A DNA stretch of 64,000 nucleotides from Nitrospirales bacterium (GCA_965223295.1 CBDCWC010000002.1:1184001-1248000); one strand, 5' to 3'; shown: positions 1 through 64,000, numbered from the stretch's first letter. The notes: generated from the sequence alone by a model not told the origin. Program-made: numbers and translations.

Positions 1-290
1 AGTTGAGGAAGAACCTGTTCACGAAGAAAATCAAAATGTACCGGCTCACGAAAAAAGTCAGTCTTATTAGTCGAGACCAGATCCACTAAACGGATTAACT
101 CTTCTTCCCCGCCTTTGCTACTGACGCGATCAAAGTAGGCTTGATACGTGGACAACTCCAATTCTCGTAGTCGTTTCCCCAATCGTGACGTCAACAAACT
201 TTTTTTGGGTGCATCCAACTTGATACCGACGTGCTCATAAATCAGTGTTTGAAACTGCTGAAATTCTTGGTCAGTTAAAGTCGCACTCAT
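1..290 (-). CDS. cheR: Chemotaxis methyltransferase CheR, N-terminal part (runs off window start)
   Basis: Not in ORF track; manual translation from ATG at 290 gives MSATLTDQEFQQFQTLIYEHVGIKL...RLGKRLREL...DLVSTNKTDFFREPVHFDFL, the CheR TNxTxFFRE motif. Confidence 0.92.
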   Translation of the reverse strand, partial: MSATLTDQEFQQFQTLIYEHVGIKLDAPKKSLLTSRLGKRLRELELSTYQAYFDRVSSKGGEEELIRLVDLVSTNKTDFFREPVHFDFLREQVLPQ

Positions 291-309
291 AAATTGATCC
301 TATAAAAGC

Positions 310-399
310 AATGAAGAGGTACGGCGTAATTAGTAAGGAAGAAGGGGTACGTCCCAGAGGTTTCTTCCCGCTCCTCACTCGTTACGATTCACGTTTCAC
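310..399. repeat. Heptamer purine-arm/pyrimidine-arm element A (DUF420-cheR junction)
   Basis: ggtacgg cgtaatt agtaagg aagaagg ... cctcact cgttacg attcacg tttcact, abutting the DUF420 stop. Confidence 0.65.
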
Positions 400-897
400 T
401 CATCTGGCTGGATACCAGTAAAACAACATGAGATACACAAGATACGCTGTCAGAATTGTCCCACCAAACGTCCATTCCATCACATGTCCTAGCCTGCGAT
501 GCAGAGACACTCCCGCCACCATAGCCCCTGCCCCAATACCATGCCGAAGACGACGCAACCCAATAACCATATTGGTACCACCAAGACCAATCGTAATAAG
601 GGCCAGCCCCGTATGCACGACAAGCAAGGGCATATACAACATCCAATATTCTTCTGATGTCCCACCAAAATGATCTCTCCCAAACATCAATTGTTTCGTG
701 ACATAGGCGACGAGCCAAATACCGACCAAGAGACAGGAAACCGTCATCCACTTTTTGTGAGACGCCACATCGTGACTTTTGGCTGCCCGGACACCCACTA
801 AAACCATGCCATAGGCCAGGGTCATACCCACCAACACTGCGCCCCATAACAGATCAACAATTCCCATTTGTGCGCCACGGAAGGGGATTTGAACCAT
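400..897 (-). CDS. DUF420-family membrane protein (start may be 867)
   Basis: Four hydrophobic helices, HKKWM, H-containing helix 3, HRRLG...TAYLVYLMLF C-terminus typical of DUF420. Confidence 0.75.
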   Translation of the reverse strand: MVQIPFRGAQMGIVDLLWGAVLVGMTLAYGMVLVGVRAAKSHDVASHKKWMTVSCLLVGIWLVAYVTKQLMFGRDHFGGTSEEYWMLYMPLLVVHTGLALITIGLGGTNMVIGLRRLRHGIGAGAMVAGVSLHRRLGHVMEWTFGGTILTAYLVYLMLFYWYPAR

Positions 898-981
898 AAA
901 TCGCTTGATCCGCTATACGTACTTCATACATAGAAGAAGTGAACTGAAACACTGGAATCAGGATTTCTTATACTCTGATAT

Positions 982-1008
982 CTATCGGCACAGGGGAGTG
1001 TAGAAATA
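982..1008 (-). promoter_or_regulatory. Candidate sigma28 (FliA) promoter for DUF420-cheR
   Basis: Minus strand TATT-N15-GCCGATAG; -10 nearly consensus GCCGATAA, -35 weak. Confidence 0.5.
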
Positions 1009-1060
1009 AGTCAAATTTTTCAATTTTTAAGGGATTTGACTGATCACATGTAGGAGAAAT

Positions 1061-1099
1061 AAAAAATGGCGTGGACGGCTCTGACACCATCCACGCCAT
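1061..1099 (-). terminator. Intrinsic terminator after the c-type heme protein gene
   Basis: Stem atggcgtgga/tccacgccat followed by a T6 run on the minus strand. Confidence 0.75.
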
Positions 1100-1129
1100 A
1101 ACATAAGGCGGTTGCCTGAGAAGTGAAGG

Positions 1130-1669
1130 TTATTTCATTCGGACCACAATCGCGCCCATGAAATCCCCTTTTTTCCAATCTTTTTTCGTCGTCTTGGGAT
1201 GCTCATTGTGACAAGAAGCGCAGCTATCAACGATCGCAAAGTCTGCGGACATACCAATCGTTTTTCCACCATCTTCACCTGTAATGACCTTTGCTTTTCC
1301 ACTGGCTAATGCAGCTAGCATTTCTTTTTCTTTAGGACTTTTTGCCGCATTTGAAGCATACAATGGGTCCGTTCCAAGAAGACCGATCTCAAAATCCCGA
1401 ACTTCTTTCCCAATTTCTTTGACAAATTGTGCAGGAAGCATGATGCCATGATCATCCTTCACCCAATCTTCATTCCCTTTTAAGCCCCCTTTTTTTGCAT
1501 CGGCAAGTACACCTTTGACAAAGACTGTTCTCGCAGCTTTGACCGCCGCTAACACATACTCGGCAGCTTTGCCCTTCGAAATGTCCGCTGCTTGCCCAGC
1601 AGGCAACATCATGAGTAGCCCCAAAACACATACTCCAAACATCATTGAGATTGTCGCTCCTCGTCTCAT
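1130..1669 (-). CDS. Exported monoheme c-type protein, Tll0287/DUF3365-like
   Basis: ATG 1669 preceded by GGAGGAG; signal peptide (..PAGQA/AD); LPAQF motif; CASCH heme-binding motif; GDFMGAIVV C-terminus. Confidence 0.8.
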   Translation of the reverse strand: MRRGATISMMFGVCVLGLLMMLPAGQAADISKGKAAEYVLAAVKAARTVFVKGVLADAKKGGLKGNEDWVKDDHGIMLPAQFVKEIGKEVRDFEIGLLGTDPLYASNAAKSPKEKEMLAALASGKAKVITGEDGGKTIGMSADFAIVDSCASCHNEHPKTTKKDWKKGDFMGAIVVRMK

Positions 1670-1773
1670 AGCTCCTCCCTCCGAAAAATGTTGGAAAACA
1701 TGATGTAACAATACGATCCGTAGTAGTTGGGGGAAGTGAAGAGTACACGACAATACCTGGAACAGTCAACTTC

Positions 1774-1876
1774 AAGGGAGGCGGAAAGGGAGAAGGTCGA
1801 AGTCAGGAGCAAGAACAGGAAGAACGCTACGAACGTTTCTTTACTATTCACTTCTCCCTTCTACCTTCTCACTTAT
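1774..1876. repeat. Heptamer element B (MCP-heme protein junction)
   Basis: agggaga aggtcga agtcagg agcaaga ... attcact tctccct tctacct tctcact, abutting the MCP stop. Confidence 0.75.
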
Positions 1877-3679
1877 TTAGAATTCTTCAAAAAAGTCATC
1901 ATCCACTTTATCTGCCTGATGCCCATTACTGCTGCCCACTGATATTGGCTTGGAACTCGCAAACGTCGTTGGCTTTAAAGCTGTACTTGCGTGGCTGGGT
2001 GAATGAGCTGGGTCCGAACTATGTCTATGACTTACGCTATTCTGATTATTTGCAATTCTCTGCCCGCTAACTCCCAAATCTTGCCCCTCAGTCTTGAAAA
2101 ATTCTACCTGCTCTAAAAGGGCTTCCGCTTGTTGCTTCATGGACTGCGACGCAGATGTAGCTTGCTCAACCAACGCCGCGTTCTGTTGTGTACCCTGATC
2201 CATTTGCATCACGGCCTTATTCACTTGATCGATACCACTGGCCTGCTCCTGCGAGGCGGCACTAATCTCGGCAATAATATCGGTCACGCGCTTCACGGAA
2301 TTTACAATTTCTTCTAGCGTCTTACCGGATTGATTCACCAGGTCACTACCATCACTCACTTTCTGGACAGACTCATTGATCAGAGATTTAATTTCTTTCG
2401 CTGCCGTAGCTGACCGTTGCGCTAGATTTCGCACTTCGGATGCCACGACCGCAAACCCGCGGCCTTGCTCCCCGGCCCGCGCCGCTTCCACTGCCGCATT
2501 GAGCGCTAGCAAATTGGTCTGGAACGCAATTTCATCAATCACATTAATAATATCTGCGATCTTTTTACTGCTCTTATTGATTTCATCCATAGCATTCACA
2601 GCTTTATCTGTAACCGCTCCGCCTTTTTCAGCCACTTCCCGCGCCGTCACCGCCAACTGATTGGCCTGCTTAGCATTATCGGCATTTTGTTTAATGGTAG
2701 AGGTCATCTCTTCCATGGAAGCACTGGTTTCCTCTAACGCACCAGCCTGGGAAGATGTCCGTTGCGACAAATCTTCATTCCCTTGGGAAATTTCCCTCGT
2801 TCCCGTCGTAATGCCAGACACCGCTGATTTGACGGACTGCACGACTTCCCCGACTCGGTCAAACATGACATTAAAGGATTCGCTGGCCCGTCCAATTTCA
2901 TCTCGGCTCACCATGGTGGCCCGTACAGATAAATCTCCGTCCTTAGCCAGCGCGGCCATCGCCTCTAACTCTTTCATGGGCTTAGTCACCATTCGAGAGA
3001 GCAACATGGCCAATAGACTCACGGTAACCAATCCGACGAACCCAATACCCATATATACAGTATTCAAATTAGAATCGAGTTGTGCCAGCGGCGCCCCCAT
3101 CGGAATCTGGACCGACACCGCTCCCAACATATCACCAACTTGTTTGCCTGCATGACAGGACACACAGGCTTTCACGCTGGCTAGATCCGCCGTCGCACGT
3201 CGATACATCATCTCCCCATCAACTGGTTCAATGCTCGTATATTCTTGTTGACCCGCGGCTAAAGCGGCTAAAGCTTGTTCTTCAAAAGAGTCTTGAGGAT
3301 GATTTGCTGGGTTTAAGGGAGTGGCACTGATGACTCGAGCGTCATAGACGCCTTCTTTGGCAAGAGTTTCTGAAGTTTCTCGAGTAAACGTCGCAGGGAA
3401 AGGAATTGTATCAGGCGCATCATGCTCCATACTCACTTTCATGCCAGCACCCTTGGCCTTGACCACAAACTGCTTAGCCACATAGGCCCGCGTCACTTGA
3501 ATTTGTTGTTCAATAATGCCTGCTTGATTGGACATCACTCGGTTCAAATCTCCTCGCAATTGCTCGCCAAGGAAATAGGCCCCACCAACCATCAATACTG
3601 CAAAGACCACTACTGTAGAAATGATGACCTTCGGCCCAATGCCCAATTCCTTCCACGTTCCCAGCGTACTCCCCTTCAT
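1877..3679 (-). CDS. Methyl-accepting chemotaxis protein with periplasmic c-type heme (DUF3365-like) sensor
   Basis: TM1, FPATF and CVSCH in the periplasmic part, TM2, [35 protein letters not shown]-terminal FFEEF pentapeptide. Confidence 0.92.
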
Positions 3680-3846
3680 AATCGCATATCCTCCTCGTTT
3701 AATATTCCCAACTTAACTCAGTTAAGAAAATATGAATGCCTGTCACGACTCTAAATGGTCTGCAATAGGCGTCTTGAGACCTTGATTATTCCTGTCTCAA
3801 TCCACTTCTTTATTCATCCCGACTATGGATTTTCTCCTAGTAGTAA

Positions 3847-6057
3847 TTAGAATTCTTCAAAAAAGTCGTCATCCGCTTGGCGCCGATTATGGCCATTGCT
3901 ACTCCCCACCCCAGCTAACTGCGGGGCTGGTTGGGGCACTGCCTTCACTGGCATGGGAGGCTTGATCACCTCACTCGCAGGTTTTGGCGCCGGGATCGAT
4001 GGGCCTAGGCCCGGTCGACAGCTACCATTGCCTCCTGTCGTCACCTTGAAAAACGCGACTTGCTCCAACAAGCCTGCAGCTTGCTGTTTCATGGACTGCG
4101 AAGCTGACGTGGCTTCTTCCACCAACGCCGCGTTCTGTTGCGTCCCCTGATCCATTTGCATCACGGCCTTATTCACCTGATCGATCCCACTGGCCTGCTC
4201 TTGCGAAGCCGCGCTGATCTCCGCAATGATGTCTGTTACCCGCTTGACAGAATTGACAATTTCATCCAACGTTTGGCCCGATTGATTCACTAACTCACTG
4301 CCGTCTCCCACTTTCTGCACCGATTCGTTGATCAAAGACTTAATTTCTTTGGCCGCAGTGGCAGAACGTTGAGCTAAATTGCGGACTTCCGACGCTACAA
4401 CCGCAAAGCCACGCCCCTGTTCTCCTGCTCGTGCGGCTTCTACCGCTGCATTCAAAGCAAGGAGATTTGTCTGAAAGGCAATTTCATCAATCACGTTAAT
4501 AATGTCCGCAATTTTCTTACTGCTGTTGTTGATTTCATCCATGGCCCCAACAGCTTTATCTGTGACTGCCCCACCTTTCTCTGCGACTTCCCGTGCCATC
4601 ACCGCCAGCTGATTGGCTTGTTTGGCATTATCAGCATTTTGTTTAATGGTGGAGGTCATTTCTTCCATCGAGGCACTGGTTTCTTCTAATGCCCCTGCTT
4701 GTGCCGAGGTTCGTTGGGAGAGATCTTCATTGCCTTGAGTAATTTCGGCTGAAGCCGTAGACACATGTTCAGCCGCTTGCCGGACTTTGCCAACCACCCC
4801 AGAAATATTATCCAACATGGCGTTCATAGCTTGGCCAAGTTGGCCTAACTCATCCTGGCTTGTCATGGTGGCCCGCTGAGTTAAGTCGCCGTCGGCTGCT
4901 TGTTGCGCGATATTACTGATCGCCACCAGGTTTCCAGCCCCTCGACGCCCAACCCACCAGCCTAGGGGAAGTAGCACCGCTAAGCAGATTAAACCGGTCA
5001 TGAGGACTTTGCTCTGGATTCCAAGAGCTTCGGCTACCGCTTCTTCTTCAGGTACCCGCACCAAAACTGACCAGTTCATACCCGGAAAACCTATGGCGCC
5101 TTGTAAATGGGTATAACCACCTACTTGGGTGATCCCTTTCCGCACATGGCGGCTAAACGCAAATCCTGATTCCCCTCGCACCGCCGCTTGGGCCACTTCC
5201 ACGCCTTTTTCGGCCAAGTTTAACTTCATCAGCACATCGAAATTTCGAACCACCTCTAGTGTGCCGGTCTTGCCAGGGTCATAGTCCACCAACACGCGGC
5301 CTTGACTATCTAAGACGGTTAACTCAGTACCCGGAAATCCCTGTTCTTTCAAATTGACATACACATCGGCAAACATTTGCTCGATCACACTAAAGTTCGT
5401 ACGATTGGTCCAATAGGCCACTACTCTGCCATTTTCGTCATAGACGGGCGTCGAGAAGCCCATTACCAACCCATCATTGCCTAACGCCTGCTTCACATCC
5501 GTATCAATATGTACATCTTCGATAAACGTGCCGGAGGAAATGTCATTGCCCGGCGCCGTAAAGGGCATCTTGGTCGTAAATTCGCCTACTTCCAAGGCCT
5601 TAAACCAGGCCGTCTCCTTGAAGTTTTTCTCAAACAAAAATTTGGAGTCGATCGGCTCTCCTTGCGCGTTCTGAAAGTTCACCGCAATGAGTTGACCTGC
5701 CGGATCAACAAGCATGGCCAAGTCATAAATGCCATACGCCACCACATATTTATTCATGACCTGACTGACCACGTTATATTCCGTGGGGTCATACCACTGT
5801 GACGTACGCGTGATCGCATCGTTATAGCCAAACGCTTGGACATCGCCATAGCGCTCAAAGAGATTGCGATCAATTTTTTCGGCTAACCCCTTGGCTTCTG
5901 ACTGGAACCGGGCGCCGACCTTGGCTTTCATGTCTTCGGCAGCCCCGAAGGCAATGAGGCCCACCGCAGTCATGGGAATGGCTCCGAAAATGACAAACAA
6001 AGCGACTAACTTCCCTGTGATGCCTAAACTTAGGAAACTTTTTTTTACACTGTTCAT
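3847..6057 (-). CDS. Methyl-accepting chemotaxis protein with large Cache-like periplasmic domain
   Basis: Two TMs flanking about 320 aa periplasmic region ending [15 protein letters not shown] signalling motif, FFEEF tail. Confidence 0.92.
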
Positions 6058-6201
6058 GATTCCTTCATCCTTGGCTTAATGTTTGTTGAGCATGTCTTGA
6101 GACAGTGGCACTCGACTCATATCTAATCCACATCTTGCCTAACTTATTGACATCTCACTCTCTTGTTCGTTTCCACATAAGTTTTTTATTGTCTCTTTAC
6201 T

Positions 6202-6741
6202 CTATGCAGTCCCTTCGACGCTTTCTGGATCCATCGGAATCTCGCCGACCGTTTTGACTTCCTCATCTGTTAATACTCGATCAATATCTAAGAGCGTCAC
6301 AAGGTGATCATTGGAGTTCCCAATTCCTGCTACAAAGGTGGTATCGACCGAACTTCCCAATTCCGGAGGAGGCTGAATGTCTTTCGCGTTCAAATCCAAT
6401 ACATCGGATACGGCATCGACTAAAAATCCCATCACTCGATTTCGGACATTCACAACTACCACAACTGTAAAAGAGGTCGGCTCGGTGACTCCCATGCCAA
6501 ATTTCAACCGGAGGTCCACAATTGGAACAATGGTGCCTCGCAAGTTCAGGACCCCTTTGAGATACTCCGGTGTATTCGGGATTTTTGTGACATTGGTATA
6601 GCCTTTAATTTCTTGAACTTTTAATATGTCTACGCCATAGAATTCACCTGCCAGATTAAAGGTCAGGTACTGTTGCCCATCACTGGAATAGGTCGTTTGA
6701 ATATCTGCTTGCTCGCTCGGTTCAATGGTTGCCGTGGTCAT
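6202..6741 (-). CDS. cheW: Chemotaxis coupling protein CheW
   Basis: QYLTFNL..YGVDILKVQEI..TKIPNTP..KGVLNLRGTIVPIVDLR. Confidence 0.95.
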   Translation of the reverse strand: MTTATIEPSEQADIQTTYSSDGQQYLTFNLAGEFYGVDILKVQEIKGYTNVTKIPNTPEYLKGVLNLRGTIVPIVDLRLKFGMGVTEPTSFTVVVVVNVRNRVMGFLVDAVSDVLDLNAKDIQPPPELGSSVDTTFVAGIGNSNDHLVTLLDIDRVLTDEEVKTVGEIPMDPESVEGTA

Positions 6742-6800
6742 AATTGCTCTCCTTCTTTATGTACGTCATCAATAGCATCCTCATCTTTTACAGTTTCCTT

Positions 6801-6925
6801 GGTAAGGAGTCAGGAGTAAGGCGAAAAAACCCAATTACTTTCTCTCATACCCTATATACTCTTTTTCTTATACCCCTTACTCTTTTTACTCCTTACTTTT
6901 GTACTTCTTACTTTTCACTTCTTCG
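6801..6925. repeat. Heptamer element C (cheA-cheW junction)
   Basis: ggtaagg agtcagg agtaagg ... ccttact ... ccttact tttgtact tcttact tttcact, abutting the cheA stop. Confidence 0.8.
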
Positions 6926-9022
6926 TCATGCGGCGGCGGTATGGCCCGCTCGAGCCAGTTTTGCCAATCCAGACACATCTAAAATAAGTGCTACCTGCCC
7001 ATCACCCAAAATAGTTGCCCCGGAAATCGCATCAATTTTTCGATAGTTTTCTTCTAAACTTTTAATCACGACCTGTTGTTGTCCCGTCAACTCATCCACT
7101 AAGACGGCCAGACGACGTCCTTCGGCTTCTACGATGACCAGTAAGGCCTTCGAAGGATCACTGAAATCTGGTGTGGTATTGAACACTTCGTAAAGCCGAA
7201 CCACTGGAACCCATTCTCCTCGTAAGTGAACAACTTCGCCTTTCCCAACAACACGTTGTAATTCACTAGATTTCGGTCGAATGGACTCCGTCACCGTAAT
7301 AAGAGGAATGATATAATTTTCCGCTCCAACGCGAACCGTCATTCCATCGATAATAGCCAAGGTCAGAGGCAACTTGAGTGTCAGTTTCGAACCCTTTCCT
7401 AAGGTGCTTTCAATGGTAACCGATCCTCCAAGACCTTCGATATTTCGCTTCACGACGTCCATCCCCACCCCCCGACCGGAGACATCGGTTATGGTATCAG
7501 CGGTGGAGAACCCGGCCCGAAAGATCAATTGATAGACATCTTCATCACTCATATTGGTCCCATCTGCAATCAATCCACGCTCAACAGCTTTTTTGATTAT
7601 TTTATCTCGATTGATACCCCGGCCATCATCCTCCACCGCAATACAGATATTGCCTCCGTCATGGTAGGCATGTAGCCGAATGGTTCCACGTTCGGGTTTG
7701 CCCGCATTTATGCGCTCCTCCGGTCCTTCCAACCCATGATCCGTCGAATTGCGAACTAAGTGAGTCAGCGGATCACCAATGGCTTCAATCAATGTTTTAT
7801 CCAATTCCGTTTCCTCACCAGACATCACCAACTGAATCTGTTTGCCGCTCTTTCCAGAGAGATCCCGCACTAGACGCGGGAAACGATGAAAGGCGGATCC
7901 GATCGGCATCATCCGAATAGACATGACACGTTCTTGTAATTCCCGGGTATTGCGCTCGAGCTGTACAATACGTTCTTGAAGAACCGGCAATTGATCCATC
8001 GTAAACTTTTCGCCAAGATCCGTGATCATGGATTGCGTAATCACCAACTCACCAACCAAATTGATGAGTTTGTCTATCTTTTCGGTATCTACACGAATGG
8101 ACGCCGCCTCACCTTTTTTCAATTGTTTCTGCTTTTGCAAGGCTTTATCCACTTGCTGTGGCGTCGCCTTTTTTTCTTCGACTAAAATTTCTCCTAGCGG
8201 TTTTTGCTTGGCCAAACCATCGGATATTTCTCCCGAGGTAACGATGCCTTCTTCAAGCAGTATTTCCCCTACCCGTTTATAGGGTTCAGCTTGTTTCGGT
8301 GCACAGTCCGTAATTGTCAATTCACTCCCGTCTCGTACAAAATCAAATACCGTGTCGACCTCACTTACCGCAGCATCAGTCTCCAGTTCAATTGCCCAAC
8401 TCAGATAACATTGCTCAGGATCCATAGCCTCTAACGGGGGAATTTTATCAGTGTGGACTTGTAAAACTTTGATCGATCCTAAATCATGTAGTTCTTTAAA
8501 AATTTGCGCGGGATCTAAGCCTCGCTGAAAGAGTTCAGGCAACGGCACCCAATCAATTTTTATTAGGCGCCATGGATTTGCTGAGGATGTAGGAACCGCT
8601 AGCGTTTCTGGAGCTGTCTCCTGTTGCACTTGTGAGCCATCCTGACAAGCCTGTAATTCTTGCTCAACCACCTGAATCACCTCTTCGTCTGCATCAGCAC
8701 CACCCTGTGCGGCCTCTAGGAGACTTTTCAACCCATCAAGGGCCCGCAACAACACATCGATCACATGAGGCGTCACAGGCATTTGCTCATTACGGAGAAG
8801 ATCCAACACATTCTCCATTTTATGCGTAAGACCTCCAATGGCCGCAAAATTGAACATCCCCGCATTGCCTTTGATCGAGTGCGCCGCCCGAAAGATTCGG
8901 TTCAATAAATCTAAGTCTTGTGGACGCTGCTCCAGCTCTAAGAGCCCTGACTCTATGGTTTCCACATGCTCAGCAGACTCAGTAAAAAACGACTCTTGGA
9001 ATTGAGATAAATCAACAGCCAT
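6926..9022 (-). CDS. cheA: Chemotaxis histidine kinase CheA
   Basis: HPt FRAAHSIKG, IRVDTEKIDKLINLVGELVI dimerization, HLVRNSTDHG, DVSGRGVGMDVV, CheW-like C-terminus; ATG 9022 preceded by GAGG. Confidence 0.97.
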   Translation of the reverse strand: MAVDLSQFQESFFTESAEHVETIESGLLELEQRPQDLDLLNRIFRAAHSIKGNAGMFNFAAIGGLTHKMENVLDLLRNEQMPVTPHVIDVLLRALDGLKSLLEAAQGGADADEEVIQVVEQELQACQDGSQVQQETAPETLAVPTSSANPWRLIKIDWVPLPELFQRGLDPAQIFKELHDLGSIKVLQVHTDKIPPLEAMDPEQCYLSWAIELETDAAVSEVDTVFDFVRDGSELTITDCAPKQAEPYKRVGEILLEEGIVTSGEISDGLAKQKPLGEILVEEKKATPQQVDKALQKQKQLKKGEAASIRVDTEKIDKLINLVGELVITQSMITDLGEKFTMDQLPVLQERIVQLERNTRELQERVMSIRMMPIGSAFHRFPRLVRDLSGKSGKQIQLVMSGEETELDKTLIEAIGDPLTHLVRNSTDHGLEGPEERINAGKPERGTIRLHAYHDGGNICIAVEDDGRGINRDKIIKKAVERGLIADGTNMSDEDVYQLIFRAGFSTADTITDVSGRGVGMDVVKRNIEGLGGSVTIESTLGKGSKLTLKLPLTLAIIDGMTVRVGAENYIIPLITVTESIRPKSSELQRVVGKGEVVHLRGEWVPVVRLYEVFNTTPDFSDPSKALLVIVEAEGRRLAVLVDELTGQQQVVIKSLEENYRKIDAISGATILGDGQVALILDVSGLAKLARAGHTAAA

Positions 9023-9038
9023 GAGGTACCTCATTGAA

Positions 9039-9090
9039 AGTAAAAAGAGAGAAAGGAGAAGGGAGAAGTAGGGAGAAAGGAGGGAGAAAA
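9039..9090. repeat. Heptamer element D, single arm just downstream of the four-helix-bundle gene
   Basis: agtaaaa agagaga aaggaga agggaga agtaggg agaaagg agggaga (7 units; pyrimidine arm on the mRNA). Confidence 0.8.
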
Positions 9091-9109
9091 CCCAGGGCGA
9101 ATAGCTCGA

Positions 9110-9475
9110 TCACTTTTGCCTCTCTTTCTGATGGCGAATAAGCCCACTGATCATCTTGTCAACTTCAACCATATTTTTATCAATGAACTCCCATTTCATT
9201 TCAGGGATGTAGCCCAGCCGTTTAGCTAATTCCAGTTGTGTGTCCAATTCACTCAAGGAACCTTTCGCTACATACAAAAACTGAGTGAATTCGTTTTTGC
9301 TCCGGCGACTGGCTCCTTCTGCTATGTTACTGGGAATACTCACCACTGCCCTTCGAATTTGGCTTGTCAATCCATAGCTTTCAAAAGCCGGAAACTTTTT
9401 TGTGATTTCATACACGTTTAACACCAAATCTATTGCCCCCTGCCATGCATTTAATTTTTTATGAAGTTTCTCCAC
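9110..9475 (-). CDS. Four helix bundle protein (23S rRNA IVS protein / Avd-like family)
   Basis: L.AWQ...L...VY..T..FP..E.YGLTSQIRRA.VSIPSNIAEG..R....EF..FLY.AKGSLSEL.TQL.LA..LGY family signature; GTG start without SD. Confidence 0.92.
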   Translation of the reverse strand: MEKLHKKLNAWQGAIDLVLNVYEITKKFPAFESYGLTSQIRRAVVSIPSNIAEGASRRSKNEFTQFLYVAKGSLSELDTQLELAKRLGYIPEMKWEFIDKNMVEVDKMISGLIRHQKERQK

Positions 9476-9481
9476 AAAAAT

Positions 9482-9626
9482 AGCAAGAAGTTAGATGTGA
9501 GAAGAGAGACGCAAGAAGAGGAGATACTCTGACTCTTCTTTTCCTCTAATCTCCCATCTGACAACCTGTACTTCTTCCATCTCAAATCTCACTTTGTGCG
9601 CTTCTCACTTCTTCCTTTTCACTTTT
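9482..9626. repeat. Heptamer element E (cheY-four-helix-bundle junction)
   Basis: agcaaga agttaga tgtgaga agagaga cgcaaga, then a long pyrimidine arm ... tctcaaa tctcact ... tctcact tcttcct tttcact, abutting the cheY stop. Confidence 0.8.
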
Positions 9627-9998
9627 TCATCCTGGCAAGACTTTTTTGATGGTGGCCAGCATTTGTTCTGGATTAAATGGTTTCACCACCCATCCCGTCG
9701 CTCCCGCGCTTTGTCCTTCTTTCTTTTTCGCATCTGATGACTCAGTTGTCAGCATGAGGATCGGCGTAAACTTATGCGCCGCCATGCCACGAACGGCTTT
9801 TATGAGGGATATGCCATCCATATTGGGCATATTCAGATCAGTAATTACGAGATTGGGCTTGGCTCCACCATTTAACTTGTCGACGGCTTCTTTTCCGTCG
9901 CCGGCCTCAACGACCTCATACCCAGCTCCGGTGAGTGTGAAATTCACCATTTGCCGCATGGAAACGGAATCATCAACTACTAGTACGGTCTTGCCCAT
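9627..9998 (-). CDS. cheY: Chemotaxis response regulator CheY
   Basis: Single REC domain VDDS, ITDLNMP, LTTES, VKPF; upstream of cheA. Confidence 0.92.
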   Translation of the reverse strand: MGKTVLVVDDSVSMRQMVNFTLTGAGYEVVEAGDGKEAVDKLNGGAKPNLVITDLNMPNMDGISLIKAVRGMAAHKFTPILMLTTESSDAKKKEGQSAGATGWVVKPFNPEQMLATIKKVLPG

Positions 9999-10067
9999 GA
10001 TTATCCCTCTCTGTTGTCGGGTTACTTGGATATCGCCTTGCGCAATTCATCTTTGACATTTCGTTCC

Positions 10068-10178
10068 AGTAAGGAGTCGGGAAAAAGGGACTAGGAGAAA
10101 AACCCTTTGCAGGGTTTCCCTCTTCTCAGTTCCCATTCTTCACTCCTTACGGCTCACTCCTTACTTTTTCCTTCTCAT
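10068..10178. repeat. Heptamer element F (MCP-cheY junction)
   Basis: agtaagg agtcggg aaaaagg gactagg, small hairpin aaaccct-ttgc-agggttt, then tctcagt tcccatt cttcact ccttacg gctcact ccttact ttttcct tctcatc in exact 7-nt phase. Confidence 0.85.
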
Positions 10179-10183
10179 CGCAA

Positions 10184-11326
10184 TCAGAACAAGGTCACAC
10201 TATCGCCTTCTTCGGTATCACCTGTCGTCCCCACCATGATCGCTTCTTCTCCAGCATGCGCCGCTTCAATTGTCAGCCGCTCGGATTCCATTGTATAGCT
10301 ATGCTCAAGGGAGCGAAGTTCTCCAAGCACTTCAGGCAGCGTATCTGTGGTCTCGGAGGCTTCTACCACTGCTTGCAGAGGGGCATAGATACGTTCCAAT
10401 GGCTGATAAACATGCTCCAGCTTTTGTCGCGTAATATCTTGGAACTGCATAGACATCACAATTTGCCCAATATGTTCCCCAAGTTCTTTTGCCCGTCCAG
10501 AGTTTTGCCCCACACTTTCTTTCAGCGCTTCATTTTTTGCTACCATGACTTCGGTCATTTCCATAATTTTCTCTTGTGCTTTCAAGGTTTCCGTCAGATC
10601 TATGCTGGCCAGCACCTCGAGCTCAGACATGGCTGACTCCGTTGTACCTTTCACCGCTGTCGCCAAAGCGCGAATCTGTTCGGCCGCTTGCCCCGACCGA
10701 TTGGCTAACTTGGTGACTTCATCTGCAACAACGGCAAATCCTCGGCCATGTTCTCCTGCCCTTGCCGCTTCAATTGCGGCGTTCAAAGCTAACAATCGTG
10801 TTTGATCGGCGATAAATTCTACCTCCTCAACGACAGTTGATATCCGAGACGTCGTATCAACAGCTTCTTCCATCACGCCTACAGTCGAGACTGTGACCGT
10901 GGAGGTCTGAGTCACCTGATTCACAAACATTTGCATGGTATCTTTCGTTCTATTCAGAATAGCTTCCACGCTCATCTCATCGTCAGACCCACTCCCCTCA
11001 CCCATGCTTAAAATAGTCTCCGTTTCAAACGCAGATTCTCTCGCTTGTTGAGAAATTTTTTGAAACCGCTGAATTAACCCTGCCGAAGCCTGTTCTGTTT
11101 CTTGTATGACCGCTTTAAGTTGACCCACAAAAACGGGAAGCATCGGCGCCAAGCATGCACAAAATTCTTTCCAGTTTTTCTGGAACACGATAGCCTCCTG
11201 TTCCAGTTCCTGTTGAACGGTTGCATCAGCCGCGCTGTCAGGTTGTCGTGCTCGTTGCCCCACGATAAATCCGGCTCCACTCCCTACTATGAAGAATATT
11301 GCCCCTAACAACCAATCAATCACCAC
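10184..11326 (-). CDS. Atypical single-TM chemoreceptor-like protein with CheZ-like tail
   Basis: One N-terminal TM, no periplasmic domain, [30 protein letters not shown], then [21 protein letters not shown] and DSVTLF. Confidence 0.85.
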
Positions 11327-11399
11327 ACGTCACCTCTTCTTCATTAATGCCGCATTACTCTGAAATGAACCTCATTCTCCATTCCATTTGGAATGCGTC

Positions 11400-11690
11400 C
11401 TATATGTTTGGAAGGAACTGTGCAAAGCCAATCTGTTCAAAACGATCTCGTATCTGCGAAGAATATCCTTTCAACGTCAAACGGCCCGACCGAGTGGCGG
11501 CCACGATAAGCTGGACGCAAGAGGAATCCATTCGATCGACTTCAGAAAAATCTAATTCTATCGGCCCTTCTTGTTTGTGAAGAAGATCCAGATCTTCATG
11601 GAATTGTGCTGCTTCAAAAATTGTCAAATCGCCAACTGGTTTTAAGACCGCATTGAAAGAAACTGCTTCGACCTCACTTCCACCGTCCAT
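11400..11690 (-). CDS. STAS-domain protein (anti-sigma antagonist-like)
   Basis: GDLTIFEA, LDFSEVDRMDSSCVQLI STAS motif with phosphorylatable Ser. Confidence 0.85.
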   Translation of the reverse strand: MDGGSEVEAVSFNAVLKPVGDLTIFEAAQFHEDLDLLHKQEGPIELDFSEVDRMDSSCVQLIVAATRSGRLTLKGYSSQIRDRFEQIGFAQFLPNI

Positions 11691-11784
11691 ATATACTCCT
11701 CATCGCTTTTTGAATGTATATGTTTGTATCTCCACTTTCACAGATGCAGCCATTCAATGCTGACCTAGAATAGGCCACACATTC

Positions 11785-11812
11785 TTCTCGGGAGAGAAAT
11801 ATCTGAACTTTA
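11785..11812 (-). promoter_or_regulatory. Candidate sigma28 promoter for the STAS-MCP-che operon
   Basis: Minus strand TAAAG-N15-CCCGAGAA. Confidence 0.6.
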
Positions 11813-12024
11813 GACATCTTTCAAAAATTGGGATATTCAGATTTCGAGGTAAACTCAGAGCAACAAGAGATGAGCTTCAAAAGCATCACGGCTACCTACA
11901 GTTGCTGTTTCAACCTCCTTCAAACACTTGAGATTGACACTGCCTCTCCGAGTAGGATAGGCCAAACTGAAAAAGAGAAGAGAAAAGATAGACTTACTGT
12001 TCAAGAAAGACCGGAGCCTACAGC

Positions 12025-12981
12025 TTACACAACCTGAGAAACTTCGGTTACCGCAGATTTGTTTAATTGATCTTTTTCGACCAAATTAACCATACAGATG
12101 ACTTTATTGCCTGAGCCTACGTACTCCAGAAAATCGAAACTTAGCGCTTTTGCTATAGCAATTCCACGCCCATGGCTTTCAAGCATGCGATCCGCTTTAA
12201 TTTCTTCGTACTCGCCCCAATTAAATCCTGCCCCCTGATCGGTGATGGTGACTTGAATCTTCCCTGGATACCGTTCAAACACCACTTCCACAAATTTTTC
12301 AGCATGTTCAGGCAGATCTTGCCGACGTAGAATTTCATCTTCCCAACTATCAGCTTCTTGCAATTGGGTTTTCTCTTCATAGGTAATTCCTAAATTGCCA
12401 TGTTCCAAGCTATTGACCAACAATTCATTAAACCCAAACGCCACTTTTTCAGGATTGGGGCAGGCCTGCGCTAACAAGACCGCCAGATCGTATGTTTCTT
12501 CTAACGTTCGCAAGCGAAATACCCCTTGATAGAAACAACCCATCGTCTTCGCCTGTACGCGAAGAGTCTGAGATAACTCCTTCCAGCGGCGAGCCTGCTC
12601 CACAGCGGCACCGATAATGCGTAAAAGGACGTCGGGTTCGTAGGGTTTGGTCAGATAGAAAAAGACTCCTGCTTCCACCCCTTCACAAATTTCAGCAGGA
12701 GCTGCGGCTGCCGTCTGCATAACGACCGGTATCCATTTATACGCTTCATCGTTCTGAAGATGAGTGACAACCTCCAGACCATTCATACCCGGCATCATTC
12801 GATCCAACACAATAACCTGAAACTCTTGAATACCCTTAGCGAGAAGCTCCAAGGCTTCTCCGCCATCATGTGCAACCGCCACTTCATAGGGTTCATCCTT
12901 GAGACATTCTACGAGGACATCAAGGCTCGCCACATCATCATCTACTAATAAGATCCGTGCAAGTTTTTCTTGATTCATCAT
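12025..12981 (-). CDS. Response regulator fused to SpoIIAB/RsbW-type Ser/Thr kinase (HATPase_c_2)
   Basis: REC (VDDD, VLDRMMP, TKP) plus NELLVNSLEHGN, ITDQGAGF, HGRGI. Confidence 0.85.
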   Translation of the reverse strand: MMNQEKLARILLVDDDVASLDVLVECLKDEPYEVAVAHDGGEALELLAKGIQEFQVIVLDRMMPGMNGLEVVTHLQNDEAYKWIPVVMQTAAAAPAEICEGVEAGVFFYLTKPYEPDVLLRIIGAAVEQARRWKELSQTLRVQAKTMGCFYQGVFRLRTLEETYDLAVLLAQACPNPEKVAFGFNELLVNSLEHGNLGITYEEKTQLQEADSWEDEILRRQDLPEHAEKFVEVVFERYPGKIQVTITDQGAGFNWGEYEEIKADRMLESHGRGIAIAKALSFDFLEYVGSGNKVICMVNLVEKDQLNKSAVTEVSQVV

Positions 12982-13009
12982 GCTTCTGGATATTCCTCGA
13001 ACATACTAT

Positions 13010-14227
13010 TTACAATTCCATTCCCACCAGAGCCACATCATCGACAAATGAGCCATCGACTTGCCACGAACGACTCTTATTCACAATACTTTTAAGTCCT
13101 AACCTCATGGTTCGCGAATAGACGCCTTCCAGCGCTTCTTGCAAACGGAGAGTCCCCCAAATTTCGCCTTCAGCATTCTCTACTTCATAGATTCCATCAC
13201 TAAATAAATAGAGCCGGTCACCTTTTGACACCGTGGTGGAACTGGTCTCATAGACTTCATCTGCAGAAAAGCCCACGGGCCACGTTCTACCTCCTAACAC
13301 TTCTGATGGAGCATCTTTTCGTAGTAAAATTGCACCCGGATGGCCGCCGCTGGCAAAACGCAGCACTCCAGTTGAAAGCTGTAAAACACCCATCCAGATC
13401 GTAAAGTATTCTCCTTGTTCAGTCATGGGATTCTCCGCGTTCAGACGCGTCACGATTTGGCCTGGATCATAGTCAGGGAAAGCTTTTGCAATATGATCAC
13501 CTTTAAACCACATGGACAAGGACACAGCCCGCAAGGCTGGACCTGTTCCATGTCCGGACATATCCAAAACCATAATGCCTAAATAGTCATCTCCCCACTT
13601 TGCGACTTGAAATAAATCTCCTCCCAACTGAGAAGAGGGCAAAAATTCCCATGCTAAGCGAATTCCAGGAGCCACCTCTCCAGGAACTGGAAGCAAGGAC
13701 CGCACAAAATCGGAAGCCAATTGAATTTCGGCATCCGTCTCAGCTTGTTTCTGGGAAATAATCCGATAGGATTCATTCAAATCCAAGAGTAGTTTTCGAG
13801 TTCGCAGACCCGAACCAATTCGCGCATGAAGCTCATGATCCGACGCAGATTTAGGGAGGAAATCATCTGCACCACGACTCAAGCCTTCCGCAATTTGCTC
13901 CGGTTGATCCAACGCCGTCATTAAGACAAAATGAATAGAACGAAGTTCATGATCTTTCTTTATGACTTCGCAAAGACCCGGGCCATCCAGGTTGGGCATC
14001 ATCCAATCCGAGAGAACCAGATCGACTGGTTCGCGACGGAGGATCTCAAGAGCTTGCTGCCCATCTTCCGCTTCCAATAAGCGATGATTCAGCTTCGATA
14101 GCCGGCGTTTCGCGACCATTCGTACTATTTTTTCATCATCAACGAGCAAGATCGTATAGGGAGAGAGAGACGAAGATTGTTCATCCTCCACTCCCTCGAT
14201 CACCGCAACATTGTCGGGATTGTCCAT
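13010..14227 (-). CDS. Response regulator fused to PP2C/SpoIIE phosphatase
   Basis: REC (VDDE, LSDWMMP) plus LGGDLF, DMSGHG, GGHP, LFSDGI, DDVALV. Confidence 0.9.
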   Translation of the reverse strand: MDNPDNVAVIEGVEDEQSSSLSPYTILLVDDEKIVRMVAKRRLSKLNHRLLEAEDGQQALEILRREPVDLVLSDWMMPNLDGPGLCEVIKKDHELRSIHFVLMTALDQPEQIAEGLSRGADDFLPKSASDHELHARIGSGLRTRKLLLDLNESYRIISQKQAETDAEIQLASDFVRSLLPVPGEVAPGIRLAWEFLPSSQLGGDLFQVAKWGDDYLGIMVLDMSGHGTGPALRAVSLSMWFKGDHIAKAFPDYDPGQIVTRLNAENPMTEQGEYFTIWMGVLQLSTGVLRFASGGHPGAILLRKDAPSEVLGGRTWPVGFSADEVYETSSTTVSKGDRLYLFSDGIYEVENAEGEIWGTLRLQEALEGVYSRTMRLGLKSIVNKSRSWQVDGSFVDDVALVGMEL

Positions 14228-14278
14228 CGGGCAGACCTCTTTTCACTTATACACTAAACACTAAACCGTATTGATCAT

Positions 14279-14306
14279 TCATCGGTCACCTTTCCTGAGA
14301 ACTCAA
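14279..14306 (-). promoter_or_regulatory. Candidate sigma28 promoter for REC-PP2C / REC-kinase
   Basis: Minus strand TTGAG-N15-ACCGATGA. Confidence 0.5.
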
Positions 14307-14571
14307 ATGCAATTATCTTACATGTGTCACCATGACCAAGTTGTCGAAAGACAGCATAACCACTATGCAAGGACTTACTTTGGTCATTCTTCATATCCTT
14401 AAAGCCCCTCAGTCTTGTGAGATGACTCACCGTCATCACATATGATTTCCCAACGCAACACACGAACTTGGCAGCCAGTTGCATGCACAGTTCTTACAGC
14501 GCCAAAAATAGACCCAGCTAAAGACACGAATGGACTCCTCTTTCTTCGTCTCAGGAAGGATTTCTGTCCTC

Positions 14572-14599
14572 TCAAGCCTCTCTCATCAGCTTCCGAAGA
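14572..14599 (+). promoter_or_regulatory. Candidate sigma28 promoter for the HDOD gene
   Basis: TCAAG-N15-TCCGAAGA. Confidence 0.5.
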
Positions 14600-14700
14600 G
14601 ATTCTATGAAAAGATAATATTGTGATTCGTCAAAAACACAATTATTAAACAAACGATCCTCCCACATGCTCTCTTCTTCTTTATCATAAAAGGACTGCTC

Positions 14701-15570
14701 ATGGCCTCTCTTCCCACTAATCATGAAAAAACAGTTGAAGTACTGTTGGTGATTTTGATGGAGAAGTTGGGTAAACGCGAATTTAATTTACCCCCGCTCC
14801 CCCAAATTGCCAATCAAGTGCTTGCGCTCACCACAGATCCAGAGGCGAATGCCTCCAAACTGACCGCGGTGATTGAACAAGACCCCATACTCACTGCCAA
14901 AGTCTTTCAAACTTCGAATTCGGTCGTACAAGGCTCCGCTCGCCAAATCGACTCGTTACACCAAGCCATTGCCTGGCTTGGGCTCAATACCGTTGCAGGC
15001 ACGGCGTTTACTCTGTCGGTACAGATTGGGGTGTTCGAGGTTCACGGCTATGTCCACGAGGTGAAGGACTTATGGCGACATATGTTAACAACAGCCTTTT
15101 ACGCCAAGACCATTGCTGCGCTTCTGGGATACAAGCCCGACACGGCATTTCTTAGCGGATTGCTCTTTGCCATAGGTAAGCTGCTGGTCGTTCATGTTGT
15201 GAATCAGTATCAAGAAAATCCAACGTCCTTACTCCCTTGGAGCGCCATTGTGACCCTGATGAGAGAATCCTATGTCGAGGTGGGCAGGCAACTCGCCGAA
15301 GCCTGGGGATTTCCCGATTCCGTCAAGGAAGCCATTATTCTTCATCAAGACCATGCGTATCCTTTGGCCATCTCACCCACCAAAAGTGCTCCTATAACCT
15401 GTCTCGCAAACCATTTTGCCTCATATGCTCTCGATCCGCAGTCTCTTTCCGAAGATGCGATTCGCACGCACTCAGTCGTTCAGGCGCTCAACATACCAGA
15501 TACTGTCATCGAGACATTACTAGACACAAAGTCAACGATTCAGGCCCAGGTGGATGGGATGCTCGTCTAA
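14701..15570 (+). CDS. HDOD-domain protein
   Basis: LPPLPQIA, IEQDPILTAKV..SNS, AIAWLGL, AFLSGLL.AIGK, AWGFP. Confidence 0.88.
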   Translation: MASLPTNHEKTVEVLLVILMEKLGKREFNLPPLPQIANQVLALTTDPEANASKLTAVIEQDPILTAKVFQTSNSVVQGSARQIDSLHQAIAWLGLNTVAGTAFTLSVQIGVFEVHGYVHEVKDLWRHMLTTAFYAKTIAALLGYKPDTAFLSGLLFAIGKLLVVHVVNQYQENPTSLLPWSAIVTLMRESYVEVGRQLAEAWGFPDSVKEAIILHQDHAYPLAISPTKSAPITCLANHFASYALDPQSLSEDAIRTHSVVQALNIPDTVIETLLDTKSTIQAQVDGMLV

Positions 15571-15719
15571 AAAAAGAGAGATGTTCGCTAGCCAGGGTAG
15601 TTCTAGAAAGTCATGAAGCGAAACACGTAAGAGGAGTTCAGAAGACCGAACAAAAGCTGAATCTTTCTTCAGCTCTTTGTTTGTTTCTTGACTCTCCTTA
15701 CTCTACTGTTCCCATTTTG

Positions 15720-16499
15720 TTATCGGGCTAGTCTATTATGCAGGAGAGCTTTGAGCCGGACCATCGATTGGGCATGCAGCTGGCAGATTCGTGATTCGGT
15801 CACATGTAAAATGACGCCAATTTCTTTCATCGTGAGTTCTTCAAAGTAATAGAGCGTCAAGACTAACCGCTGGCGTTCAGGTAATCGTTCAATGGCTTCT
15901 ACTAACGCGCGGCGAGCATCTTCCGACACCAGAGATTCCAGAGGATTAGGCTGATCCCGGTCAGCCAACGCATCTAAGATTGGATGAGAATCTTCATCAT
16001 TACTCCCTAAATCATCTAAACTCAACACGACAGCCCCTTTAGCCTGCAAAAGTGTCTCGTCCACTTCTTGCGCTTCCATGCCTAAGGATTCCGCGAGTTC
16101 AGCTTCCGTTGGTGGGCGACCTTTTCGTTTGGTCCATTCGTTGGCAGCATGTTGAATTTTCCCAATACGTTCGCGCAATGAGCGCGGCACCCAGTCCATG
16201 GCTCGGATTTCGTCCAACATGGCTCCACGAATGCGAAACTCGGCATAGGTGCGGAATTTAATTTCTCGGGAAGGATCAAATTTTGTAAGAGCATCTAACA
16301 GACCCACCATACCTGCACTCATGAGGTCTTCCACATTTAGCCCACTCGAGACTCGTATGGCCAACCGCATCGCCATGTATTTGATGACTGGCAAAAACTC
16401 TTGAATGAGTTTCTCACGTTCAGGTGTCGTCAGTGAAAGCTTTGTCGGAAGGGCCGTCTTAGGTTTTTCAGGCACTTCTGTTACCGCACCACGTTTCAT
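15720..16499 (-). CDS. fliA: Flagellar sigma factor FliA (sigma28)
   Basis: DLMSAGMVGLLDA, FRTYAEFRIRGAMLDEIRAMDW.PRS, LYYFEELTMKEIG..L.VTESRICQLH. Confidence 0.96.
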   Translation of the reverse strand: MKRGAVTEVPEKPKTALPTKLSLTTPEREKLIQEFLPVIKYMAMRLAIRVSSGLNVEDLMSAGMVGLLDALTKFDPSREIKFRTYAEFRIRGAMLDEIRAMDWVPRSLRERIGKIQHAANEWTKRKGRPPTEAELAESLGMEAQEVDETLLQAKGAVVLSLDDLGSNDEDSHPILDALADRDQPNPLESLVSEDARRALVEAIERLPERQRLVLTLYYFEELTMKEIGVILHVTESRICQLHAQSMVRLKALLHNRLAR

Positions 16500-16502
16500 T
16501 CG

Positions 16503-17432
16503 TTATCCTTCCGTCACATGTTGAGTTGCGGCCAAGGCCGAAGGTCCAAACAATTGAAACCCACCTTGCCAAGAATGATGTGAACCCCAGGCACGAATCG
16601 TGGGAACCAAAGATTTTATGGCTCGGCTTGCCGGCGCACGTGGATAAAGATCACAAACGGCTCGCTGTTGAGCCACCGCCATCGTGACATAATCATCTGT
16701 GGGAATACACCCCATATAATCCAGTGAAATAGATAAAAATCGGTCTGTGACTAAACTAAATTTTCGAAACACATCTTTGCCTTCTTGAACATTTCTGACT
16801 TTGTTGACTAGTAGGCGAAACGTTCGCAAGTGATACCGATTTGAAAGAATTTTGACGAGTGCATAGGCATCAGTCAGCGAGGTAGGATCGGGAGTGACCA
16901 GAATGAGCGTTTCATGCGCCACCAAACTAAAATACAACACATTCGCTGAAATGCCTGCGGCACAATCAATAAGCAACAGATCAGGAGTACTGGGTAATTC
17001 CAGAAAAGCGGTTTGGAGCAACAGCTGTTGTTCATGGGTAAGTTGCGTAAAAGTCTGTTCACCGGAGGTGGCAGGAAGCAGTTGAATGCCTTCAGGACCT
17101 GAAACCAAGACATCTTCCAATCGTTGTTGTCGTGAAAGGACATCTTCAATGGTATATTGCGGAGTCATCCCCAGAAGAATATCCACATTGCCAAGCGCCA
17201 GGTCGGCATCCATCACTAATACTTTCCGTCCTTGACGTGCGGAGGCCACCGCTAAATTGGTCACGACATTAGATTTACCCACGCCACCTTTTCCAGAACT
17301 GACGGCAATCACCTGCACCTCTTTACTATTCGAAGACGGCAACTTCATCGCTGCGCGCAGTCCACTGGCCTGATCCGAAGGTCGAGATCTCTTGTTTCTG
17401 GAACTGATGACTGAAGGGGCAGACATCGGCAT
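16503..17432 (-). CDS. flhG: MinD-like ATPase FlhG/FleN
   Basis: SSGKGGVGKS, DADLALGN, PDPTSLTDAYALVK; follows flhF. Confidence 0.92.
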   Translation of the reverse strand: MPMSAPSVISSRNKRSRPSDQASGLRAAMKLPSSNSKEVQVIAVSSGKGGVGKSNVVTNLAVASARQGRKVLVMDADLALGNVDILLGMTPQYTIEDVLSRQQRLEDVLVSGPEGIQLLPATSGEQTFTQLTHEQQLLLQTAFLELPSTPDLLLIDCAAGISANVLYFSLVAHETLILVTPDPTSLTDAYALVKILSNRYHLRTFRLLVNKVRNVQEGKDVFRKFSLVTDRFLSISLDYMGCIPTDDYVTMAVAQQRAVCDLYPRAPASRAIKSLVPTIRAWGSHHSWQGGFQLFGPSALAATQHVTEG

Positions 17433-18766
17433 CAGGAAGCGACCTCGGTCAAAGGTTGTGGGTCAGCACTTACCGTTCGTTGAGCACTCCACACTAGTTC
17501 GACCAGCAACTGCCGCGTCGCGACGTCTAAATCCTCTGGCACCCGTTGCCCCGCTGACAAGTACGACACTGGAATCCCAGCTTGCGACAACACGGAATAC
17601 ATGCCCCCATACTTAGATGTCTCATCAAGTTTTGTCATGATAATGTTGTGAATGGGCAACCCTTGATAGCGTCGAATGGTATCCACTTGAACAGTCTCAG
17701 CCATGGGGGCAGCCAAGACCAAGTGCGTGTCAATATGAAAAGAATTGCGTGTCATGGCTATGAGTTCTTCATGCCCTGCATGGTCTTTCGGGCTCCGGCC
17801 TGCTGTATCAATGAGAATCAAGTCCGCATCCTGATGCCGGCCAACACATTCCAGAAAATCTTGGTGCGACACCGCAACCTCTAGTGGAATTTTAAGAATT
17901 TTTGCAAAGACCCGAAGTTGTTCAACTGCTGCCACTCTATAGGTATCAAGTGTAATCAATACCGTTTTTTGCTGTTCGTCCCGTTCTCTAGCCAACCCAG
18001 CTAATTTGGCAATCGTTGTGGTTTTTCCAACACCAGTGGGCCCCACCAACATCATCATTTTCTGTCCATACTGTCGAGAAGCAACCCCCGTAGAAACCAC
18101 CAACGCTTTTTCCATTCGTTCTTGCAACAGACTGTTCACCACCTCACGGTTGGCCATCCCTGCTGTTCCTAAGGTTTCCACCACTGAACGTAAAAGACCA
18201 TGTGCCAACTGAGGATCCACACCCTGACTCACTAGCTTCTGATAGTCCTCGAGTAAATCACCCGGCAATCCCTCGACTCGTTTCTGCATTTGGCTGCCTA
18301 ACACGTCACCTACAACAACTCTCAGGTCTTCGATCTCTTGCCGTAAAGGACCTAATGTCTGTTCAGGATCTTTCTGGGATTCCCTCATTCGTTGAATTTC
18401 TTCTTTCATATCCTGTAAATGTTGCGTGACAGGATCTAGCACTGTTGCCACCTGCAACTGTTCCGAAAATGTCGGTTCATTTTTCATCTTTGGCTGCTCA
18501 CCATTCGGTTTAGCTGGAAGCAAAGGCTTTTTCATGAGCGCCTTAAGGGAACGATCCAATGTCACGGCAGGTTGAGAACCTTCAGTCTGTGCAGACTGAT
18601 CCACTGCAGCCGTGACTTCAATCACGGATTGACTCAGAAGACCAAACAGGCCCCCAGCTTTTTGTATTCGGCGCGAGGACACAATGACGGCATCCGGTCC
18701 CAGTTCAGCTTTGACTGCCTGAAGGGCTTCCTGTAGTGAAAGAGCTTCAAACCGTTTTAATTTCAT
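17432..18766 (-). CDS. flhF: Flagellar SRP-type GTPase FlhF
   Basis: VKAELGPDAVIVS, GPTGVGKTTTIAKLA, DTYRVAAVEQL, DTAGR, TKLDE, GQRVPEDL. Confidence 0.96.
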   Translation of the reverse strand: MKLKRFEALSLQEALQAVKAELGPDAVIVSSRRIQKAGGLFGLLSQSVIEVTAAVDQSAQTEGSQPAVTLDRSLKALMKKPLLPAKPNGEQPKMKNEPTFSEQLQVATVLDPVTQHLQDMKEEIQRMRESQKDPEQTLGPLRQEIEDLRVVVGDVLGSQMQKRVEGLPGDLLEDYQKLVSQGVDPQLAHGLLRSVVETLGTAGMANREVVNSLLQERMEKALVVSTGVASRQYGQKMMMLVGPTGVGKTTTIAKLAGLARERDEQQKTVLITLDTYRVAAVEQLRVFAKILKIPLEVAVSHQDFLECVGRHQDADLILIDTAGRSPKDHAGHEELIAMTRNSFHIDTHLVLAAPMAETVQVDTIRRYQGLPIHNIIMTKLDETSKYGGMYSVLSQAGIPVSYLSAGQRVPEDLDVATRQLLVELVWSAQRTVSADPQPLTEVAS

Positions 18767-20867
18767 GTGGCAACCTCACAACTTCAATGGCTTGAATTTT
18801 TGTTTTTGGATCTAACTCATTTGGCGACAACACGGCCAAGGCATGAATCCCTGGCGACACGAGTCGATACAACTGAGATCTGATCGACTGGGAACATAAA
18901 ACAATTGGTTGATATCCCTGACTGACGACTCGCTCAATGGCCTGCCGCACAGCCACAATGACTTCATTGAAAAGATTAGGTGATAATCCCGGTTGTTCCA
19001 CACCACTGGGCTTAATCGCTTCAGTTAACCGGCGGTCTAACATCGGGTCTAAACTCACAACGTGCACATACCCATCGGCATTGGCATATTGGGTGGAGAT
19101 CGTTCTAGATAAATTTTGCCGGGCATATTCCGTCAGGGTGTCAGGATCTTTACTCACAGTGGTGTAATCCGCGACAGTCTCCAAAATCGTGCGTAAATCC
19201 CGTATGGAAACTCGTTCACGTAGAAGATTTCTTAAGATTCTCACCACAACTCCTAACGTTAATTGGGTGGGGATAAGCTCATCCACCACCTTGGGATACG
19301 TCTTAGCCAAGTTATCCAGCAAATTCTGGGCCTCTTGGCGACCCAGCAATTCATGCCCATTAGTTTTAATGAGTTCCGTTAAATGTGTTGCGATAATGGC
19401 CGGACCATCCACGACTGTATAGCCCTCCATTTGCGCCCGTTCTTTCTCAGTGGGTGCGATCCACACGGCCGGCAACCCAAAACAGGGATCCTGTCCAGGC
19501 TTGCCTTCTAATCCCTTTCTGGCATGTCCAGGATTGATAGCCAATAAATGCCTCGGAACCAATTCGCCTTTGGCTATTTGAATACCTTTGAGCAAAATAC
19601 TGTATTCATGAGGTTTCAGCTGGAGGTTATCTCGAATATGCACCGAAGGCACCACGAAGCCCATATCTAAAGCCGTCTGCTTGCGAATGGCTCGAATACG
19701 CTCTAAGAGCTCACCGCCTTGCGCATGGTCGACAAACGGCACCAGACCGTACCCTACATGGAGTTCTAACAAATCAGGAGGCGCAACCGTATCCACAGAT
19801 TCCGTGGCAGGGGCTTCGGATTTCTCAGGATGGGCAATTGCCCCTTTTTGAGGACTCGCCGCTTCCTCCAGCACAGTCTGCTTACGATTCCAAAGCACGT
19901 ATGCGACACCAGCTGTCATGGCTCCAAGCAGCAAAAAGGCCAGATGAGGCAAGCCCGGCAATAACCCCAGAAAAACTAACATGGCTGCAACAGCGGCAAC
20001 CAAATGGGGATTGAAAAAAATTTGCTCGGTTAAGTCCCGACCGAGACTCGTCGTCGTGGAAACCCTAGTGATAATGATACCGGCTGCAGTGGACATAATG
20101 AGCGCCGGAATTTGCGCTACAATAGCATCCCCGACCGTTAAGAGCGTAAACCGTTTAGCCGCCGCCACAACCGACATGTTATGCTCCATGACTCCGATCG
20201 TTAAGCCTCCTAGCACATTGATAAAGATTATCAACAGCGCAGCTACAGCATCGCCTCGAACGAATTTACTCGCACCATCCATCGAACCATAAAAATCAGC
20301 TTCTTGCGAGATCATTTCCCGTCGCTTCCGGGCTTCCGCTTCGTCAATAATTCCTGCATTGAGATCCGCATCAATACTCATTTGCCGGCCCGGCATCGCG
20401 TCTAACGTAAATCGCGCGGCGACTTCGGCGATACGCGTCGCACCCTTGGTAATCACCACAAAATTAATAATGACCAAGATAGAAAACACCACGATACCAA
20501 CGGCAAAATTTCCGCCTACAACAAATTCACCAAAGACACGAATCACTTCTCCTGCTGCCGCCGGCCCTTCATTGCCATGCAACAAAATGGCTCTGGTCGA
20601 GGCAATATTCAACGCTAACCGGTATAGGGTCGTGAGTAGAACTATTGAAGGGAACACCGAAAACTCTGCAGGACGCCCTGAATGCATCGTGACGAGCAAA
20701 ATTAACATTGCCAAGGTGATGCTAAACGACAAAAACAAATCCAGCATGAAGGAGGGGAGCGGCAGGAGCATCAGCAGCAGAAGACCGACGACACCGACTG
20801 GCAGCAGCACATCTCCATAGTGTGCTGGCATCATTTCATTTTTGAATCGTTCGCTATCAAACGCCAT
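18747..20867 (-). CDS. flhA: Flagellar export gate protein FlhA
   Basis: RIAEVAARFTLDAMPGRQMSIDADLNAG, EADFYGSMDGASKFVRGDA. Confidence 0.97.
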   Translation of the reverse strand: MAFDSERFKNEMMPAHYGDVLLPVGVVGLLLLMLLPLPSFMLDLFLSFSITLAMLILLVTMHSGRPAEFSVFPSIVLLTTLYRLALNIASTRAILLHGNEGPAAAGEVIRVFGEFVVGGNFAVGIVVFSILVIINFVVITKGATRIAEVAARFTLDAMPGRQMSIDADLNAGIIDEAEARKRREMISQEADFYGSMDGASKFVRGDAVAALLIIFINVLGGLTIGVMEHNMSVVAAAKRFTLLTVGDAIVAQIPALIMSTAAGIIITRVSTTTSLGRDLTEQIFFNPHLVAAVAAMLVFLGLLPGLPHLAFLLLGAMTAGVAYVLWNRKQTVLEEAASPQKGAIAHPEKSEAPATESVDTVAPPDLLELHVGYGLVPFVDHAQGGELLERIRAIRKQTALDMGFVVPSVHIRDNLQLKPHEYSILLKGIQIAKGELVPRHLLAINPGHARKGLEGKPGQDPCFGLPAVWIAPTEKERAQMEGYTVVDGPAIIATHLTELIKTNGHELLGRQEAQNLLDNLAKTYPKVVDELIPTQLTLGVVVRILRNLLRERVSIRDLRTILETVADYTTVSKDPDTLTEYARQNLSRTISTQYANADGYVHVVSLDPMLDRRLTEAIKPSGVEQPGLSPNLFNEVIVAVRQAIERVVSQGYQPIVLCSQSIRSQLYRLVSPGIHALAVLSPNELDPKTKIQAIEVVRLPHEIKTV

Positions 20868-20875
20868 AAGTATCT

Positions 20876-21955
20876 CTAGCTAGCCTGTTCTTGTGGATTT
20901 CGTAGACGATAAACATAGGCCAACACCTCCGCCGCCGCTTGATAGAGCGCCGCAGGAATTTCTTGTCCTACCTTCGTGGCTTTAAATAAACCACGAGCCA
21001 GACTCCGATTTTCTAGTATCGGCACGCTCGAATGACGGGCAATTTGCTTGATCTTCTCGGCCATAAATCCAGCACCTTTGGCCACAACCACAGGCGCATC
21101 CATACTCGCCGTGTCATAGCGAAGAGCGACTGCCACGTGCGTCGGATTGGTAATCACAACATCGGCTTGTGGAACAGCTTGCAACATGCGCTGGCGCGAC
21201 CGTTCCCGCTGCAAGCTCAATCGACGAGAGCGAATTTGCGGATCCCCTTCGACATCTTTCGATTCATCTTTCACTTCCTGCTTCGTCATTTTTAAATCTT
21301 CGGTGTGCTGCCACTTTTGGTAAATGAAATCGATAATGGCTAATATGAGTAACGCTCCGCCGACAGACCATACAATATTTTGTACCAAACCCCAGGTCTG
21401 GGAAATCGACCCGGATATTCCCAAAATGGGAAACTGGACAAGGTATTGGAGACCTTGGGACAGCACAAAGTAGATAATCCCGGCCACCATACTGATCTTG
21501 AGAATGGACTTGAGAAGTTCAGCGATGCCTTTCCAAGAAAACAGCCGTTTCACACCATTCATGGGATTTAATTTCGATGGTTTGGGCTTAATGCCTTCTT
21601 CAACCCATAAAAACCCTGTTTGCATAAGAATCGCCCCTAATGCCAAGACAGCGACAATCAAGACAAAAGGAATAAGAGGCACAAAGGCTTGATTGGTAAT
21701 GTTGGTGAAGAGGATATGGATCGTCCGCTGATCAATCTGTAGCGTCCCTGCCTGCTCAAACCAGTAACGATAATGCCCGGAGAATTCTCGCAGAAATTGA
21801 GGAGCCCAGAGAGAAATGGCGCCAACGCCGCCGAGCAACACAAACAAGGGTGGCAGCTCGCGCGTCATGGGCACTTGCCCTTTTCGGCGCGCCTCGGCTA
21901 ACTTTTTGCTAGTAGGTTGTTCAGATTTTTCTCCCCCGTCTTTGTTCTCAGCCAT
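20876..21955 (-). CDS. flhB: Flagellar export protein FlhB
   Basis: ARRKGQV, KMTKQEVKDE, ITNPTH autocleavage motif. Confidence 0.97.
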   Translation of the reverse strand: MAENKDGGEKSEQPTSKKLAEARRKGQVPMTRELPPLFVLLGGVGAISLWAPQFLREFSGHYRYWFEQAGTLQIDQRTIHILFTNITNQAFVPLIPFVLIVAVLALGAILMQTGFLWVEEGIKPKPSKLNPMNGVKRLFSWKGIAELLKSILKISMVAGIIYFVLSQGLQYLVQFPILGISGSISQTWGLVQNIVWSVGGALLILAIIDFIYQKWQHTEDLKMTKQEVKDESKDVEGDPQIRSRRLSLQRERSRQRMLQAVPQADVVITNPTHVAVALRYDTASMDAPVVVAKGAGFMAEKIKQIARHSSVPILENRSLARGLFKATKVGQEIPAALYQAAAEVLAYVYRLRNPQEQAS

Positions 21956-22733
21956 CGCCTAATCCCTGCAAAAGTTCCCAGAGAATAGTTTCCATTTCCA
22001 GCACGGATTGTTGAAACACCAACGCAATGAACGGCAATCCAAGCCCCAAGACGATAAGACCCACCGAAATAGTGATGGGGAAACTGGTCAGTAAAATATT
22101 CATTTGTGGTACAAGGCGTCCCAGAAGCCCCATGGTAATATGCACAAGGAACGTGGCCGCCATCACCGGTAACGCCAGCCGCATCCCAATGTCATAAGTC
22201 CGTTGCATTAATCCAGTGACATCAGGGAGAAGTGGCGCACTCAAATGAGCACCAAACGGAGGAATGAGCTGGAAGCTACTCCCTAACGCTAAGAGCACCA
22301 ATAAGTGTCCGTCCACTTGAAAATATAAAAGAGTGGCCAGCACCGTCATCAGTTGACCAAAGACCGGTGTTTGGACCTGCGTGACCGGATCCAGAACATT
22401 GGCCATCGCAAATCCCACTTGAAATCCGAGAACATTTCCTGCCAGCTCGACCGCCGCCATGACCAACCGCATCGCCAACCCCAGTATCAATCCAACGAGT
22501 AATTCGGCCCCTACGGCCATCACCAAATATCCTGGCTCCAGCCAATTGGGATGAAGGGAAAATGTGACGACCGGGGTGAGAATCACGGAGACCGCTACGG
22601 CTAACCCAACTTTGATGCGCTGCGGGACTGTTCGACCTCCCAACAAAGGCAAGGCGGCCAAAATAGCCCCGGTTCGCACCAAGACCACAAGAAATTGCCA
22701 CACCTGTTGCATTGCGATATCCCATTGCAACAC
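21948..22733 (-). CDS. fliR: Flagellar export protein FliR
   Basis: ELLVGLILG, QVGF...DP, GLLGRLVPQMNI; position. Confidence 0.93.
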   Translation of the reverse strand: MLQWDIAMQQVWQFLVVLVRTGAILAALPLLGGRTVPQRIKVGLAVAVSVILTPVVTFSLHPNWLEPGYLVMAVGAELLVGLILGLAMRLVMAAVELAGNVLGFQVGFAMANVLDPVTQVQTPVFGQLMTVLATLLYFQVDGHLLVLLALGSSFQLIPPFGAHLSAPLLPDVTGLMQRTYDIGMRLALPVMAATFLVHITMGLLGRLVPQMNILLTSFPITISVGLIVLGLGLPFIALVFQQSVLEMETILWELLQGLGDG

Positions 22734-22762
22734 CGGTTACATCATTTCGTTCAACGAAAAAT

Positions 22763-22850
22763 CGTCAGGAGCAAGGGACAAGAGACGAGAAGAGATGTAC
22801 CATCTGCTATTCTTTTTACTTTTCACTTTTCACTCCTCGCTTCTTACTGT
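22763..22850. repeat. Heptamer element H (fliQ-fliR junction)
   Basis: cgtcagg agcaagg gacaaga gacgaga ... ttttact tttcact tttcact cctcgct tcttact, next to the fliQ stop. Confidence 0.8.
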
Positions 22851-22852
22851 CT

Positions 22853-23122
22853 TCACTGCGCCATCTGAGGAATTTGACCCCAAACACCGGTCATAAATCC
22901 CACAAGAATTTGTAGCATCCATGGGAACATGACTAACAACACAATGAACATGGTCATAATTTTTGGCAAAAAGGTCAGTGTCATTTCATTAATTTGAGTC
23001 ATGGCTTGAAATATACTGACCATCAAGCCTACGACTAAACTCAGCCCCAACATCGGCCCCGCCACGAATAAAATCGTTTTAATCGCTTCCTGTCCTACAG
23101 CCATCACACCTTCGGGAGTCAT
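22853..23122 (-). CDS. fliQ: Flagellar export protein FliQ
   Basis: VGLMVSIFQAMTQINEMTLTFLPK. Confidence 0.95.
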   Translation of the reverse strand: MTPEGVMAVGQEAIKTILFVAGPMLGLSLVVGLMVSIFQAMTQINEMTLTFLPKIMTMFIVLLVMFPWMLQILVGFMTGVWGQIPQMAQ

Positions 23123-23133
23123 GTCTTTATCCT

Positions 23134-23222
23134 TGTAAAAAGTGAAATGGGAGAAGTAAAAAAGTGACAGGTATTTGCTGTTCTTTCTTTACACTTTTTC
23201 CTTTTCCCTTCCACTCTCGTTA
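23134..23222. repeat. Heptamer element I (fliP-fliQ junction)
   Basis: tgtaaaa agtgaaa tgggaga agtaaaa ... ttacact ttttcct tttccct, next to the fliP stop. Confidence 0.7.
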
Positions 23223-24029
23223 TTATTGAAAACTGTTCATGAGTGAACCCACAACGAGAAACCACCCATCAGCCAGTACAAACAACACGAGCTTGAAGGG
23301 CAACGAAATCATGATTGGGGGGAGCATCATCATCCCCATAGACATCAAGGTACTTGCCACAATCATATCGATAACGAGAAAGGGTACATAAATTAAAAAC
23401 CCAATCTGAAAAGCAGTTCGCAATTCGCTCGTCACAAATGCAGGCACCAGCACATGAAACGGGACATCTTTCACGGTCTGAGGGTCGGGAATTTTTCCCA
23501 TACTCATAAACATGCCCAAGTCTTTTTCTCTCACTTGTTTCAACATAAACTCACGAATCGGCTCCATGGCCTTCTGCATCGCAACTTCTTGCGTCACCTG
23601 ATTTTCTAAAAATGGATTCAGCGCTTCTGTTCGGACCTGTTCCCACACCGGCATCATGATGAAGAGCGTTAAGAATAAGGCCAATCCAATCATGACTTGA
23701 TTGGGAGGCGCATGAATGGTCCCCAAGGCTTGCCGAAGAAGACCCAAAACAATCACGACTCGCGTAAAAGACGTCACCAGCATCAACAAAGCCGGTGCTA
23801 ACGTTAAAACTGTCAGCATGAACAGAATGCGTATGCCAAAAGTCCATGGTTCGGTCGCATCTAAACCAGATACTTGCAAACTAATCGTGGGATCCTTTGT
23901 TCCTTGGGCAAATACATCGGTCACTGGACTCATCAAATCATTCATCAAGAACACAAAACAGAAAGTCAGGCCCCCTGTTCTTTTGGATAACCAAGCCTGC
24001 CTGAACGCATTCAAATGTTTCATGAGCAT
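23223..24029 (-). CDS. fliP: Flagellar export protein FliP
   Basis: TSFTRVVIVL, PPNQV, PAFVTSEL, MGMMMLPPIMISLPFKL. Confidence 0.97.
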   Translation of the reverse strand: MLMKHLNAFRQAWLSKRTGGLTFCFVFLMNDLMSPVTDVFAQGTKDPTISLQVSGLDATEPWTFGIRILFMLTVLTLAPALLMLVTSFTRVVIVLGLLRQALGTIHAPPNQVMIGLALFLTLFIMMPVWEQVRTEALNPFLENQVTQEVAMQKAMEPIREFMLKQVREKDLGMFMSMGKIPDPQTVKDVPFHVLVPAFVTSELRTAFQIGFLIYVPFLVIDMIVASTLMSMGMMMLPPIMISLPFKLVLFVLADGWFLVVGSLMNSFQ

Positions 24030-24427
24030 TTAGAGAGCCGAGTGGCAGAAGTGTGAGATAAAGACTCAGGCTCGCCCTTCCCTGAATTTTTCTGTGACCA
24101 TTGACCTATCCATTCTCCAATACGACCGACCACAGGATCAGCTTGCACTCGCACCTGCATAGCTCGTTCCTTATCAGCGATCTTAGTCAACAAGATCATG
24201 TCCCTAGCAGTTGTGCCTAAGACTAAAACCTCACCAGCCACATCAACCAACATGATTTGTTTTCCCGTTCCGATTCGAAGACCGCCTAACACACGCATAA
24301 GAGGTTCGCCGCTCTTCCCGGCATGTTCTCCAAACATTCGCCGTACCCAAGCTAATCCGCCCAGCAGGATCAGTACAACTAAAGCTAAAGCTCCAGCCAT
24401 TTTCAGTACTTCATGTGTAAAATCCAT
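24020..24427 (-). CDS. fliO: Flagellar protein FliO
   Basis: Single TM then IMLVDVAGEVLVLGTT; between fliN and fliP. Confidence 0.82.
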   Translation of the reverse strand: MDFTHEVLKMAGALALVVLILLGGLAWVRRMFGEHAGKSGEPLMRVLGGLRIGTGKQIMLVDVAGEVLVLGTTARDMILLTKIADKERAMQVRVQADPVVGRIGEWIGQWSQKNSGKGEPESLSHTSATRLSKCS

Positions 24428-24474
24428 TTTTTCCTTTAGAGATAGAGCGTGGACCAGCTTACGTCCTTAAGTCT

Positions 24475-24891
24475 TTATCCAAGTTTATTCACCCGTTCCG
24501 TTGCACTAATCACATCCGTCAGACGAATGCCAAATTTTTCGTTGACCATGACGACTTCTCCCCGTGCCACAAGACGCTCATTCACCAATACCTCTAACGG
24601 CTCACCGGCTAACTTATCGAGTTCCACAATAGACCCTGGACCAAGCTGCAATAAATCTTTAATCAACATTCTGGTATTACCCAATTGCGCCGATAACACC
24701 AGCGGGATATCTAATATTCGATCAAGGTTTGAATTTTGCGGAGCCGACAATTCCGGGACAGCTGGAGGCGGGGGGGGAGGTGGCGGAGACGATACCTCCT
24801 CACCTTTTCCAGCCGCTTCCTGAGCCAGAGCCTCCATCATTTCCTTCTCGGCATCAAATGTATCCATATCTACATTGTCATCATCACTCAT
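24475..24891 (-). CDS. fliN: Flagellar motor switch protein FliN
   Basis: ILDIPL, LDKLAGEPL, ARGEVVMVNEKFGIRLTD. Confidence 0.95.
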   Translation of the reverse strand: MSDDDNVDMDTFDAEKEMMEALAQEAAGKGEEVSSPPPPPPPPAVPELSAPQNSNLDRILDIPLVLSAQLGNTRMLIKDLLQLGPGSIVELDKLAGEPLEVLVNERLVARGEVVMVNEKFGIRLTDVISATERVNKLG

Positions 24892-24950
24892 GAGTCATCT
24901 CCATATTTTCAGAATATTCCCGTTCTCATTGACCATATTGAGACCCCGTC

Positions 24951-25934
24951 TTACTCCGGAACCTCCATGACTTGGTGAATTTGGAAGGATTGCATCCCCT
25001 TTGATGTTCCTGGAAACCCGAGAAATTTTGGTACACCCTCCACTGTCGCAGTTAATGGCTGTGAGGTCGTTTGATTTAAAGTAATGACATCACCTTCTGA
25101 AAAATTCATAAAATCTTCGACCGACAATTCGGCTTCTCCCAACTTGATCGAGATATTGACTGGGGCTTCCTTGAGTCTGCTAGAAAATCGCTTAATCCAC
25201 CCATGATCCAATTCATAAAAGTCACTTTGAAAGCTGACTTGCAACCGATCACGAATCGGTTCAAGCATGGCATAGGGAAGGCAGAGATGAAGATCTCCCA
25301 CCGAATTGCCGAGTTCAATGCCTAAGGTCACGACAATTACGACATCCGCTGGCAGTACGATCGAGGCCAACTGAGGGTTCATTTCTGCCCGCACAGCTTT
25401 GATGGCCACTTTCTGAACCGGCTCCCAGGCTTTCTGTAGATCCCTCAACCCCATGGCCATCACCTTGCGCATCACCCGCTGTTCAATCAGAGTAAAGTCT
25501 TGTCCTTCAGGTTTGACATGAGTTTGCCCCGCTCCACCAAAAAAGTGATCCACAAGAAGATAGACGGTTGCGGCATCAGTCGCGACCATGGCAGTCCCTC
25601 GCAAAGGCTCCATAGAAATAATTTGAAGATAGGCAGGAACGGGAAGACGTTTCGTGAATTCCCCGAACTTTTGGACGGTTTGGTTGGTGATTGTCACTTC
25701 AACCGTTTTTCGCAAGATGTCACTCAGGGCTAAACGAAAAAGCCGAGAAAACTGCTGGTGAATAACATCCAAGGTCGGCATGCGACCTCGGATCACCCAT
25801 TCCTGGTTTCCTAGATCGTAGGGAACGGGCCCGTCTTGAGGTTCTTCAGCCTCAGGCGCTTCAGTTTCAACATCCCCATCCGACACGCCACGAAGGAGGG
25901 CATCGACTTCATCTTGGCTAAGAATTTTTTCCAT
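24951..25934 (-). CDS. fliM: Flagellar motor switch protein FliM
   Basis: N-terminal ILSQDEVDALL, FFGG.G, FTLIE, LCLPYAMLEPI. Confidence 0.96.
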   Translation of the reverse strand: MEKILSQDEVDALLRGVSDGDVETEAPEAEEPQDGPVPYDLGNQEWVIRGRMPTLDVIHQQFSRLFRLALSDILRKTVEVTITNQTVQKFGEFTKRLPVPAYLQIISMEPLRGTAMVATDAATVYLLVDHFFGGAGQTHVKPEGQDFTLIEQRVMRKVMAMGLRDLQKAWEPVQKVAIKAVRAEMNPQLASIVLPADVVIVVTLGIELGNSVGDLHLCLPYAMLEPIRDRLQVSFQSDFYELDHGWIKRFSSRLKEAPVNISIKLGEAELSVEDFMNFSEGDVITLNQTTSQPLTATVEGVPKFLGFPGTSKGMQSFQIHQVMEVPE

Positions 25935-26013
25935 AAAATATATCGAATGGCAATCAAGTAAACGGTTCTATCCCTTTACACTCCTGCCTCATCACGACTC
26001 CTATTTCATGACT

Positions 26014-26511
26014 TCACTGGATAATAAAGTCCGTAAAGAACACATTGGAGATCTTACCCTTGCTCATCACTCCATTAACCCGCTTCATAATTTCTTCTCG
26101 AATTCTCCGCTTTCCATTCACAGTTCGTAATAGTTGCGACTCCTTGCTGCTTAACAAAACCAGCAAGGCATCTCGGATAGCTGGAACCTTATTTTGATAG
26201 TCAGTTTTTTCTTCCGGTCGATCTAATTCCAATTTTATGCTGACTTTGAGAAATCGAAGTTCATCTCGATCGGCCAAGTTCAACAAAAACGGATCAAGCT
26301 CCATTACTGGACCAGGTTCTTCAGCGTGCTCGTCATCATGTCCCGCTGAAGCATGCTTCTCCCCTTCTTCTTTCTTATCTCCGCCCATAAAATACCACGC
26401 GGCTCCCCCGCCACCACCAAGAAGCAGAACTCCAACAAGACCTAACACCATCATTTTCTTTCCTGAGCCCGCTTTTACTGGCGCTTCTTCTGCGGCAGAT
26501 TCGTCAGCCAT
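26014..26511 (-). CDS. fliL: Flagellar basal body protein FliL
   Basis: Single TM, FLLNLAD, IRDALLVLLS, VFFTDFIIQ. Confidence 0.92.
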   Translation of the reverse strand: MADESAAEEAPVKAGSGKKMMVLGLVGVLLLGGGGGAAWYFMGGDKKEEGEKHASAGHDDEHAEEPGPVMELDPFLLNLADRDELRFLKVSIKLELDRPEEKTDYQNKVPAIRDALLVLLSSKESQLLRTVNGKRRIREEIMKRVNGVMSKGKISNVFFTDFIIQ

Positions 26512-26566
26512 ACAATAACCTCACATGGAAAATTTTTATTGAGCCCAACACTCCTCTTACAAACTC

Positions 26567-26582
26567 AGCAACCTCTATGCCA
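26567..26582 (-). promoter_or_regulatory. sigma54 -24/-12 promoter upstream of fliL
   Basis: Minus strand TGGCATAGAGGTTGCT (GG-N10-GC). Confidence 0.8.
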
Positions 26583-26884
26583 CTGAAAGTTGTCTGTTCA
26601 CTGATGTGTTTCTGAACAACATTTTCCAGTAAAAATAGGGAGTTCGACTATCGCCTTCATGTATATTTCTCCTTTCGTTACAAAGGATTCGAAGTACGAT
26701 TTCGTCAGTTTCCTGGCGTTTCGCTGGAAGCTTTGACGCTCTGAGCTCGATGAGTCCAACTGTCTTGTATGGGAAAAATATTCCTAGCGCCCCCTCATAA
26801 TTTGATCAAAACGTCCGAAAAGCCCTCTATATTCAGAAAATTGTTAGACGGACATTTCACACAAAAAGAAGTCTTTCTAAGACC

Positions 26885-27370
26885 ATGGACGGTTCTTACG
26901 CAGTCACCGCTGCGATCATTGAACAGATATCCCCTGCCAGAACGGCACTGCATCAACTGCTCACGCACATGGGACTCCGTGACATCTTCACTTCTGATAA
27001 GATCGGCCCTTGCTCGTCGACCGATCTCCTCTTTCAATATTCTTTGATCTTTGTCGGATGGCAGATGTGGGATGACATCAAATCCTCATTCCTCCATTCT
27101 CTTTATCAAACACCATCGGAAGACAAACCCAAAATTCTTCTCTTCCTCTCAAGCAACGACCCGCTCGATGTCCTTGAAGCTCTTCAAATGGGCATAGATG
27201 GGTATATCACCTACCCTTTTTCGCTTCATAATGTCCGCCAGAAAATTCATACTGTTCTTCCTCACCATAGGCTTCCAGAGGATTATGTTCCTGACTCAAA
27301 TGCATGGGACCGTGCACCCCATAAAAAAACCCTCAGCCAGCAAACGCCAACTGAGGGTTTTTCATTGTAG
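26885..27370 (+). CDS. Degenerate CheY-like receiver-domain protein
   Basis: LIFVGWQM (Gly at the Asp site), VLEALQMGIDGYITYPFS (Tyr at the Lys site) follow the REC fold pattern. Confidence 0.6.
   Translation: MDGSYAVTAAIIEQISPARTALHQLLTHMGLRDIFTSDKIGPCSSTDLLFQYSLIFVGWQMWDDIKSSFLHSLYQTPSEDKPKILLFLSSNDPLDVLEALQMGIDGYITYPFSLHNVRQKIHTVLPHHRLPEDYVPDSNAWDRAPHKKTLSQQTPTEGFSL
27323..27362. terminator. Hairpin with A/T tails, likely the flgE terminator (possibly bidirectional)
   Basis: aaaaaaaccctcag...ctgagggttttt. Confidence 0.7.
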
Positions 27371-27384
27371 AATAAACTGACAAA

Positions 27385-28761
27385 CTATCGAGCGAGATTC
27401 ACCAATTCCCCTAGCAAATCATTAGTGGTCGTGATAATTCGTGAATTGGCTTGAAATCCCCGCTGCATGGTAATCATATCCACGAGCTCATCACCTAAAT
27501 CCACGTTTGACGTTTCCAACGTACTGGCGGAAACTTTCCCGAAGGAACCCGATCCCGGTGCTCCAACTAATGGGGTTCCGGAATCGCCGGATTGAATAAA
27601 CAAGTTCCGTCCTATCGGCTGCAACCCATCTGGATTGATAAAACGGGTCAATGCCACTTGCCCAAGAGCCTGAGTCGTGCCGTTGGAAAACCGCCCGGTA
27701 ATTACGCCATCTTCTCCAATAGAGGTTCCGGTAAGCGTTCCATTGGCAAAACCATCTTGAGACAAGGTTAAGAGGACGGATGGCGATCCTTGCTGTAACA
27801 TACCATCTGTCCCGGTTCCCCCATCGGTGGTAATGCTGGTACCGAAATCAAACGCAATTTGTTGATCAGGCGTGGGAGCCGTTGGAAAAGTCGATCCTGC
27901 AGGACTGGTAAAATCAATACCAGTTCCACCAGCATTAAAATACGAAACAGCGCTCTCGGTATCTAGTAAACCTTCCCCGTTGAACACAAGCGTTCCCTGG
28001 GCAACAAGAGCGTTACCGGTAAGAGGATCGGAATTCCCTGCTGAAACGGTCACTTCGGTATCTTGAGCAATCGCACTGTAGGTCCATGTATTTGCCGCTG
28101 TTTTGGTAAAATACACTGTGAGGTCATGTCCCGTCCCTTGACTATCAAAGACTCGAATACCAGTACTAAATTGGGAGATCGCTGGATTTGAGGGATCTGC
28201 TAGAAGCTGCGCAGTCGTGGGTGCAGGACTAGCTGCAACTGAGTTAGATAACAAATTTCCGCTCATTTCCACTTCCGTGGTAGGTGACCCAGATTGTTGG
28301 GTTGTGGTAAGTACCATATCACCTAGCGTTCCTAAAATCGTTCCAGTGATGCCGTCTGCCTGGAAACCCTGAAGCCGTAAACCAGCAGGATTCACAATAT
28401 TTCCATTTGAATCAATATTGAATTGTCCGGCTCGAGAAAAAAACGTGTTTCCTGCAGTATCTCTGATTTGAAAAAACCCGTCGCCATCAATGGCCAAATC
28501 TAGGGCATTCGAAGTTGTTTGAAGGGATCCCTGAGTAAAACTGGGATCGATACCTAGTACCCTTACCCCACGGCCTTCAACTAAAGCCGTACTAGTCCCA
28601 CCACCGCCGATCGTCGCGCCAAACAAATCACCAAAAGAAACTGACCGGCTTTTGTACCCGACGGTCTGTGCATTGGCGATATTATTCCCGATTTCACTGA
28701 GTGCCCGACTCGTTGCATTAATTCCGCTTGTCGCTGCAAAAAATGCTGATGTAATGCCCAT
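27385..28761 (-). CDS. flgE: Flagellar hook protein FlgE
   Basis: IGNNIANAQTVGYK, LDLAIDGDGFF, FSRAGQF, LETSNVDL, QRGFQANSRII; 458 aa. Confidence 0.95.
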   Translation of the reverse strand: MGITSAFFAATSGINATSRALSEIGNNIANAQTVGYKSRSVSFGDLFGATIGGGGTSTALVEGRGVRVLGIDPSFTQGSLQTTSNALDLAIDGDGFFQIRDTAGNTFFSRAGQFNIDSNGNIVNPAGLRLQGFQADGITGTILGTLGDMVLTTTQQSGSPTTEVEMSGNLLSNSVAASPAPTTAQLLADPSNPAISQFSTGIRVFDSQGTGHDLTVYFTKTAANTWTYSAIAQDTEVTVSAGNSDPLTGNALVAQGTLVFNGEGLLDTESAVSYFNAGGTGIDFTSPAGSTFPTAPTPDQQIAFDFGTSITTDGGTGTDGMLQQGSPSVLLTLSQDGFANGTLTGTSIGEDGVITGRFSNGTTQALGQVALTRFINPDGLQPIGRNLFIQSGDSGTPLVGAPGSGSFGKVSASTLETSNVDLGDELVDMITMQRGFQANSRIITTTNDLLGELVNLAR

Positions 28762-28820
28762 TGATCATGACTCCTTTGTTACGAGCATTTCGGACATCCA
28801 TGTTCGGCATGCTGCTGGGG

Positions 28821-29507
28821 TTATTGAATCGAGATAATGTCCTGCTGTTTCAGTGCGTTTCCACTTTGAAGAACAATTGGGTTCTCTGCCTCAAACACAA
28901 TGTTGGCGACAGGCTCACGCCCAAACGTAATGACCGGAACAACATTCTTTTTCAAATCTTCGGCTTTGACTCTAAACTGGTAAATTCCTTCGGGTACTCG
29001 GTTCCCGTTACCATCCAACCCATCCCACCGCACTTGGTTCGCCCCGGCATTCTGGAACTCTGTTGATTGAAGTCGCTGGATGACTTGATCATTGGCTCCC
29101 AAAATTTCAATTGTCACCAGGCTCGCATCTTCACTCAATGCATAAGATAGAACAGGTTGATCATCTTTACCGATACTGACCGTATCTCCCGGAGAAACCA
29201 CGTTTCGTCCGATTAGATTCACTAAACTCAACTGTGTCCGTTGCGTATCCTGGACAATCAAGTCTTCAAGTAAGTCATTGGTGTTCGTGGTCTGTTCCAA
29301 CGTAGAGAATTGCGCCAACTGTGCCACAAAATCCTCGTTTTCCACCGGATTCGTCGGATCTTGACTTTGCAATTGAGTCACTAGTAATCGCAGAAATACC
29401 TCAGATCCCAATTCCGACACCGCAGCTTGCACATTATCTTCTCCTGTGAGGGTAGAAGACGTCGTCGCTGATGCCGTAGTCGTCGATATCGGTGTGATCG
29501 GGTCCAT
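28821..29507 (-). CDS. flgD: Hook capping protein FlgD
   Basis: [40 protein letters not shown]. Confidence 0.94.
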
Positions 29508-29549
29508 ATCCTTATACTCCTTTTTTTAGCTCATCGCTCTGCCTGTCTT

Positions 29550-31247
29550 TCATGCCACAAAATGTACTCCCGGCTTTTCCTGTTGGTAGGTAACAGCCTG
29601 TAAAGACCCTTGACTGTTTTCAGAATGGAACCTGCCTTCTCGTGGATCATGCGGCTGTGAAAAATGGTGAAACAGGTTCTCTTCATCTTGTGAACCTTCT
29701 TCGCGCACTTCAGCAGAAAATTCTTGCAGATCTAAATCGGCTTGCGCTAATTGGTTTTCCAGTTGAGGCACGAATTGAGCGGCAAGATTTCGTAGCACGG
29801 AATGGTCCATCACCAAACCCGCATAGACTTGACGGTGTTGAACTCCTACATCAATTTGCACCCGCTGATTTTCAGATAATTGAACATCCATTTGGAGTCG
29901 TTGCAGAACAGGCATTGGGAAAGCCGCTGTTCGTTCTTCTAATGCTCGCATTCTAACTCCTTGGCTCTGTGAAGACGTTGACTGCTGAAAGCCTGATTGT
30001 GATTGAGAAAAATTGTTCATGCTCATGCCGGCAGCACCCTGACCGCCGCTTGAATCTATTCCCACACTCTTGATTGATGGCTCTACGGCGCTTTGAACAC
30101 GCTCTCCTTTCCCAAGCCATCCTTGTTCTGCCGCAAGATCAGCTGGAAGAGTCGAACGAGCATCAGTAACATGACTAATCGCCTCATGCGCACTTAATGA
30201 ATTGCCGGAGAGCGGCCTTGTAGAAATTTTGTTTGCGAGAATTCGTTCGGTGAACCCGGCAGGTCCCTCAGACTCAATGGCCGTCACGGGAAGATTCTGA
30301 TTCGGAAACCCAATTGGAGATCGCGCTGATTGCAGCAGTGGCGGTTTCTGCAATACGCCATTCGAAGGCTCATTTTGAAAAGCAGTCTTTTCAATCTGAT
30401 CGACACTTTTCAGGAATTCCTTTACAGGCTGAACCAAAGTCCGTGACAGTGACTCCCCTTTTTCCTGAAACCCTAGAGTTGGCTGCTCACCGCTCTGTCC
30501 TTGTGGACTCTGCCGAGAGAGCACTCCAGGTTGAGGGACTTTGACTACAGATGCCTGTTGTGTGGTGACTCCCGCATCAAACTCTTTAGATACAGGAAGT
30601 TGCACTTTTTCTAGAGCCACGGCTCCACGTCCAAGATCCTGTTTCACAAAGCTCGTGGGTTGCTGCTCTTTTAGAAGTGGAACCTGCCACTCATGAATCA
30701 ATTGATTTTCTGGAGCATGCACACCTTGTGGTAACTTGAGAGGGTTGACTGATAAAGATGTCGGCAAAAAAACAGGACGTTGAACGCCAACATGATGCGA
30801 TTCCCGCAGATCTGAAAACACGACAGTGGGTACTGTTGTTTGATGAGGAATAGTCAAACCTGGCAGCGATTCCGAATGAGCCGTTTGGGAAATCAGTGCT
30901 TCAGAAAGAATCTCTTTCCCGGCTGCCTGAGGTGCACTCACCACCAGTTCCCCCGCACCGGATTGGACTAATTGCCCGAGATGAAGAATATCTTCTTGTG
31001 TCAAACGGTCTTGAGGTTTTCCGTCTCGTTGAATGTCTTTCGATACAAACGTCTGTAATTGCTTTAAAAAGGCCGGGGCCTCAATGGGTGAACTCGGAGA
31101 GTTGACAAGAGTTGATGGAATTTCGTGGCCAGATATTTTCGATTGCTCCTGAGGCGTTTTCGCTAGCGGGTCCTGAGTTGGCTGGATTCCTTCAAAAGCA
31201 TTTGCGCCGGTTGGATGACCACCAAGTATGGGGAGAAAAACACTCAT
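29550..31247 (-). CDS. fliK: Hook-length control protein FliK-like
   Basis: Long Q/S/P-rich low-complexity protein with compact C-terminal domain, directly upstream of flgD. Confidence 0.65.
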   Translation of the reverse strand: MSVFLPILGGHPTGANAFEGIQPTQDPLAKTPQEQSKISGHEIPSTLVNSPSSPIEAPAFLKQLQTFVSKDIQRDGKPQDRLTQEDILHLGQLVQSGAGELVVSAPQAAGKEILSEALISQTAHSESLPGLTIPHQTTVPTVVFSDLRESHHVGVQRPVFLPTSLSVNPLKLPQGVHAPENQLIHEWQVPLLKEQQPTSFVKQDLGRGAVALEKVQLPVSKEFDAGVTTQQASVVKVPQPGVLSRQSPQGQSGEQPTLGFQEKGESLSRTLVQPVKEFLKSVDQIEKTAFQNEPSNGVLQKPPLLQSARSPIGFPNQNLPVTAIESEGPAGFTERILANKISTRPLSGNSLSAHEAISHVTDARSTLPADLAAEQGWLGKGERVQSAVEPSIKSVGIDSSGGQGAAGMSMNNFSQSQSGFQQSTSSQSQGVRMRALEERTAAFPMPVLQRLQMDVQLSENQRVQIDVGVQHRQVYAGLVMDHSVLRNLAAQFVPQLENQLAQADLDLQEFSAEVREEGSQDEENLFHHFSQPHDPREGRFHSENSQGSLQAVTYQQEKPGVHFVA

Positions 31248-31250
31248 CTC

Positions 31251-31853
31251 TTATTTTTGAGGTTTGGTATTCACGCGACGATTGAGTTTAATTTCACGGT
31301 ATTTCCGAAGGCCTTCAGAGAGCCTGGCTGCTTTCTTCGGTTTGACACCTGCCAATATTCCGGCCGCTTTCTTGTTTTTAATCCCCGCAAGAATATCTAA
31401 GGCGAGATCTTCCCGCATTTGTTCAATTCGTAAAGCCCCTTCTTCAGGATCCATCGACTCATAAATTTTGAGTAAATGGACCAACGCCGGATCTTGTTCC
31501 AAATACCGCCGCTGTTCTTCATCCAGGGCCGAAGCCTCTTTATCCAACCGTTTGGCTTCTTTCGCCTGCCGTGCGGCCAGGGCCTCGATATCCCGCTGCA
31601 AGGCTTGAACCTGTTCTTCGCGAAGCTGCAATCTACGTTCCCGTTCCTCGACCGCCTTCAGCCTGGCCTGAAGCTCTTCAAGAAGCGTGGCTTCTTCGCT
31701 GAGTGGCTCATCTAAGAAATCCTCTTCAACATGTTGATTTTCATGTGAATCACTGGAAGTTTTTTCCGTCGTGGCTTGAACAGACCACACCGCCGTCGCC
31801 GACAAAACCAGGACGACAAACCACCAGGGAATGATGCGTGGACTAGGCAACAT
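31251..31853 (-). CDS. MotE/FlbB-like protein (MgtE N-terminal-like domain)
   Basis: N-terminal anchor, coiled coil, LLKIYESMDPEEGA..MREDLALDIL..KKAAGILA. Confidence 0.75.
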   Translation of the reverse strand: MLPSPRIIPWWFVVLVLSATAVWSVQATTEKTSSDSHENQHVEEDFLDEPLSEEATLLEELQARLKAVEERERRLQLREEQVQALQRDIEALAARQAKEAKRLDKEASALDEEQRRYLEQDPALVHLLKIYESMDPEEGALRIEQMREDLALDILAGIKNKKAAGILAGVKPKKAARLSEGLRKYREIKLNRRVNTKPQK

Positions 31854-31860
31854 TGTACTA

Positions 31861-32304
31861 CTAGGTCATTTCTTCAAGGTTAGATGTCGCAAACACATGA
31901 GAAGACAAGTCTTCCTGAATACGTTGTTCCTGTGCCGCCATTTTCTGTAAAACCGCTGCCTCCTTTTTTGCAATTACGAGCTCAACAACTCGTCTGGCAT
32001 GGTAGGCCTGTTTCAGTTTTTCGCGCAGTTCCGAAAGAGTTTCTTCTATTTGATTGATCTGTTTCGTCCGTTCTTCCATTCCGGTTCCAAGTTGATCCAA
32101 CCACCGATAACGCTCTTCCGCGGATAAGGAATCAACTCCGGCCTGGATACATTCTTCAAGTTCTATGACAATTTTTTCCATATCCCGACTCAACGCCTGA
32201 CGCTTGGCAAGCTCCTGGCTTTTTTCCCATTCAGCCAGGACCACTCTTTCCCGAGCCAGATCTTCAACCTGTTGTCTAAATTTCAGCAGAGTTGTCCAGT
32301 TCAT
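31861..32304 (-). CDS. fliJ: Flagellar export chaperone FliJ
   Basis: 147-aa coiled coil, LLKFRQQVE start, overlaps the fliI stop. Confidence 0.78.
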   Translation of the reverse strand: MNWTTLLKFRQQVEDLARERVVLAEWEKSQELAKRQALSRDMEKIVIELEECIQAGVDSLSAEERYRWLDQLGTGMEERTKQINQIEETLSELREKLKQAYHARRVVELVIAKKEAAVLQKMAAQEQRIQEDLSSHVFATSNLEEMT

Positions 32305-33644
32305 TTAGTTGCTCCGTTCTTTCCGGCAAGATTCCGACTCTGTGCCGCTAAGACTTCAAGGTTTTGGATACTTGCCGCTAAACTCACAGCTGTTTCCCGA
32401 GGTTGTCTAAGATAGTCATCAATCGGATCTTTCATCCTGATTGCCGAATCAAGTCGCATATTGGCTCCTGGCTGATACGCCCCCAAATTGATTAGATCTT
32501 CGGAATTACGGTATTCCGCCATCGATCGAATAATCGTTTTGGCTGCCTCTGCATGAGAGTCCGAGACGATATCTGACATCACTCGGCTAAGACTTTGCAG
32601 TACATCGATGGCTGGAAAATGTCCCTGCATCGCTAATTGCCGTGACAGCACAATATGACCATCTAAGATAGACCTCATAGCATCAACAACAGGATCATTG
32701 AGGTCATCACCATCCACAAGTACGGTATACAAACCAGTGATAGATCCTTTTTCTAATGTCCCTACCCGTTCTAACACCTGTGGAAACAGTGTAAACACGG
32801 AAGGGGGGTAGCCTTTGGTCGTGGGCGGTTCACCTGCGGCCAAGCCTACTTCTCGCTGGGCATGCGCCAAACGCGTGAGGGAATCGACCAGTAAGAGAAC
32901 CTGGTTGCCTTGATCTCGAAAATATTCGGCAATTGCCGTCGCCACAAACACCGCACGTACGCGAACTAATGGCGATTGATCAGATGTGGCTACAACCGCG
33001 ACAGACCGTCGCAGACTCTCTGCTCCCAAATCCCGTTCTAAGAACTCTTTCACCTCGCGTCCGCGCTCACCGACTAAAGCAATGACATTGACATCTGCTT
33101 TCGTGTGACGACACAACATGCCCATTAACACACTTTTCCCCACGCCGCTTCCTGCAAAAATCCCCATTTTTTGTCCCACGCCACAGGTCAATAAGGCATT
33201 AATCGCCTGGACTCCGAGATCCATGGGCTCGGTAATTCGTTTGCGCCGTAAGGGCTCCGGAGCCGAGGCATATAACGCGTAACGTTGACTACGAGGAAGT
33301 GATCCCTTGCCGTCTACGGGTTGTCCTAAACCATCAACAACTCGACCTAGAAGATGTGGCCCAACGAGCAATCGTGGGGAACTAGGGTCATAACGAATTA
33401 AATCTCCTGCACCAATTCCCCGAACCGGTCCAAACGGCATCACGACAACTCGTTGCTCTCGAAACCCAATGACCTCTCCTTCTAAAACTGATTCCCGTCT
33501 CTGACTGAAAATATGACACCGTTGCCCTACAGAAGCCCCTAACCCCGTAGCCTCTAATGTGAGGCCCACGGCTTTGACCACACGCCCGGTCACGGCGACG
33601 ACGGAAAGCTCATCAAGACGTTGCTGTATGCTGGCCAGGCTCAC
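32301..33644 (-). CDS. fliI: Flagellar export ATPase FliI
   Basis: GIFAGSGVGKS, GERGREV, DSLTRLAHAQRE, GHFPAIDVL. Confidence 0.97.
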   Translation of the reverse strand: MSLASIQQRLDELSVVAVTGRVVKAVGLTLEATGLGASVGQRCHIFSQRRESVLEGEVIGFREQRVVVMPFGPVRGIGAGDLIRYDPSSPRLLVGPHLLGRVVDGLGQPVDGKGSLPRSQRYALYASAPEPLRRKRITEPMDLGVQAINALLTCGVGQKMGIFAGSGVGKSVLMGMLCRHTKADVNVIALVGERGREVKEFLERDLGAESLRRSVAVVATSDQSPLVRVRAVFVATAIAEYFRDQGNQVLLLVDSLTRLAHAQREVGLAAGEPPTTKGYPPSVFTLFPQVLERVGTLEKGSITGLYTVLVDGDDLNDPVVDAMRSILDGHIVLSRQLAMQGHFPAIDVLQSLSRVMSDIVSDSHAEAAKTIIRSMAEYRNSEDLINLGAYQPGANMRLDSAIRMKDPIDDYLRQPRETAVSLAASIQNLEVLAAQSRNLAGKNGATK

Positions 33645-34255
33645 AAGGAGGAAATCTCCAGACCAAATTCGGAGGCAATTGTCTCTAACTGCTGCTGAAG
33701 ACGGGCATCCAACTGCAGAGACGGTTGCTCAACTAAACAGCCTCCCCGCTCCACAGATTCATCCGCTTCTATAACCAAATGGTCTCCTTCAACAAATTCA
33801 GCTCTTAATTGTTCATGAAGTGAATCCAACGATTCTATATCGTGAGGATTGACCTTCAACGTCACAAGGCTCTTATTCACAAGAAGTTCAAGAATCTGGC
33901 GCACCTGCCTCACCAGAAACTCCTTGTCCGTCTCCACTTCTCGAAGAATAATCTTCTGAGAAATAGCAAGCGCAACTTCCACAATATCTCTGTCCTGCTC
34001 TTCAAGAGCTGAGACGCGTGCTCGGCCAATCTCATTTGCCAGATAAATCGCGCGTTTGAGTTCTTCTTCAACTTTGGCCTGACATTGCGACCGCCCCTCT
34101 TCAATACCTTTCTGCCGTCCCTGTTCAAAGGCCTGATGTTGTAGAGCGGAACAATCATGTCGCTGATCTTCCTCGTCTTGAAGTTTCGTTCCGTTGGGAA
34201 CCAGTTCCGCCATTTGAAATGTCTGTACTCGATGACTACGTTCCATAACCAGCAA
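33641..34255 (-). CDS. fliH: Flagellar assembly protein FliH
   Basis: AFEQGRQKGIEEG GxxxG repeats, LKVNPHD, ADESVERGGCLVE. Confidence 0.88.
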   Translation of the reverse strand: MLVMERSHRVQTFQMAELVPNGTKLQDEEDQRHDCSALQHQAFEQGRQKGIEEGRSQCQAKVEEELKRAIYLANEIGRARVSALEEQDRDIVEVALAISQKIILREVETDKEFLVRQVRQILELLVNKSLVTLKVNPHDIESLDSLHEQLRAEFVEGDHLVIEADESVERGGCLVEQPSLQLDARLQQQLETIASEFGLEISSL

Positions 34256-34258
34256 ACC

Positions 34259-35254
34259 TTAGACCATCTGCTCCTCGCCTTTTCCTCCAATGGCCACCCG
34301 TCCTTCACTGGCCAAGCGCTGTACAGTCTTAATAATATTTTGCTGTGCCGACTCCACATCACTGAGCTTGACTGGGCCTCTGGTTTCCATATCTTCTTTC
34401 AAGGATTCTGCCGCACGGCTCGACATATTCTTCATAAATTGATCACGCAATGGCCCATCAACTGGCTTTAAGGCCAACAGTAACTCCTCTTTGCTCACTT
34501 CGCGCAACAATTCCTGCATACCTCTGTCATCAACTTTATCCAGATCTTCGAAGACGAACATTTTCCCGCGTATTTCTTCAGCCACATCTGGATCTTTTGT
34601 TTCCAAGGCGGTGAAAATCTCGCCTTCCACGTTACGCTTTACAGAATTCAAAATTTCCGCGACCAATCCCGTGCCACCAACCGGAATCGCATTTTTAGAA
34701 GCTCCCAGACGCAATTCTTCTTGAAGCACCCCATTCAATTCATCCACCATATTGGGTGACACTTCTTCAGTAGTCGCCAGACGATAAATAATGGCATCCC
34801 TCTTCTGGGCAGGGAGTAACGATAAAATTTGGCCAGCCTGATCAGATTCTAAATTTGCCAAAATCAACGCCCCCGTTTGCGGATGTTCATAGGTCAGCAA
34901 ATTAGTAATTGACACGGCATCTAGTGACTTTAGCGTCTCAAAGCCGGCGTTATCTGAATTATTGAGAGAACTTAAGATACGGCGTGCCTTATCTTTTCCC
35001 AAGGCCGCGTTAAGAATCTTTGCTAGATAGGCTTTTCCTTCCACGCTCAAACCTGAGGTTCCGGCCAACTGCATATATTCTTTTAGAACATAACGATGTT
35101 CATCTTGACCTACATTCACGAGAGCTCCTAAATAGGCACCGATTTGCCGAATGTCTTTTTGATCTAAGACCTTTAAGACTTCTACTGCGGAGTCTTCCCC
35201 AATGGCCAGCAATAAAATTGCGGCCTTTTCATACCCGGATAAATGTTCACTCAC
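34259..35254 (-). CDS. fliG: Flagellar motor switch protein FliG
   Basis: KAAILLL, EHPQ, MFVFEDL, NMSSRAA. Confidence 0.96.
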   Translation of the reverse strand: MSEHLSGYEKAAILLLAIGEDSAVEVLKVLDQKDIRQIGAYLGALVNVGQDEHRYVLKEYMQLAGTSGLSVEGKAYLAKILNAALGKDKARRILSSLNNSDNAGFETLKSLDAVSITNLLTYEHPQTGALILANLESDQAGQILSLLPAQKRDAIIYRLATTEEVSPNMVDELNGVLQEELRLGASKNAIPVGGTGLVAEILNSVKRNVEGEIFTALETKDPDVAEEIRGKMFVFEDLDKVDDRGMQELLREVSKEELLLALKPVDGPLRDQFMKNMSSRAAESLKEDMETRGPVKLSDVESAQQNIIKTVQRLASEGRVAIGGKGEEQMV

Positions 35255-35257
35255 GAA

Positions 35258-36853
35258 TTAAGCCTTTTGCTCTTGCTCTTCTTTGATCCACGTTCGAATC
35301 ACTTGAGCTGCTGTGGCAGGGTTTTCAGCCGCCAGTCTAAGGGCTTGTTCTTGCGGAGTTTCAGTGACCTCTGCCTCATACTCTGTAACTGTGGCTGGCA
35401 ACCCAGCCTGCGGCAGCGCCACCGGCTCAGCTGATGGTTTGGTTAAATTGAGAGCCATCGGACGAACGACAAACCATAAAACCATCACACCCAAAAAGAA
35501 AAATAAGACTGGCTTCAAGAATCCTCCCCAGGTCGCTAGAAAAGACTGGACACTCGCAGTCATTCCCTCTTCGCCTTCCTGAACCGCTGGGACCTCAAAG
35601 GGCACATTAACCATTTCAATTTGATCTCCACGCTCTTCAGAAAATCCCACCGCTTTTTTCACAATTTGTATAAGATTTTGAATTTCTTGTTCGGAACGAG
35701 GGACATAGGTTGTATCTTCAGTCGAATTGTCTTCCTGGGTTTCCGCGCCGTCTGCAATCTCATATGTCCCATCTACGAGGACCGCTACACTTAACCGTTG
35801 AATCGCACCAGTGGGCTCAATAATTTTGCTCACCTTTCGATTCACTTCATAATTGAGAGTCTCATTCTTTCTCTTTGCTTCCTTAGGGCCCGAGCCTCCT
35901 GTCGCCTTAAGATCGTTTGGCACATTACTTCGAACACCCGGCACACCTGCCCTTGCACCCTGCTCTGTCACTTTTTCCTGGCTCCGGTTTTCACTTCGCA
36001 CCACTTGGCTATTCGGATCAAAGCTCTCTTCGGTTATTTCGATTTGCCGGAATTCCAAAGGAGCTGTTACCCGTACGACCGATTTATCACGCCCTAAGAC
36101 TTGATCCAACATCGTCTGTACCCGTTGCTCTAAATCACGTTCAACACGACGCTGTGTGGCAATCTGTGTGGCCGTCAATTGAGCATCTTCATCTGCCGAA
36201 TTTTGACTCAGTACCTTTCCATGATTATCAACAACCGTGACCTGGCCAGGCTCCAATCCTTCCACGCTACTCGCCACTAAATGAACAATTCCCTGCACCT
36301 GTGCTCCGCCTAAGGTATTCCCTCGATTCAATGTCAGCACCACCGCGGCTTGCGCAGGCTTTTGCTCAGAAGCAAATAGACGTTTTTCTGGAATAACCAG
36401 ATGCACCCGCACTCGCTCGACTTGCGAGATCTGACTAATCGTACGAGCTAGTTCCCCTTGAAGCGCACGACGGTAATTCATTTGTTGGGTAAACGGTGTA
36501 ACACCCAGACCAGTTCGATCAAAAATTTCAAAGCCCACTCCTGCAGATTCAGGCAGCCCCACCGAGGCTAACTGCAGTCGTAATTCATGTACCCGTTCTG
36601 CGGGAACCTTGATAGTGTTTCCTCCTTCTCCCAGCTCATAGGTGACACTTTGCTTGCCTAACTCTTGAATGATGGCCCGAGCGTCATCCGCCTCTAACTG
36701 AGAAAATAGCACCACAAGCTCCGGCTCTTTTCCAAGGAGCATCAACATGGGAATTGTTGCAAGCGCCAACGCCAACACCACAACAACACCAAAGCGTTGT
36801 CCAAGAGTTAAGGCCTGAAAATTGTTGATGAGACTATCTGGAAATGTCGCCAT
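35258..36853 (-). CDS. fliF: Flagellar M-ring protein FliF
   Basis: GFEIFD, YRRALQGELARTI, RVHLVIP, RLSVAVLVDG, RGDQI. Confidence 0.96.
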   Translation of the reverse strand: MATFPDSLINNFQALTLGQRFGVVVVLALALATIPMLMLLGKEPELVVLFSQLEADDARAIIQELGKQSVTYELGEGGNTIKVPAERVHELRLQLASVGLPESAGVGFEIFDRTGLGVTPFTQQMNYRRALQGELARTISQISQVERVRVHLVIPEKRLFASEQKPAQAAVVLTLNRGNTLGGAQVQGIVHLVASSVEGLEPGQVTVVDNHGKVLSQNSADEDAQLTATQIATQRRVERDLEQRVQTMLDQVLGRDKSVVRVTAPLEFRQIEITEESFDPNSQVVRSENRSQEKVTEQGARAGVPGVRSNVPNDLKATGGSGPKEAKRKNETLNYEVNRKVSKIIEPTGAIQRLSVAVLVDGTYEIADGAETQEDNSTEDTTYVPRSEQEIQNLIQIVKKAVGFSEERGDQIEMVNVPFEVPAVQEGEEGMTASVQSFLATWGGFLKPVLFFFLGVMVLWFVVRPMALNLTKPSAEPVALPQAGLPATVTEYEAEVTETPQEQALRLAAENPATAAQVIRTWIKEEQEQKA

Positions 36854-36929
36854 ATACCCTGAACATTTGAGAAGGGTTTATCTTGCTATTTGCACGCAGT
36901 CCACAATACGGTTCATCCTTCAACATTAA

Positions 36930-37232
36930 CTAGACTTGCATTCGCATCACTTCTTGATAGGCTTCAACCATCTTGTTTCTGACTTGCATCAGCAACCGAA
37001 AGGACAGACCAGCTTTTTCTCCAGCGATGACCGCTTGGTGAATATTGACGTTTTCTCCTCTTGCCACGGCTTCCTCTAAGTGCCCGGCTTCATGTTGCAT
37101 GGCATTCACGGATTCCACCGCATTTTTCAAGATGTCCCCAAACCCTGGGCCCGCACCAGAAGTTGGTTTGACGGGCGTACTTCCAAATGGCTCGGCAATA
37201 GGTTCAATGCTCCGAAGGGTGGAATAGTCCAT
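36930..37232 (-). CDS. fliE: Hook-basal body protein FliE
   Basis: QVRNKMVEAYQEVMRMQV. Confidence 0.95.
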   Translation of the reverse strand: MDYSTLRSIEPIAEPFGSTPVKPTSGAGPGFGDILKNAVESVNAMQHEAGHLEEAVARGENVNIHQAVIAGEKAGLSFRLLMQVRNKMVEAYQEVMRMQV

Positions 37233-37265
37233 CTCAACATTCCTTTCGTTCGTTGACACAAGTAT

Positions 37266-37709
37266 CTATCGACCCATCTCCAATGCGCGCAACGTCATGG
37301 TTTTCCCCGTCTCCATCACTGCGAGATTGGCTTCATAGGCCCTTGTTGCTGAAATAAGATTCACCATTTCTTCAATGGGGTTCACATTAGGCAAATGCAG
37401 AAATCCTTTGGCATCTGCATCCGGATGATCTGGATCGTAAATCGTCCGCAATGGCCGGGAGTCCTGAATAATATCTGTGACTCGAACCCCAGCAGGTTCC
37501 AACGGATCACCAAAGGCGCTTGAAAAAACCGAATGAAACGGAGTTTGGGTCGAGGTTGTTTGAAAGACCACATCTCTTCGAATATATGGCCCTCCATTAG
37601 GTGACCGTGTGGACTCGGCGTTGGCCAAATTGGTGGCGATGATATTTAACCGTTGCCGCTGGGAATCTAATGCCGATCCTACGACAGCAAAAACTCGATC
37701 AAGATTCAT
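37266..37709 (-). CDS. flgC: Basal-body rod protein FlgC
   Basis: RLNIIATNLANA, YDPDHPDAD, PNVNPIEEMVNLISATRAYEAN. Confidence 0.96.
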   Translation of the reverse strand: MNLDRVFAVVGSALDSQRQRLNIIATNLANAESTRSPNGGPYIRRDVVFQTTSTQTPFHSVFSSAFGDPLEPAGVRVTDIIQDSRPLRTIYDPDHPDADAKGFLHLPNVNPIEEMVNLISATRAYEANLAVMETGKTMTLRALEMGR

Positions 37710-37816
37710 ATTTTTCCCCTTTCAGAAATAGGAAAACGTATCATCCCTCGCGTGCCCTCGTTTCAGAGCCTCTGTTCTTCGGTCGCTTCACGCCGACTCC
37801 TCACACATCACCGGTA

Positions 37817-38233
37817 TCATCGCCCTTCATCAATGGCCCGCTTCCAACCTTCAAATCGGCCATCCAAAAATTGGTTGACTGCCATGTATAGAATGGTATT
37901 TTCCGCCATTAACGTCATTTCTTTTTCCAAATTCACGGTGTTTTCATCAATGCCAGCTCCAGCATCTTCCTTGATCGTATGGTGAAAAATTCCGCTGCTA
38001 TCTTGGCCAAGCCCCATATGACGAGGATGTGTCGTGACAGACCCAAGGGGACCCTGTCCTCGAAGGACAGCCGAAAACGTTTCAGAAAATGGTAACTGCC
38101 TGGCTTTGTAGCCTGGCGTTTCTTCGTTGGCCATATTGGAAGCAATAGTTTCATGAACAGCGCTCCGCACATCTAGAGCTCGTTCAAATAAATGCGTTCC
38201 TGCATCCCAAGGAGAAATCATCATTGGGTTCAT
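37817..38233 (-). CDS. flgB: Basal-body rod protein FlgB
   Basis: IASNMANEETPGYKA, NTVNLEKEM. Confidence 0.94.
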   Translation of the reverse strand: MNPMMISPWDAGTHLFERALDVRSAVHETIASNMANEETPGYKARQLPFSETFSAVLRGQGPLGSVTTHPRHMGLGQDSSGIFHHTIKEDAGAGIDENTVNLEKEMTLMAENTILYMAVNQFLDGRFEGWKRAIDEGR

Positions 38234-38321
38234 CCTTCACATGGTTTCATACGATAAAACTTGTGATTCCGGCGTCTTCCCATTAAACAGCAAGCATCCA
38301 CACCCCGACCTAAAATCCTTC

Positions 38322-39710
38322 TCAAACACCCAGTGGCAGTCCACCATTTAACTCCCGATATTCCCGCAATTTATTGCGCAACGTCCGGATACTAATCCCC
38401 AACGTCTTCGCTGCATGCGTTCGATTACTATTATGATGTTCTAACGTCCTCAAGATCAGATCGCGCTCCATTTCCCAAATCGTACCGGTGGGTGCCTGGG
38501 CCGCTCCCGAAGTTAATGTCGGTTCATCAAACTTGAAATGATGGACTTGCAATGGCCCATTGTCTGCAAGGAGGACACCTCGCTCAATGACATTCTCCAA
38601 TTCACGAACATTGCCTCGCCACGGACGACTTTTTAGATACATCATGGCTTCATCAGAAATTCCATGCCAGGTACGATTGTTCCGGCGAAACGATCGAATA
38701 GCGAATTGTTCAGCCAACAATTGAATATCTTCCGGCCGATCCCGGAGCGGAGGGAGGGTGAACGGCATGACGCTCAGCCGGTAATACACGTCTTCCCGAA
38801 ACCGACCGGCTTGCACTTCTTGCGCAAGGTTCCGATTGGTGGTCACAATCACTCGTACATCGACTTGAATAGGCTGTCTCGACCCCAGACGGTCAACCTC
38901 CCGTTCTTGAAGAACACGAAGGAGTTTCGCTTGCAGCCCTAAACTCATCTCGCCAATTTCATCCAGCAACAACGTACCCTGGTGAGCTAATTCAAACTTC
39001 CCTGCCCGCCTGGCCAATGCCCCCGTAAATGCGCCTTTTTCATAACCAAACAACTCACTCTCCAATAGACCTTCAGGCAATGCGGCACAGTTAATCGCCA
39101 CAAATGGCTGATGCGCACGTTGACTCTTTTGATGAATATGGCGAGCTAACACTTCCTTGCCGGTTCCACTTTCTCCTTGAATCAAAATGGTGGCTGTACT
39201 GCTCGACACCATATCCAACATTTTTAATGTTTGCAGCACCTTCGGATCTCGCGTAAGGAATCCCTCACGCCCATCACTTGGACTTGAAGTCGGAATAGTG
39301 CCATCGGGAGCCAGACCTTGGTCACTACGATCATCATCCAGTTGTTGAATGAGTTTTTCCAAACGATCAAAAGGAAATGGTTTTTGAAGATAATCTGTCG
39401 CCCCATGTTTCAGAGCTTCAACAGCCACATCCACGCCCCCATAAGCTGTCATAACCACAACCGGCATATGATATCCCTGGGTACGGACTTCCCGTAAAAA
39501 CTCCATGCCTCCTTTCCCAGGCAAGCTCAAATCAGTGAGCACGAGCCACGGAGCATCTCGCTCAACATGCTCTAAGCCCTCATGACCATCTCTTGCAATG
39601 GTGACCTCATAACCATGCTGACTCAGAACTTTCCTCAAAGCCGTTTGCAACTGCTCATCATCTTCCACAACCAAGATGCCCCTGCTCAGCCCACTCTCGG
39701 TATCTAACAT
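38322..39710 (-). CDS. sigma54-dependent response regulator (FleR/FlrC-like)
   Basis: ATG 39710 after [46 protein letters not shown]. Confidence 0.9.
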   Translation of the reverse strand: MLDTESGLSRGILVVEDDEQLQTALRKVLSQHGYEVTIARDGHEGLEHVERDAPWLVLTDLSLPGKGGMEFLREVRTQGYHMPVVVMTAYGGVDVAVEALKHGATDYLQKPFPFDRLEKLIQQLDDDRSDQGLAPDGTIPTSSPSDGREGFLTRDPKVLQTLKMLDMVSSSTATILIQGESGTGKEVLARHIHQKSQRAHQPFVAINCAALPEGLLESELFGYEKGAFTGALARRAGKFELAHQGTLLLDEIGEMSLGLQAKLLRVLQEREVDRLGSRQPIQVDVRVIVTTNRNLAQEVQAGRFREDVYYRLSVMPFTLPPLRDRPEDIQLLAEQFAIRSFRRNNRTWHGISDEAMMYLKSRPWRGNVRELENVIERGVLLADNGPLQVHHFKFDEPTLTSGAAQAPTGTIWEMERDLILRTLEHHNSNRTHAAKTLGISIRTLRNKLREYRELNGGLPLGV

Positions 39711-39721
39711 GCCATTCTCCT

Positions 39722-40597
39722 TTAGAGAGGAAAAAAGAGATCGACAGTCGTCCCTTTTCCTTGTTGACTCGTGATATCGATCAAACCTTGATGAATATGA
39801 ACCACGTGCTTCACAATTGAAAGACCCAGGCCCGTCCCTCCTTTTCGCCTGGAATAAAATGGATGAAACATGTGCGAGATTTCTTCCTCGGACATTCCAC
39901 AACCATAATCTCGAATTCGAAGGAGCATGCCCTCCTGAGATTGTTGCTGTCCCTCCCTCATGCAAAGTCGCGATTCATTTCGGCAATCAATTTCGATCGT
40001 ACGACCTGACTCTGATGCCTGAATCGCATTCATCAGCAGGTTCAGGAACGCTTGTTTCAATAAGGATTCCTGGCCATACATGATCGCTTGATGGGTTGTT
40101 TGATGACGTTGAATCGTAAGATTTTTCTTTTGGAGCGGATACATAGCCAATAACTCCACATCGTCGAGCAACGCCAAAAGATCCACACAATCCCGCTGTG
40201 CATAAATGGGAGCGCTGAACACCAACATATTGGAGACCAACTGATCCAACGATCGCACAGCCTGAATACAATGCGCCGCCATTTCTTGACGCTCATCGTC
40301 CGTACAGTAATTACGACCTAACAATGTGGCGAACCATTCAATACTAGACAATGGATTTCGAATATCATGAGCGAGCTGTCCCACCTTTTCGCCCAAACTG
40401 ACTAATCGTTGGTGATGTTCCTCGTCTCGAGACCCAATCTTCTGAGGGCTATTCGTATGACCATTAGCCCTGTGCACAGATAGATTTAATGAAGGACTGC
40501 GAAGGGCTGAAGCGGCCCTTTCCTGGCTCGGAGCCTGCCTTTCTTGTTCTGCTATTCCATCCATCGCAGGAATGGCAGGTACTCTAGTTCCCTTCAT
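39722..40597 (-). CDS. Cytoplasmic histidine kinase (FleS/FlrB-like) lacking an obvious sensor domain
   Basis: LAHDIRNPL H-box, NLLMNAIQA, DYGCG, GGTGLGL. Confidence 0.88.
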   Translation of the reverse strand: MKGTRVPAIPAMDGIAEQERQAPSQERAASALRSPSLNLSVHRANGHTNSPQKIGSRDEEHHQRLVSLGEKVGQLAHDIRNPLSSIEWFATLLGRNYCTDDERQEMAAHCIQAVRSLDQLVSNMLVFSAPIYAQRDCVDLLALLDDVELLAMYPLQKKNLTIQRHQTTHQAIMYGQESLLKQAFLNLLMNAIQASESGRTIEIDCRNESRLCMREGQQQSQEGMLLRIRDYGCGMSEEEISHMFHPFYSRRKGGTGLGLSIVKHVVHIHQGLIDITSQQGKGTTVDLFFPL

Positions 40598-42666
40598 TGC
40601 CCTCCCCTTACTTGTGGTGCTCCTTTAAGAGAAAATTCATCGAGAATGGCACTGGCAGCAGCGCGAATCGTATTTTCAAAGTCGGGAGCTCGTGTCTCCA
40701 ATTGTTTCACTTCCGCCAATAGCTTTTGAGCTTCACCTGCCTGTCCTTGATACTCCAATGAAAGTCCCCACCTATATTTTGCCCAAGCTTTTAATGCCAC
40801 AGGTGCGTGAGAGGAAAGCACTTGATCGTAAAGGGGTTCGGCATCTGCATAGTCTCCCTCATCAAAGAGAAAATCTCCCAGCCGAACCACCTCCGCCATA
40901 TCCATAGGGTCAAGCGCCACGACCTTCTTGAGATCTTGAAGAGCAAGATCTCTCTTGCCAGATTTTTGATAGGCATGGGCCCGCTTTCTGAGAACAAATC
41001 GTCGTCGGTCTTTGTCCTCAGTGTAGTCCAGCACATCCGATAACTCCTGAATCGCTTGGATATAGTTTTCGCTTGCCAAAGATTCCATTCCTAACAGCGT
41101 GGATACATCTGCCCGCCACTGGCCTTGAGGATACCTATGGAGATACGCTTCACCAGCTTCACGAACCAGCCGGGTCTTTCCCTGAGTATTCGCGATAAAC
41201 ACTTTTTGAGCGAAGATTTCCTCGCGAAGAGGACTGTCCGGATATTCTTTCAACAATTGGTCATACCAACGCATCGCTTTGGATGGCAGATTGACTTCTT
41301 GGTAGGCCTGCGCGACGACTTTCACCCGTTCACGCTGTAAAGGAACTAAATGAAAGGCCTCTTCTTGGTCTTCATAAAATTTGAGTAATGCGACCCAGTC
41401 TTTTTGATCAGAGAAGACTTGAAGCTGTTTATCTAAGATCTCACTCAACCGTTGTTGCGCTTCTTCACGCCATGAATCGGAATTGGCCACCACCGCAAGA
41501 TGCGTAAAAGATTGGATAGCGGCTGGCGTATCTCCCAACTGATCATAGCCACGCCCCAACCACACCAAACTTTCTTCGACTAAATCGGGTTCTGGCGATT
41601 GACTCAAGATTCGGGCTGTTTCGACGACACTATCCCAGGATAGGGACACATAAATTTCTAAATCATCCAATCGCTCATATACATCTCCCCATTCCTCTTT
41701 TGAATGCTCTTCGGATAGGAATTTTACAACCCATCTTGTGAGAGCTGCTTGCCCGCGACGCCCGGCTTCTTGTTTCGGAAAACGTAAATGAGCTTGTTCA
41801 GCAAACCAGAGAGAAAGAAATTCATGACCATCTTCTAACAATTTTTCCGCAATACGATTTAGAGCATGCCCGGCTATTTCCTGATCTGGATGAAGATTCG
41901 CTGTGCTCAAAAACCGAGAAATAGCCTTCTGAGGATCGCCGATCGCTAACTCCGTCAATCCAAAATAATACGATGAATGCTCAGATTTTCGAATGAGTTC
42001 TGGTTGTTCAGCTTCAACCACTCGATACCAGTAATAGGCTTGCTTCCAAGCTTTGGACATGGCCGTGGCATCAGCCAAACCCAATGCCCCCCGCAGTCGG
42101 TGAGCTTCCCATTTTGGCTCCTCCACCACCCGTCGTAGAATGAGGGCCGCTTCCAGATATTGTTGATTTTTCAAATATCCCAAGCCCGCTTCGACCATGA
42201 CTCCTCCCGCTAGAGGATGCTCCGGATAATTGGCGAGAAATTCTGCAAACAACCCGCTGGCTTCAGAATGCCATCCCGCATCCCAATAGAGTTGCCCCAT
42301 CGAACAGAGAGCCCAAGGAACATACGCACTGTCCGGCTGCTGGATTTTTATCGCTTGGAGACGATCAATTTGAGTCAAAAATTCTTTTCCTTTTTCATCT
42401 GATTGATCGGGAAGTGATGCGAGTATCCACTGCGTCCCTTCCGCAAACACGCCTTCCTGGTGTTCCGAAAGATAAGTAGCAAACAACTCCCTGGCTTCCA
42501 AAAGAGCGCCTCTTTGAATCGCCTTCTGGCCTTGATGCACCAAAGTTGGCATAACCATGTCTCGCGGATATTGCCAAGGGAAATCCGAACAAGCCTTACC
42601 AGCAGCCACGCTTGGGCAGAGAACCGCCACACAGACAATCCAGAAAATACCTCTCACGTTTCGCAC
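40594..42666 (-). CDS. Exported tetratricopeptide-repeat protein
   Basis: Signal-like N-terminus, many TPR-like helices (YPEHPLA, YPDSPL); GTG 42666 after GGAG preferred over TTG 42696. Confidence 0.75.
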   Translation of the reverse strand: MRNVRGIFWIVCVAVLCPSVAAGKACSDFPWQYPRDMVMPTLVHQGQKAIQRGALLEARELFATYLSEHQEGVFAEGTQWILASLPDQSDEKGKEFLTQIDRLQAIKIQQPDSAYVPWALCSMGQLYWDAGWHSEASGLFAEFLANYPEHPLAGGVMVEAGLGYLKNQQYLEAALILRRVVEEPKWEAHRLRGALGLADATAMSKAWKQAYYWYRVVEAEQPELIRKSEHSSYYFGLTELAIGDPQKAISRFLSTANLHPDQEIAGHALNRIAEKLLEDGHEFLSLWFAEQAHLRFPKQEAGRRGQAALTRWVVKFLSEEHSKEEWGDVYERLDDLEIYVSLSWDSVVETARILSQSPEPDLVEESLVWLGRGYDQLGDTPAAIQSFTHLAVVANSDSWREEAQQRLSEILDKQLQVFSDQKDWVALLKFYEDQEEAFHLVPLQRERVKVVAQAYQEVNLPSKAMRWYDQLLKEYPDSPLREEIFAQKVFIANTQGKTRLVREAGEAYLHRYPQGQWRADVSTLLGMESLASENYIQAIQELSDVLDYTEDKDRRRFVLRKRAHAYQKSGKRDLALQDLKKVVALDPMDMAEVVRLGDFLFDEGDYADAEPLYDQVLSSHAPVALKAWAKYRWGLSLEYQGQAGEAQKLLAEVKQLETRAPDFENTIRAAASAILDEFSLKGAPQVRGGQ

Positions 42667-42691
42667 GTTCTCCAACCTCAAAGAGGTATTC

Positions 42692-42707
42692 AGCAAAAAA
42701 CAGACCC
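42692..42707 (-). promoter_or_regulatory. Candidate sigma54 promoter upstream of the TPR-kinase-regulator-flgB block
   Basis: Minus strand GGGTCTGTTTTTTGCT (GG-N10-GC). Confidence 0.55.
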
Positions 42708-42803
42708 GAGAATTTCTTACCGACCTTCAACAAATTGGAAAAGAAAGTACTTGAAAAATAGGCAGATTTTGGCCGATGTGGATAGCTGGGAAGAAACTGC
42801 CGA

Positions 42804-42855
42804 CGTCAAGGGCTTGACGGCAGGGTCAAAATTTTTGGCTAGTCAACGAGATGTC
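42804..42855. promoter_or_regulatory. Candidate enhancer sites GTCA-N6-TGAC
   Basis: Palindrome cgtcaa-gggc-ttgacg plus degenerate copies gtcaaaatttttggc and gtcaacgagatgtc. Confidence 0.5.
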
Positions 42856-42892
42856 GATGAGGACGAACAGGAGAGGGGCGGAGCGTGAGTTA

Positions 42893-44353
42893 TCAGGCAT
42901 CCACAAGATTTTCAGGGGGTGTGGCACGCTGAGCCACAACTTCAGCAAGCGATTTCTTTTTCAATTTTTCAATGAGTGTCGTGCGATTGATTTGAAGAAG
43001 ACGGGCAGCTTTACTCTTGACCCAATTCGTTCGCTCCAGGGCTTCGAGAATTAATCGATTTTCAAATTCTTCGACTGCACGGGAAAGATCGAGGCCACCA
43101 ATCGGAATAGCAGCAGGCACAGTAGGGAGTTGGTCAGATGGAAGGCGACGAATTTTTTCTGGCAAATCTGCAGGCTCAAGCAGGCCTCGACGCTTCAGAA
43201 TGGCAATTCGCTCCACGATATTTCCAATTTCCCGAACATTACCCGGCCAAGGATACTCACAGAGCAACGCCATGGCCTCATCAGACACACCCGTGATCTC
43301 GGCTTGCCGACGTTCATTGAACATCGCAATAAAATGTTGCAGCAAGAGTGGAATATCCTCAACGCGTTGACGCAACGGCGGAACCAGAACAGGCACCACA
43401 TTCAACCGGTAAAAAAGATCTTCCCTAAATTGTTTAGCCGCCACCAAACTTTCAAGATCTTGATTCGTCGCGGCAATCACTCTGGCATCAGATTTATAGG
43501 TTCGGGTTCCTCCGACTCGTTCGAATGTCCGTTCCTGTAACACTCGAAGCAGTTTGACTTGAAGAGGAGGACTCAAATCCCCGATTTCATCTAGAAAAAT
43601 GGTTCCTCCTGTGGCTAACTCAAATCGTCCAACTCGAGAAGCCACGGCTCCGGTAAATGCTCCTTTTTCATGGCCGAATAATTCACTCTCCAAAAGCGCT
43701 TCAGGAATGGCACCGCAATTCACAGGAATTAAATTCCCCTGTCGCCTCGTGCTATTACTATGAATGGTTTGCGCAATGAGTTCCTTACCAGTTCCACTCT
43801 CCCCTAAAATAAGGACCGTACTGTCCGTATCTGCCACACAACTAATGAGCTGAAAGACTTCTTTCATGACCTGACTGGAGCTGACTAATTTACCTAGGCT
43901 GAATTGCCCTTTCACCGTTTTCTTCAGTTCAGTATTTTCATCTTGAAGCGATTTTACCCGCAGCGCGCTGGCCATCGTGGCACTCAACACATCGACAGAA
44001 AATGGTTTGGAGAGAAAATCAAAGGCTCCAGCTTTAATGGCATTCACCGCCATTTCCACGGATCCGTAACCGGTCATCACGATCGTGACCGGACGGGTTG
44101 GTAATTGATTAATTCGTTCCACGAGCTCTATGCCATTGATGTCTGGCAGCATGACATCGGTCAACACCACATCAAACGGTAATGACTCAACCAAAGGCAA
44201 GGCTTGGCTGCCAGACTCCGCTTCAGTCACCTCATGCCCCTCATCTTCCAATTGAAGCTTGATGGTTTCTCGCACATCCTGCTCATCTTCAACCAATAGA
44301 ATTTTGGCACTTGGTCTACTAGTTGGGGATTCAGCTGACTCTAACGCTTTCAT
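42893..44353 (-). CDS. sigma54-dependent activator (FleQ/FlrA-like position), REC-AAA+-HTH
   Basis: REC with [43 protein letters not shown]. Confidence 0.88.
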
Positions 44354-44588
44354 AAGGTAGCCTCCCTTATCATTCTGACAGTCGCCTATTGCATGTAAAT
44401 AGACCTCGAATGCACGACACCCAAGGCCATTGCTACCCCATTTCCTTCAAGAGGTCAAGTCGAAAACAGGTATTTCTTTTATTCTTTCCTCAGGTTCCAA
44501 CTTGAAAACTGGTACATACAATTGATTTGAATCACTTTCTCCTCAAGAACGGAGCCCTTGTCCATAGAACAAAAGCAACTCGACTTAA

Positions 44589-44732
44589 GGGCCCCTCTAA
44601 AAACTATCCTTTTTCCCGAAGGCGGCGTCAGCGACGTGCTCAAATCCTCATGTATTGGCCCATACACTGAGGTTTTCCGCGCGCCGGCTCCTTGCCGCCA
44701 TCAGAAAAAATCGTCAGCTTTTAGAGGGGGCT
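44589..44732. mobile_element. MITE-like element 1
   Basis: TIRs gggcccctctaaaa / ttttagagggggct, TAA on both flanks (possible TSD), no ORF. Confidence 0.7.
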
Positions 44733-44789
44733 TAAGAAATTCCGAGAAATGACCGAAACATTCGATGAGCCTCAACACATCGAGAACAC

Positions 44790-45038
44790 ATGAGAAACGA
44801 CGAACATACCATGGACGCGCCGCAACTCCCAGAGCCCTCTTCAATGCCAATTTTTATCCTGTTTGATACACAAACAGGCTATCTCTACGGTCATCTCTTT
44901 GCCACTGGACCAGAAGATCCATTTCTCCAGGAAGTCATACAATGGTGGAGTCAATACTGCTCTAATACTCCCATCGGCGTTGATTATCCTGGCCTCACAA
45001 AAGAACCTCAACCAACAACAAGTTCGTCTTCTAACTAA
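44790..45038 (+). CDS. Hypothetical small protein
   Basis: Fills the intergenic gap, plausible globular core; no recognisable motif. Confidence 0.3.
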   Translation: MRNDEHTMDAPQLPEPSSMPIFILFDTQTGYLYGHLFATGPEDPFLQEVIQWWSQYCSNTPIGVDYPGLTKEPQPTTSSSSN

Positions 45039-45694
45039 GGCAATTCCGCCCAAATCGCCAATCCTGACCGAAACACCAATTTGCGGTCTGGGAGGTGTAA
45101 GATGACCACATTGTCATTGATCTGAATCTCGTAGTCCCGTGTCGCTACAGGTAAATCTGTCGAAAAAAATCCGCCTGTGATTGCTGAAAATGCCACGGCA
45201 CGTCGATTCGTCACAAAGAGTGCCACATGATCCTCTATAGCAAAATCCAGTACCATCTCTCCAGCACCCCAAAATTCACGCCTCCATCGCGCCTGCTCAC
45301 TCACGAATCCATAAACGGAATCTTGCCCTTGAACAACCACCATTCGAGGCATCACCGTCGATGCAAGGATCTGTTCACTAGCGGCCACTCGCAGTTCCAC
45401 CCAGAGTTGCCGCCCACCTGAAAATCCCAATAACCGAGTCGACGTCTGCACAAATCCCGTGACACCTTTAGCTTGAGTCTGAAAGATTTTTTCCCCAGCA
45501 GCCAGTGGTTTCCTGGCGATACCTTCCCCCGGCGTCATTGCAAAAATCTGACGCCGATCAGTTGTGATACTGACCTCGTCAGTGACAACCTCTAGCGCTA
45601 GCCCCTCCCCAAACCATCCTGTACTGCTTAAGATAACCCAGAGAAGAGTCCAGAAAAATTTCTTCGTTAACCCAACAATACAACTTCTCATCAT
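45035..45694 (-). CDS. Hypothetical exported beta-rich protein
   Basis: ATG overlaps the lptD stop (TAATG); signal-like N-terminus; repeating beta-strand pattern. Confidence 0.7.
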   Translation of the reverse strand: MMRSCIVGLTKKFFWTLLWVILSSTGWFGEGLALEVVTDEVSITTDRRQIFAMTPGEGIARKPLAAGEKIFQTQAKGVTGFVQTSTRLLGFSGGRQLWVELRVAASEQILASTVMPRMVVVQGQDSVYGFVSEQARWRREFWGAGEMVLDFAIEDHVALFVTNRRAVAFSAITGGFFSTDLPVATRDYEIQINDNVVILHLPDRKLVFRSGLAIWAELP

Positions 45695-47919
45695 TACCGA
45701 TAATCCCAGGGAACGCCCCGTTCTCCATGCATAATGGGCCCTAAAATGGATTGCATCAGCTCCGTCCCATTCCCCTGTGATGCCCATAGGCCGGTCAAAC
45801 TGATCAAAAAGTCATATTCTTCACGATCTGGGAACCGAAGATAATACAGGCCAACGGAGAAACAACGGCAAGGGTTCTGATAGAGAGCCACCACATCCAA
45901 CTCCGCTGTTTTACCTGTACGAAAATCATGATACCAACGAGAGCCGACTGTCACCCCTCCTGGCAGCCGCATACCGCCCCCTGCCGTCAAATAGAGAATT
46001 TTTTCTGCCGGGAGCAGCACCTCGTTGAAGGAGATGGGATTCCACACATCTCCACGTCTAGTTTGACGCCCTGTTTTGGCATAGCGTTGTCCAACCAAGA
46101 GGTACCAGGCTTGATGTCCTTGAATAAGCCCATCAATGTTCAATTGCCTCATTTTTTTCTTCTTGTGATCAACAAAGGTATCAACGAGCAGATCAAATGA
46201 CGAGAGAAACGAGGGGAACTTTAAAGGTTGATGAAACTCACCACGCCCCCAAATATCTGAAAATTTTGATGCTAAGGGAGGAGGATCGTTAATATGGTAG
46301 CTTTGCGCCAACAACACATTGAACCATGTGGTTGATCCGGTATCCAAGCCCTGGTGCCCCAAGCGGTTTTTTAAGGAATAGGTAATCAGACTTTTATTAA
46401 GTAGATCATCAACCGCATCGACCTTGACCAATTTGCTTTGCTTGGTCTGTGGAACATATTCATAGATCACACGTGGTTCGATAGAATGCCGCAACCAGTC
46501 ATTCTCACCCAATCTGAAGCGCCTGGTCAGATTGCTAAATGCTTCGGCCCCAAGCCAATACGTCTTTCGTTCTTGACCCGATTTGTCAGTGAGGCCACGG
46601 GAATAGACCACTTCCCGAAACTTCGCTTGCGGGCGAATTCCCAACATATGTCCCAGATGTAATCCTTCAAGCGACAGACCGGGTAAGAAATCGAACCGAC
46701 TCACCTTAAAACCTTCTTCCCGCCAAAAATGCACAAACGTCGAATCTGCTGTCAGTGATACCGGGCTGCTGAACAATCCCGGATGGAAAAATCGATGACC
46801 CACTTCAGGCAACCGTTGGAACGTCCTCTCGGCTCCGATAATCAGTGGTTGAAGATATTGCCCCCAGAGGTACAAGGCTCCATGATCCAACCGCTGCAGC
46901 AAAGTAAGATTGGATTCCTGGCTGGGCAAGGCTCGTTGAACGCCAGAGTTACTCAAATCCTGCAACAATTCACGATCAGTAGAATAATTGAGATTCATCC
47001 GAAACGAGAGATCTGGAGTAAACTGTTGGACATGTGCCCCTCGAAACCGAAACCGTTTCTTATTTTCTTGCGTATCACGCAACCCCTTCATAAACCATTG
47101 CCCTTTGGCCTGACGGCTCCAAACATACCGATAACTCAAATCACCGCCATAGCCACGTTTTGTCATAATTTGCGGGGCAATCGTCAAATCCTGCGTAGGA
47201 TCAATGGCCCAGAAAAACGCTTGCCGGTATTTAAATCCAAACGCGTTGCTAATCCCAGGTGTCGGTAAGAGAAAACCAGACTTTCGATCTGCGCCCAAAG
47301 GATACTCAAACGTCGGCAGTGGAATGACCGGCACATCATTAACATGAAACCAGACTCCTCGACCGGACAAACTATCCTCATAATCCAAATCAAGGTCATC
47401 AAAAGTAAAACGCCATGCGGGAATTTCCCCATCCTTGGCATCGCAATTGGTAAACGATCCTTCTTTAATCCGATAATGCGTTTCAGAAAATCGCTGCAGA
47501 CGCTGCCCCGTCACAAAAGAATTCTGTTTCTTTCGAAAAATCTTTCCGGTCGTTAGGACTCCGGCTTCGGTATTGATATTGAGTTCCATGTGTTCAGCCC
47601 ACACATCAGCCTGCCCATCACGAAAATGCACGTGACCAATAGCCTTCAAACGCCCAGTGAGCTTTTGAAGAGTGGCGTCGTCTGCAGTCAATCGGATCGG
47701 ACCTTGTGTCACATTGACGGAACCCATTGCATGATATTCCTCTCGTTCTTGATCATAATCAATACGATCAGCCGCAATTTCTACAGGAACTCCACGGGAA
47801 TTGGCCGTCGTTGCATTTGACTGAAAAAAAGAAGACTCTGCAACAACATGATAGGGGATAACTAAGACAAGAACCAACACCAATAACCATGAGCGCACGC
47901 TCACGTATCGTATCGCCAT
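45694..47919 (-). CDS. lptD: LPS-assembly protein LptD
   Basis: ADRIDYD OstA-like N-terminus, FTNCD, RKSGFLLP, FQRLPE, YQNPCRC. Confidence 0.85.
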   Translation of the reverse strand: MAIRYVSVRSWLLVLVLVLVIPYHVVAESSFFQSNATTANSRGVPVEIAADRIDYDQEREEYHAMGSVNVTQGPIRLTADDATLQKLTGRLKAIGHVHFRDGQADVWAEHMELNINTEAGVLTTGKIFRKKQNSFVTGQRLQRFSETHYRIKEGSFTNCDAKDGEIPAWRFTFDDLDLDYEDSLSGRGVWFHVNDVPVIPLPTFEYPLGADRKSGFLLPTPGISNAFGFKYRQAFFWAIDPTQDLTIAPQIMTKRGYGGDLSYRYVWSRQAKGQWFMKGLRDTQENKKRFRFRGAHVQQFTPDLSFRMNLNYSTDRELLQDLSNSGVQRALPSQESNLTLLQRLDHGALYLWGQYLQPLIIGAERTFQRLPEVGHRFFHPGLFSSPVSLTADSTFVHFWREEGFKVSRFDFLPGLSLEGLHLGHMLGIRPQAKFREVVYSRGLTDKSGQERKTYWLGAEAFSNLTRRFRLGENDWLRHSIEPRVIYEYVPQTKQSKLVKVDAVDDLLNKSLITYSLKNRLGHQGLDTGSTTWFNVLLAQSYHINDPPPLASKFSDIWGRGEFHQPLKFPSFLSSFDLLVDTFVDHKKKKMRQLNIDGLIQGHQAWYLLVGQRYAKTGRQTRRGDVWNPISFNEVLLPAEKILYLTAGGGMRLPGGVTVGSRWYHDFRTGKTAELDVVALYQNPCRCFSVGLYYLRFPDREEYDFLISLTGLWASQGNGTELMQSILGPIMHGERGVPWDYR

Positions 47920-47921
47920 AT

Positions 47922-49220
47922 TCAGACGCTGCCTATTGACGAATGAGGCGGAGTCAAATGCTGCAACATTTCTCCCACCAAAAATAACGAGCCAGTCACA
48001 CAAATGACATCAGCAGGTGTCGCCATCTCTAAAGCTTTGCAATAGGCTTTCCAAGGATCAGACATCATACAAAGCGTCATCTGATCCTGCGGCACAACAT
48101 GTTGAAGTTCATCAACGGTCATTGAACGGCTCATCTGAAGTTGCGTCACAATAACGGTGTCTATCAGAGGGCATAAGATCCGCAAAAACTCAGCATGTTG
48201 TTTGTCGTGCATCATTCCAAGGACAACAATGAGTTTTCCACCACAGGCATCATGAAGTTGTGCCTGCAGAAAGTCAAACAAGACCTGCGCACCCAACGGG
48301 TTATGTGCTCCATCCAGAATCACCATCGGATTGTACTGCACGACTTCCAAACGCCCTTTCCAACGAACATGCTGTAATCCTGATTTGATGGCGTCAAAAG
48401 AAAGAGGAAATTGCTGGGCAGTTGCCGCTTCCAACAAGGCTAGAGCGTTTCCAGCATTGTGCATCTGATGGCGCCCCAACAAATTCGTCTGCAAATTGAG
48501 GAATTCGCTTGTAAACCCATAGTAGGAAAATGTGTTTTTCGTTGTCTGGAAAACAGAAAACTCCTGGCCATGCCGATACAGAGGTGCACCGTTCGTCTGA
48601 GCGACATGCTCGAAGGTCTGTCTCACGCTTTTGGACATCTGCCCTAACACAACCGGCACCTGGCTATGAATAATGCCTGCTTTTTCCCGTGCAATCGCAT
48701 GGAGCGTAGATCCAAGATGCATTTCATGATCCATGCCGATTCCTGTAATCAGCACACCTAAGGGATTCAACACATTGGTGGCATCACATCGTCCTCCTAA
48801 CCCAACCTCAACAACCGCAATGTCAACCTGTTGTTGATAAAAATAATGAAACGCCAGGGCTGTGGTAAATTCAAAAAAAGTTAAGGAGCCATCTCGGTCA
48901 ACTAGCCTGCGAATTGATTCCGTCAACTCACAGACAGCCTTTTCAGAAATTTCAGCGCCTTGTACCCGAATGCGCTCACGAAAATCTATCAAGTGCGGCG
49001 AGGTATATAAGCCCACTCGATAGCCCCCAGCTTGCAACATGGCCGCCAGCATCGCGGCAGATGACCCTTTGCCATTGGTCCCTGCAATATGAAGAGTTGC
49101 ATATTGATGTTGAGGATTTTTCAACTGTTGAAGAATATCGGTAATAGCTTCAAGGCCCAGCTTGACACCAAAACGGCGAAGGGCAAACAGATAGTCGAGG
49201 GTGGCAGAATACGTTAACAC
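47922..49220 (-). CDS. folC: Folylpolyglutamate synthase/dihydrofolate synthase
   Basis: HIAGTNGKGS, YTSPHL, TFFE, EVGLGGRCDATN, LDGAHN. Confidence 0.96.
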   Translation of the reverse strand: MLTYSATLDYLFALRRFGVKLGLEAITDILQQLKNPQHQYATLHIAGTNGKGSSAAMLAAMLQAGGYRVGLYTSPHLIDFRERIRVQGAEISEKAVCELTESIRRLVDRDGSLTFFEFTTALAFHYFYQQQVDIAVVEVGLGGRCDATNVLNPLGVLITGIGMDHEMHLGSTLHAIAREKAGIIHSQVPVVLGQMSKSVRQTFEHVAQTNGAPLYRHGQEFSVFQTTKNTFSYYGFTSEFLNLQTNLLGRHQMHNAGNALALLEAATAQQFPLSFDAIKSGLQHVRWKGRLEVVQYNPMVILDGAHNPLGAQVLFDFLQAQLHDACGGKLIVVLGMMHDKQHAEFLRILCPLIDTVIVTQLQMSRSMTVDELQHVVPQDQMTLCMMSDPWKAYCKALEMATPADVICVTGSLFLVGEMLQHLTPPHSSIGSV

Positions 49221-49265
49221 GGAATCGCCAAATGATCGGCAGAGAACGAGGAGGAAGGACGTTAC

Positions 49266-50120
49266 TTACGAGGCCATCGCGGATGCTCCACAATGAGTGA
49301 GCAGGGTAGCAAGCGTCGTTTTCAGAACTTTTCGTTTCACAATTTGATCAACCATGCCATGGTCCAATAAAAATTCGGCACGTTGAAATCCTTCGGGCAA
49401 ACGTTGCTTGATAGTTTGTTCAATCACACGGGGGCCAGCAAAACCAATGAGCGCTTTGGGTTCCGCAAGAATTATGTCCCCTAACATCGCCACACTGGCT
49501 GTCACTCCGCCAAAAGTTGGATCCGTTAGGAGAACAACATAGGGTAGCCGGACTTCTTGAAGATTCGCAATAGCCGAGGCCGTCTTTGCCATTTGCATGA
49601 GCGACAGAGTTCCTTCCTGCATCCGTGCTCCACCAGACGTCGTAATCAACAAAAAGGGCATCCGGGCATCAAGCGCATGCTCAATCGCTCGACAAATTTT
49701 TTCTCCCACAACCGATCCCATACTTCCGCCCATAAAAGAAAAATCAAAAATTCCAATAGCCACAGGAATGTTCTCAATCCGGCAGGATCCTGTCAGAATC
49801 GCTTCTTGCTTGCCAGTCTTCTTTTGGGCATTCTCTACTCGGGTACGATAGGGAAGCGTATCTTCAAATTGCAGGGGATCATTGGGCACCAGATCAGCAT
49901 CCCATTCTTGAAATGTTTCAGAGTCAGCAATGAGTTCAACCCGTTCCTCAATGGTCATGGGAAAGTGATATTGGCATTTGGGACAAACTTTAAGGTTTCG
50001 GTCAACTTCACGTTTAAAGATGATAGCTCGGCAGACGGTACATTTGATCCACATCCCTTCCATAATATTAACCGTATTGCCTTCCAAATCTTCTGACTTA
50101 CTTCGTTTAAACCATCCCAT
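49266..50120 (-). CDS. accD: Acetyl-CoA carboxylase carboxyltransferase beta
   Basis: C4 zinc finger, FMGGSMGSVVGE, GGARMQEG, GFAGPRVIEQT. Confidence 0.97.
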   Translation of the reverse strand: MGWFKRSKSEDLEGNTVNIMEGMWIKCTVCRAIIFKREVDRNLKVCPKCQYHFPMTIEERVELIADSETFQEWDADLVPNDPLQFEDTLPYRTRVENAQKKTGKQEAILTGSCRIENIPVAIGIFDFSFMGGSMGSVVGEKICRAIEHALDARMPFLLITTSGGARMQEGTLSLMQMAKTASAIANLQEVRLPYVVLLTDPTFGGVTASVAMLGDIILAEPKALIGFAGPRVIEQTIKQRLPEGFQRAEFLLDHGMVDQIVKRKVLKTTLATLLTHCGASAMAS

Positions 50121-50337
50121 GCAATTAGAAGCCTTTTCGTGTCATGAAGACAATCGCCAAATCTGAACAACACGTGGACAGAAACAAGGTCCTTTAAGAA
50201 GCTGAAACAGCCTCTTCAACGAACCTGTCAGAAAACTGTACCATAGGGTTAGAGACCCGGCAAGAAATTCTTGGAAAGACAGATGAGAATCGAGAACTGT
50301 CAGTCGCTAGACAACTGACACACACAGAACAGAAAAA

Positions 50338-51399
50338 TTACCCACCCCTGGAATGCATTTCTAAACGAGGATCTTCGCGTAACCGCTCAATCTCAATATA
50401 CCGCCCCCGGCCCGTGCTAGACTCCAACTCTTTGCGTTCCTCGGCACCGCGATCTCGGCGAGTCTCCCACACCGAGTGAATCATCGACACCAAATCCTTG
50501 CGTGAACGGCGATCTCGAATGGGTTTACGTAAATCCAAACCAGTCTTTGCATAAAGACAGAGATACCACATCCCATCCGCAGTCAAACGGCTACGGTCAC
50601 AGGTTGAACAAAAAGGCATGGTTGTGGAGGGAATAATTCCAAAGATCGTACTATCTGGAAGTCGGAAGCGTTGCGCCGGAGCGGAACTTGATTCATGAAC
50701 AGGTTCAATTGGCCCATAGTATCGACAGAGGATATCAAGAATCTCTTTGCGCGAAAGAACTTTATCCGGCGACCAATCATTCGCTCCACCTACATCCATA
50801 TATTCAATGAAACGCACTTCGCCGTTCACCCGCTTGCCATACTCAATCAATGGAATCAATTCGTCGTCGTTATAGCCTTTCATCGCCACCGTGTCTAATT
50901 TTAGACCTCGAAACCCAACGTGTCCAACAGATTCAATGCCTTCAAAAACCTGCGCTAAGGAATCTCGTCGGGTCAAAGCCTTAAACCGTTCTGGCTTTAA
51001 GGTATCTAAACTCACTGTAATACGGTGCAAGCCTGCATCAAAAAGATTCTGCGCATACTCATAAAGCAACACACCATTCGTCGTCATCGCAATATCTTGA
51101 ATTCGAGTATTTTTCTGAAGCATCCCAATCAATGACGCTAAATCTTTCCGGAGAAGCGGTTCGCCTCCCGTAATACGAACGCGATCCACTCCCTGCTCTG
51201 AAAACAGCTCCGTCAAGAAGACAATCTCTTTAAAAGTCAGTAAGGTTTCACGAGGCAACCACATATAGTCTTCTTCTGGCATACAATACTGACAGCGCAA
51301 ATTACAGCGGTCTGTGACCGACACACGAAGCGATCGTAAGGGGCGCCCCCACAAATCCTTGACGGGATCAGGTAACACGAGTGCCTCACTCATGGACAT
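50338..51399 (-). CDS. moaA: GTP 3',8-cyclase MoaA
   Basis: LRVSVTDRCNLRCQYCMP, TGGEP, FCSTCDRSRL, C-terminal GG. Confidence 0.96.
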   Translation of the reverse strand: MSMSEALVLPDPVKDLWGRPLRSLRVSVTDRCNLRCQYCMPEEDYMWLPRETLLTFKEIVFLTELFSEQGVDRVRITGGEPLLRKDLASLIGMLQKNTRIQDIAMTTNGVLLYEYAQNLFDAGLHRITVSLDTLKPERFKALTRRDSLAQVFEGIESVGHVGFRGLKLDTVAMKGYNDDELIPLIEYGKRVNGEVRFIEYMDVGGANDWSPDKVLSRKEILDILCRYYGPIEPVHESSSAPAQRFRLPDSTIFGIIPSTTMPFCSTCDRSRLTADGMWYLCLYAKTGLDLRKPIRDRRSRKDLVSMIHSVWETRRDRGAEERKELESSTGRGRYIEIERLREDPRLEMHSRGG

Positions 51400-51842
51400 T
51401 AAGGATGTTCCTCAACCCACACTTCGCCTTCAGGAGTGGTTTCCATTTTCCAGATAGGCGTAATTTTCTTCAATTCGTCGATACACCACTGACAGGCCTT
51501 AAAGGCGTCGGCCCGGTGCTCAGCCCCAACAATAATTAACACGATATTTTCACCAATCTCGATAGGCCCGTACCGATGCAGCATTAACGCTTCGATAATA
51601 TCGAAATCCCGTAAGGCCTGCTCACGAATCTCCTTGAGTTTCTTCTGCGCCATTCCCTCATAATGCTCAAAACTCATCGAACTGACGTCGCGCCCTTTGG
51701 ACCGATCGCGGGCTGTCCCCAAAAACGTCGCAATGCCTCCAATACGTCGAGATCGGGACCGAACACGATCAAGCTCAGCATCAATCGAAAAATTTTCCTG
51801 CTGCACACGAACCAACATGCTCTCTTCAACTTGCACCGTCAT
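51399..51842 (-). CDS. moaE: Molybdopterin synthase catalytic subunit
   Basis: ATFLGTAR, HRYG, HRADAF, PIWKME. Confidence 0.94.
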   Translation of the reverse strand: MTVQVEESMLVRVQQENFSIDAELDRVRSRSRRIGGIATFLGTARDRSKGRDVSSMSFEHYEGMAQKKLKEIREQALRDFDIIEALMLHRYGPIEIGENIVLIIVGAEHRADAFKACQWCIDELKKITPIWKMETTPEGEVWVEEHP

Positions 51843-51894
51843 AATAGGTTACTCCTCTCTCATGCCGCACGTTTCATGTCAACTAACATGCGCC

Positions 51895-52146
51895 TCAGGC
51901 ACCCCCTGCAAACGGTGGCAGTAAGGCCACCTCATCAGCCTCAGCCAATACTGTATCCCAATGGGCAATATCTTGATTCACTGACACGACAACTTTCTTT
52001 TTACGTAACAATTCCCCAATTTGTGGATACTCGGCCTGCAAACAGTCAACCAAATCCTTGACGGGCTTGCCAGCAGGAAACGTCACATCCAATTCTTGAT
52101 GGCCCGGAACCATCGTTTTCAACATGCCAAACAATCGTATTTTCAT
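51895..52146 (-). CDS. moaD: Molybdopterin synthase sulfur carrier
   Basis: VSVN, DEVALLPPFAGG(A). Confidence 0.9.
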   Translation of the reverse strand: MKIRLFGMLKTMVPGHQELDVTFPAGKPVKDLVDCLQAEYPQIGELLRKKKVVVSVNQDIAHWDTVLAEADEVALLPPFAGGA

Positions 52147-52185
52147 AAGCCACCACCCAATTGTCGTACTTGAATACGAACGCTC

Positions 52186-52689
52186 TTATTCAACATGTTG
52201 CTCTCGTGTATAAGTGCCAGACTTCCCTCCCGACTTGGAAACCAAAGCAATCTCACCAAACTCCATACCCTTATCGATGGCTTTACACATGTCATAGATC
52301 GTCAGCGCAGCAACGGACACGGCTGTCAGGGCTTCCATCTCCACCCCGGTATTACCCGCAGTTTTTACCGTAGCTCGAATGGTAATCGTACAACGTCCCG
52401 CGTCATTCGGATGAACCTCCTCCTCAAAATCCACATCCACATTTGTCAACAACAGCGGATGACACATTGGAATTAAGTCAGGTGTACGCTTCGCCCCCAT
52501 GACTCCAGCAACCTGAGCCACCGCCAAAACATCACCCTTTGCAATTCGTCCTGCTTGAATTTTTTCGAGAGTTTCTGGAAGAAGAAACACTTTCCCCTCA
52601 GCCACGGCCACCCGCTCAGTGGGCACTTTGTGAGTGACATCCACCATTCGAGCTCGCCCGGCTTCATTAAAATGGGTAAGGTTTCCCAT
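52186..52689 (-). CDS. moaC: Cyclic pyranopterin monophosphate synthase MoaC
   Basis: [38 protein letters not shown]. Confidence 0.96.
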
Positions 52690-52738
52690 AACGAGTCGTA
52701 GATCATGAAGAAGAAAAAATTATCTAAAAAATCAATCA

Positions 52739-52820
52739 AGTATAGAGAGCTAAGAAAAACATCGTCAAGCAACCAGAATCGGGCATTTCACTTGACAAGG
52801 TGAGGCAATGCTCCTATAAG
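52739..52820. promoter_or_regulatory. Divergent sigma70-type promoters (moaC and DsrE-like gene)
   Basis: Minus TTGACG-N18-TATACT (52768-52739); plus TTGACA-N17-TATAAG (52792-52820). Confidence 0.65.
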
Positions 52821-52858
52821 TCACCTGTCATCTCTTTGAATGTAGGGAACTTTTTCTC

Positions 52859-53212
52859 ATGCCTGATCCAGCCACCTCGTCCACCCCCTCATTAGCTGGG
52901 AAAAAACTGGGCCTTCTCCTTTCCACCGCGCCAGATCATCCAAATGCCGAGACCGTCTACCAGCTTTCTAAGACAGCTTTAGATAATAAGGTAGACACCT
53001 ACCTATATTTTATTGATGAAGGGGTTCTGAACCTGAAGGACGCCAGATTTATTGAATTAGCCAAGGAAGGATTAAAACTCTTCGTCTGCGCCTATGGCTG
53101 TCAGCAACATAACCTTTCAACAGATGGCTATGGCAAAGAAGTCAATTTTTGCGGCCTCGTCATTCTCTCCAACATCATCGACGGCTGCGACCGCTTCCTC
53201 GCCTTCAACTAA
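52859..53212 (+). CDS. DsrE/TusD-like sulfur-relay family protein
   Basis: LLLSTAP, LYFIDEGV, LFVCAYG, CDRFLAF pattern. Confidence 0.75.
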   Translation: MPDPATSSTPSLAGKKLGLLLSTAPDHPNAETVYQLSKTALDNKVDTYLYFIDEGVLNLKDARFIELAKEGLKLFVCAYGCQQHNLSTDGYGKEVNFCGLVILSNIIDGCDRFLAFN

Positions 53213-53234
53213 CCACAAACAAACCATTAATAAC

Positions 53235-53280
53235 AATAGGGGTCAGACTCGAATTAATTAATTTGAGTCTGACCCCTGTT
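53235..53280. repeat. REP-like palindrome / bidirectional hairpin between convergent genes
   Basis: aataggggtcagactcgaatta-at-taatttgagtctgacccctgtt; 22-bp stem with two G-U pairs. Confidence 0.75.
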
Positions 53281-53293
53281 AGAAAAAGACAGT

Positions 53294-54316
53294 TTATCGC
53301 TGGGCGTCGGGTTTCCAGCTTAAGCCAATATTGAGGATTCGTTGAATCAGAGCCTCATAGGACATGCCAGCGCGTTCCGCAGATTCGGCCAGATCTTCCC
53401 CATAGGCAAGTTGCGCATTGGGATTGGCCTCAAGAAAGTAGAGACGATTCTTCGCATCCAAGCGAAAATCCATCCGTGCATACCCATTGAGCCCTAAAAT
53501 ATGATAGGCACGCTTGGCCGTGCGCTGAATAGCACGTACCCGTTTAGGACTTAATCCCTCAACCTCTCCGGATTGGATATCATATTTTTTTTGATATTTC
53601 ACACTCCATTTGACCCGCGCCGTGGCAATCGGCGACGCATCAGGCGGAAGATTTTTCAGATCCAACTCCCATACAGGCAATACTTGCAGCCGTCGATTTC
53701 CCAAGACGCCCACATAGAGTTCCCGCCCTTCAATATACCGTTCTGCTATGGCACTGGTTCCAACATTTTGATGAACAAATTCCACACGCTCTTTGAGTTT
53801 TTCTTCATCATGCACGATGGAGGCTTGCGAGATGCCCAAAGAGGCCTCTTCACTGATGGACTTCACAATGACAGGGAATGGAAATTCTCCTGTCCATTTG
53901 ATTGCTCTTCCAATAGGGAATACAGCAAAATCCGGACAGCGAATACCATGATAGGCCATAATTTTTTTCGACCACCCTTTGTCACGCGTCAGCACCAAAC
54001 CTTTAGGGTTACAGCCGGTATAGGGTACGCCTAAGAGTTCCAAATACGACACAACATTTTGATCAAATTCAGGATTTCCATTGAATTCTTCTAATAAATT
54101 AAAAGCAATGTGTGGCTTCCAATCGTTCACGATTTGATCGATGACTCGCAAATCATCTCGAACTCCCAATGCTGTCACATCATGACCTAAATCCGTGAGC
54201 GTCGTGAGCACATCAAACTCCGTTTTCCATTCCACCAAAGCCAGATCGACACCTTCCGGATTATCCGGTGGCACCAAATCTTGATGCATGAGGACCATGA
54301 CTCGAAGTTTTCTCAT
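53294..54316 (-). CDS. ATP-grasp ligase, D-Ala-D-Ala ligase-like
   Basis: FNLLE, LELLGVPYTG, DK..SK, PVIVK...EASLGI, ERYIEGRE, YARMDFR, LEANPN; lacks the Ddl GG.S.E.EVS N-terminus. Confidence 0.85.
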   Translation of the reverse strand: MRKLRVMVLMHQDLVPPDNPEGVDLALVEWKTEFDVLTTLTDLGHDVTALGVRDDLRVIDQIVNDWKPHIAFNLLEEFNGNPEFDQNVVSYLELLGVPYTGCNPKGLVLTRDKGWSKKIMAYHGIRCPDFAVFPIGRAIKWTGEFPFPVIVKSISEEASLGISQASIVHDEEKLKERVEFVHQNVGTSAIAERYIEGRELYVGVLGNRRLQVLPVWELDLKNLPPDASPIATARVKWSVKYQKKYDIQSGEVEGLSPKRVRAIQRTAKRAYHILGLNGYARMDFRLDAKNRLYFLEANPNAQLAYGEDLAESAERAGMSYEALIQRILNIGLSWKPDAQR

Positions 54317-55356
54317 AGGACCAATCGATGCCTGCCTCCATGCAGATAATTCATGGTCTGCACAGTTAACAAAATCGTGAAATCAACTTTGGCTCGCTCC
54401 TCAGGTATCGCCAACCGCAAGTTTTTTTTCCGGCAATGGGCAATCATATCTCGTAACACTTGATCGATGGTGTATTGATACTCTCCGGTCCATTCCGCAA
54501 CTTTGCGCCGCACCTCCTTCCGAAATTTGCGAATAAAGGATGCGGCTGTCGGATGCTCCGTTTTCTCAGGATCGCCTGAAAACAATCGCCGTAAATCGCG
54601 GTCATAAAAATTGGGATAATTGAGCCCATAACGTTCCCGCTTACTTTCATAGTGTTCACGTAACGTTTTTTGGAGACGTCCAATGGGATCGACACGTTCT
54701 TTTTTGGTCACAATCGGCGGGACACCGACCAATTCCTTCATCAGCCCATCCACGTATTCCAATTTTTTGAGCGCTGGCCACCCAGCATACCGCTCCCGCC
54801 AGTGAGACCCTGGAGTCAACCAGACGGCAAAGGTTTCGGCAAAATCTTCATCGGGATGACTTTGGGCATACCACATATCAAGATGCAGAACGAAACTTTT
54901 ACTGTAGGGCTTGGGAAGATAACAGTCGGGGTACGGCACTGAACTTTTCCCAAACATCTTCTGGCGGGTGCGGCGGCGGCGCAAATGATAGGCATTTTCA
55001 ATGGCATGACCGGTTTCATGACGAAGGATACGCATGCACCCATCAACGGTTCCACCTTCAATTTCCAACATTTGGTTGAGCTCTAACTTCGCCAGCCGCG
55101 GGTGAGCCATATAAAATGGGGCCGCCAATCCTGGCACCCCGTCAGGAGAATACCAGTCATCCGATAACCACACATGCGGACGAAAAGTGAGTCCCTGAGC
55201 CTGGAGCTCCCTGCCCAATTGTCTCACACACTTATTAAGTTCCGTCCCCGGAATTCGCAATTTCAAATCGCAAATTCGGAGATCTAGAAGCTGTTCATCA
55301 GACAAAGAGACCCAATCAGGTTGATCTGATTGTCTATCCTTAGCACTACCCGACAT
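54313..55356 (-). CDS. Putative zinc-binding metallopeptidase (zincin, Peptidase_Mx-like)
   Basis: ILRHETGHAI (HExxH) and YAQSHPDEDFAETFAVW. Confidence 0.8.
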   Translation of the reverse strand: MSGSAKDRQSDQPDWVSLSDEQLLDLRICDLKLRIPGTELNKCVRQLGRELQAQGLTFRPHVWLSDDWYSPDGVPGLAAPFYMAHPRLAKLELNQMLEIEGGTVDGCMRILRHETGHAIENAYHLRRRRTRQKMFGKSSVPYPDCYLPKPYSKSFVLHLDMWYAQSHPDEDFAETFAVWLTPGSHWRERYAGWPALKKLEYVDGLMKELVGVPPIVTKKERVDPIGRLQKTLREHYESKRERYGLNYPNFYDRDLRRLFSGDPEKTEHPTAASFIRKFRKEVRRKVAEWTGEYQYTIDQVLRDMIAHCRKKNLRLAIPEERAKVDFTILLTVQTMNYLHGGRHRLVL

Positions 55357-55852
55357 GAGTTCAAGAGTCCCTTACAATGTCATCAGGCAAATGCCGATGA
55401 CATTGCCTGTTGTCAATTCGCTTGCCCATAAGAAGGCTCTTCATATGTGTACCATAAAATATCCAAAGCTTTATGACTAGTCATCAATACATCCCCGTCA
55501 ATTTTTCGAAGCATTGGATTCTTTAAAGAGATCAAAAATTCTGATAGTGCGGCCTTTAACATTTTTTAAAATTGTTGGACAATATTCATAGCTTTTCGGC
55601 CGTCAGCTATGGTAGATTTCGCGTCCTTTTTCTCGAAGATTTTTTCAATCATTGCTCACCATTTATTCTAGGCAATTCCGTTTTCATTATTAATTTATTT
55701 TCCACGTCGAAACTTTTTGAGGAATGATTCATCTCTCGTGATTTACCACATATCACAACGATGTCTCGTGTCGTTCTTTCATGCTGCATTCAGCAACTAA
55801 CTCGATCGCCACTCCTCCTGAAGTGAGACTAGATGCCCTATGGAGTCCCTCT

Positions 55853-56005
55853 ATGCATACTTGCGAAAAATGTCAGGGAAGCATGTTATTGGATCGGGAG
55901 GTAGACATGGAATCAGGCATGTCACTACTGGTGTTCGTCTGCATCAATTGCGGACGACGGAAACAAGCTGAACGCGCACCCATTCCTTTAATTAAGGTGT
56001 CGTAA
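55853..56005 (+). CDS. Small zinc-ribbon protein
   Basis: GGAG then MHTCEKCQGSM...CINCG. Confidence 0.65.
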   Translation: MHTCEKCQGSMLLDREVDMESGMSLLVFVCINCGRRKQAERAPIPLIKVS

Positions 56006-56091
56006 CGCACCTTATTCCAGAACTTTGCGTTGTCTCACAAAACAGGGCATCTTGAGCTTGAACGAATTTCTAGCAGTCGGCGTTAGATACA

Positions 56092-56212
56092 GGGCCTGTT
56101 GAAAAAAGCCGCCAGCAGCGTTCTCGCCATTGTTCCGTGCTCACGTACTGCCAGTACGCTCCGCGCGCAAAAATGACTGTGGCCTTGCTGGACGACATTT
56201 TTGAACAGCCCC
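56092..56212. mobile_element. MITE-like/structured repeat element 2
   Basis: TIRs gggcctgttgaaaaa / tttttgaacagcccc (13/15); internal hairpin cgtactg-c-cagtacg. Confidence 0.7.
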
Positions 56213-56440
56213 GATGCTGGTGATGGCGAAACCGCTTCCGGGCGAAATATGGCCCTTGATATCTTCATTATTCAACACTCCCATACAGTGATCCGCACGA
56301 TCCTCTCTAACACACCCCAAGAAAGGACAGTGCCTGCTCGTCTTATCAACTCTCAGGGCAGTGAGATTTTTTTAGAAAGGAATCGAACTCAGAAGACGTA
56401 GAAGACTGGAGAAACGGGGCATAAAAGCCTTGAGGATGAT

Positions 56441-56977
56441 CTAGGGATCAGCGTCTAATTCCATATTCCAATACAGATAATCCCGCCAACTTTCTGGAGC
56501 ATTTCGAATGCCGATCATAAGCGTAAGTCGCGGCGTCCATTTTGGCTTGATAGGCTCCTTCAACAACTTCATGCCAGCTTCCTTGGGAGTCCTGCCACTT
56601 TTTCGATTATTACAACGCCAACAGGCCGTCACAATATTTTCCCAAGTTTTCCGTCCCTCTTTGGCAATCGGCACGACATGATCGAAGGTCAATTCCTCGG
56701 TTCGAAACTTCTTATAACAATATTGGCAAGTATACCGATCACGCGTAAAGATATTAATCCGTGAAAATTTGACAGCATGATGATGAGAACGTAGCTTCAC
56801 AAAGTTGAGCAGCCGCATGACTGAAGGCAGTTTGAAGGAGATAGACACACCACGGATGTCCCTATCATAAAACTCGAGGACCTCAACCTTGCCTTGCCAC
56901 AACAAGCTGATGGCTTTTTGCCAATGAACCACTCGTAGCGGTTCATAGGAAGCATTGAGCAGTAACGTCATTTCCAT
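56441..56977 (-). CDS. HNH endonuclease family protein
   Basis: LLLNASYEPL, RDRYTCQYC, TFDHVVP, WENIVTACWRCNNRK. Confidence 0.92.
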   Translation of the reverse strand: MEMTLLLNASYEPLRVVHWQKAISLLWQGKVEVLEFYDRDIRGVSISFKLPSVMRLLNFVKLRSHHHAVKFSRINIFTRDRYTCQYCYKKFRTEELTFDHVVPIAKEGRKTWENIVTACWRCNNRKSGRTPKEAGMKLLKEPIKPKWTPRLTLMIGIRNAPESWRDYLYWNMELDADP

Positions 56978-57122
56978 AATGAGCGACTCACAAACATACA
57001 GAATTTGGCAAAACTCTTTTCGTATATCATCCGGTTATGAAGAGAATCAAGGGCATGATTCCTTGAGTTGTGACGTCAAGAAGAAATTGCTAAAATGAAG
57101 GATTTTCGTCGGTACGATCCCT

Positions 57123-57452
57123 ATGCCCTTAAATTTCATCTCTATTGCCAAGATCACAGATCTTCCACCTGGCACTTGTACAAGCATTGAACTCGAAGAT
57201 TTGGGCATTGCACTTTTTAACATTGAGGGGGAAATTTATGCCCTTGATAATACCTGTCCGCATGCCGGCGGTCCGTTAGGGGAAGGCAGCATTGAAGGAG
57301 AGTATGTCGCCTGTCCCTGGCATGGGTGGAAATTTCATATCCCCACCGGCACATGCCAGAAGAATCCTACTCCAAGCTTAAATGTCCCGTGCTTCGACGT
57401 TCGCATCATTGACGGAACTATCCAAATTGCCAAGCCATCTCCACCGGCATAA
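57123..57452 (+). CDS. Rieske [2Fe-2S] ferredoxin (NirD-like)
   Basis: CPHAGGPL, ACPWHGW. Confidence 0.92.
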   Translation: MPLNFISIAKITDLPPGTCTSIELEDLGIALFNIEGEIYALDNTCPHAGGPLGEGSIEGEYVACPWHGWKFHIPTGTCQKNPTPSLNVPCFDVRIIDGTIQIAKPSPPA

Positions 57453-57894
57453 GCAAAAAGGAAATTTCTTCCTGATGCGGGAGGGGCGGCAAGTTTTCAA
57501 AGGGCATTAACTGCTGAGCCGCTAACGAAATCACGCGAATTGACTTCTCCTTCATATCCACCCGCCAAGCAAACTCCCGCTCAATCCACCCCGTTTCTCC
57601 CTTCTCTCGAACAATCTTTCTGATCATAAATTTCTGATCTTTTTGAGGTGCAACCTGCCAGTCTTCTTCGCGATAGGGCACCCCTTTCTTCTGTAGTCCA
57701 TCAACAAACAGTTGGAGTGATTCTTCCAGGGTATAGCCCTCACGGGATAAATGATGTTGCACGAGTTCCAATGCTTCTCTCGCCACAGGATCGGTATCTT
57801 GCAACCGCGCCGCCGTCGGCTGAAGCACGTGAGACGCTACCCACATTACCGTTAAAAGTACAACGATAACCGCAGCACCAACGATCTTTTTCAT
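57418..57894 (-). CDS. Hypothetical membrane-anchored protein
   Basis: MKK plus TM helix then soluble domain; 3' end overlaps the Rieske gene. Confidence 0.55.
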   Translation of the reverse strand: MKKIVGAAVIVVLLTVMWVASHVLQPTAARLQDTDPVAREALELVQHHLSREGYTLEESLQLFVDGLQKKGVPYREEDWQVAPQKDQKFMIRKIVREKGETGWIEREFAWRVDMKEKSIRVISLAAQQLMPFENLPPLPHQEEISFLLMPVEMAWQFG

Positions 57895-58073
57895 ATGAGC
57901 TGCCACGCTGGTATTCTTTCTAAAAGTCTTTAATTGGCACTCCAGATCTACTACGTCTTTTATACCACAAAAGTCTCTACGACCGCTGCCTCTCTCCCAG
58001 AACCTCAATCAGCCTAAAGCAATTGCGCAGAAACATCTCCAAAGCTCGTAGCTTCATTCAAATTTCATTGACA

Positions 58074-59198
58074 TCACCTTCGTAATATCTTTTTGAGCGC
58101 ATGAACAAGTCGTTGATTTTCTCGCTTTCGTCGAATCGCAAACCGAAGTGCGGGGACACTCATCCCAGAGAAGTTTTGACAATCTCTGACCAAGATGCCT
58201 TGATCCAGTAGCCGAGCCACAATTTCTTCCGAGCGGCGACAATCAACAATTTCTACCATGACAAAATTGGTATCGGTAGGCAGAACCCGCAAACCAGGGA
58301 TAGCCCGCAACTCTCCTAAAAAACGAGGACGTTCTTGCTCCATAAAACTTAGACTTTTCTTTCGAAAACTCACTTGACTAAGGGCCGTCATTCCCGCAGC
58401 CTGAGCCACATGATTGACTGACCAAGGAGGTAGATGCTTCTGTATTGATTCCACGACAGCTTGTTGGCCAACAAGATAACCAAGACGGATACCTGGAATG
58501 GAAAAAAACTTGGTGAAGCTGCGGAGAATCAGTAGTCGAGAATAGACGGAAATGTCCTTAATAAGTGAATGAGATGGGCACCAATCCATAAAGGCTTCAT
58601 CCACAATAATCCAGGATCCTATTTGATGGACTTGTCGAACAAGTTTTCGCATGTGTCGGAGTGAAATACGTTGCCCCGTTGGACTATTTGGATTACACAC
58701 AAACACTGCACGATTGAGCCTGCTCGGTTTGCCACACTTCTTGCGATACGCCAACTCCCATTCTTCAAGAACTTCCTGCAGTTTTTCGCGCGGAAGGGAA
58801 TACCGTTGGGCCGAATCTGCATTAACCGCGGTCCATCTTACTCCTGCTAATTGAAGCGAATGTTCGAATTCTGAAAAAGTGGGACCGACGATACAGGCAT
58901 ATCGCAGCCCAAGCGCTCTTGGAAGGAATCGAATGAGTTCTACCGAGCCATTGGCTACAAGAATGGATTGCTGAGAAATCTGATGTTCATGAGCCAATCG
59001 CGCGCGAAGATCTTCTGAAGACGAGTCAGGGTAGTGCTGACAACCATTCACTGCCTCGTGCATAGTTTGCAACACCGATGGCGGTGGACCTAGTGGATTT
59101 AAACTCGCACTAAAGTCCAGAAGGGTCTCGACAGGTCGCCCTAGTCGTTCGGCAACTTGATAAATCTGCCCGCCATGAGCACCAGCATCTTTCACCAC
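58074..59198 (-). CDS. cobD: Threonine-phosphate decarboxylase
   Basis: HGG, DFSASLNP, CNPNSPTG, VDEAF, RSFTKFFSIPGIRLGY; cob context. Confidence 0.9.
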   Translation of the reverse strand: MVKDAGAHGGQIYQVAERLGRPVETLLDFSASLNPLGPPPSVLQTMHEAVNGCQHYPDSSSEDLRARLAHEHQISQQSILVANGSVELIRFLPRALGLRYACIVGPTFSEFEHSLQLAGVRWTAVNADSAQRYSLPREKLQEVLEEWELAYRKKCGKPSRLNRAVFVCNPNSPTGQRISLRHMRKLVRQVHQIGSWIIVDEAFMDWCPSHSLIKDISVYSRLLILRSFTKFFSIPGIRLGYLVGQQAVVESIQKHLPPWSVNHVAQAAGMTALSQVSFRKKSLSFMEQERPRFLGELRAIPGLRVLPTDTNFVMVEIVDCRRSEEIVARLLDQGILVRDCQNFSGMSVPALRFAIRRKRENQRLVHALKKILRR

Positions 59199-60148
59199 AG
59201 TGTGACCATCATCATACAGACGATGAGAACAAAGATGGCGGCCACCGTGATTAACCGAAGAGCAAGGGGAATGAACGCGGGGACCAAGAGACGTTCTGAG
59301 TCTCCAAGCTTTGCCCGTTCCTCAACAATACCTTCATAGTGATTGACTCCGCCTAACTGAACACCAAGCGCACCAGCCATCGCAGCCTCAGGCCACCCGC
59401 TATTAGGGCTGGGATGTTTGGACGCATCACGCCAACACATGCGCCAGGCTTTTTTCCCTCTTCCCTCATACAAAGCGGCAGCAAGACAAAGACTTACCGC
59501 GGTGAGACGCGCTGGAATCCAGTTCATCACATCATCCAAACGTGCTGCCGCCCATCCAATATCACGATATCGCACATTGCGATAGCCAACCATCGAGTCC
59601 AACGTATTCACAGCCTTATAAGCCATCGCCAGAGCTGGACCGCCGAGCACCAGATAAAACAAGGGCGCGACGATTCCATCTGACGAACTTTCAGCCACAG
59701 ATTCAACCGTTGCTCGAACAACGTCACTTTCTGAGAGTTGAGCTGTGTCACGGCCCACTAACCGACTGACAGCGAACCTTGCATCCGACAACTCCTGTTT
59801 GGTTATCGCCTGATACACACACATAGCATGATCCCATAAATCCCGAGCGGCTAAGGTGGTGTAGCCCAAGACAACCCATGCCAAAATTCCTAATCCTTGA
59901 TTCAACGAATTGATCCATCCAATTAATTCTTGAACTAGAACATAACATCCAGATGGCAATCCGAGTGCCAACACCACCCCTGCCACCCTCTTCCCAAGAT
60001 GGCTTTTGCATATGGTAGAAATTAGCTCTTCATACCGATTAATCGTCGCCCCTATTAGACGAACAGGATGCGGCACCCAGCAGGGATCTCCCAGAACCAT
60101 ATCCATTAGACACACAGCCAAAATTTTTGAACCCAGGACAAACTCCAT
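59192..60148 (-). CDS. cbiB: Adenosylcobinamide-phosphate synthase
   Basis: GDP..PHPV, VGRDT, ESVAESSSDG, YKAVNTLDSMVGY, SPNSGWPEAAMA. Confidence 0.94.
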   Translation of the reverse strand: MEFVLGSKILAVCLMDMVLGDPCWVPHPVRLIGATINRYEELISTICKSHLGKRVAGVVLALGLPSGCYVLVQELIGWINSLNQGLGILAWVVLGYTTLAARDLWDHAMCVYQAITKQELSDARFAVSRLVGRDTAQLSESDVVRATVESVAESSSDGIVAPLFYLVLGGPALAMAYKAVNTLDSMVGYRNVRYRDIGWAAARLDDVMNWIPARLTAVSLCLAAALYEGRGKKAWRMCWRDASKHPSPNSGWPEAAMAGALGVQLGGVNHYEGIVEERAKLGDSERLLVPAFIPLALRLITVAAIFVLIVCMMMVTLW

Positions 60149-60153
60149 GGGCG

Positions 60154-60360
60154 TTACATTGCAGGATCGCTTGAAGACGAAAACGGTGGAGACTGTGTGA
60201 TGGAAGACAAACAGGCCGGACACAAACAATCATGATATTGTTTGACGATCTTCTCATATTGACTATCGTTCACAGCAAACTCTCCACACCAGCATTGGGA
60301 CAGACCACATTTAAACCCCTCACCACATCGCTCACACGTTTTGGGATACATGCGACCCAT
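60154..60360 (-). CDS. Cysteine-rich CWC-family small protein
   Basis: CERCGEGFKCG...CWC...DCLCPACL. Confidence 0.8.
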   Translation of the reverse strand: MGRMYPKTCERCGEGFKCGLSQCWCGEFAVNDSQYEKIVKQYHDCLCPACLSSITQSPPFSSSSDPAM

Positions 60361-60378
60361 TCTACTTCCCTCGAGGTT

Positions 60379-61143
60379 TTATACAAGAAAGACGAACAGC
60401 GGAACACACAGCAAAAACAAAATTTCCACACCTTCGTTGATCGACCCAAGGATATCGCCCGTGATACCGCCTACTTTAGTGGTCATCCACCATGCGTACA
60501 ATCGAACAAGGAGGAATCCAAGACTCAACATAGCCACGGCGAGTACCGGCCTAAAAGCAGCACCAATACCAACACCTACAATACTTGTCGCGATGACAAT
60601 ATCAACGGCCGAGCAGTTCCTAATAAATGCTGCGGCCAGCCCTTCCACGCGAGGGTAAACAGACTTCCATATCCCTACGACCATAGACCAGCGCCCCATT
60701 GCAGGCATGCAAAACAACGCCAAGTCTCGAACCCCGCCAGGTAACGCCATGAGCCCAGCATATCGTAATCCAAGACTCAGCACCAATCCGGTGACCCCTA
60801 TTGCACCAACATGTGAATCACGAAAAATTTCTAAGCGGTGAGCAGGCGTAGTTCCACCAGCAAGGGCGTCTATCGTATCAGCCAATCCATCTTGATGAAG
60901 CCCGCCTGTCACAAGAACATAGAATAAAAGAATGAGAAGATTTAAGACCATGGGAGTGAAAACAGGTTCCAACGCATGATCCAAAATCACCAAGCCTAAA
61001 CCAAGAAGAAACCCCACAACAGGAAACCACCGAAGCGCAACAGCAAAGGTAGAAGGCATGATTTCAGGCATCAGCCTTGAAGGAAGAGGAATAATTGTCA
61101 GAAATTGCCAAGCTAAAGCCAACCCAGCCCAGGCATGTTTCAT
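60379..61143 (-). CDS. cobS: Cobalamin synthase
   Basis: QFLTIIP, TGGLHQDGLADTID, DSHVGAIG, GGITGDILG. Confidence 0.94.
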   Translation of the reverse strand: MKHAWAGLALAWQFLTIIPLPSRLMPEIMPSTFAVALRWFPVVGFLLGLGLVILDHALEPVFTPMVLNLLILLFYVLVTGGLHQDGLADTIDALAGGTTPAHRLEIFRDSHVGAIGVTGLVLSLGLRYAGLMALPGGVRDLALFCMPAMGRWSMVVGIWKSVYPRVEGLAAAFIRNCSAVDIVIATSIVGVGIGAAFRPVLAVAMLSLGFLLVRLYAWWMTTKVGGITGDILGSINEGVEILFLLCVPLFVFLV

Positions 61144-62228
61144 ACTGACTCCGGCAGGGACGCCTCGGCACCATCCACACCAGCACTATCAAACGTCGCC
61201 ATGTCCCTGAGACATGCCAAGCTCCCTTGCAAGAGTCCGATAGCTAAGCAAGCTCCTGTTCCTTCTCCAAGACGAAGATCTAAATCCAGCAACGGGCGTA
61301 AGTTCAAAGATTCCAGAACACAGCGATGGCCGGACTCTGCAGAACAATGGGACGGAATGACATAGTCATGGCAGACAGGAACTAAGCTTTGTGCCAAAAG
61401 CATCGCAGCCCCGGAAATAAACCCATCCAATACAACGGGAACGCGGCAAGCAGCCCCACCTAGAATCACTCCCACTAATCCTCCAATTTCAAATCCACCG
61501 ACTTTGGCAAGGACATCCACCGGATTATTGGCATCGGGCTGATTCCGGTGAATCCCTTGCTCAATAATGTGAACTTTTTGAGCAAGTCGCTCTGGATCAA
61601 CGCCCGTGCCTTTCCCCGTGAGATCCGCAACAGGTTTTCCCGTCGTCACCGCCGCAATCGCACTGCTAGAAGTGGTATTCCCAATCCCCATTTCTCCAAT
61701 ACCAATGACACCAAAACCATCAGTAACAGCATCTTGAGCGAGCCGAATACCGACATCAATACTTTGCAGGGCCTGTTCGTAGGACATAGCCGGCCTCTTG
61801 GCAAAATTCTTGGTTCCATAGTCAATCTTATGGATAAGCAATGCGGGAACATTCTCCAGATCAGATTGGACCCCCATATCCACAACTCGTACATCGGCAC
61901 CAACCTGTCGAGCCAAGACATTAATAGCGGCTCCACCATTCAGAAAATTCAACACCATTTGCGCCGTCACAGAAGAGGGATACGCACTCACACCTTCACG
62001 GGCTACCCCATGATCAGCCGCCAGGGTCAACACCACTGGCTTCGGCACACACGGTGGACACTCCTGAGAAATAGCCACAAACTGCATGGCGAGCTCTTCC
62101 AAGCGGCCCAAGCTGCCAACCGGCTTTGTGAGCTGATCCAATGCCTGATGGGCACGAACATTCCACTCCTGACTCACGGGTTGGATTGCAGCTATCGTTT
62201 CTTTAAGCAATGGAGAAAATAGTGGCAT
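61140..62228 (-). CDS. cobT: Nicotinate-nucleotide-dimethylbenzimidazole phosphoribosyltransferase
   Basis: LTKPVGSLGRLE, ADHGV, GEMGIGNTT, RLGEGTGA. Confidence 0.96.
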   Translation of the reverse strand: MPLFSPLLKETIAAIQPVSQEWNVRAHQALDQLTKPVGSLGRLEELAMQFVAISQECPPCVPKPVVLTLAADHGVAREGVSAYPSSVTAQMVLNFLNGGAAINVLARQVGADVRVVDMGVQSDLENVPALLIHKIDYGTKNFAKRPAMSYEQALQSIDVGIRLAQDAVTDGFGVIGIGEMGIGNTTSSSAIAAVTTGKPVADLTGKGTGVDPERLAQKVHIIEQGIHRNQPDANNPVDVLAKVGGFEIGGLVGVILGGAACRVPVVLDGFISGAAMLLAQSLVPVCHDYVIPSHCSAESGHRCVLESLNLRPLLDLDLRLGEGTGACLAIGLLQGSLACLRDMATFDSAGVDGAEASLPESV

Positions 62229-62232
62229 GATC

Positions 62233-62850
62233 TCATTTCAATCGAAGCGGTAGTCCACTCACGAGAAAATGGACGTCATCCGCCTCTGCCGCAATCATTT
62301 GATTCATTCGACCCGCTGCATCTCGAAACTCTCGACTAACCGCATCTCCTGGAACAAGACCCAATCCCAGTTCATTGCTGACCATGACAACCTGGCACGG
62401 ACAATTCCTGACGACTTGCAACAGTTTTTTTACATAAAAAGAGACCTGTTTGGGGCGAACCTTCTCCCGAAGAAGATTATTCAGCCATAGCGTTAAGCAA
62501 TCCACCACCACACAGGCATAATTTTCCCCATTCGCCTCAAACCATTCAGTTAACTGAGTAGGAATTTCATGGGTTGCCCACCTCTTCCCTCGCGATTGCT
62601 GATGCATTCGAATGCGACCTGCCATTTCTGCATCTAATGGTTCCGCAGTTGCCAGAAAAGCCCGAGGAGATTTGGCTTTTCCTTGTTGTAACGCAAACGA
62701 ACTTTTTCCCGACCGCGCTCCACCAAGGACAAAAATGAGTCTAGACTCTAGAATGTTCTTTTTCTGTTGTGGAAGAGGTGGAGACACCTTCGACTGACGG
62801 GAGCTCGAAATGATTCTTGACTGAGAAACCGATTGACGCACAGATGGCAT
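62233..62850 (-). CDS. cobU: Adenosylcobinamide kinase/guanylyltransferase
   Basis: LGGARSGKS, VDCLTLWL, VSNELGLG, FRDAAG..NQ. Confidence 0.95.
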   Translation of the reverse strand: MPSVRQSVSQSRIISSSRQSKVSPPLPQQKKNILESRLIFVLGGARSGKSSFALQQGKAKSPRAFLATAEPLDAEMAGRIRMHQQSRGKRWATHEIPTQLTEWFEANGENYACVVVDCLTLWLNNLLREKVRPKQVSFYVKKLLQVVRNCPCQVVMVSNELGLGLVPGDAVSREFRDAAGRMNQMIAAEADDVHFLVSGLPLRLK

Positions 62851-62875
62851 AACAAAACCTTATGCTCAGAAAGTC

Positions 62876-63475
62876 CTATTTCTTACTAGGGTGTTCTGGC
62901 TCCCGTTCCCATAACAACTCTGGCTCTCCCTGCTGTTTAGCCACCCAACGGGCAAAGACAAATAACGCATCACTTAGCCGATTGAGAAAAGTAACTAATT
63001 CCTTCTCGACTGATTCCTCCCTCGCCAAAGCGACACAGAGCCGTTCGGCTCGCCGACAAATAGTACGAGCCACATGAAGCAAGGCCGGAAGCTGCCCTCC
63101 TCCAGGTAAAATAAATTCTTTCAAAGGCGCAAGATCTTTTTGGCATTCATCAATTAAATGTTCTACATGGGCAATATCCGAAACTGTCACCGTAGGCATA
63201 TTCAAAAACGATTCCCCAGGAGCTGTGGCCAAAATCCCACCTAAATCGAATAATTTATTCTGCGTCCATTTCAGGATGGTTTCGAGTCGTTCAGAGGCCT
63301 TTGCATTAGGATTACTGGTTTCATTGAAGGCCCGGACCAGACCAAGCATGGAATTTAATTCGTCAACAGTCCCATAAGCATCTACCCGCACAGAATCCTT
63401 CCAGACTTCTTGTCCACCGGCCAACCGGGTTTTTCCGGCATCACCCGTCCGCGTATAGACTTTCGAAATTCGCAT
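62876..63475 (-). CDS. PduO-type cob(I)alamin adenosyltransferase
   Basis: KVYTRTGDAG.T, AYGTVDELNS, FILPGG, RTICRRAER, LNRLSD. Confidence 0.93.
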   Translation of the reverse strand: MRISKVYTRTGDAGKTRLAGGQEVWKDSVRVDAYGTVDELNSMLGLVRAFNETSNPNAKASERLETILKWTQNKLFDLGGILATAPGESFLNMPTVTVSDIAHVEHLIDECQKDLAPLKEFILPGGGQLPALLHVARTICRRAERLCVALAREESVEKELVTFLNRLSDALFVFARWVAKQQGEPELLWEREPEHPSKK

Positions 63476-63526
63476 CGTGTGCCTCTCCAGAAAAAGTTTT
63501 AAAACTTGCTGCTTCACCGTTTCGTG

Positions 63527-64000
63527 TCAAAACTCCACTCCTTTTTGAGCCTTAATACCCTTTCGAAACGGATGTTTGACCATCTTCATCTCTGAAACTA
63601 AATCAGCCACGTCGATAAGTTTGGTCTTCGCGCCTCTACCGGTTATGACTACATGCAGTCCAGAGGGACGTTTTTCCAGAGCATTCAAAACCTGCTCAAG
63701 TGAGACATACTCATGATGGATAGCAATATTCAGTTCATCCAGAACCACCATGCCAAATGTTGGATCCTGAAGAAACATTTCTACCTGAGCCCAAGCTTCT
63801 TGTGCCACAGCTTTGTCACGCTCGCGATCTTGCGTTTCCCAGGTATAGCCTTCTCCCATCCGAAGAAAGACAACTTGCTCACCAAAACTCTTGAGGATAC
63901 GTTCTTCTGCGGTATCAATCGCACCTTTGATAAATTGCACAATTGCAACCTTCATCCCATGACCAAGGCATCGGATCACCATACCTAAAGCCGCGGTAGT
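63527..64000 (-). CDS. cobO: CobO/BtuR-type cob(I)yrinate adenosyltransferase (5' end beyond window)
   Basis: TTAALGM, VQFIKG, VLDEL, VITGR, KHPF..GIKAQKGVEF. Confidence 0.92.
   Translation of the reverse strand, partial: TTAALGMVIRCLGHGMKVAIVQFIKGAIDTAEERILKSFGEQVVFLRMGEGYTWETQDRERDKAVAQEAWAQVEMFLQDPTFGMVVLDELNIAIHHEYVSLEQVLNALEKRPSGLHVVITGRGAKTKLIDVADLVSEMKMVKHPFRKGIKAQKGVEF

Follow-up and report, generated by a model that had tools for sequence, protein, structure and literature searches.

Heptamer-array hairpins at gene junctions of a Nitrospirales motility cluster, with a PF05635 (S23p) gene between two of the arms

Heptamer elements in the window and in the genome

The DNA analysed, hereafter the window, is a stretch of 64,000 nt from a Nitrospirales bacterium (GCA_965223295.1 CBDCWC010000002.1:1184001-1248000) that carries che and fli genes. 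Several junctions between these genes hold an intergenic element in which a purine-rich array of degenerate heptamers is followed by a pyrimidine-rich one, an order abbreviated RY below. The elements are listed here together with the four-helix-bundle gene that lies among them; non-coding features are given without strand, "empty" denotes a hairpin without a gene, and fold z-scores refer to the sense strand compared with shuffles.

310-402: empty hairpin at the junction of the DUF420 gene (400-897, minus) with cheR (3-290, minus); RY array 319-399; purine arm ~328-348, pyrimidine arm ~360-402; GT spacing 7, 7, 7 in the pyrimidine arm (minus-strand reading); weak fold, z -1.37
1772-1878: empty hairpin at the junction of an MCP gene (1877-3679, minus) with a Tll0287-like gene (1130-1753, minus); array 1838-1872; purine arm 1772-1830, pyrimidine arm 1836-1878; -34.7 kcal/mol, z -2.95
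6801-6925: empty hairpin in the gap that separates cheA (6926-9034, minus) from cheW (6202-6741, minus); RY locus 6802-6925; a long purine array (mRNA strand) begins right at the cheA stop codon; GT spacing 7, 7, 8, 7, 9, 7; z -2.17
9035-9100: distal arm of the cassette, between the stop of the four-helix-bundle gene and the start of cheA, identified from the sequence; array 9061-9088; purine-rich on the plus strand, hence the pyrimidine arm on the mRNA
9110-9475, minus: PF05635 (23S rRNA intervening-sequence protein, S23p) four-helix-bundle gene, 121 aa, identified by Pfam profile match
9482-9626: gap between cheY and the four-helix-bundle gene; the outer arm spans 9560-9626, and the inner hairpin, which is complete, 9484-9559; RY locus 9483-9622; -42.2 kcal/mol, z -1.77
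10068-10178: empty hairpin in the gap that separates an MCP gene (10184-11326, minus) from cheY (9627-9998, minus); array 10123-10178; GT spacing 7, 7, 7; -43.2 kcal/mol, z -3.50
15600-15715: possible distant relative where the HDOD gene (14701-15570, plus) converges with fliA (15720-16499, minus); hairpin z -2.41, with a terminator-like inner stem
22763-22850: degenerate element in the gap that separates fliQ (22853-23122, minus) from fliR (21948-22733, minus); array 22806-22847, score 27.7; both arms present with poor complementarity; GT spacing 14, 7, 7; fold not better than shuffles, z +0.60
23134-23222: empty hairpin between fliP (23223-24029, minus) and fliQ; array 23135-23162; -26.5 kcal/mol, z -4.03, the best of the window set

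A preliminary description of this DNA had proposed that seven main junctions share the heptamer design, and all seven were recovered blind by a weight-matrix chain scan, which additionally found an eighth arm (9061-9088) absent from that list. The same scan detected no array between 23.2 and 64 kb of the window, in agreement with the earlier remark that no clear copy was seen in the lptD-moa-cob half. The three weaker sites named there fared differently: the one at 15600-15715 is indeed a hairpin between convergent genes but lies under the threshold of the heptamer matrix, the one at 25945-26013 consists of two small unrelated hairpins, and the one at 37740-37816 folds no better than shuffles (z +0.7). 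The quality of folding was uneven among the elements, with z from -4.03 to +0.60, and three of the seven window elements folded weakly or no better than shuffles. Intrinsic terminators were considered and rejected: across window positions 1-20000, a range that holds all elements but the two at 22763-23222, no terminator-like match fell on an element, the one match close by being the inner stem at 15655-15674, and the total of 18 matches was close to the shuffle expectation of 18.9.

When the genome was scanned with a GTRARRN weight matrix, 87 period-7 array loci were found. Chains scoring at least 16 numbered 187 at period 7, compared to 23, 34 and 45 at periods 6, 8 and 9, respectively, and to 6 in a third-order Markov simulation of 1.94 Mb; chains of at least four units were likewise most frequent at period 7 (15, vs 4 and 0 at periods 6 and 8, respectively). 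The exact pattern GTRARRNGTRARRNGTRARR occurred 24 times, and its period 6, 8 and 9 versions each 0 times. Within the arms of the window elements, GT dinucleotides are spaced by 7, 14, 21 or 28. The GT-GT spacing in intergenic purine tracts had its maximum at 7 (161, vs 77 and 74 at 6 and 8), which was kept when the window was left out (135 vs 75 and 71). The period of seven in the arms is real. It did not appear as a lag-7 peak in the base autocorrelation of all intergenic DNA, the check that had been put forward earlier, because the elements make up too small a share of that DNA.

The copies have period and words in common rather than exact sequence, as had been described: among the 87 loci, the longest alignment between any two was 35 nt and the longest perfect match 24 nt. 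With alignments this short, recent copy-and-paste can be dismissed, and MITEs were rejected, as there are no near-identical copies among the 87 loci. Arrays were present on both strands within 250 nt at 25 loci, and the purine arm precedes the pyrimidine arm in 24 of these two-armed loci (binomial p 1.5e-6).

By crude gene calls, 55 of the 87 array loci were less than 60% coding. These non-coding loci lie between co-directional genes in 36 cases, convergent genes in 16 and divergent genes in 3, whereas divergent gaps account for 453 of all 2065 gaps of at least 60 nt (Fisher p 0.0014). The arrays start 0-17 nt past the upstream stop codon, and one element is located in the 23S-5S spacer, a processed RNA. 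The 24.5 kb of the che/fla cluster account for ten array loci, and the elements are concentrated in the che/fla and pilus clusters; the link to motility genes made in the preliminary description thus holds as an enrichment but not as an exclusive association.

For 36 loci, the sense and antisense strands folded equally well, with the sense fold lower in 19 of 36, and the numbers of G-U pairs in this comparison (174 vs 145) were not significantly different. The comparison thus does not point to selection for mRNA structure. Composition alone is enough for purine and pyrimidine arms to pair: in the outer stem of the window cassette, arms 9035-9100 and 9560-9626 pair at -48.7 kcal/mol, which corresponds to a z of only -0.4 against composition-matched shuffles.

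The four-helix-bundle gene and its arms

The gene at 9110-9475, previously noted to sit inside the array, is flanked by a purine arm upstream and a pyrimidine arm downstream, and is physically part of the repeat family. Its product matched PF05635 with 134.8 bits (cut-off 33.8) over profile positions 1-106 of 106. A search of the genome with PF05635 returned one match (134.4 bits), so that a single copy stands beside 87 array loci. Compared with congeners, the gene has a dN/dS of 0.17-0.26. The protein also matched PDB 2gsc_A over residues 3-92 (E 1e-29), an entry deposited as five chains. XCC0516, of the PF05635/S23p family, we take to be a pentameric ring of four-helix-bundle subunits. According to the available text of PMC4990558, 2gsc is a homopentamer.

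The kinship with Avd, the accessory protein of diversity-generating retroelements (DGRs), that had been suggested for the family of this gene stood in part: the fold families are related, but the Pfam bAvd match was weak (31.5 bits, under the cut-off of 40). A DGR accessory system was rejected, as the genome gave no RVT_1 match and, unlike a DGR, has no reverse transcriptase gene. An intervening sequence (IVS) at a 23S site was rejected as well, because the cassette lies between cheY and cheA and not in helix 25 or 45 of 23S; the single 23S gene matches its model end to end (3010 nt vs a 2925-position model), with no array locus inside. IVS-like terminal inverted repeats are present around the ORF, and their duplex reached a z of -2 or below in 14 of 24 cassettes of the genus.

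The association of gene and arrays extends beyond the genus. Every one of the other PF05635 genes examined in relatives had inverted heptamer arrays on both sides. At 78 PF05635 loci from many phyla, a lag-7 flank was found upstream in 64 and downstream in 70, and the flanks were complementary in 35 of the 48 clearly periodic loci. Elsewhere, PF05635 genes are flanked by other words, such as GGTCTGT, ATGGCAG, CGTTAAN and TTCAGTN. Our literature search found no paper describing a link between heptamer repeats and PF05635, and the available sections of three heptamer-repeat papers (PMC4679880, PMC2670836 and PMC4692102) make no mention of the gene.

Turnover of cassette and hairpins across the genus

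In 24 of 50 genomes of the genus, the cassette is found between cheY and cheA with the gene between arms, and the A-type cassettes of relatives have the common layout arm, hairpin, gene, arm. Eight of these 24 cassettes have a broken gene, and the intact genes have dN/dS values of 0.04-0.33. The cassette tree conflicts with the tree of the flanking CheA (AU p 3e-35 and 4e-107), and in 8 of 10 pairs the cassette had a lower dS than the cheY next to it. Purifying selection keeps the four-helix-bundle gene where it is intact; losses of the gene are frequent, and congeners exchange it. The tree conflict and the low dS lend some support to the earlier idea of a mobile cassette; empty repeat scars left by such a cassette are plausible for a single site, the cheY-cheA gap of genome G017, but cannot explain most copies.

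The hairpins turn over as well. At the cheA-cheW junction, an element is present in 12 of 15 relatives' loci (L001-L006, L008-L011, L014, L015), written in other words, and the hairpins in the cheA-cheW and MCP-cheY gaps of congeners use either AGTRARR or CGTRAGG, depending on the species. In three congeners (G004, G009 and G014), the whole genome lacks heptamers and these gaps are plain; their operons work without the elements, and any function is therefore dispensable. In G017 and G052, arrays persist without any PF05635 gene. Long perfect arrays in relatives resemble fresh expansions, for example the 14 overlapping matches in G015:C51.

Relation to known repeats and interpretation

REP, BIME and REPIN sequences are dispersed intergenic palindromes past operon stop codons that affect mRNA stability and are associated with RAYT transposases. 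The present elements are likewise dispersed intergenic palindromes after stop codons in operons. Assignment to REP/REPIN was rejected, as there is no conserved palindromic unit and the copies have only a 7-base word in common; a RAYT link was rejected too, as the five Y1_Tnp matches have no array locus within 10 kb (nearest 13.7 kb).

The cassette resembles the 23S IVS of Coxiella burnetii and Leptospira, as the available text of PMC4990558 presents them, in having a decay-prone PF05635/S23p gene in the loop of a terminal-inverted-repeat stem and tandem heptamers of variable copy number upstream of the ORF. In Coxiella, the S23p ORF lies in the loop, the heptamers are tandem GACAGAT units, and the 28-bp terminal stem is cut by RNase III. 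Unlike the IVS, which sits in helix 45 of 23S rRNA, the cassette here is hosted by a chemotaxis operon mRNA, most copies are gene-less, and the stems are putative RNase III substrates, whereas the Coxiella stem is an actual one. In the 5'-UTR of Haemophilus influenzae hmw1A, (ATCTTTC)n forms one arm of a long hairpin whose processing by RNase III alters both expression and repeat number (PMC12721329, available text). That heptamer arm likewise pairs pyrimidine-rich with purine-rich sequence; it is a single 5'-UTR locus serving adhesin phase variation, whereas the present elements number in the dozens, are intercistronic and have two periodic arms.

The elements also have the features of STRR-type repeats, being tandem 7-nt units, intergenic, over-represented relative to other periods, and arranged as convergent stem-loop pairs. 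The sources, as far as their available sections go, describe cyanobacterial STRR hairpins between hupS and hupL (PMC2670836), GGGGAYT heptamer repeats in Nostoc (PMC4692102), TAACTGA repeats in Beggiatoaceae (PMC4679880), and Xanthomonas GGGAATC arrays, which form convergent pairs nearer the 5' neighbouring ORF and recur between the same genes of two species while varying in sequence (PMC4692102). The elements share with these repeats the tandem 7-base intergenic units, often in convergent stem-loop pairs, the position nearer the upstream ORF, and the recurrence at the same gene pairs of related species with variable sequence. They differ in the word (GTRARRN), the phylum (Nitrospirales), the strict arm order (24/25 purine first), the concentration in che/fla and pilus clusters, and the presence of a PF05635 gene in one element.

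We favour, with about even confidence, the reading that the elements are heptamer hairpins like the STRR, from a widespread class of heptamer-array palindromes to which the Xanthomonas GGGAATC arrays also belong. They would represent, without the gene, the stem found around PF05635 (S23p) genes in 23S rRNA intervening sequences, and would be transcribed in operons and either cut by RNase III or protective of RNA ends. An element consists of a tandem GTRARRN array, a short loop and a complementary array. As the elements lie just past stop codons in long co-directional operons, they would be transcribed within polycistronic mRNA, where they may fold into imperfect stems of 20-40 bp. Cleavage by RNase III, whose gene is present in the genome, or protection of neighbouring RNA ends would be the most likely consequence; by analogy with two published heptamer hairpins, the stems are probably cut by RNase III. 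The che/fla transcripts might thereby be split into segments of differing stability, with a possible effect on expression. In their evolution, the elements resemble dispensable, fast-turnover repeats rather than conserved regulators, and the four-helix-bundle gene is the cargo of one stem.

Rather unlikely, judging from the sequence comparisons, is a protein-plus-repeat system, the idea put forward earlier, in which PF05635 oligomers would bind one heptamer word with each subunit or surface and act in trans on all copies to control processing, translation or stability. Such binding would fit the findings that the gene always travels with heptamer arrays and that the word differs by cassette: two protein types, A and S, match two arm words, and the four-helix-bundle tree groups by word, not by species. 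Moreover, the neighbouring empty hairpins have the cassette's word in 11 of 11 S-type and in 7 A-type loci, the sister-species contrasts (G001 vs G006, G012 vs G015) fit the match of word and type, and PF05635 was found in 15 of 19 genomes with the heptamer pattern compared to 2 of 12 without it. The purifying selection on intact genes and the homopentameric, five-chain structure of the closest solved relative, 2gsc (PMC4990558, available text), also argue for it. However, five A-type cassettes lie among S-type or mixed neighbours (G003, G041, G053, G031 and G057), G012 has an A-type protein yet more S than A arrays (68 vs 35), and G058, with 126 A-type matches, has only a divergent PF05635 gene with other arms. 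The arrays retained in G017 and G052, the broken genes and the single gene for 87 loci count against it too, and related genomes are non-independent observations. Because the protein gene and the arms are adjacent, their linkage needs no recognition. The match between word variant and protein type is only partial. We would give only a small probability to the further idea that PF05635 rings are sequence-specific partners of the arrays, with each subfamily reading, or writing and maintaining, its own word and the cassette seeding RNase III-cleavable stems in operons and rRNA spacers. If this were true, the A and S alleles, whose words differ in the seventh base, would be a natural specificity swap, and both the very large, unassigned PF05635 family and the bacterial heptamer repeats would gain a function.

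A selfish or mutational process at the DNA level, which we consider doubtful, would have the cassette insert or recombine, the arrays slip and the arms be corrected by hairpin-templated synthesis, with the products tolerated past stop codons and devoid of RNA function. The coordinated change of both arms could be produced by replication slippage and hairpin-templated correction without selection. Variable presence among congeners, the many degenerate and poorly folding copies, the lack of sense-strand bias, the incongruence of the cassette and CheA trees together with the dS pattern, and the fresh-looking arrays such as G015:C51 are all consistent with this process, and an excess of heptamer repeats has been tied to polymerase slippage (PMC4692102, available text). 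Against it stand the findings that no copy pair exceeds 35 aligned bases, that the genome has no reverse transcriptase gene, that no array locus is found within 10 kb of a Y1-transposase gene, and that the hairpin persists at the same junctions across most of the genus; this persistence and the 24-to-1 arm order need a directional mechanism or selection. Quite improbable, in our estimate, is that the arrays act as ribosome stand-by sites or are bound by a cold-shock or S1-like host protein that recognises single-stranded RNA and covers ~7 nt. S1, Csp or Csr proteins have been proposed as readers of TAACTGA repeats (MacGregor 2015, PMC4679880), and CspB binds one protein per heptamer as cited there, in the available text. 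The purine arm is 5' on the mRNA, directly past the stop codon, and purine words such as AAGGAG and GTGAGGA resemble Shine-Dalgarno sequences, with AGGA or GGAG in many A-type words. Yet the common words GTGAAAA and GTAAAAA are not Shine-Dalgarno-like, the four words named above from PF05635 genes elsewhere are unrelated to Shine-Dalgarno sequences, and pairing with the complementary arm would hide the sites.

Heptamer repeats have been known since the cyanobacterial STRR, and PF05635 proteins since the first rRNA intervening sequences; to our knowledge, neither has an established function. One element with a four-helix-bundle gene in its loop ties the bacterial heptamer repeats to the inserts of rRNA genes. 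If the stems are RNase III sites, as in the STRR-like reading that we favour, they would be a common and overlooked way of segmenting long operon transcripts, and if the protein reads the repeats, the very large family PF05635 would acquire a role. The genus offers a compact natural experiment, with species that have and species that lack the repeats, one fixed junction at which the cassette is intact, broken or absent, and two protein alleles paired with two words.

Genomic setting and heptamer period of the elements

The source Nitrospirales genome (G000; other G numbers denote relatives, L numbers extracted loci and C numbers contigs) comprises 3.78 Mb in three contigs with 47% G+C. The window from 1 to 26.5 kb is a single long run of minus-strand genes, whose first part holds cheR, a DUF420 gene, a Tll0287-like gene, two MCP genes, cheW, cheA, a PF05635 gene, cheY and another MCP gene, and whose remainder holds STAS and response-regulator genes, fliA, flhG, flhF, flhA, flhB, fliR, fliQ, fliP, fliO, fliN, fliM and fliL. 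Genes were called crudely as longest ORFs, and cheY was replaced by one wrong ORF in these calls. Three CheA paralogues lie on the same strand within about 45 kb (G000:C2:1150001-1195326, covering L112, L113 and window 1-11326), each with its own CheW, CheB, CheR and MCP genes, and motAB and flgFG adjoin them.

At the seven main sites, read from either strand, a purine-rich run was followed by a short spacer and a pyrimidine-rich run, with GT dinucleotides spaced by 7, 14, 21 or 28 within the arms. The consensus of 149 units was G-T-(A/G)-A-(G/A)-(A/G)-A, which is the AGTRARR unit of the preliminary description read in another phase. Chains of at least four units numbered 15 at period 7, compared to four at period 6 and none at period 8, while weight-matrix chains scoring at least 16 numbered 187 at period 7 and 23, 34, and 45 at periods 6, 8, and 9, respectively; a third-order Markov simulation of 1.94 Mb gave six weight-matrix chains. 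The exact pattern GTRARRNGTRARRNGTRARR occurred 24 times, and its period 6, 8, and 9 versions not once. In intergenic purine tracts, a GT-GT spacing of 7 was found 161 times (spacings of 6 and 8, 77 and 74 times), and outside the window 135 times (75 and 71, respectively). The base autocorrelation that had been proposed gave no lag-7 peak across the full 534 kb of intergenic DNA, because the elements make up too small a share of it, and was superseded by the tract-specific and matrix scans. The observation of period-7 purine/pyrimidine arm elements is thereby confirmed, with period 7 far exceeding periods 6, 8, and 9.

When matrix hits over the whole G000 genome were clustered, 112 arrays fell into 87 loci, which included all seven main sites and an arm at 9061-9088. 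No array locus was located between 23.2 and 64 kb of the window, in agreement with the preliminary description. No two of the 87 loci shared more than 35 aligned bases; as had been suggested, the family has a word and a plan in common, not a sequence.

The PF05635 cassette and its counterparts in other phyla

PF05635 (S23p) occurs once in G000, at 9110-9475, and the encoded four-helix-bundle protein matched Xanthomonas XCC0516 (2gsc) at E 1e-29. The gene does sit inside the array, with a purine arm on one side and a pyrimidine arm on the other. On the mRNA (minus) strand, between the cheY stop and the cheA start, the cassette reads:

9626-9560, minus strand: purine arm, after the cheY stop
9559-9484, minus strand: complete small hairpin
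9475-9110, minus strand: PF05635 ORF
9100-9035, minus strand: pyrimidine arm, before the cheA start

Cassettes of the genus come in two protein types, A and S, which go along with two arm words that differ in the seventh base. The A-type layout of arm, complete small hairpin, ORF and arm (hairpin at window 9484-9559 and at the corresponding position in L118-L123 and L130) gives the 5ʹ purine arm two possible pyrimidine partners, one excluding and one enclosing the ORF. The inner hairpin is missing from S-type cassettes. In the S-type cassettes L002, L005, and L011 (from G001, G015, and G002, respectively), the reading frame continues into the pyrimidine arm for 10-23 extra residues (e.g., SPNALRLTLHEK...), which are absent from A-type proteins.

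All ten PF05635 loci at other sites in relatives were flanked on either side by inverted heptamer arrays, every locus with its own word (GGTCTGT, ATGGCAG, GTTTCAN, CGTTAAN, TTCAGTN or TATGGCN). We then sampled 80 PF05635 loci from many phyla, 78 of which had both flanks present. The best self-similarity lag was 7 for 64 of the upstream and 70 of the downstream flanks, compared to six cases inside the ORF. Fifty loci were clearly periodic on both sides, and removal of two with one masked flank left 48. In 35 of these 48, reverse-complementing the downstream word gave the upstream word with at most one mismatch, against one locus in direct comparison, and the purine-richer arm lay upstream in 38 and downstream in 7, with 3 ties. 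By eye, words with GT in a purine context (CGTGAAA, CGTGAGG, GAGTGAG, AGTGGCG, GCAGTGA, AGTGATT) recurred in many unrelated cassettes among L027-L106, and near-identical words such as CGTGAAA turned up in different phyla. There are hints of a common core in cassette words across phyla.

A comparable arrangement is described for the 23S rRNA intervening sequence (IVS) of Coxiella, in which an S23p ORF lies in the loop above a 28-bp terminal stem, tandem GACAGAT heptamers of strain-variable number precede the decaying ORF, and RNase III excises the IVS in vitro at mapped ends (Warrier et al. 2016, PMC4990558). We found no literature link between the PF05635 family and heptamer repeats, including in the best 10 of 76 results for a Nitrospira query.

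Distribution of cassettes and words among relatives, and exchange or replacement of cassettes

The heptamer pattern was present in 14 of the 18 first-sampled congeners and in four of four sister-family genomes (reversed-pattern control, 0-5), and was not found in eight genomes from two further families. Of the 50 genomes in the genus, 34 carried the A variant, with A as its seventh base, and 35 the S variant, with C or G at that position. Per-genome counts include overlapping matches, so that long perfect arrays inflate some of them. Long perfect GTGAGGC arrays with at least 14 overlapping matches were seen at G015:C51:27783-27893 and G042:C38:3-127, and resemble newly arisen, microsatellite-like expansions of the same word. 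Hairpins were found at the cheA-cheW and MCP-cheY junctions of nearly all heptamer-bearing species, with differing words. The cheA-cheW element of G000 and that of its closest relative, whose CheA is 91% identical, were alike only in the outer 25 nt, and both arms differed inside.

Around cheA in 15 relatives, the four-helix-bundle gene lay between cheY and cheA in nine, five had a short plain gap, and one had a 448-nt gap without the gene. A further 14 genomes, found via the protein, carried the gene at the same junction, giving 24 of the 50 genomes when G000 is included. In eight of these 24 (G006, G018, G007, G041, G036, G032, G031, and G053) it was broken by stops or frame changes. The dN/dS values of intact cassette genes were 0.04-0.33, and those of the adjacent cheY 0.00-0.03. 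Three genomes with no heptamers at all (G004, G009, and G014) had plain gaps and no cassette, and G017 had lost the gene and retained a remnant arm.

In the CheA tree, G001 and G006 (support 98/93) and G012 and G015 (100/100) were sisters, and each pair combined one A-type with one S-type cassette. The four-helix-bundle tree grouped five A-type cassettes together (87/90), and its data rejected both CheA sister pairs (AU p 3e-35 and 4e-107). Synonymous divergence was lower in the cassette gene than in cheY in eight of the ten pairs with estimates. The tree conflict and the lower synonymous divergence indicate that the site stayed fixed while its cassette was exchanged or replaced.

Hairpins neighboring S-type cassettes were S-type in 11 of 11 cases. 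Among 12 A-type cassettes with neighbors available, seven (G000, G016, G006, G012, G042, G059, and G060) had A-type neighbors and five (G003, G041, G053, G031, and G057) had S-type or mixed ones. Two sister contrasts in one clade supported a protein-word link; the contrast in the other clade did not. G012 has an A-type protein, yet more S than A matches genome-wide. G058, with the most A-type arrays among the congeners (126 matches), lacks the cheY-cheA cassette; its only PF05635 gene, at L116 (G058:C4:3155600-3157300), is divergent (77.5 bits) and has arms of GTKTGAA words. Arrays were also present in G017 and G052, neither of which has a PF05635 gene. The gene was present in 15 of 19 pattern-bearing genomes compared to 2 of 12 pattern-free ones, which is weak evidence as related genomes are not independent. 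Genus-wide co-variation of word variant and protein type was only partial, amounting to about three independent contrasts, and no statistical claim is made for it. From these sequence comparisons, a functional link between the PF05635 protein and the heptamer word is possible, and the idea of a protein that may read the repeats, while unproven, is still alive. S1, Csp or Csr proteins have been proposed to read TAACTGA repeats (MacGregor 2015, PMC4679880).

Arm order, position and interpretation of the elements

Where arrays on the two strands lay no more than 250 nt apart (25 loci), the GTRARRN array came first and its complement second in 24 (p 1.5e-6), and this purine-then-pyrimidine order is identical whichever strand is read. 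In G025, from a sister family, the MCP-cheY gap and the one intact PF05635 cassette (L014 and L018) had the opposite order, a GTTTCAN array followed by a TGAAACN array, and another G025 locus had the usual one; the 24 to 1 rule seen in G000 is thus not universal. A proposal that the longer of the two arms always takes the 5ʹ position on the mRNA was dropped, with counts of 8 and 7 among co-directional minus-strand one-arm loci.

Ten of the 87 loci lay within 24.5 kb (C2 1182640-1207162), where 0.56 were expected (Poisson p 5e-10), and the flanking 34 kb upstream contained further chemotaxis and flagellar genes and three more loci. Six loci formed a second cluster (C3 1580683-1601672) amid hybrid histidine kinases and a type IV pilus/MSHA-like gene set, and other clusters were located among housekeeping genes, so that the motility enrichment is real and not exclusive. 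By the crude gene calls, 55 mostly non-coding loci occupied 36 co-directional, 16 convergent, and three divergent gaps (one of the latter a known miscall), compared to 453 divergent among 2065 background gaps of at least 60 nt, indicating that array loci are rarer between divergent genes (p 0.0014). Arrays started 0-17 nt past the upstream stop codon; distances to downstream start codons were left out, because the crude calls make them unreliable. In Xanthomonas, convergent heptamer arrays are reported to lie closer to the 5ʹ neighboring ORF and to occupy the same gene pairs in two species while varying in sequence (Rehm et al. 2015, PMC4692102), and the hupS-hupL gap is described as containing hairpins of STRR, the cyanobacterial heptamer repeats (PMC2670836). 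One further hairpin of the family, with purine and pyrimidine arms (AGAAGTGAAAAGTAAGGAATGAGAAG ... CTTATCTTATACTCC), was observed in a 105-nt 23S-5S spacer (L117 4511-4615; G000:C3:1354090-1354194), which places one copy in a processed rRNA precursor, though outside the 23S gene.

The sense-strand fold z scores against shuffles for the seven main sites in order were −1.4, −3.0, −2.2, −1.8, −3.5, +0.6, and −4.0. Of three weaker sites put forward in the preliminary description, 15600-15715 formed a comparable hairpin, while 25945-26013 held two small unrelated hairpins and 37740-37816 folded no better than shuffles. A sense-strand test on fold energy and G-U pairs was not significant, and an Rfam search of the window matched no family.

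Other readings of the elements were rejected. Against a terminator reading, those in window 1-20000 were not terminator-like. An ordinary terminator candidate, a clean GC-rich stem of 14 bp followed by a T run, lies downstream of the Tll0287-like gene at window 1066-1099 (minus strand) and is unlike the heptamer elements. A RAYT/REP reading was rejected because the copies lack a conserved sequence and no array locus lies within 10 kb of the five Y1-transposase genes, and a diversity-generating retroelement was rejected because no reverse transcriptase gene is present in the G000 genome.

A transcribed (ATCTTTC)n array is described as one arm of a long hairpin processed by RNase III, and expression and changes in repeat number both hinge on this processing (Rapun-Araiz et al. 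2025, PMC12721329). Against RNA-level selection in G000 stand the lack of sense-strand bias, the weak folding of several copies and the pairing of arms by composition alone, and for these reasons our confidence in the functional part of the reading is moderate. The best reading is that the elements are heptamer hairpins of the STRR kind and represent IVS-type cassettes in their gene-less form. They would be transcribed within operons and, by analogy with the processed hairpins, are probably cut by RNase III; they are dispensable and show rapid turnover.
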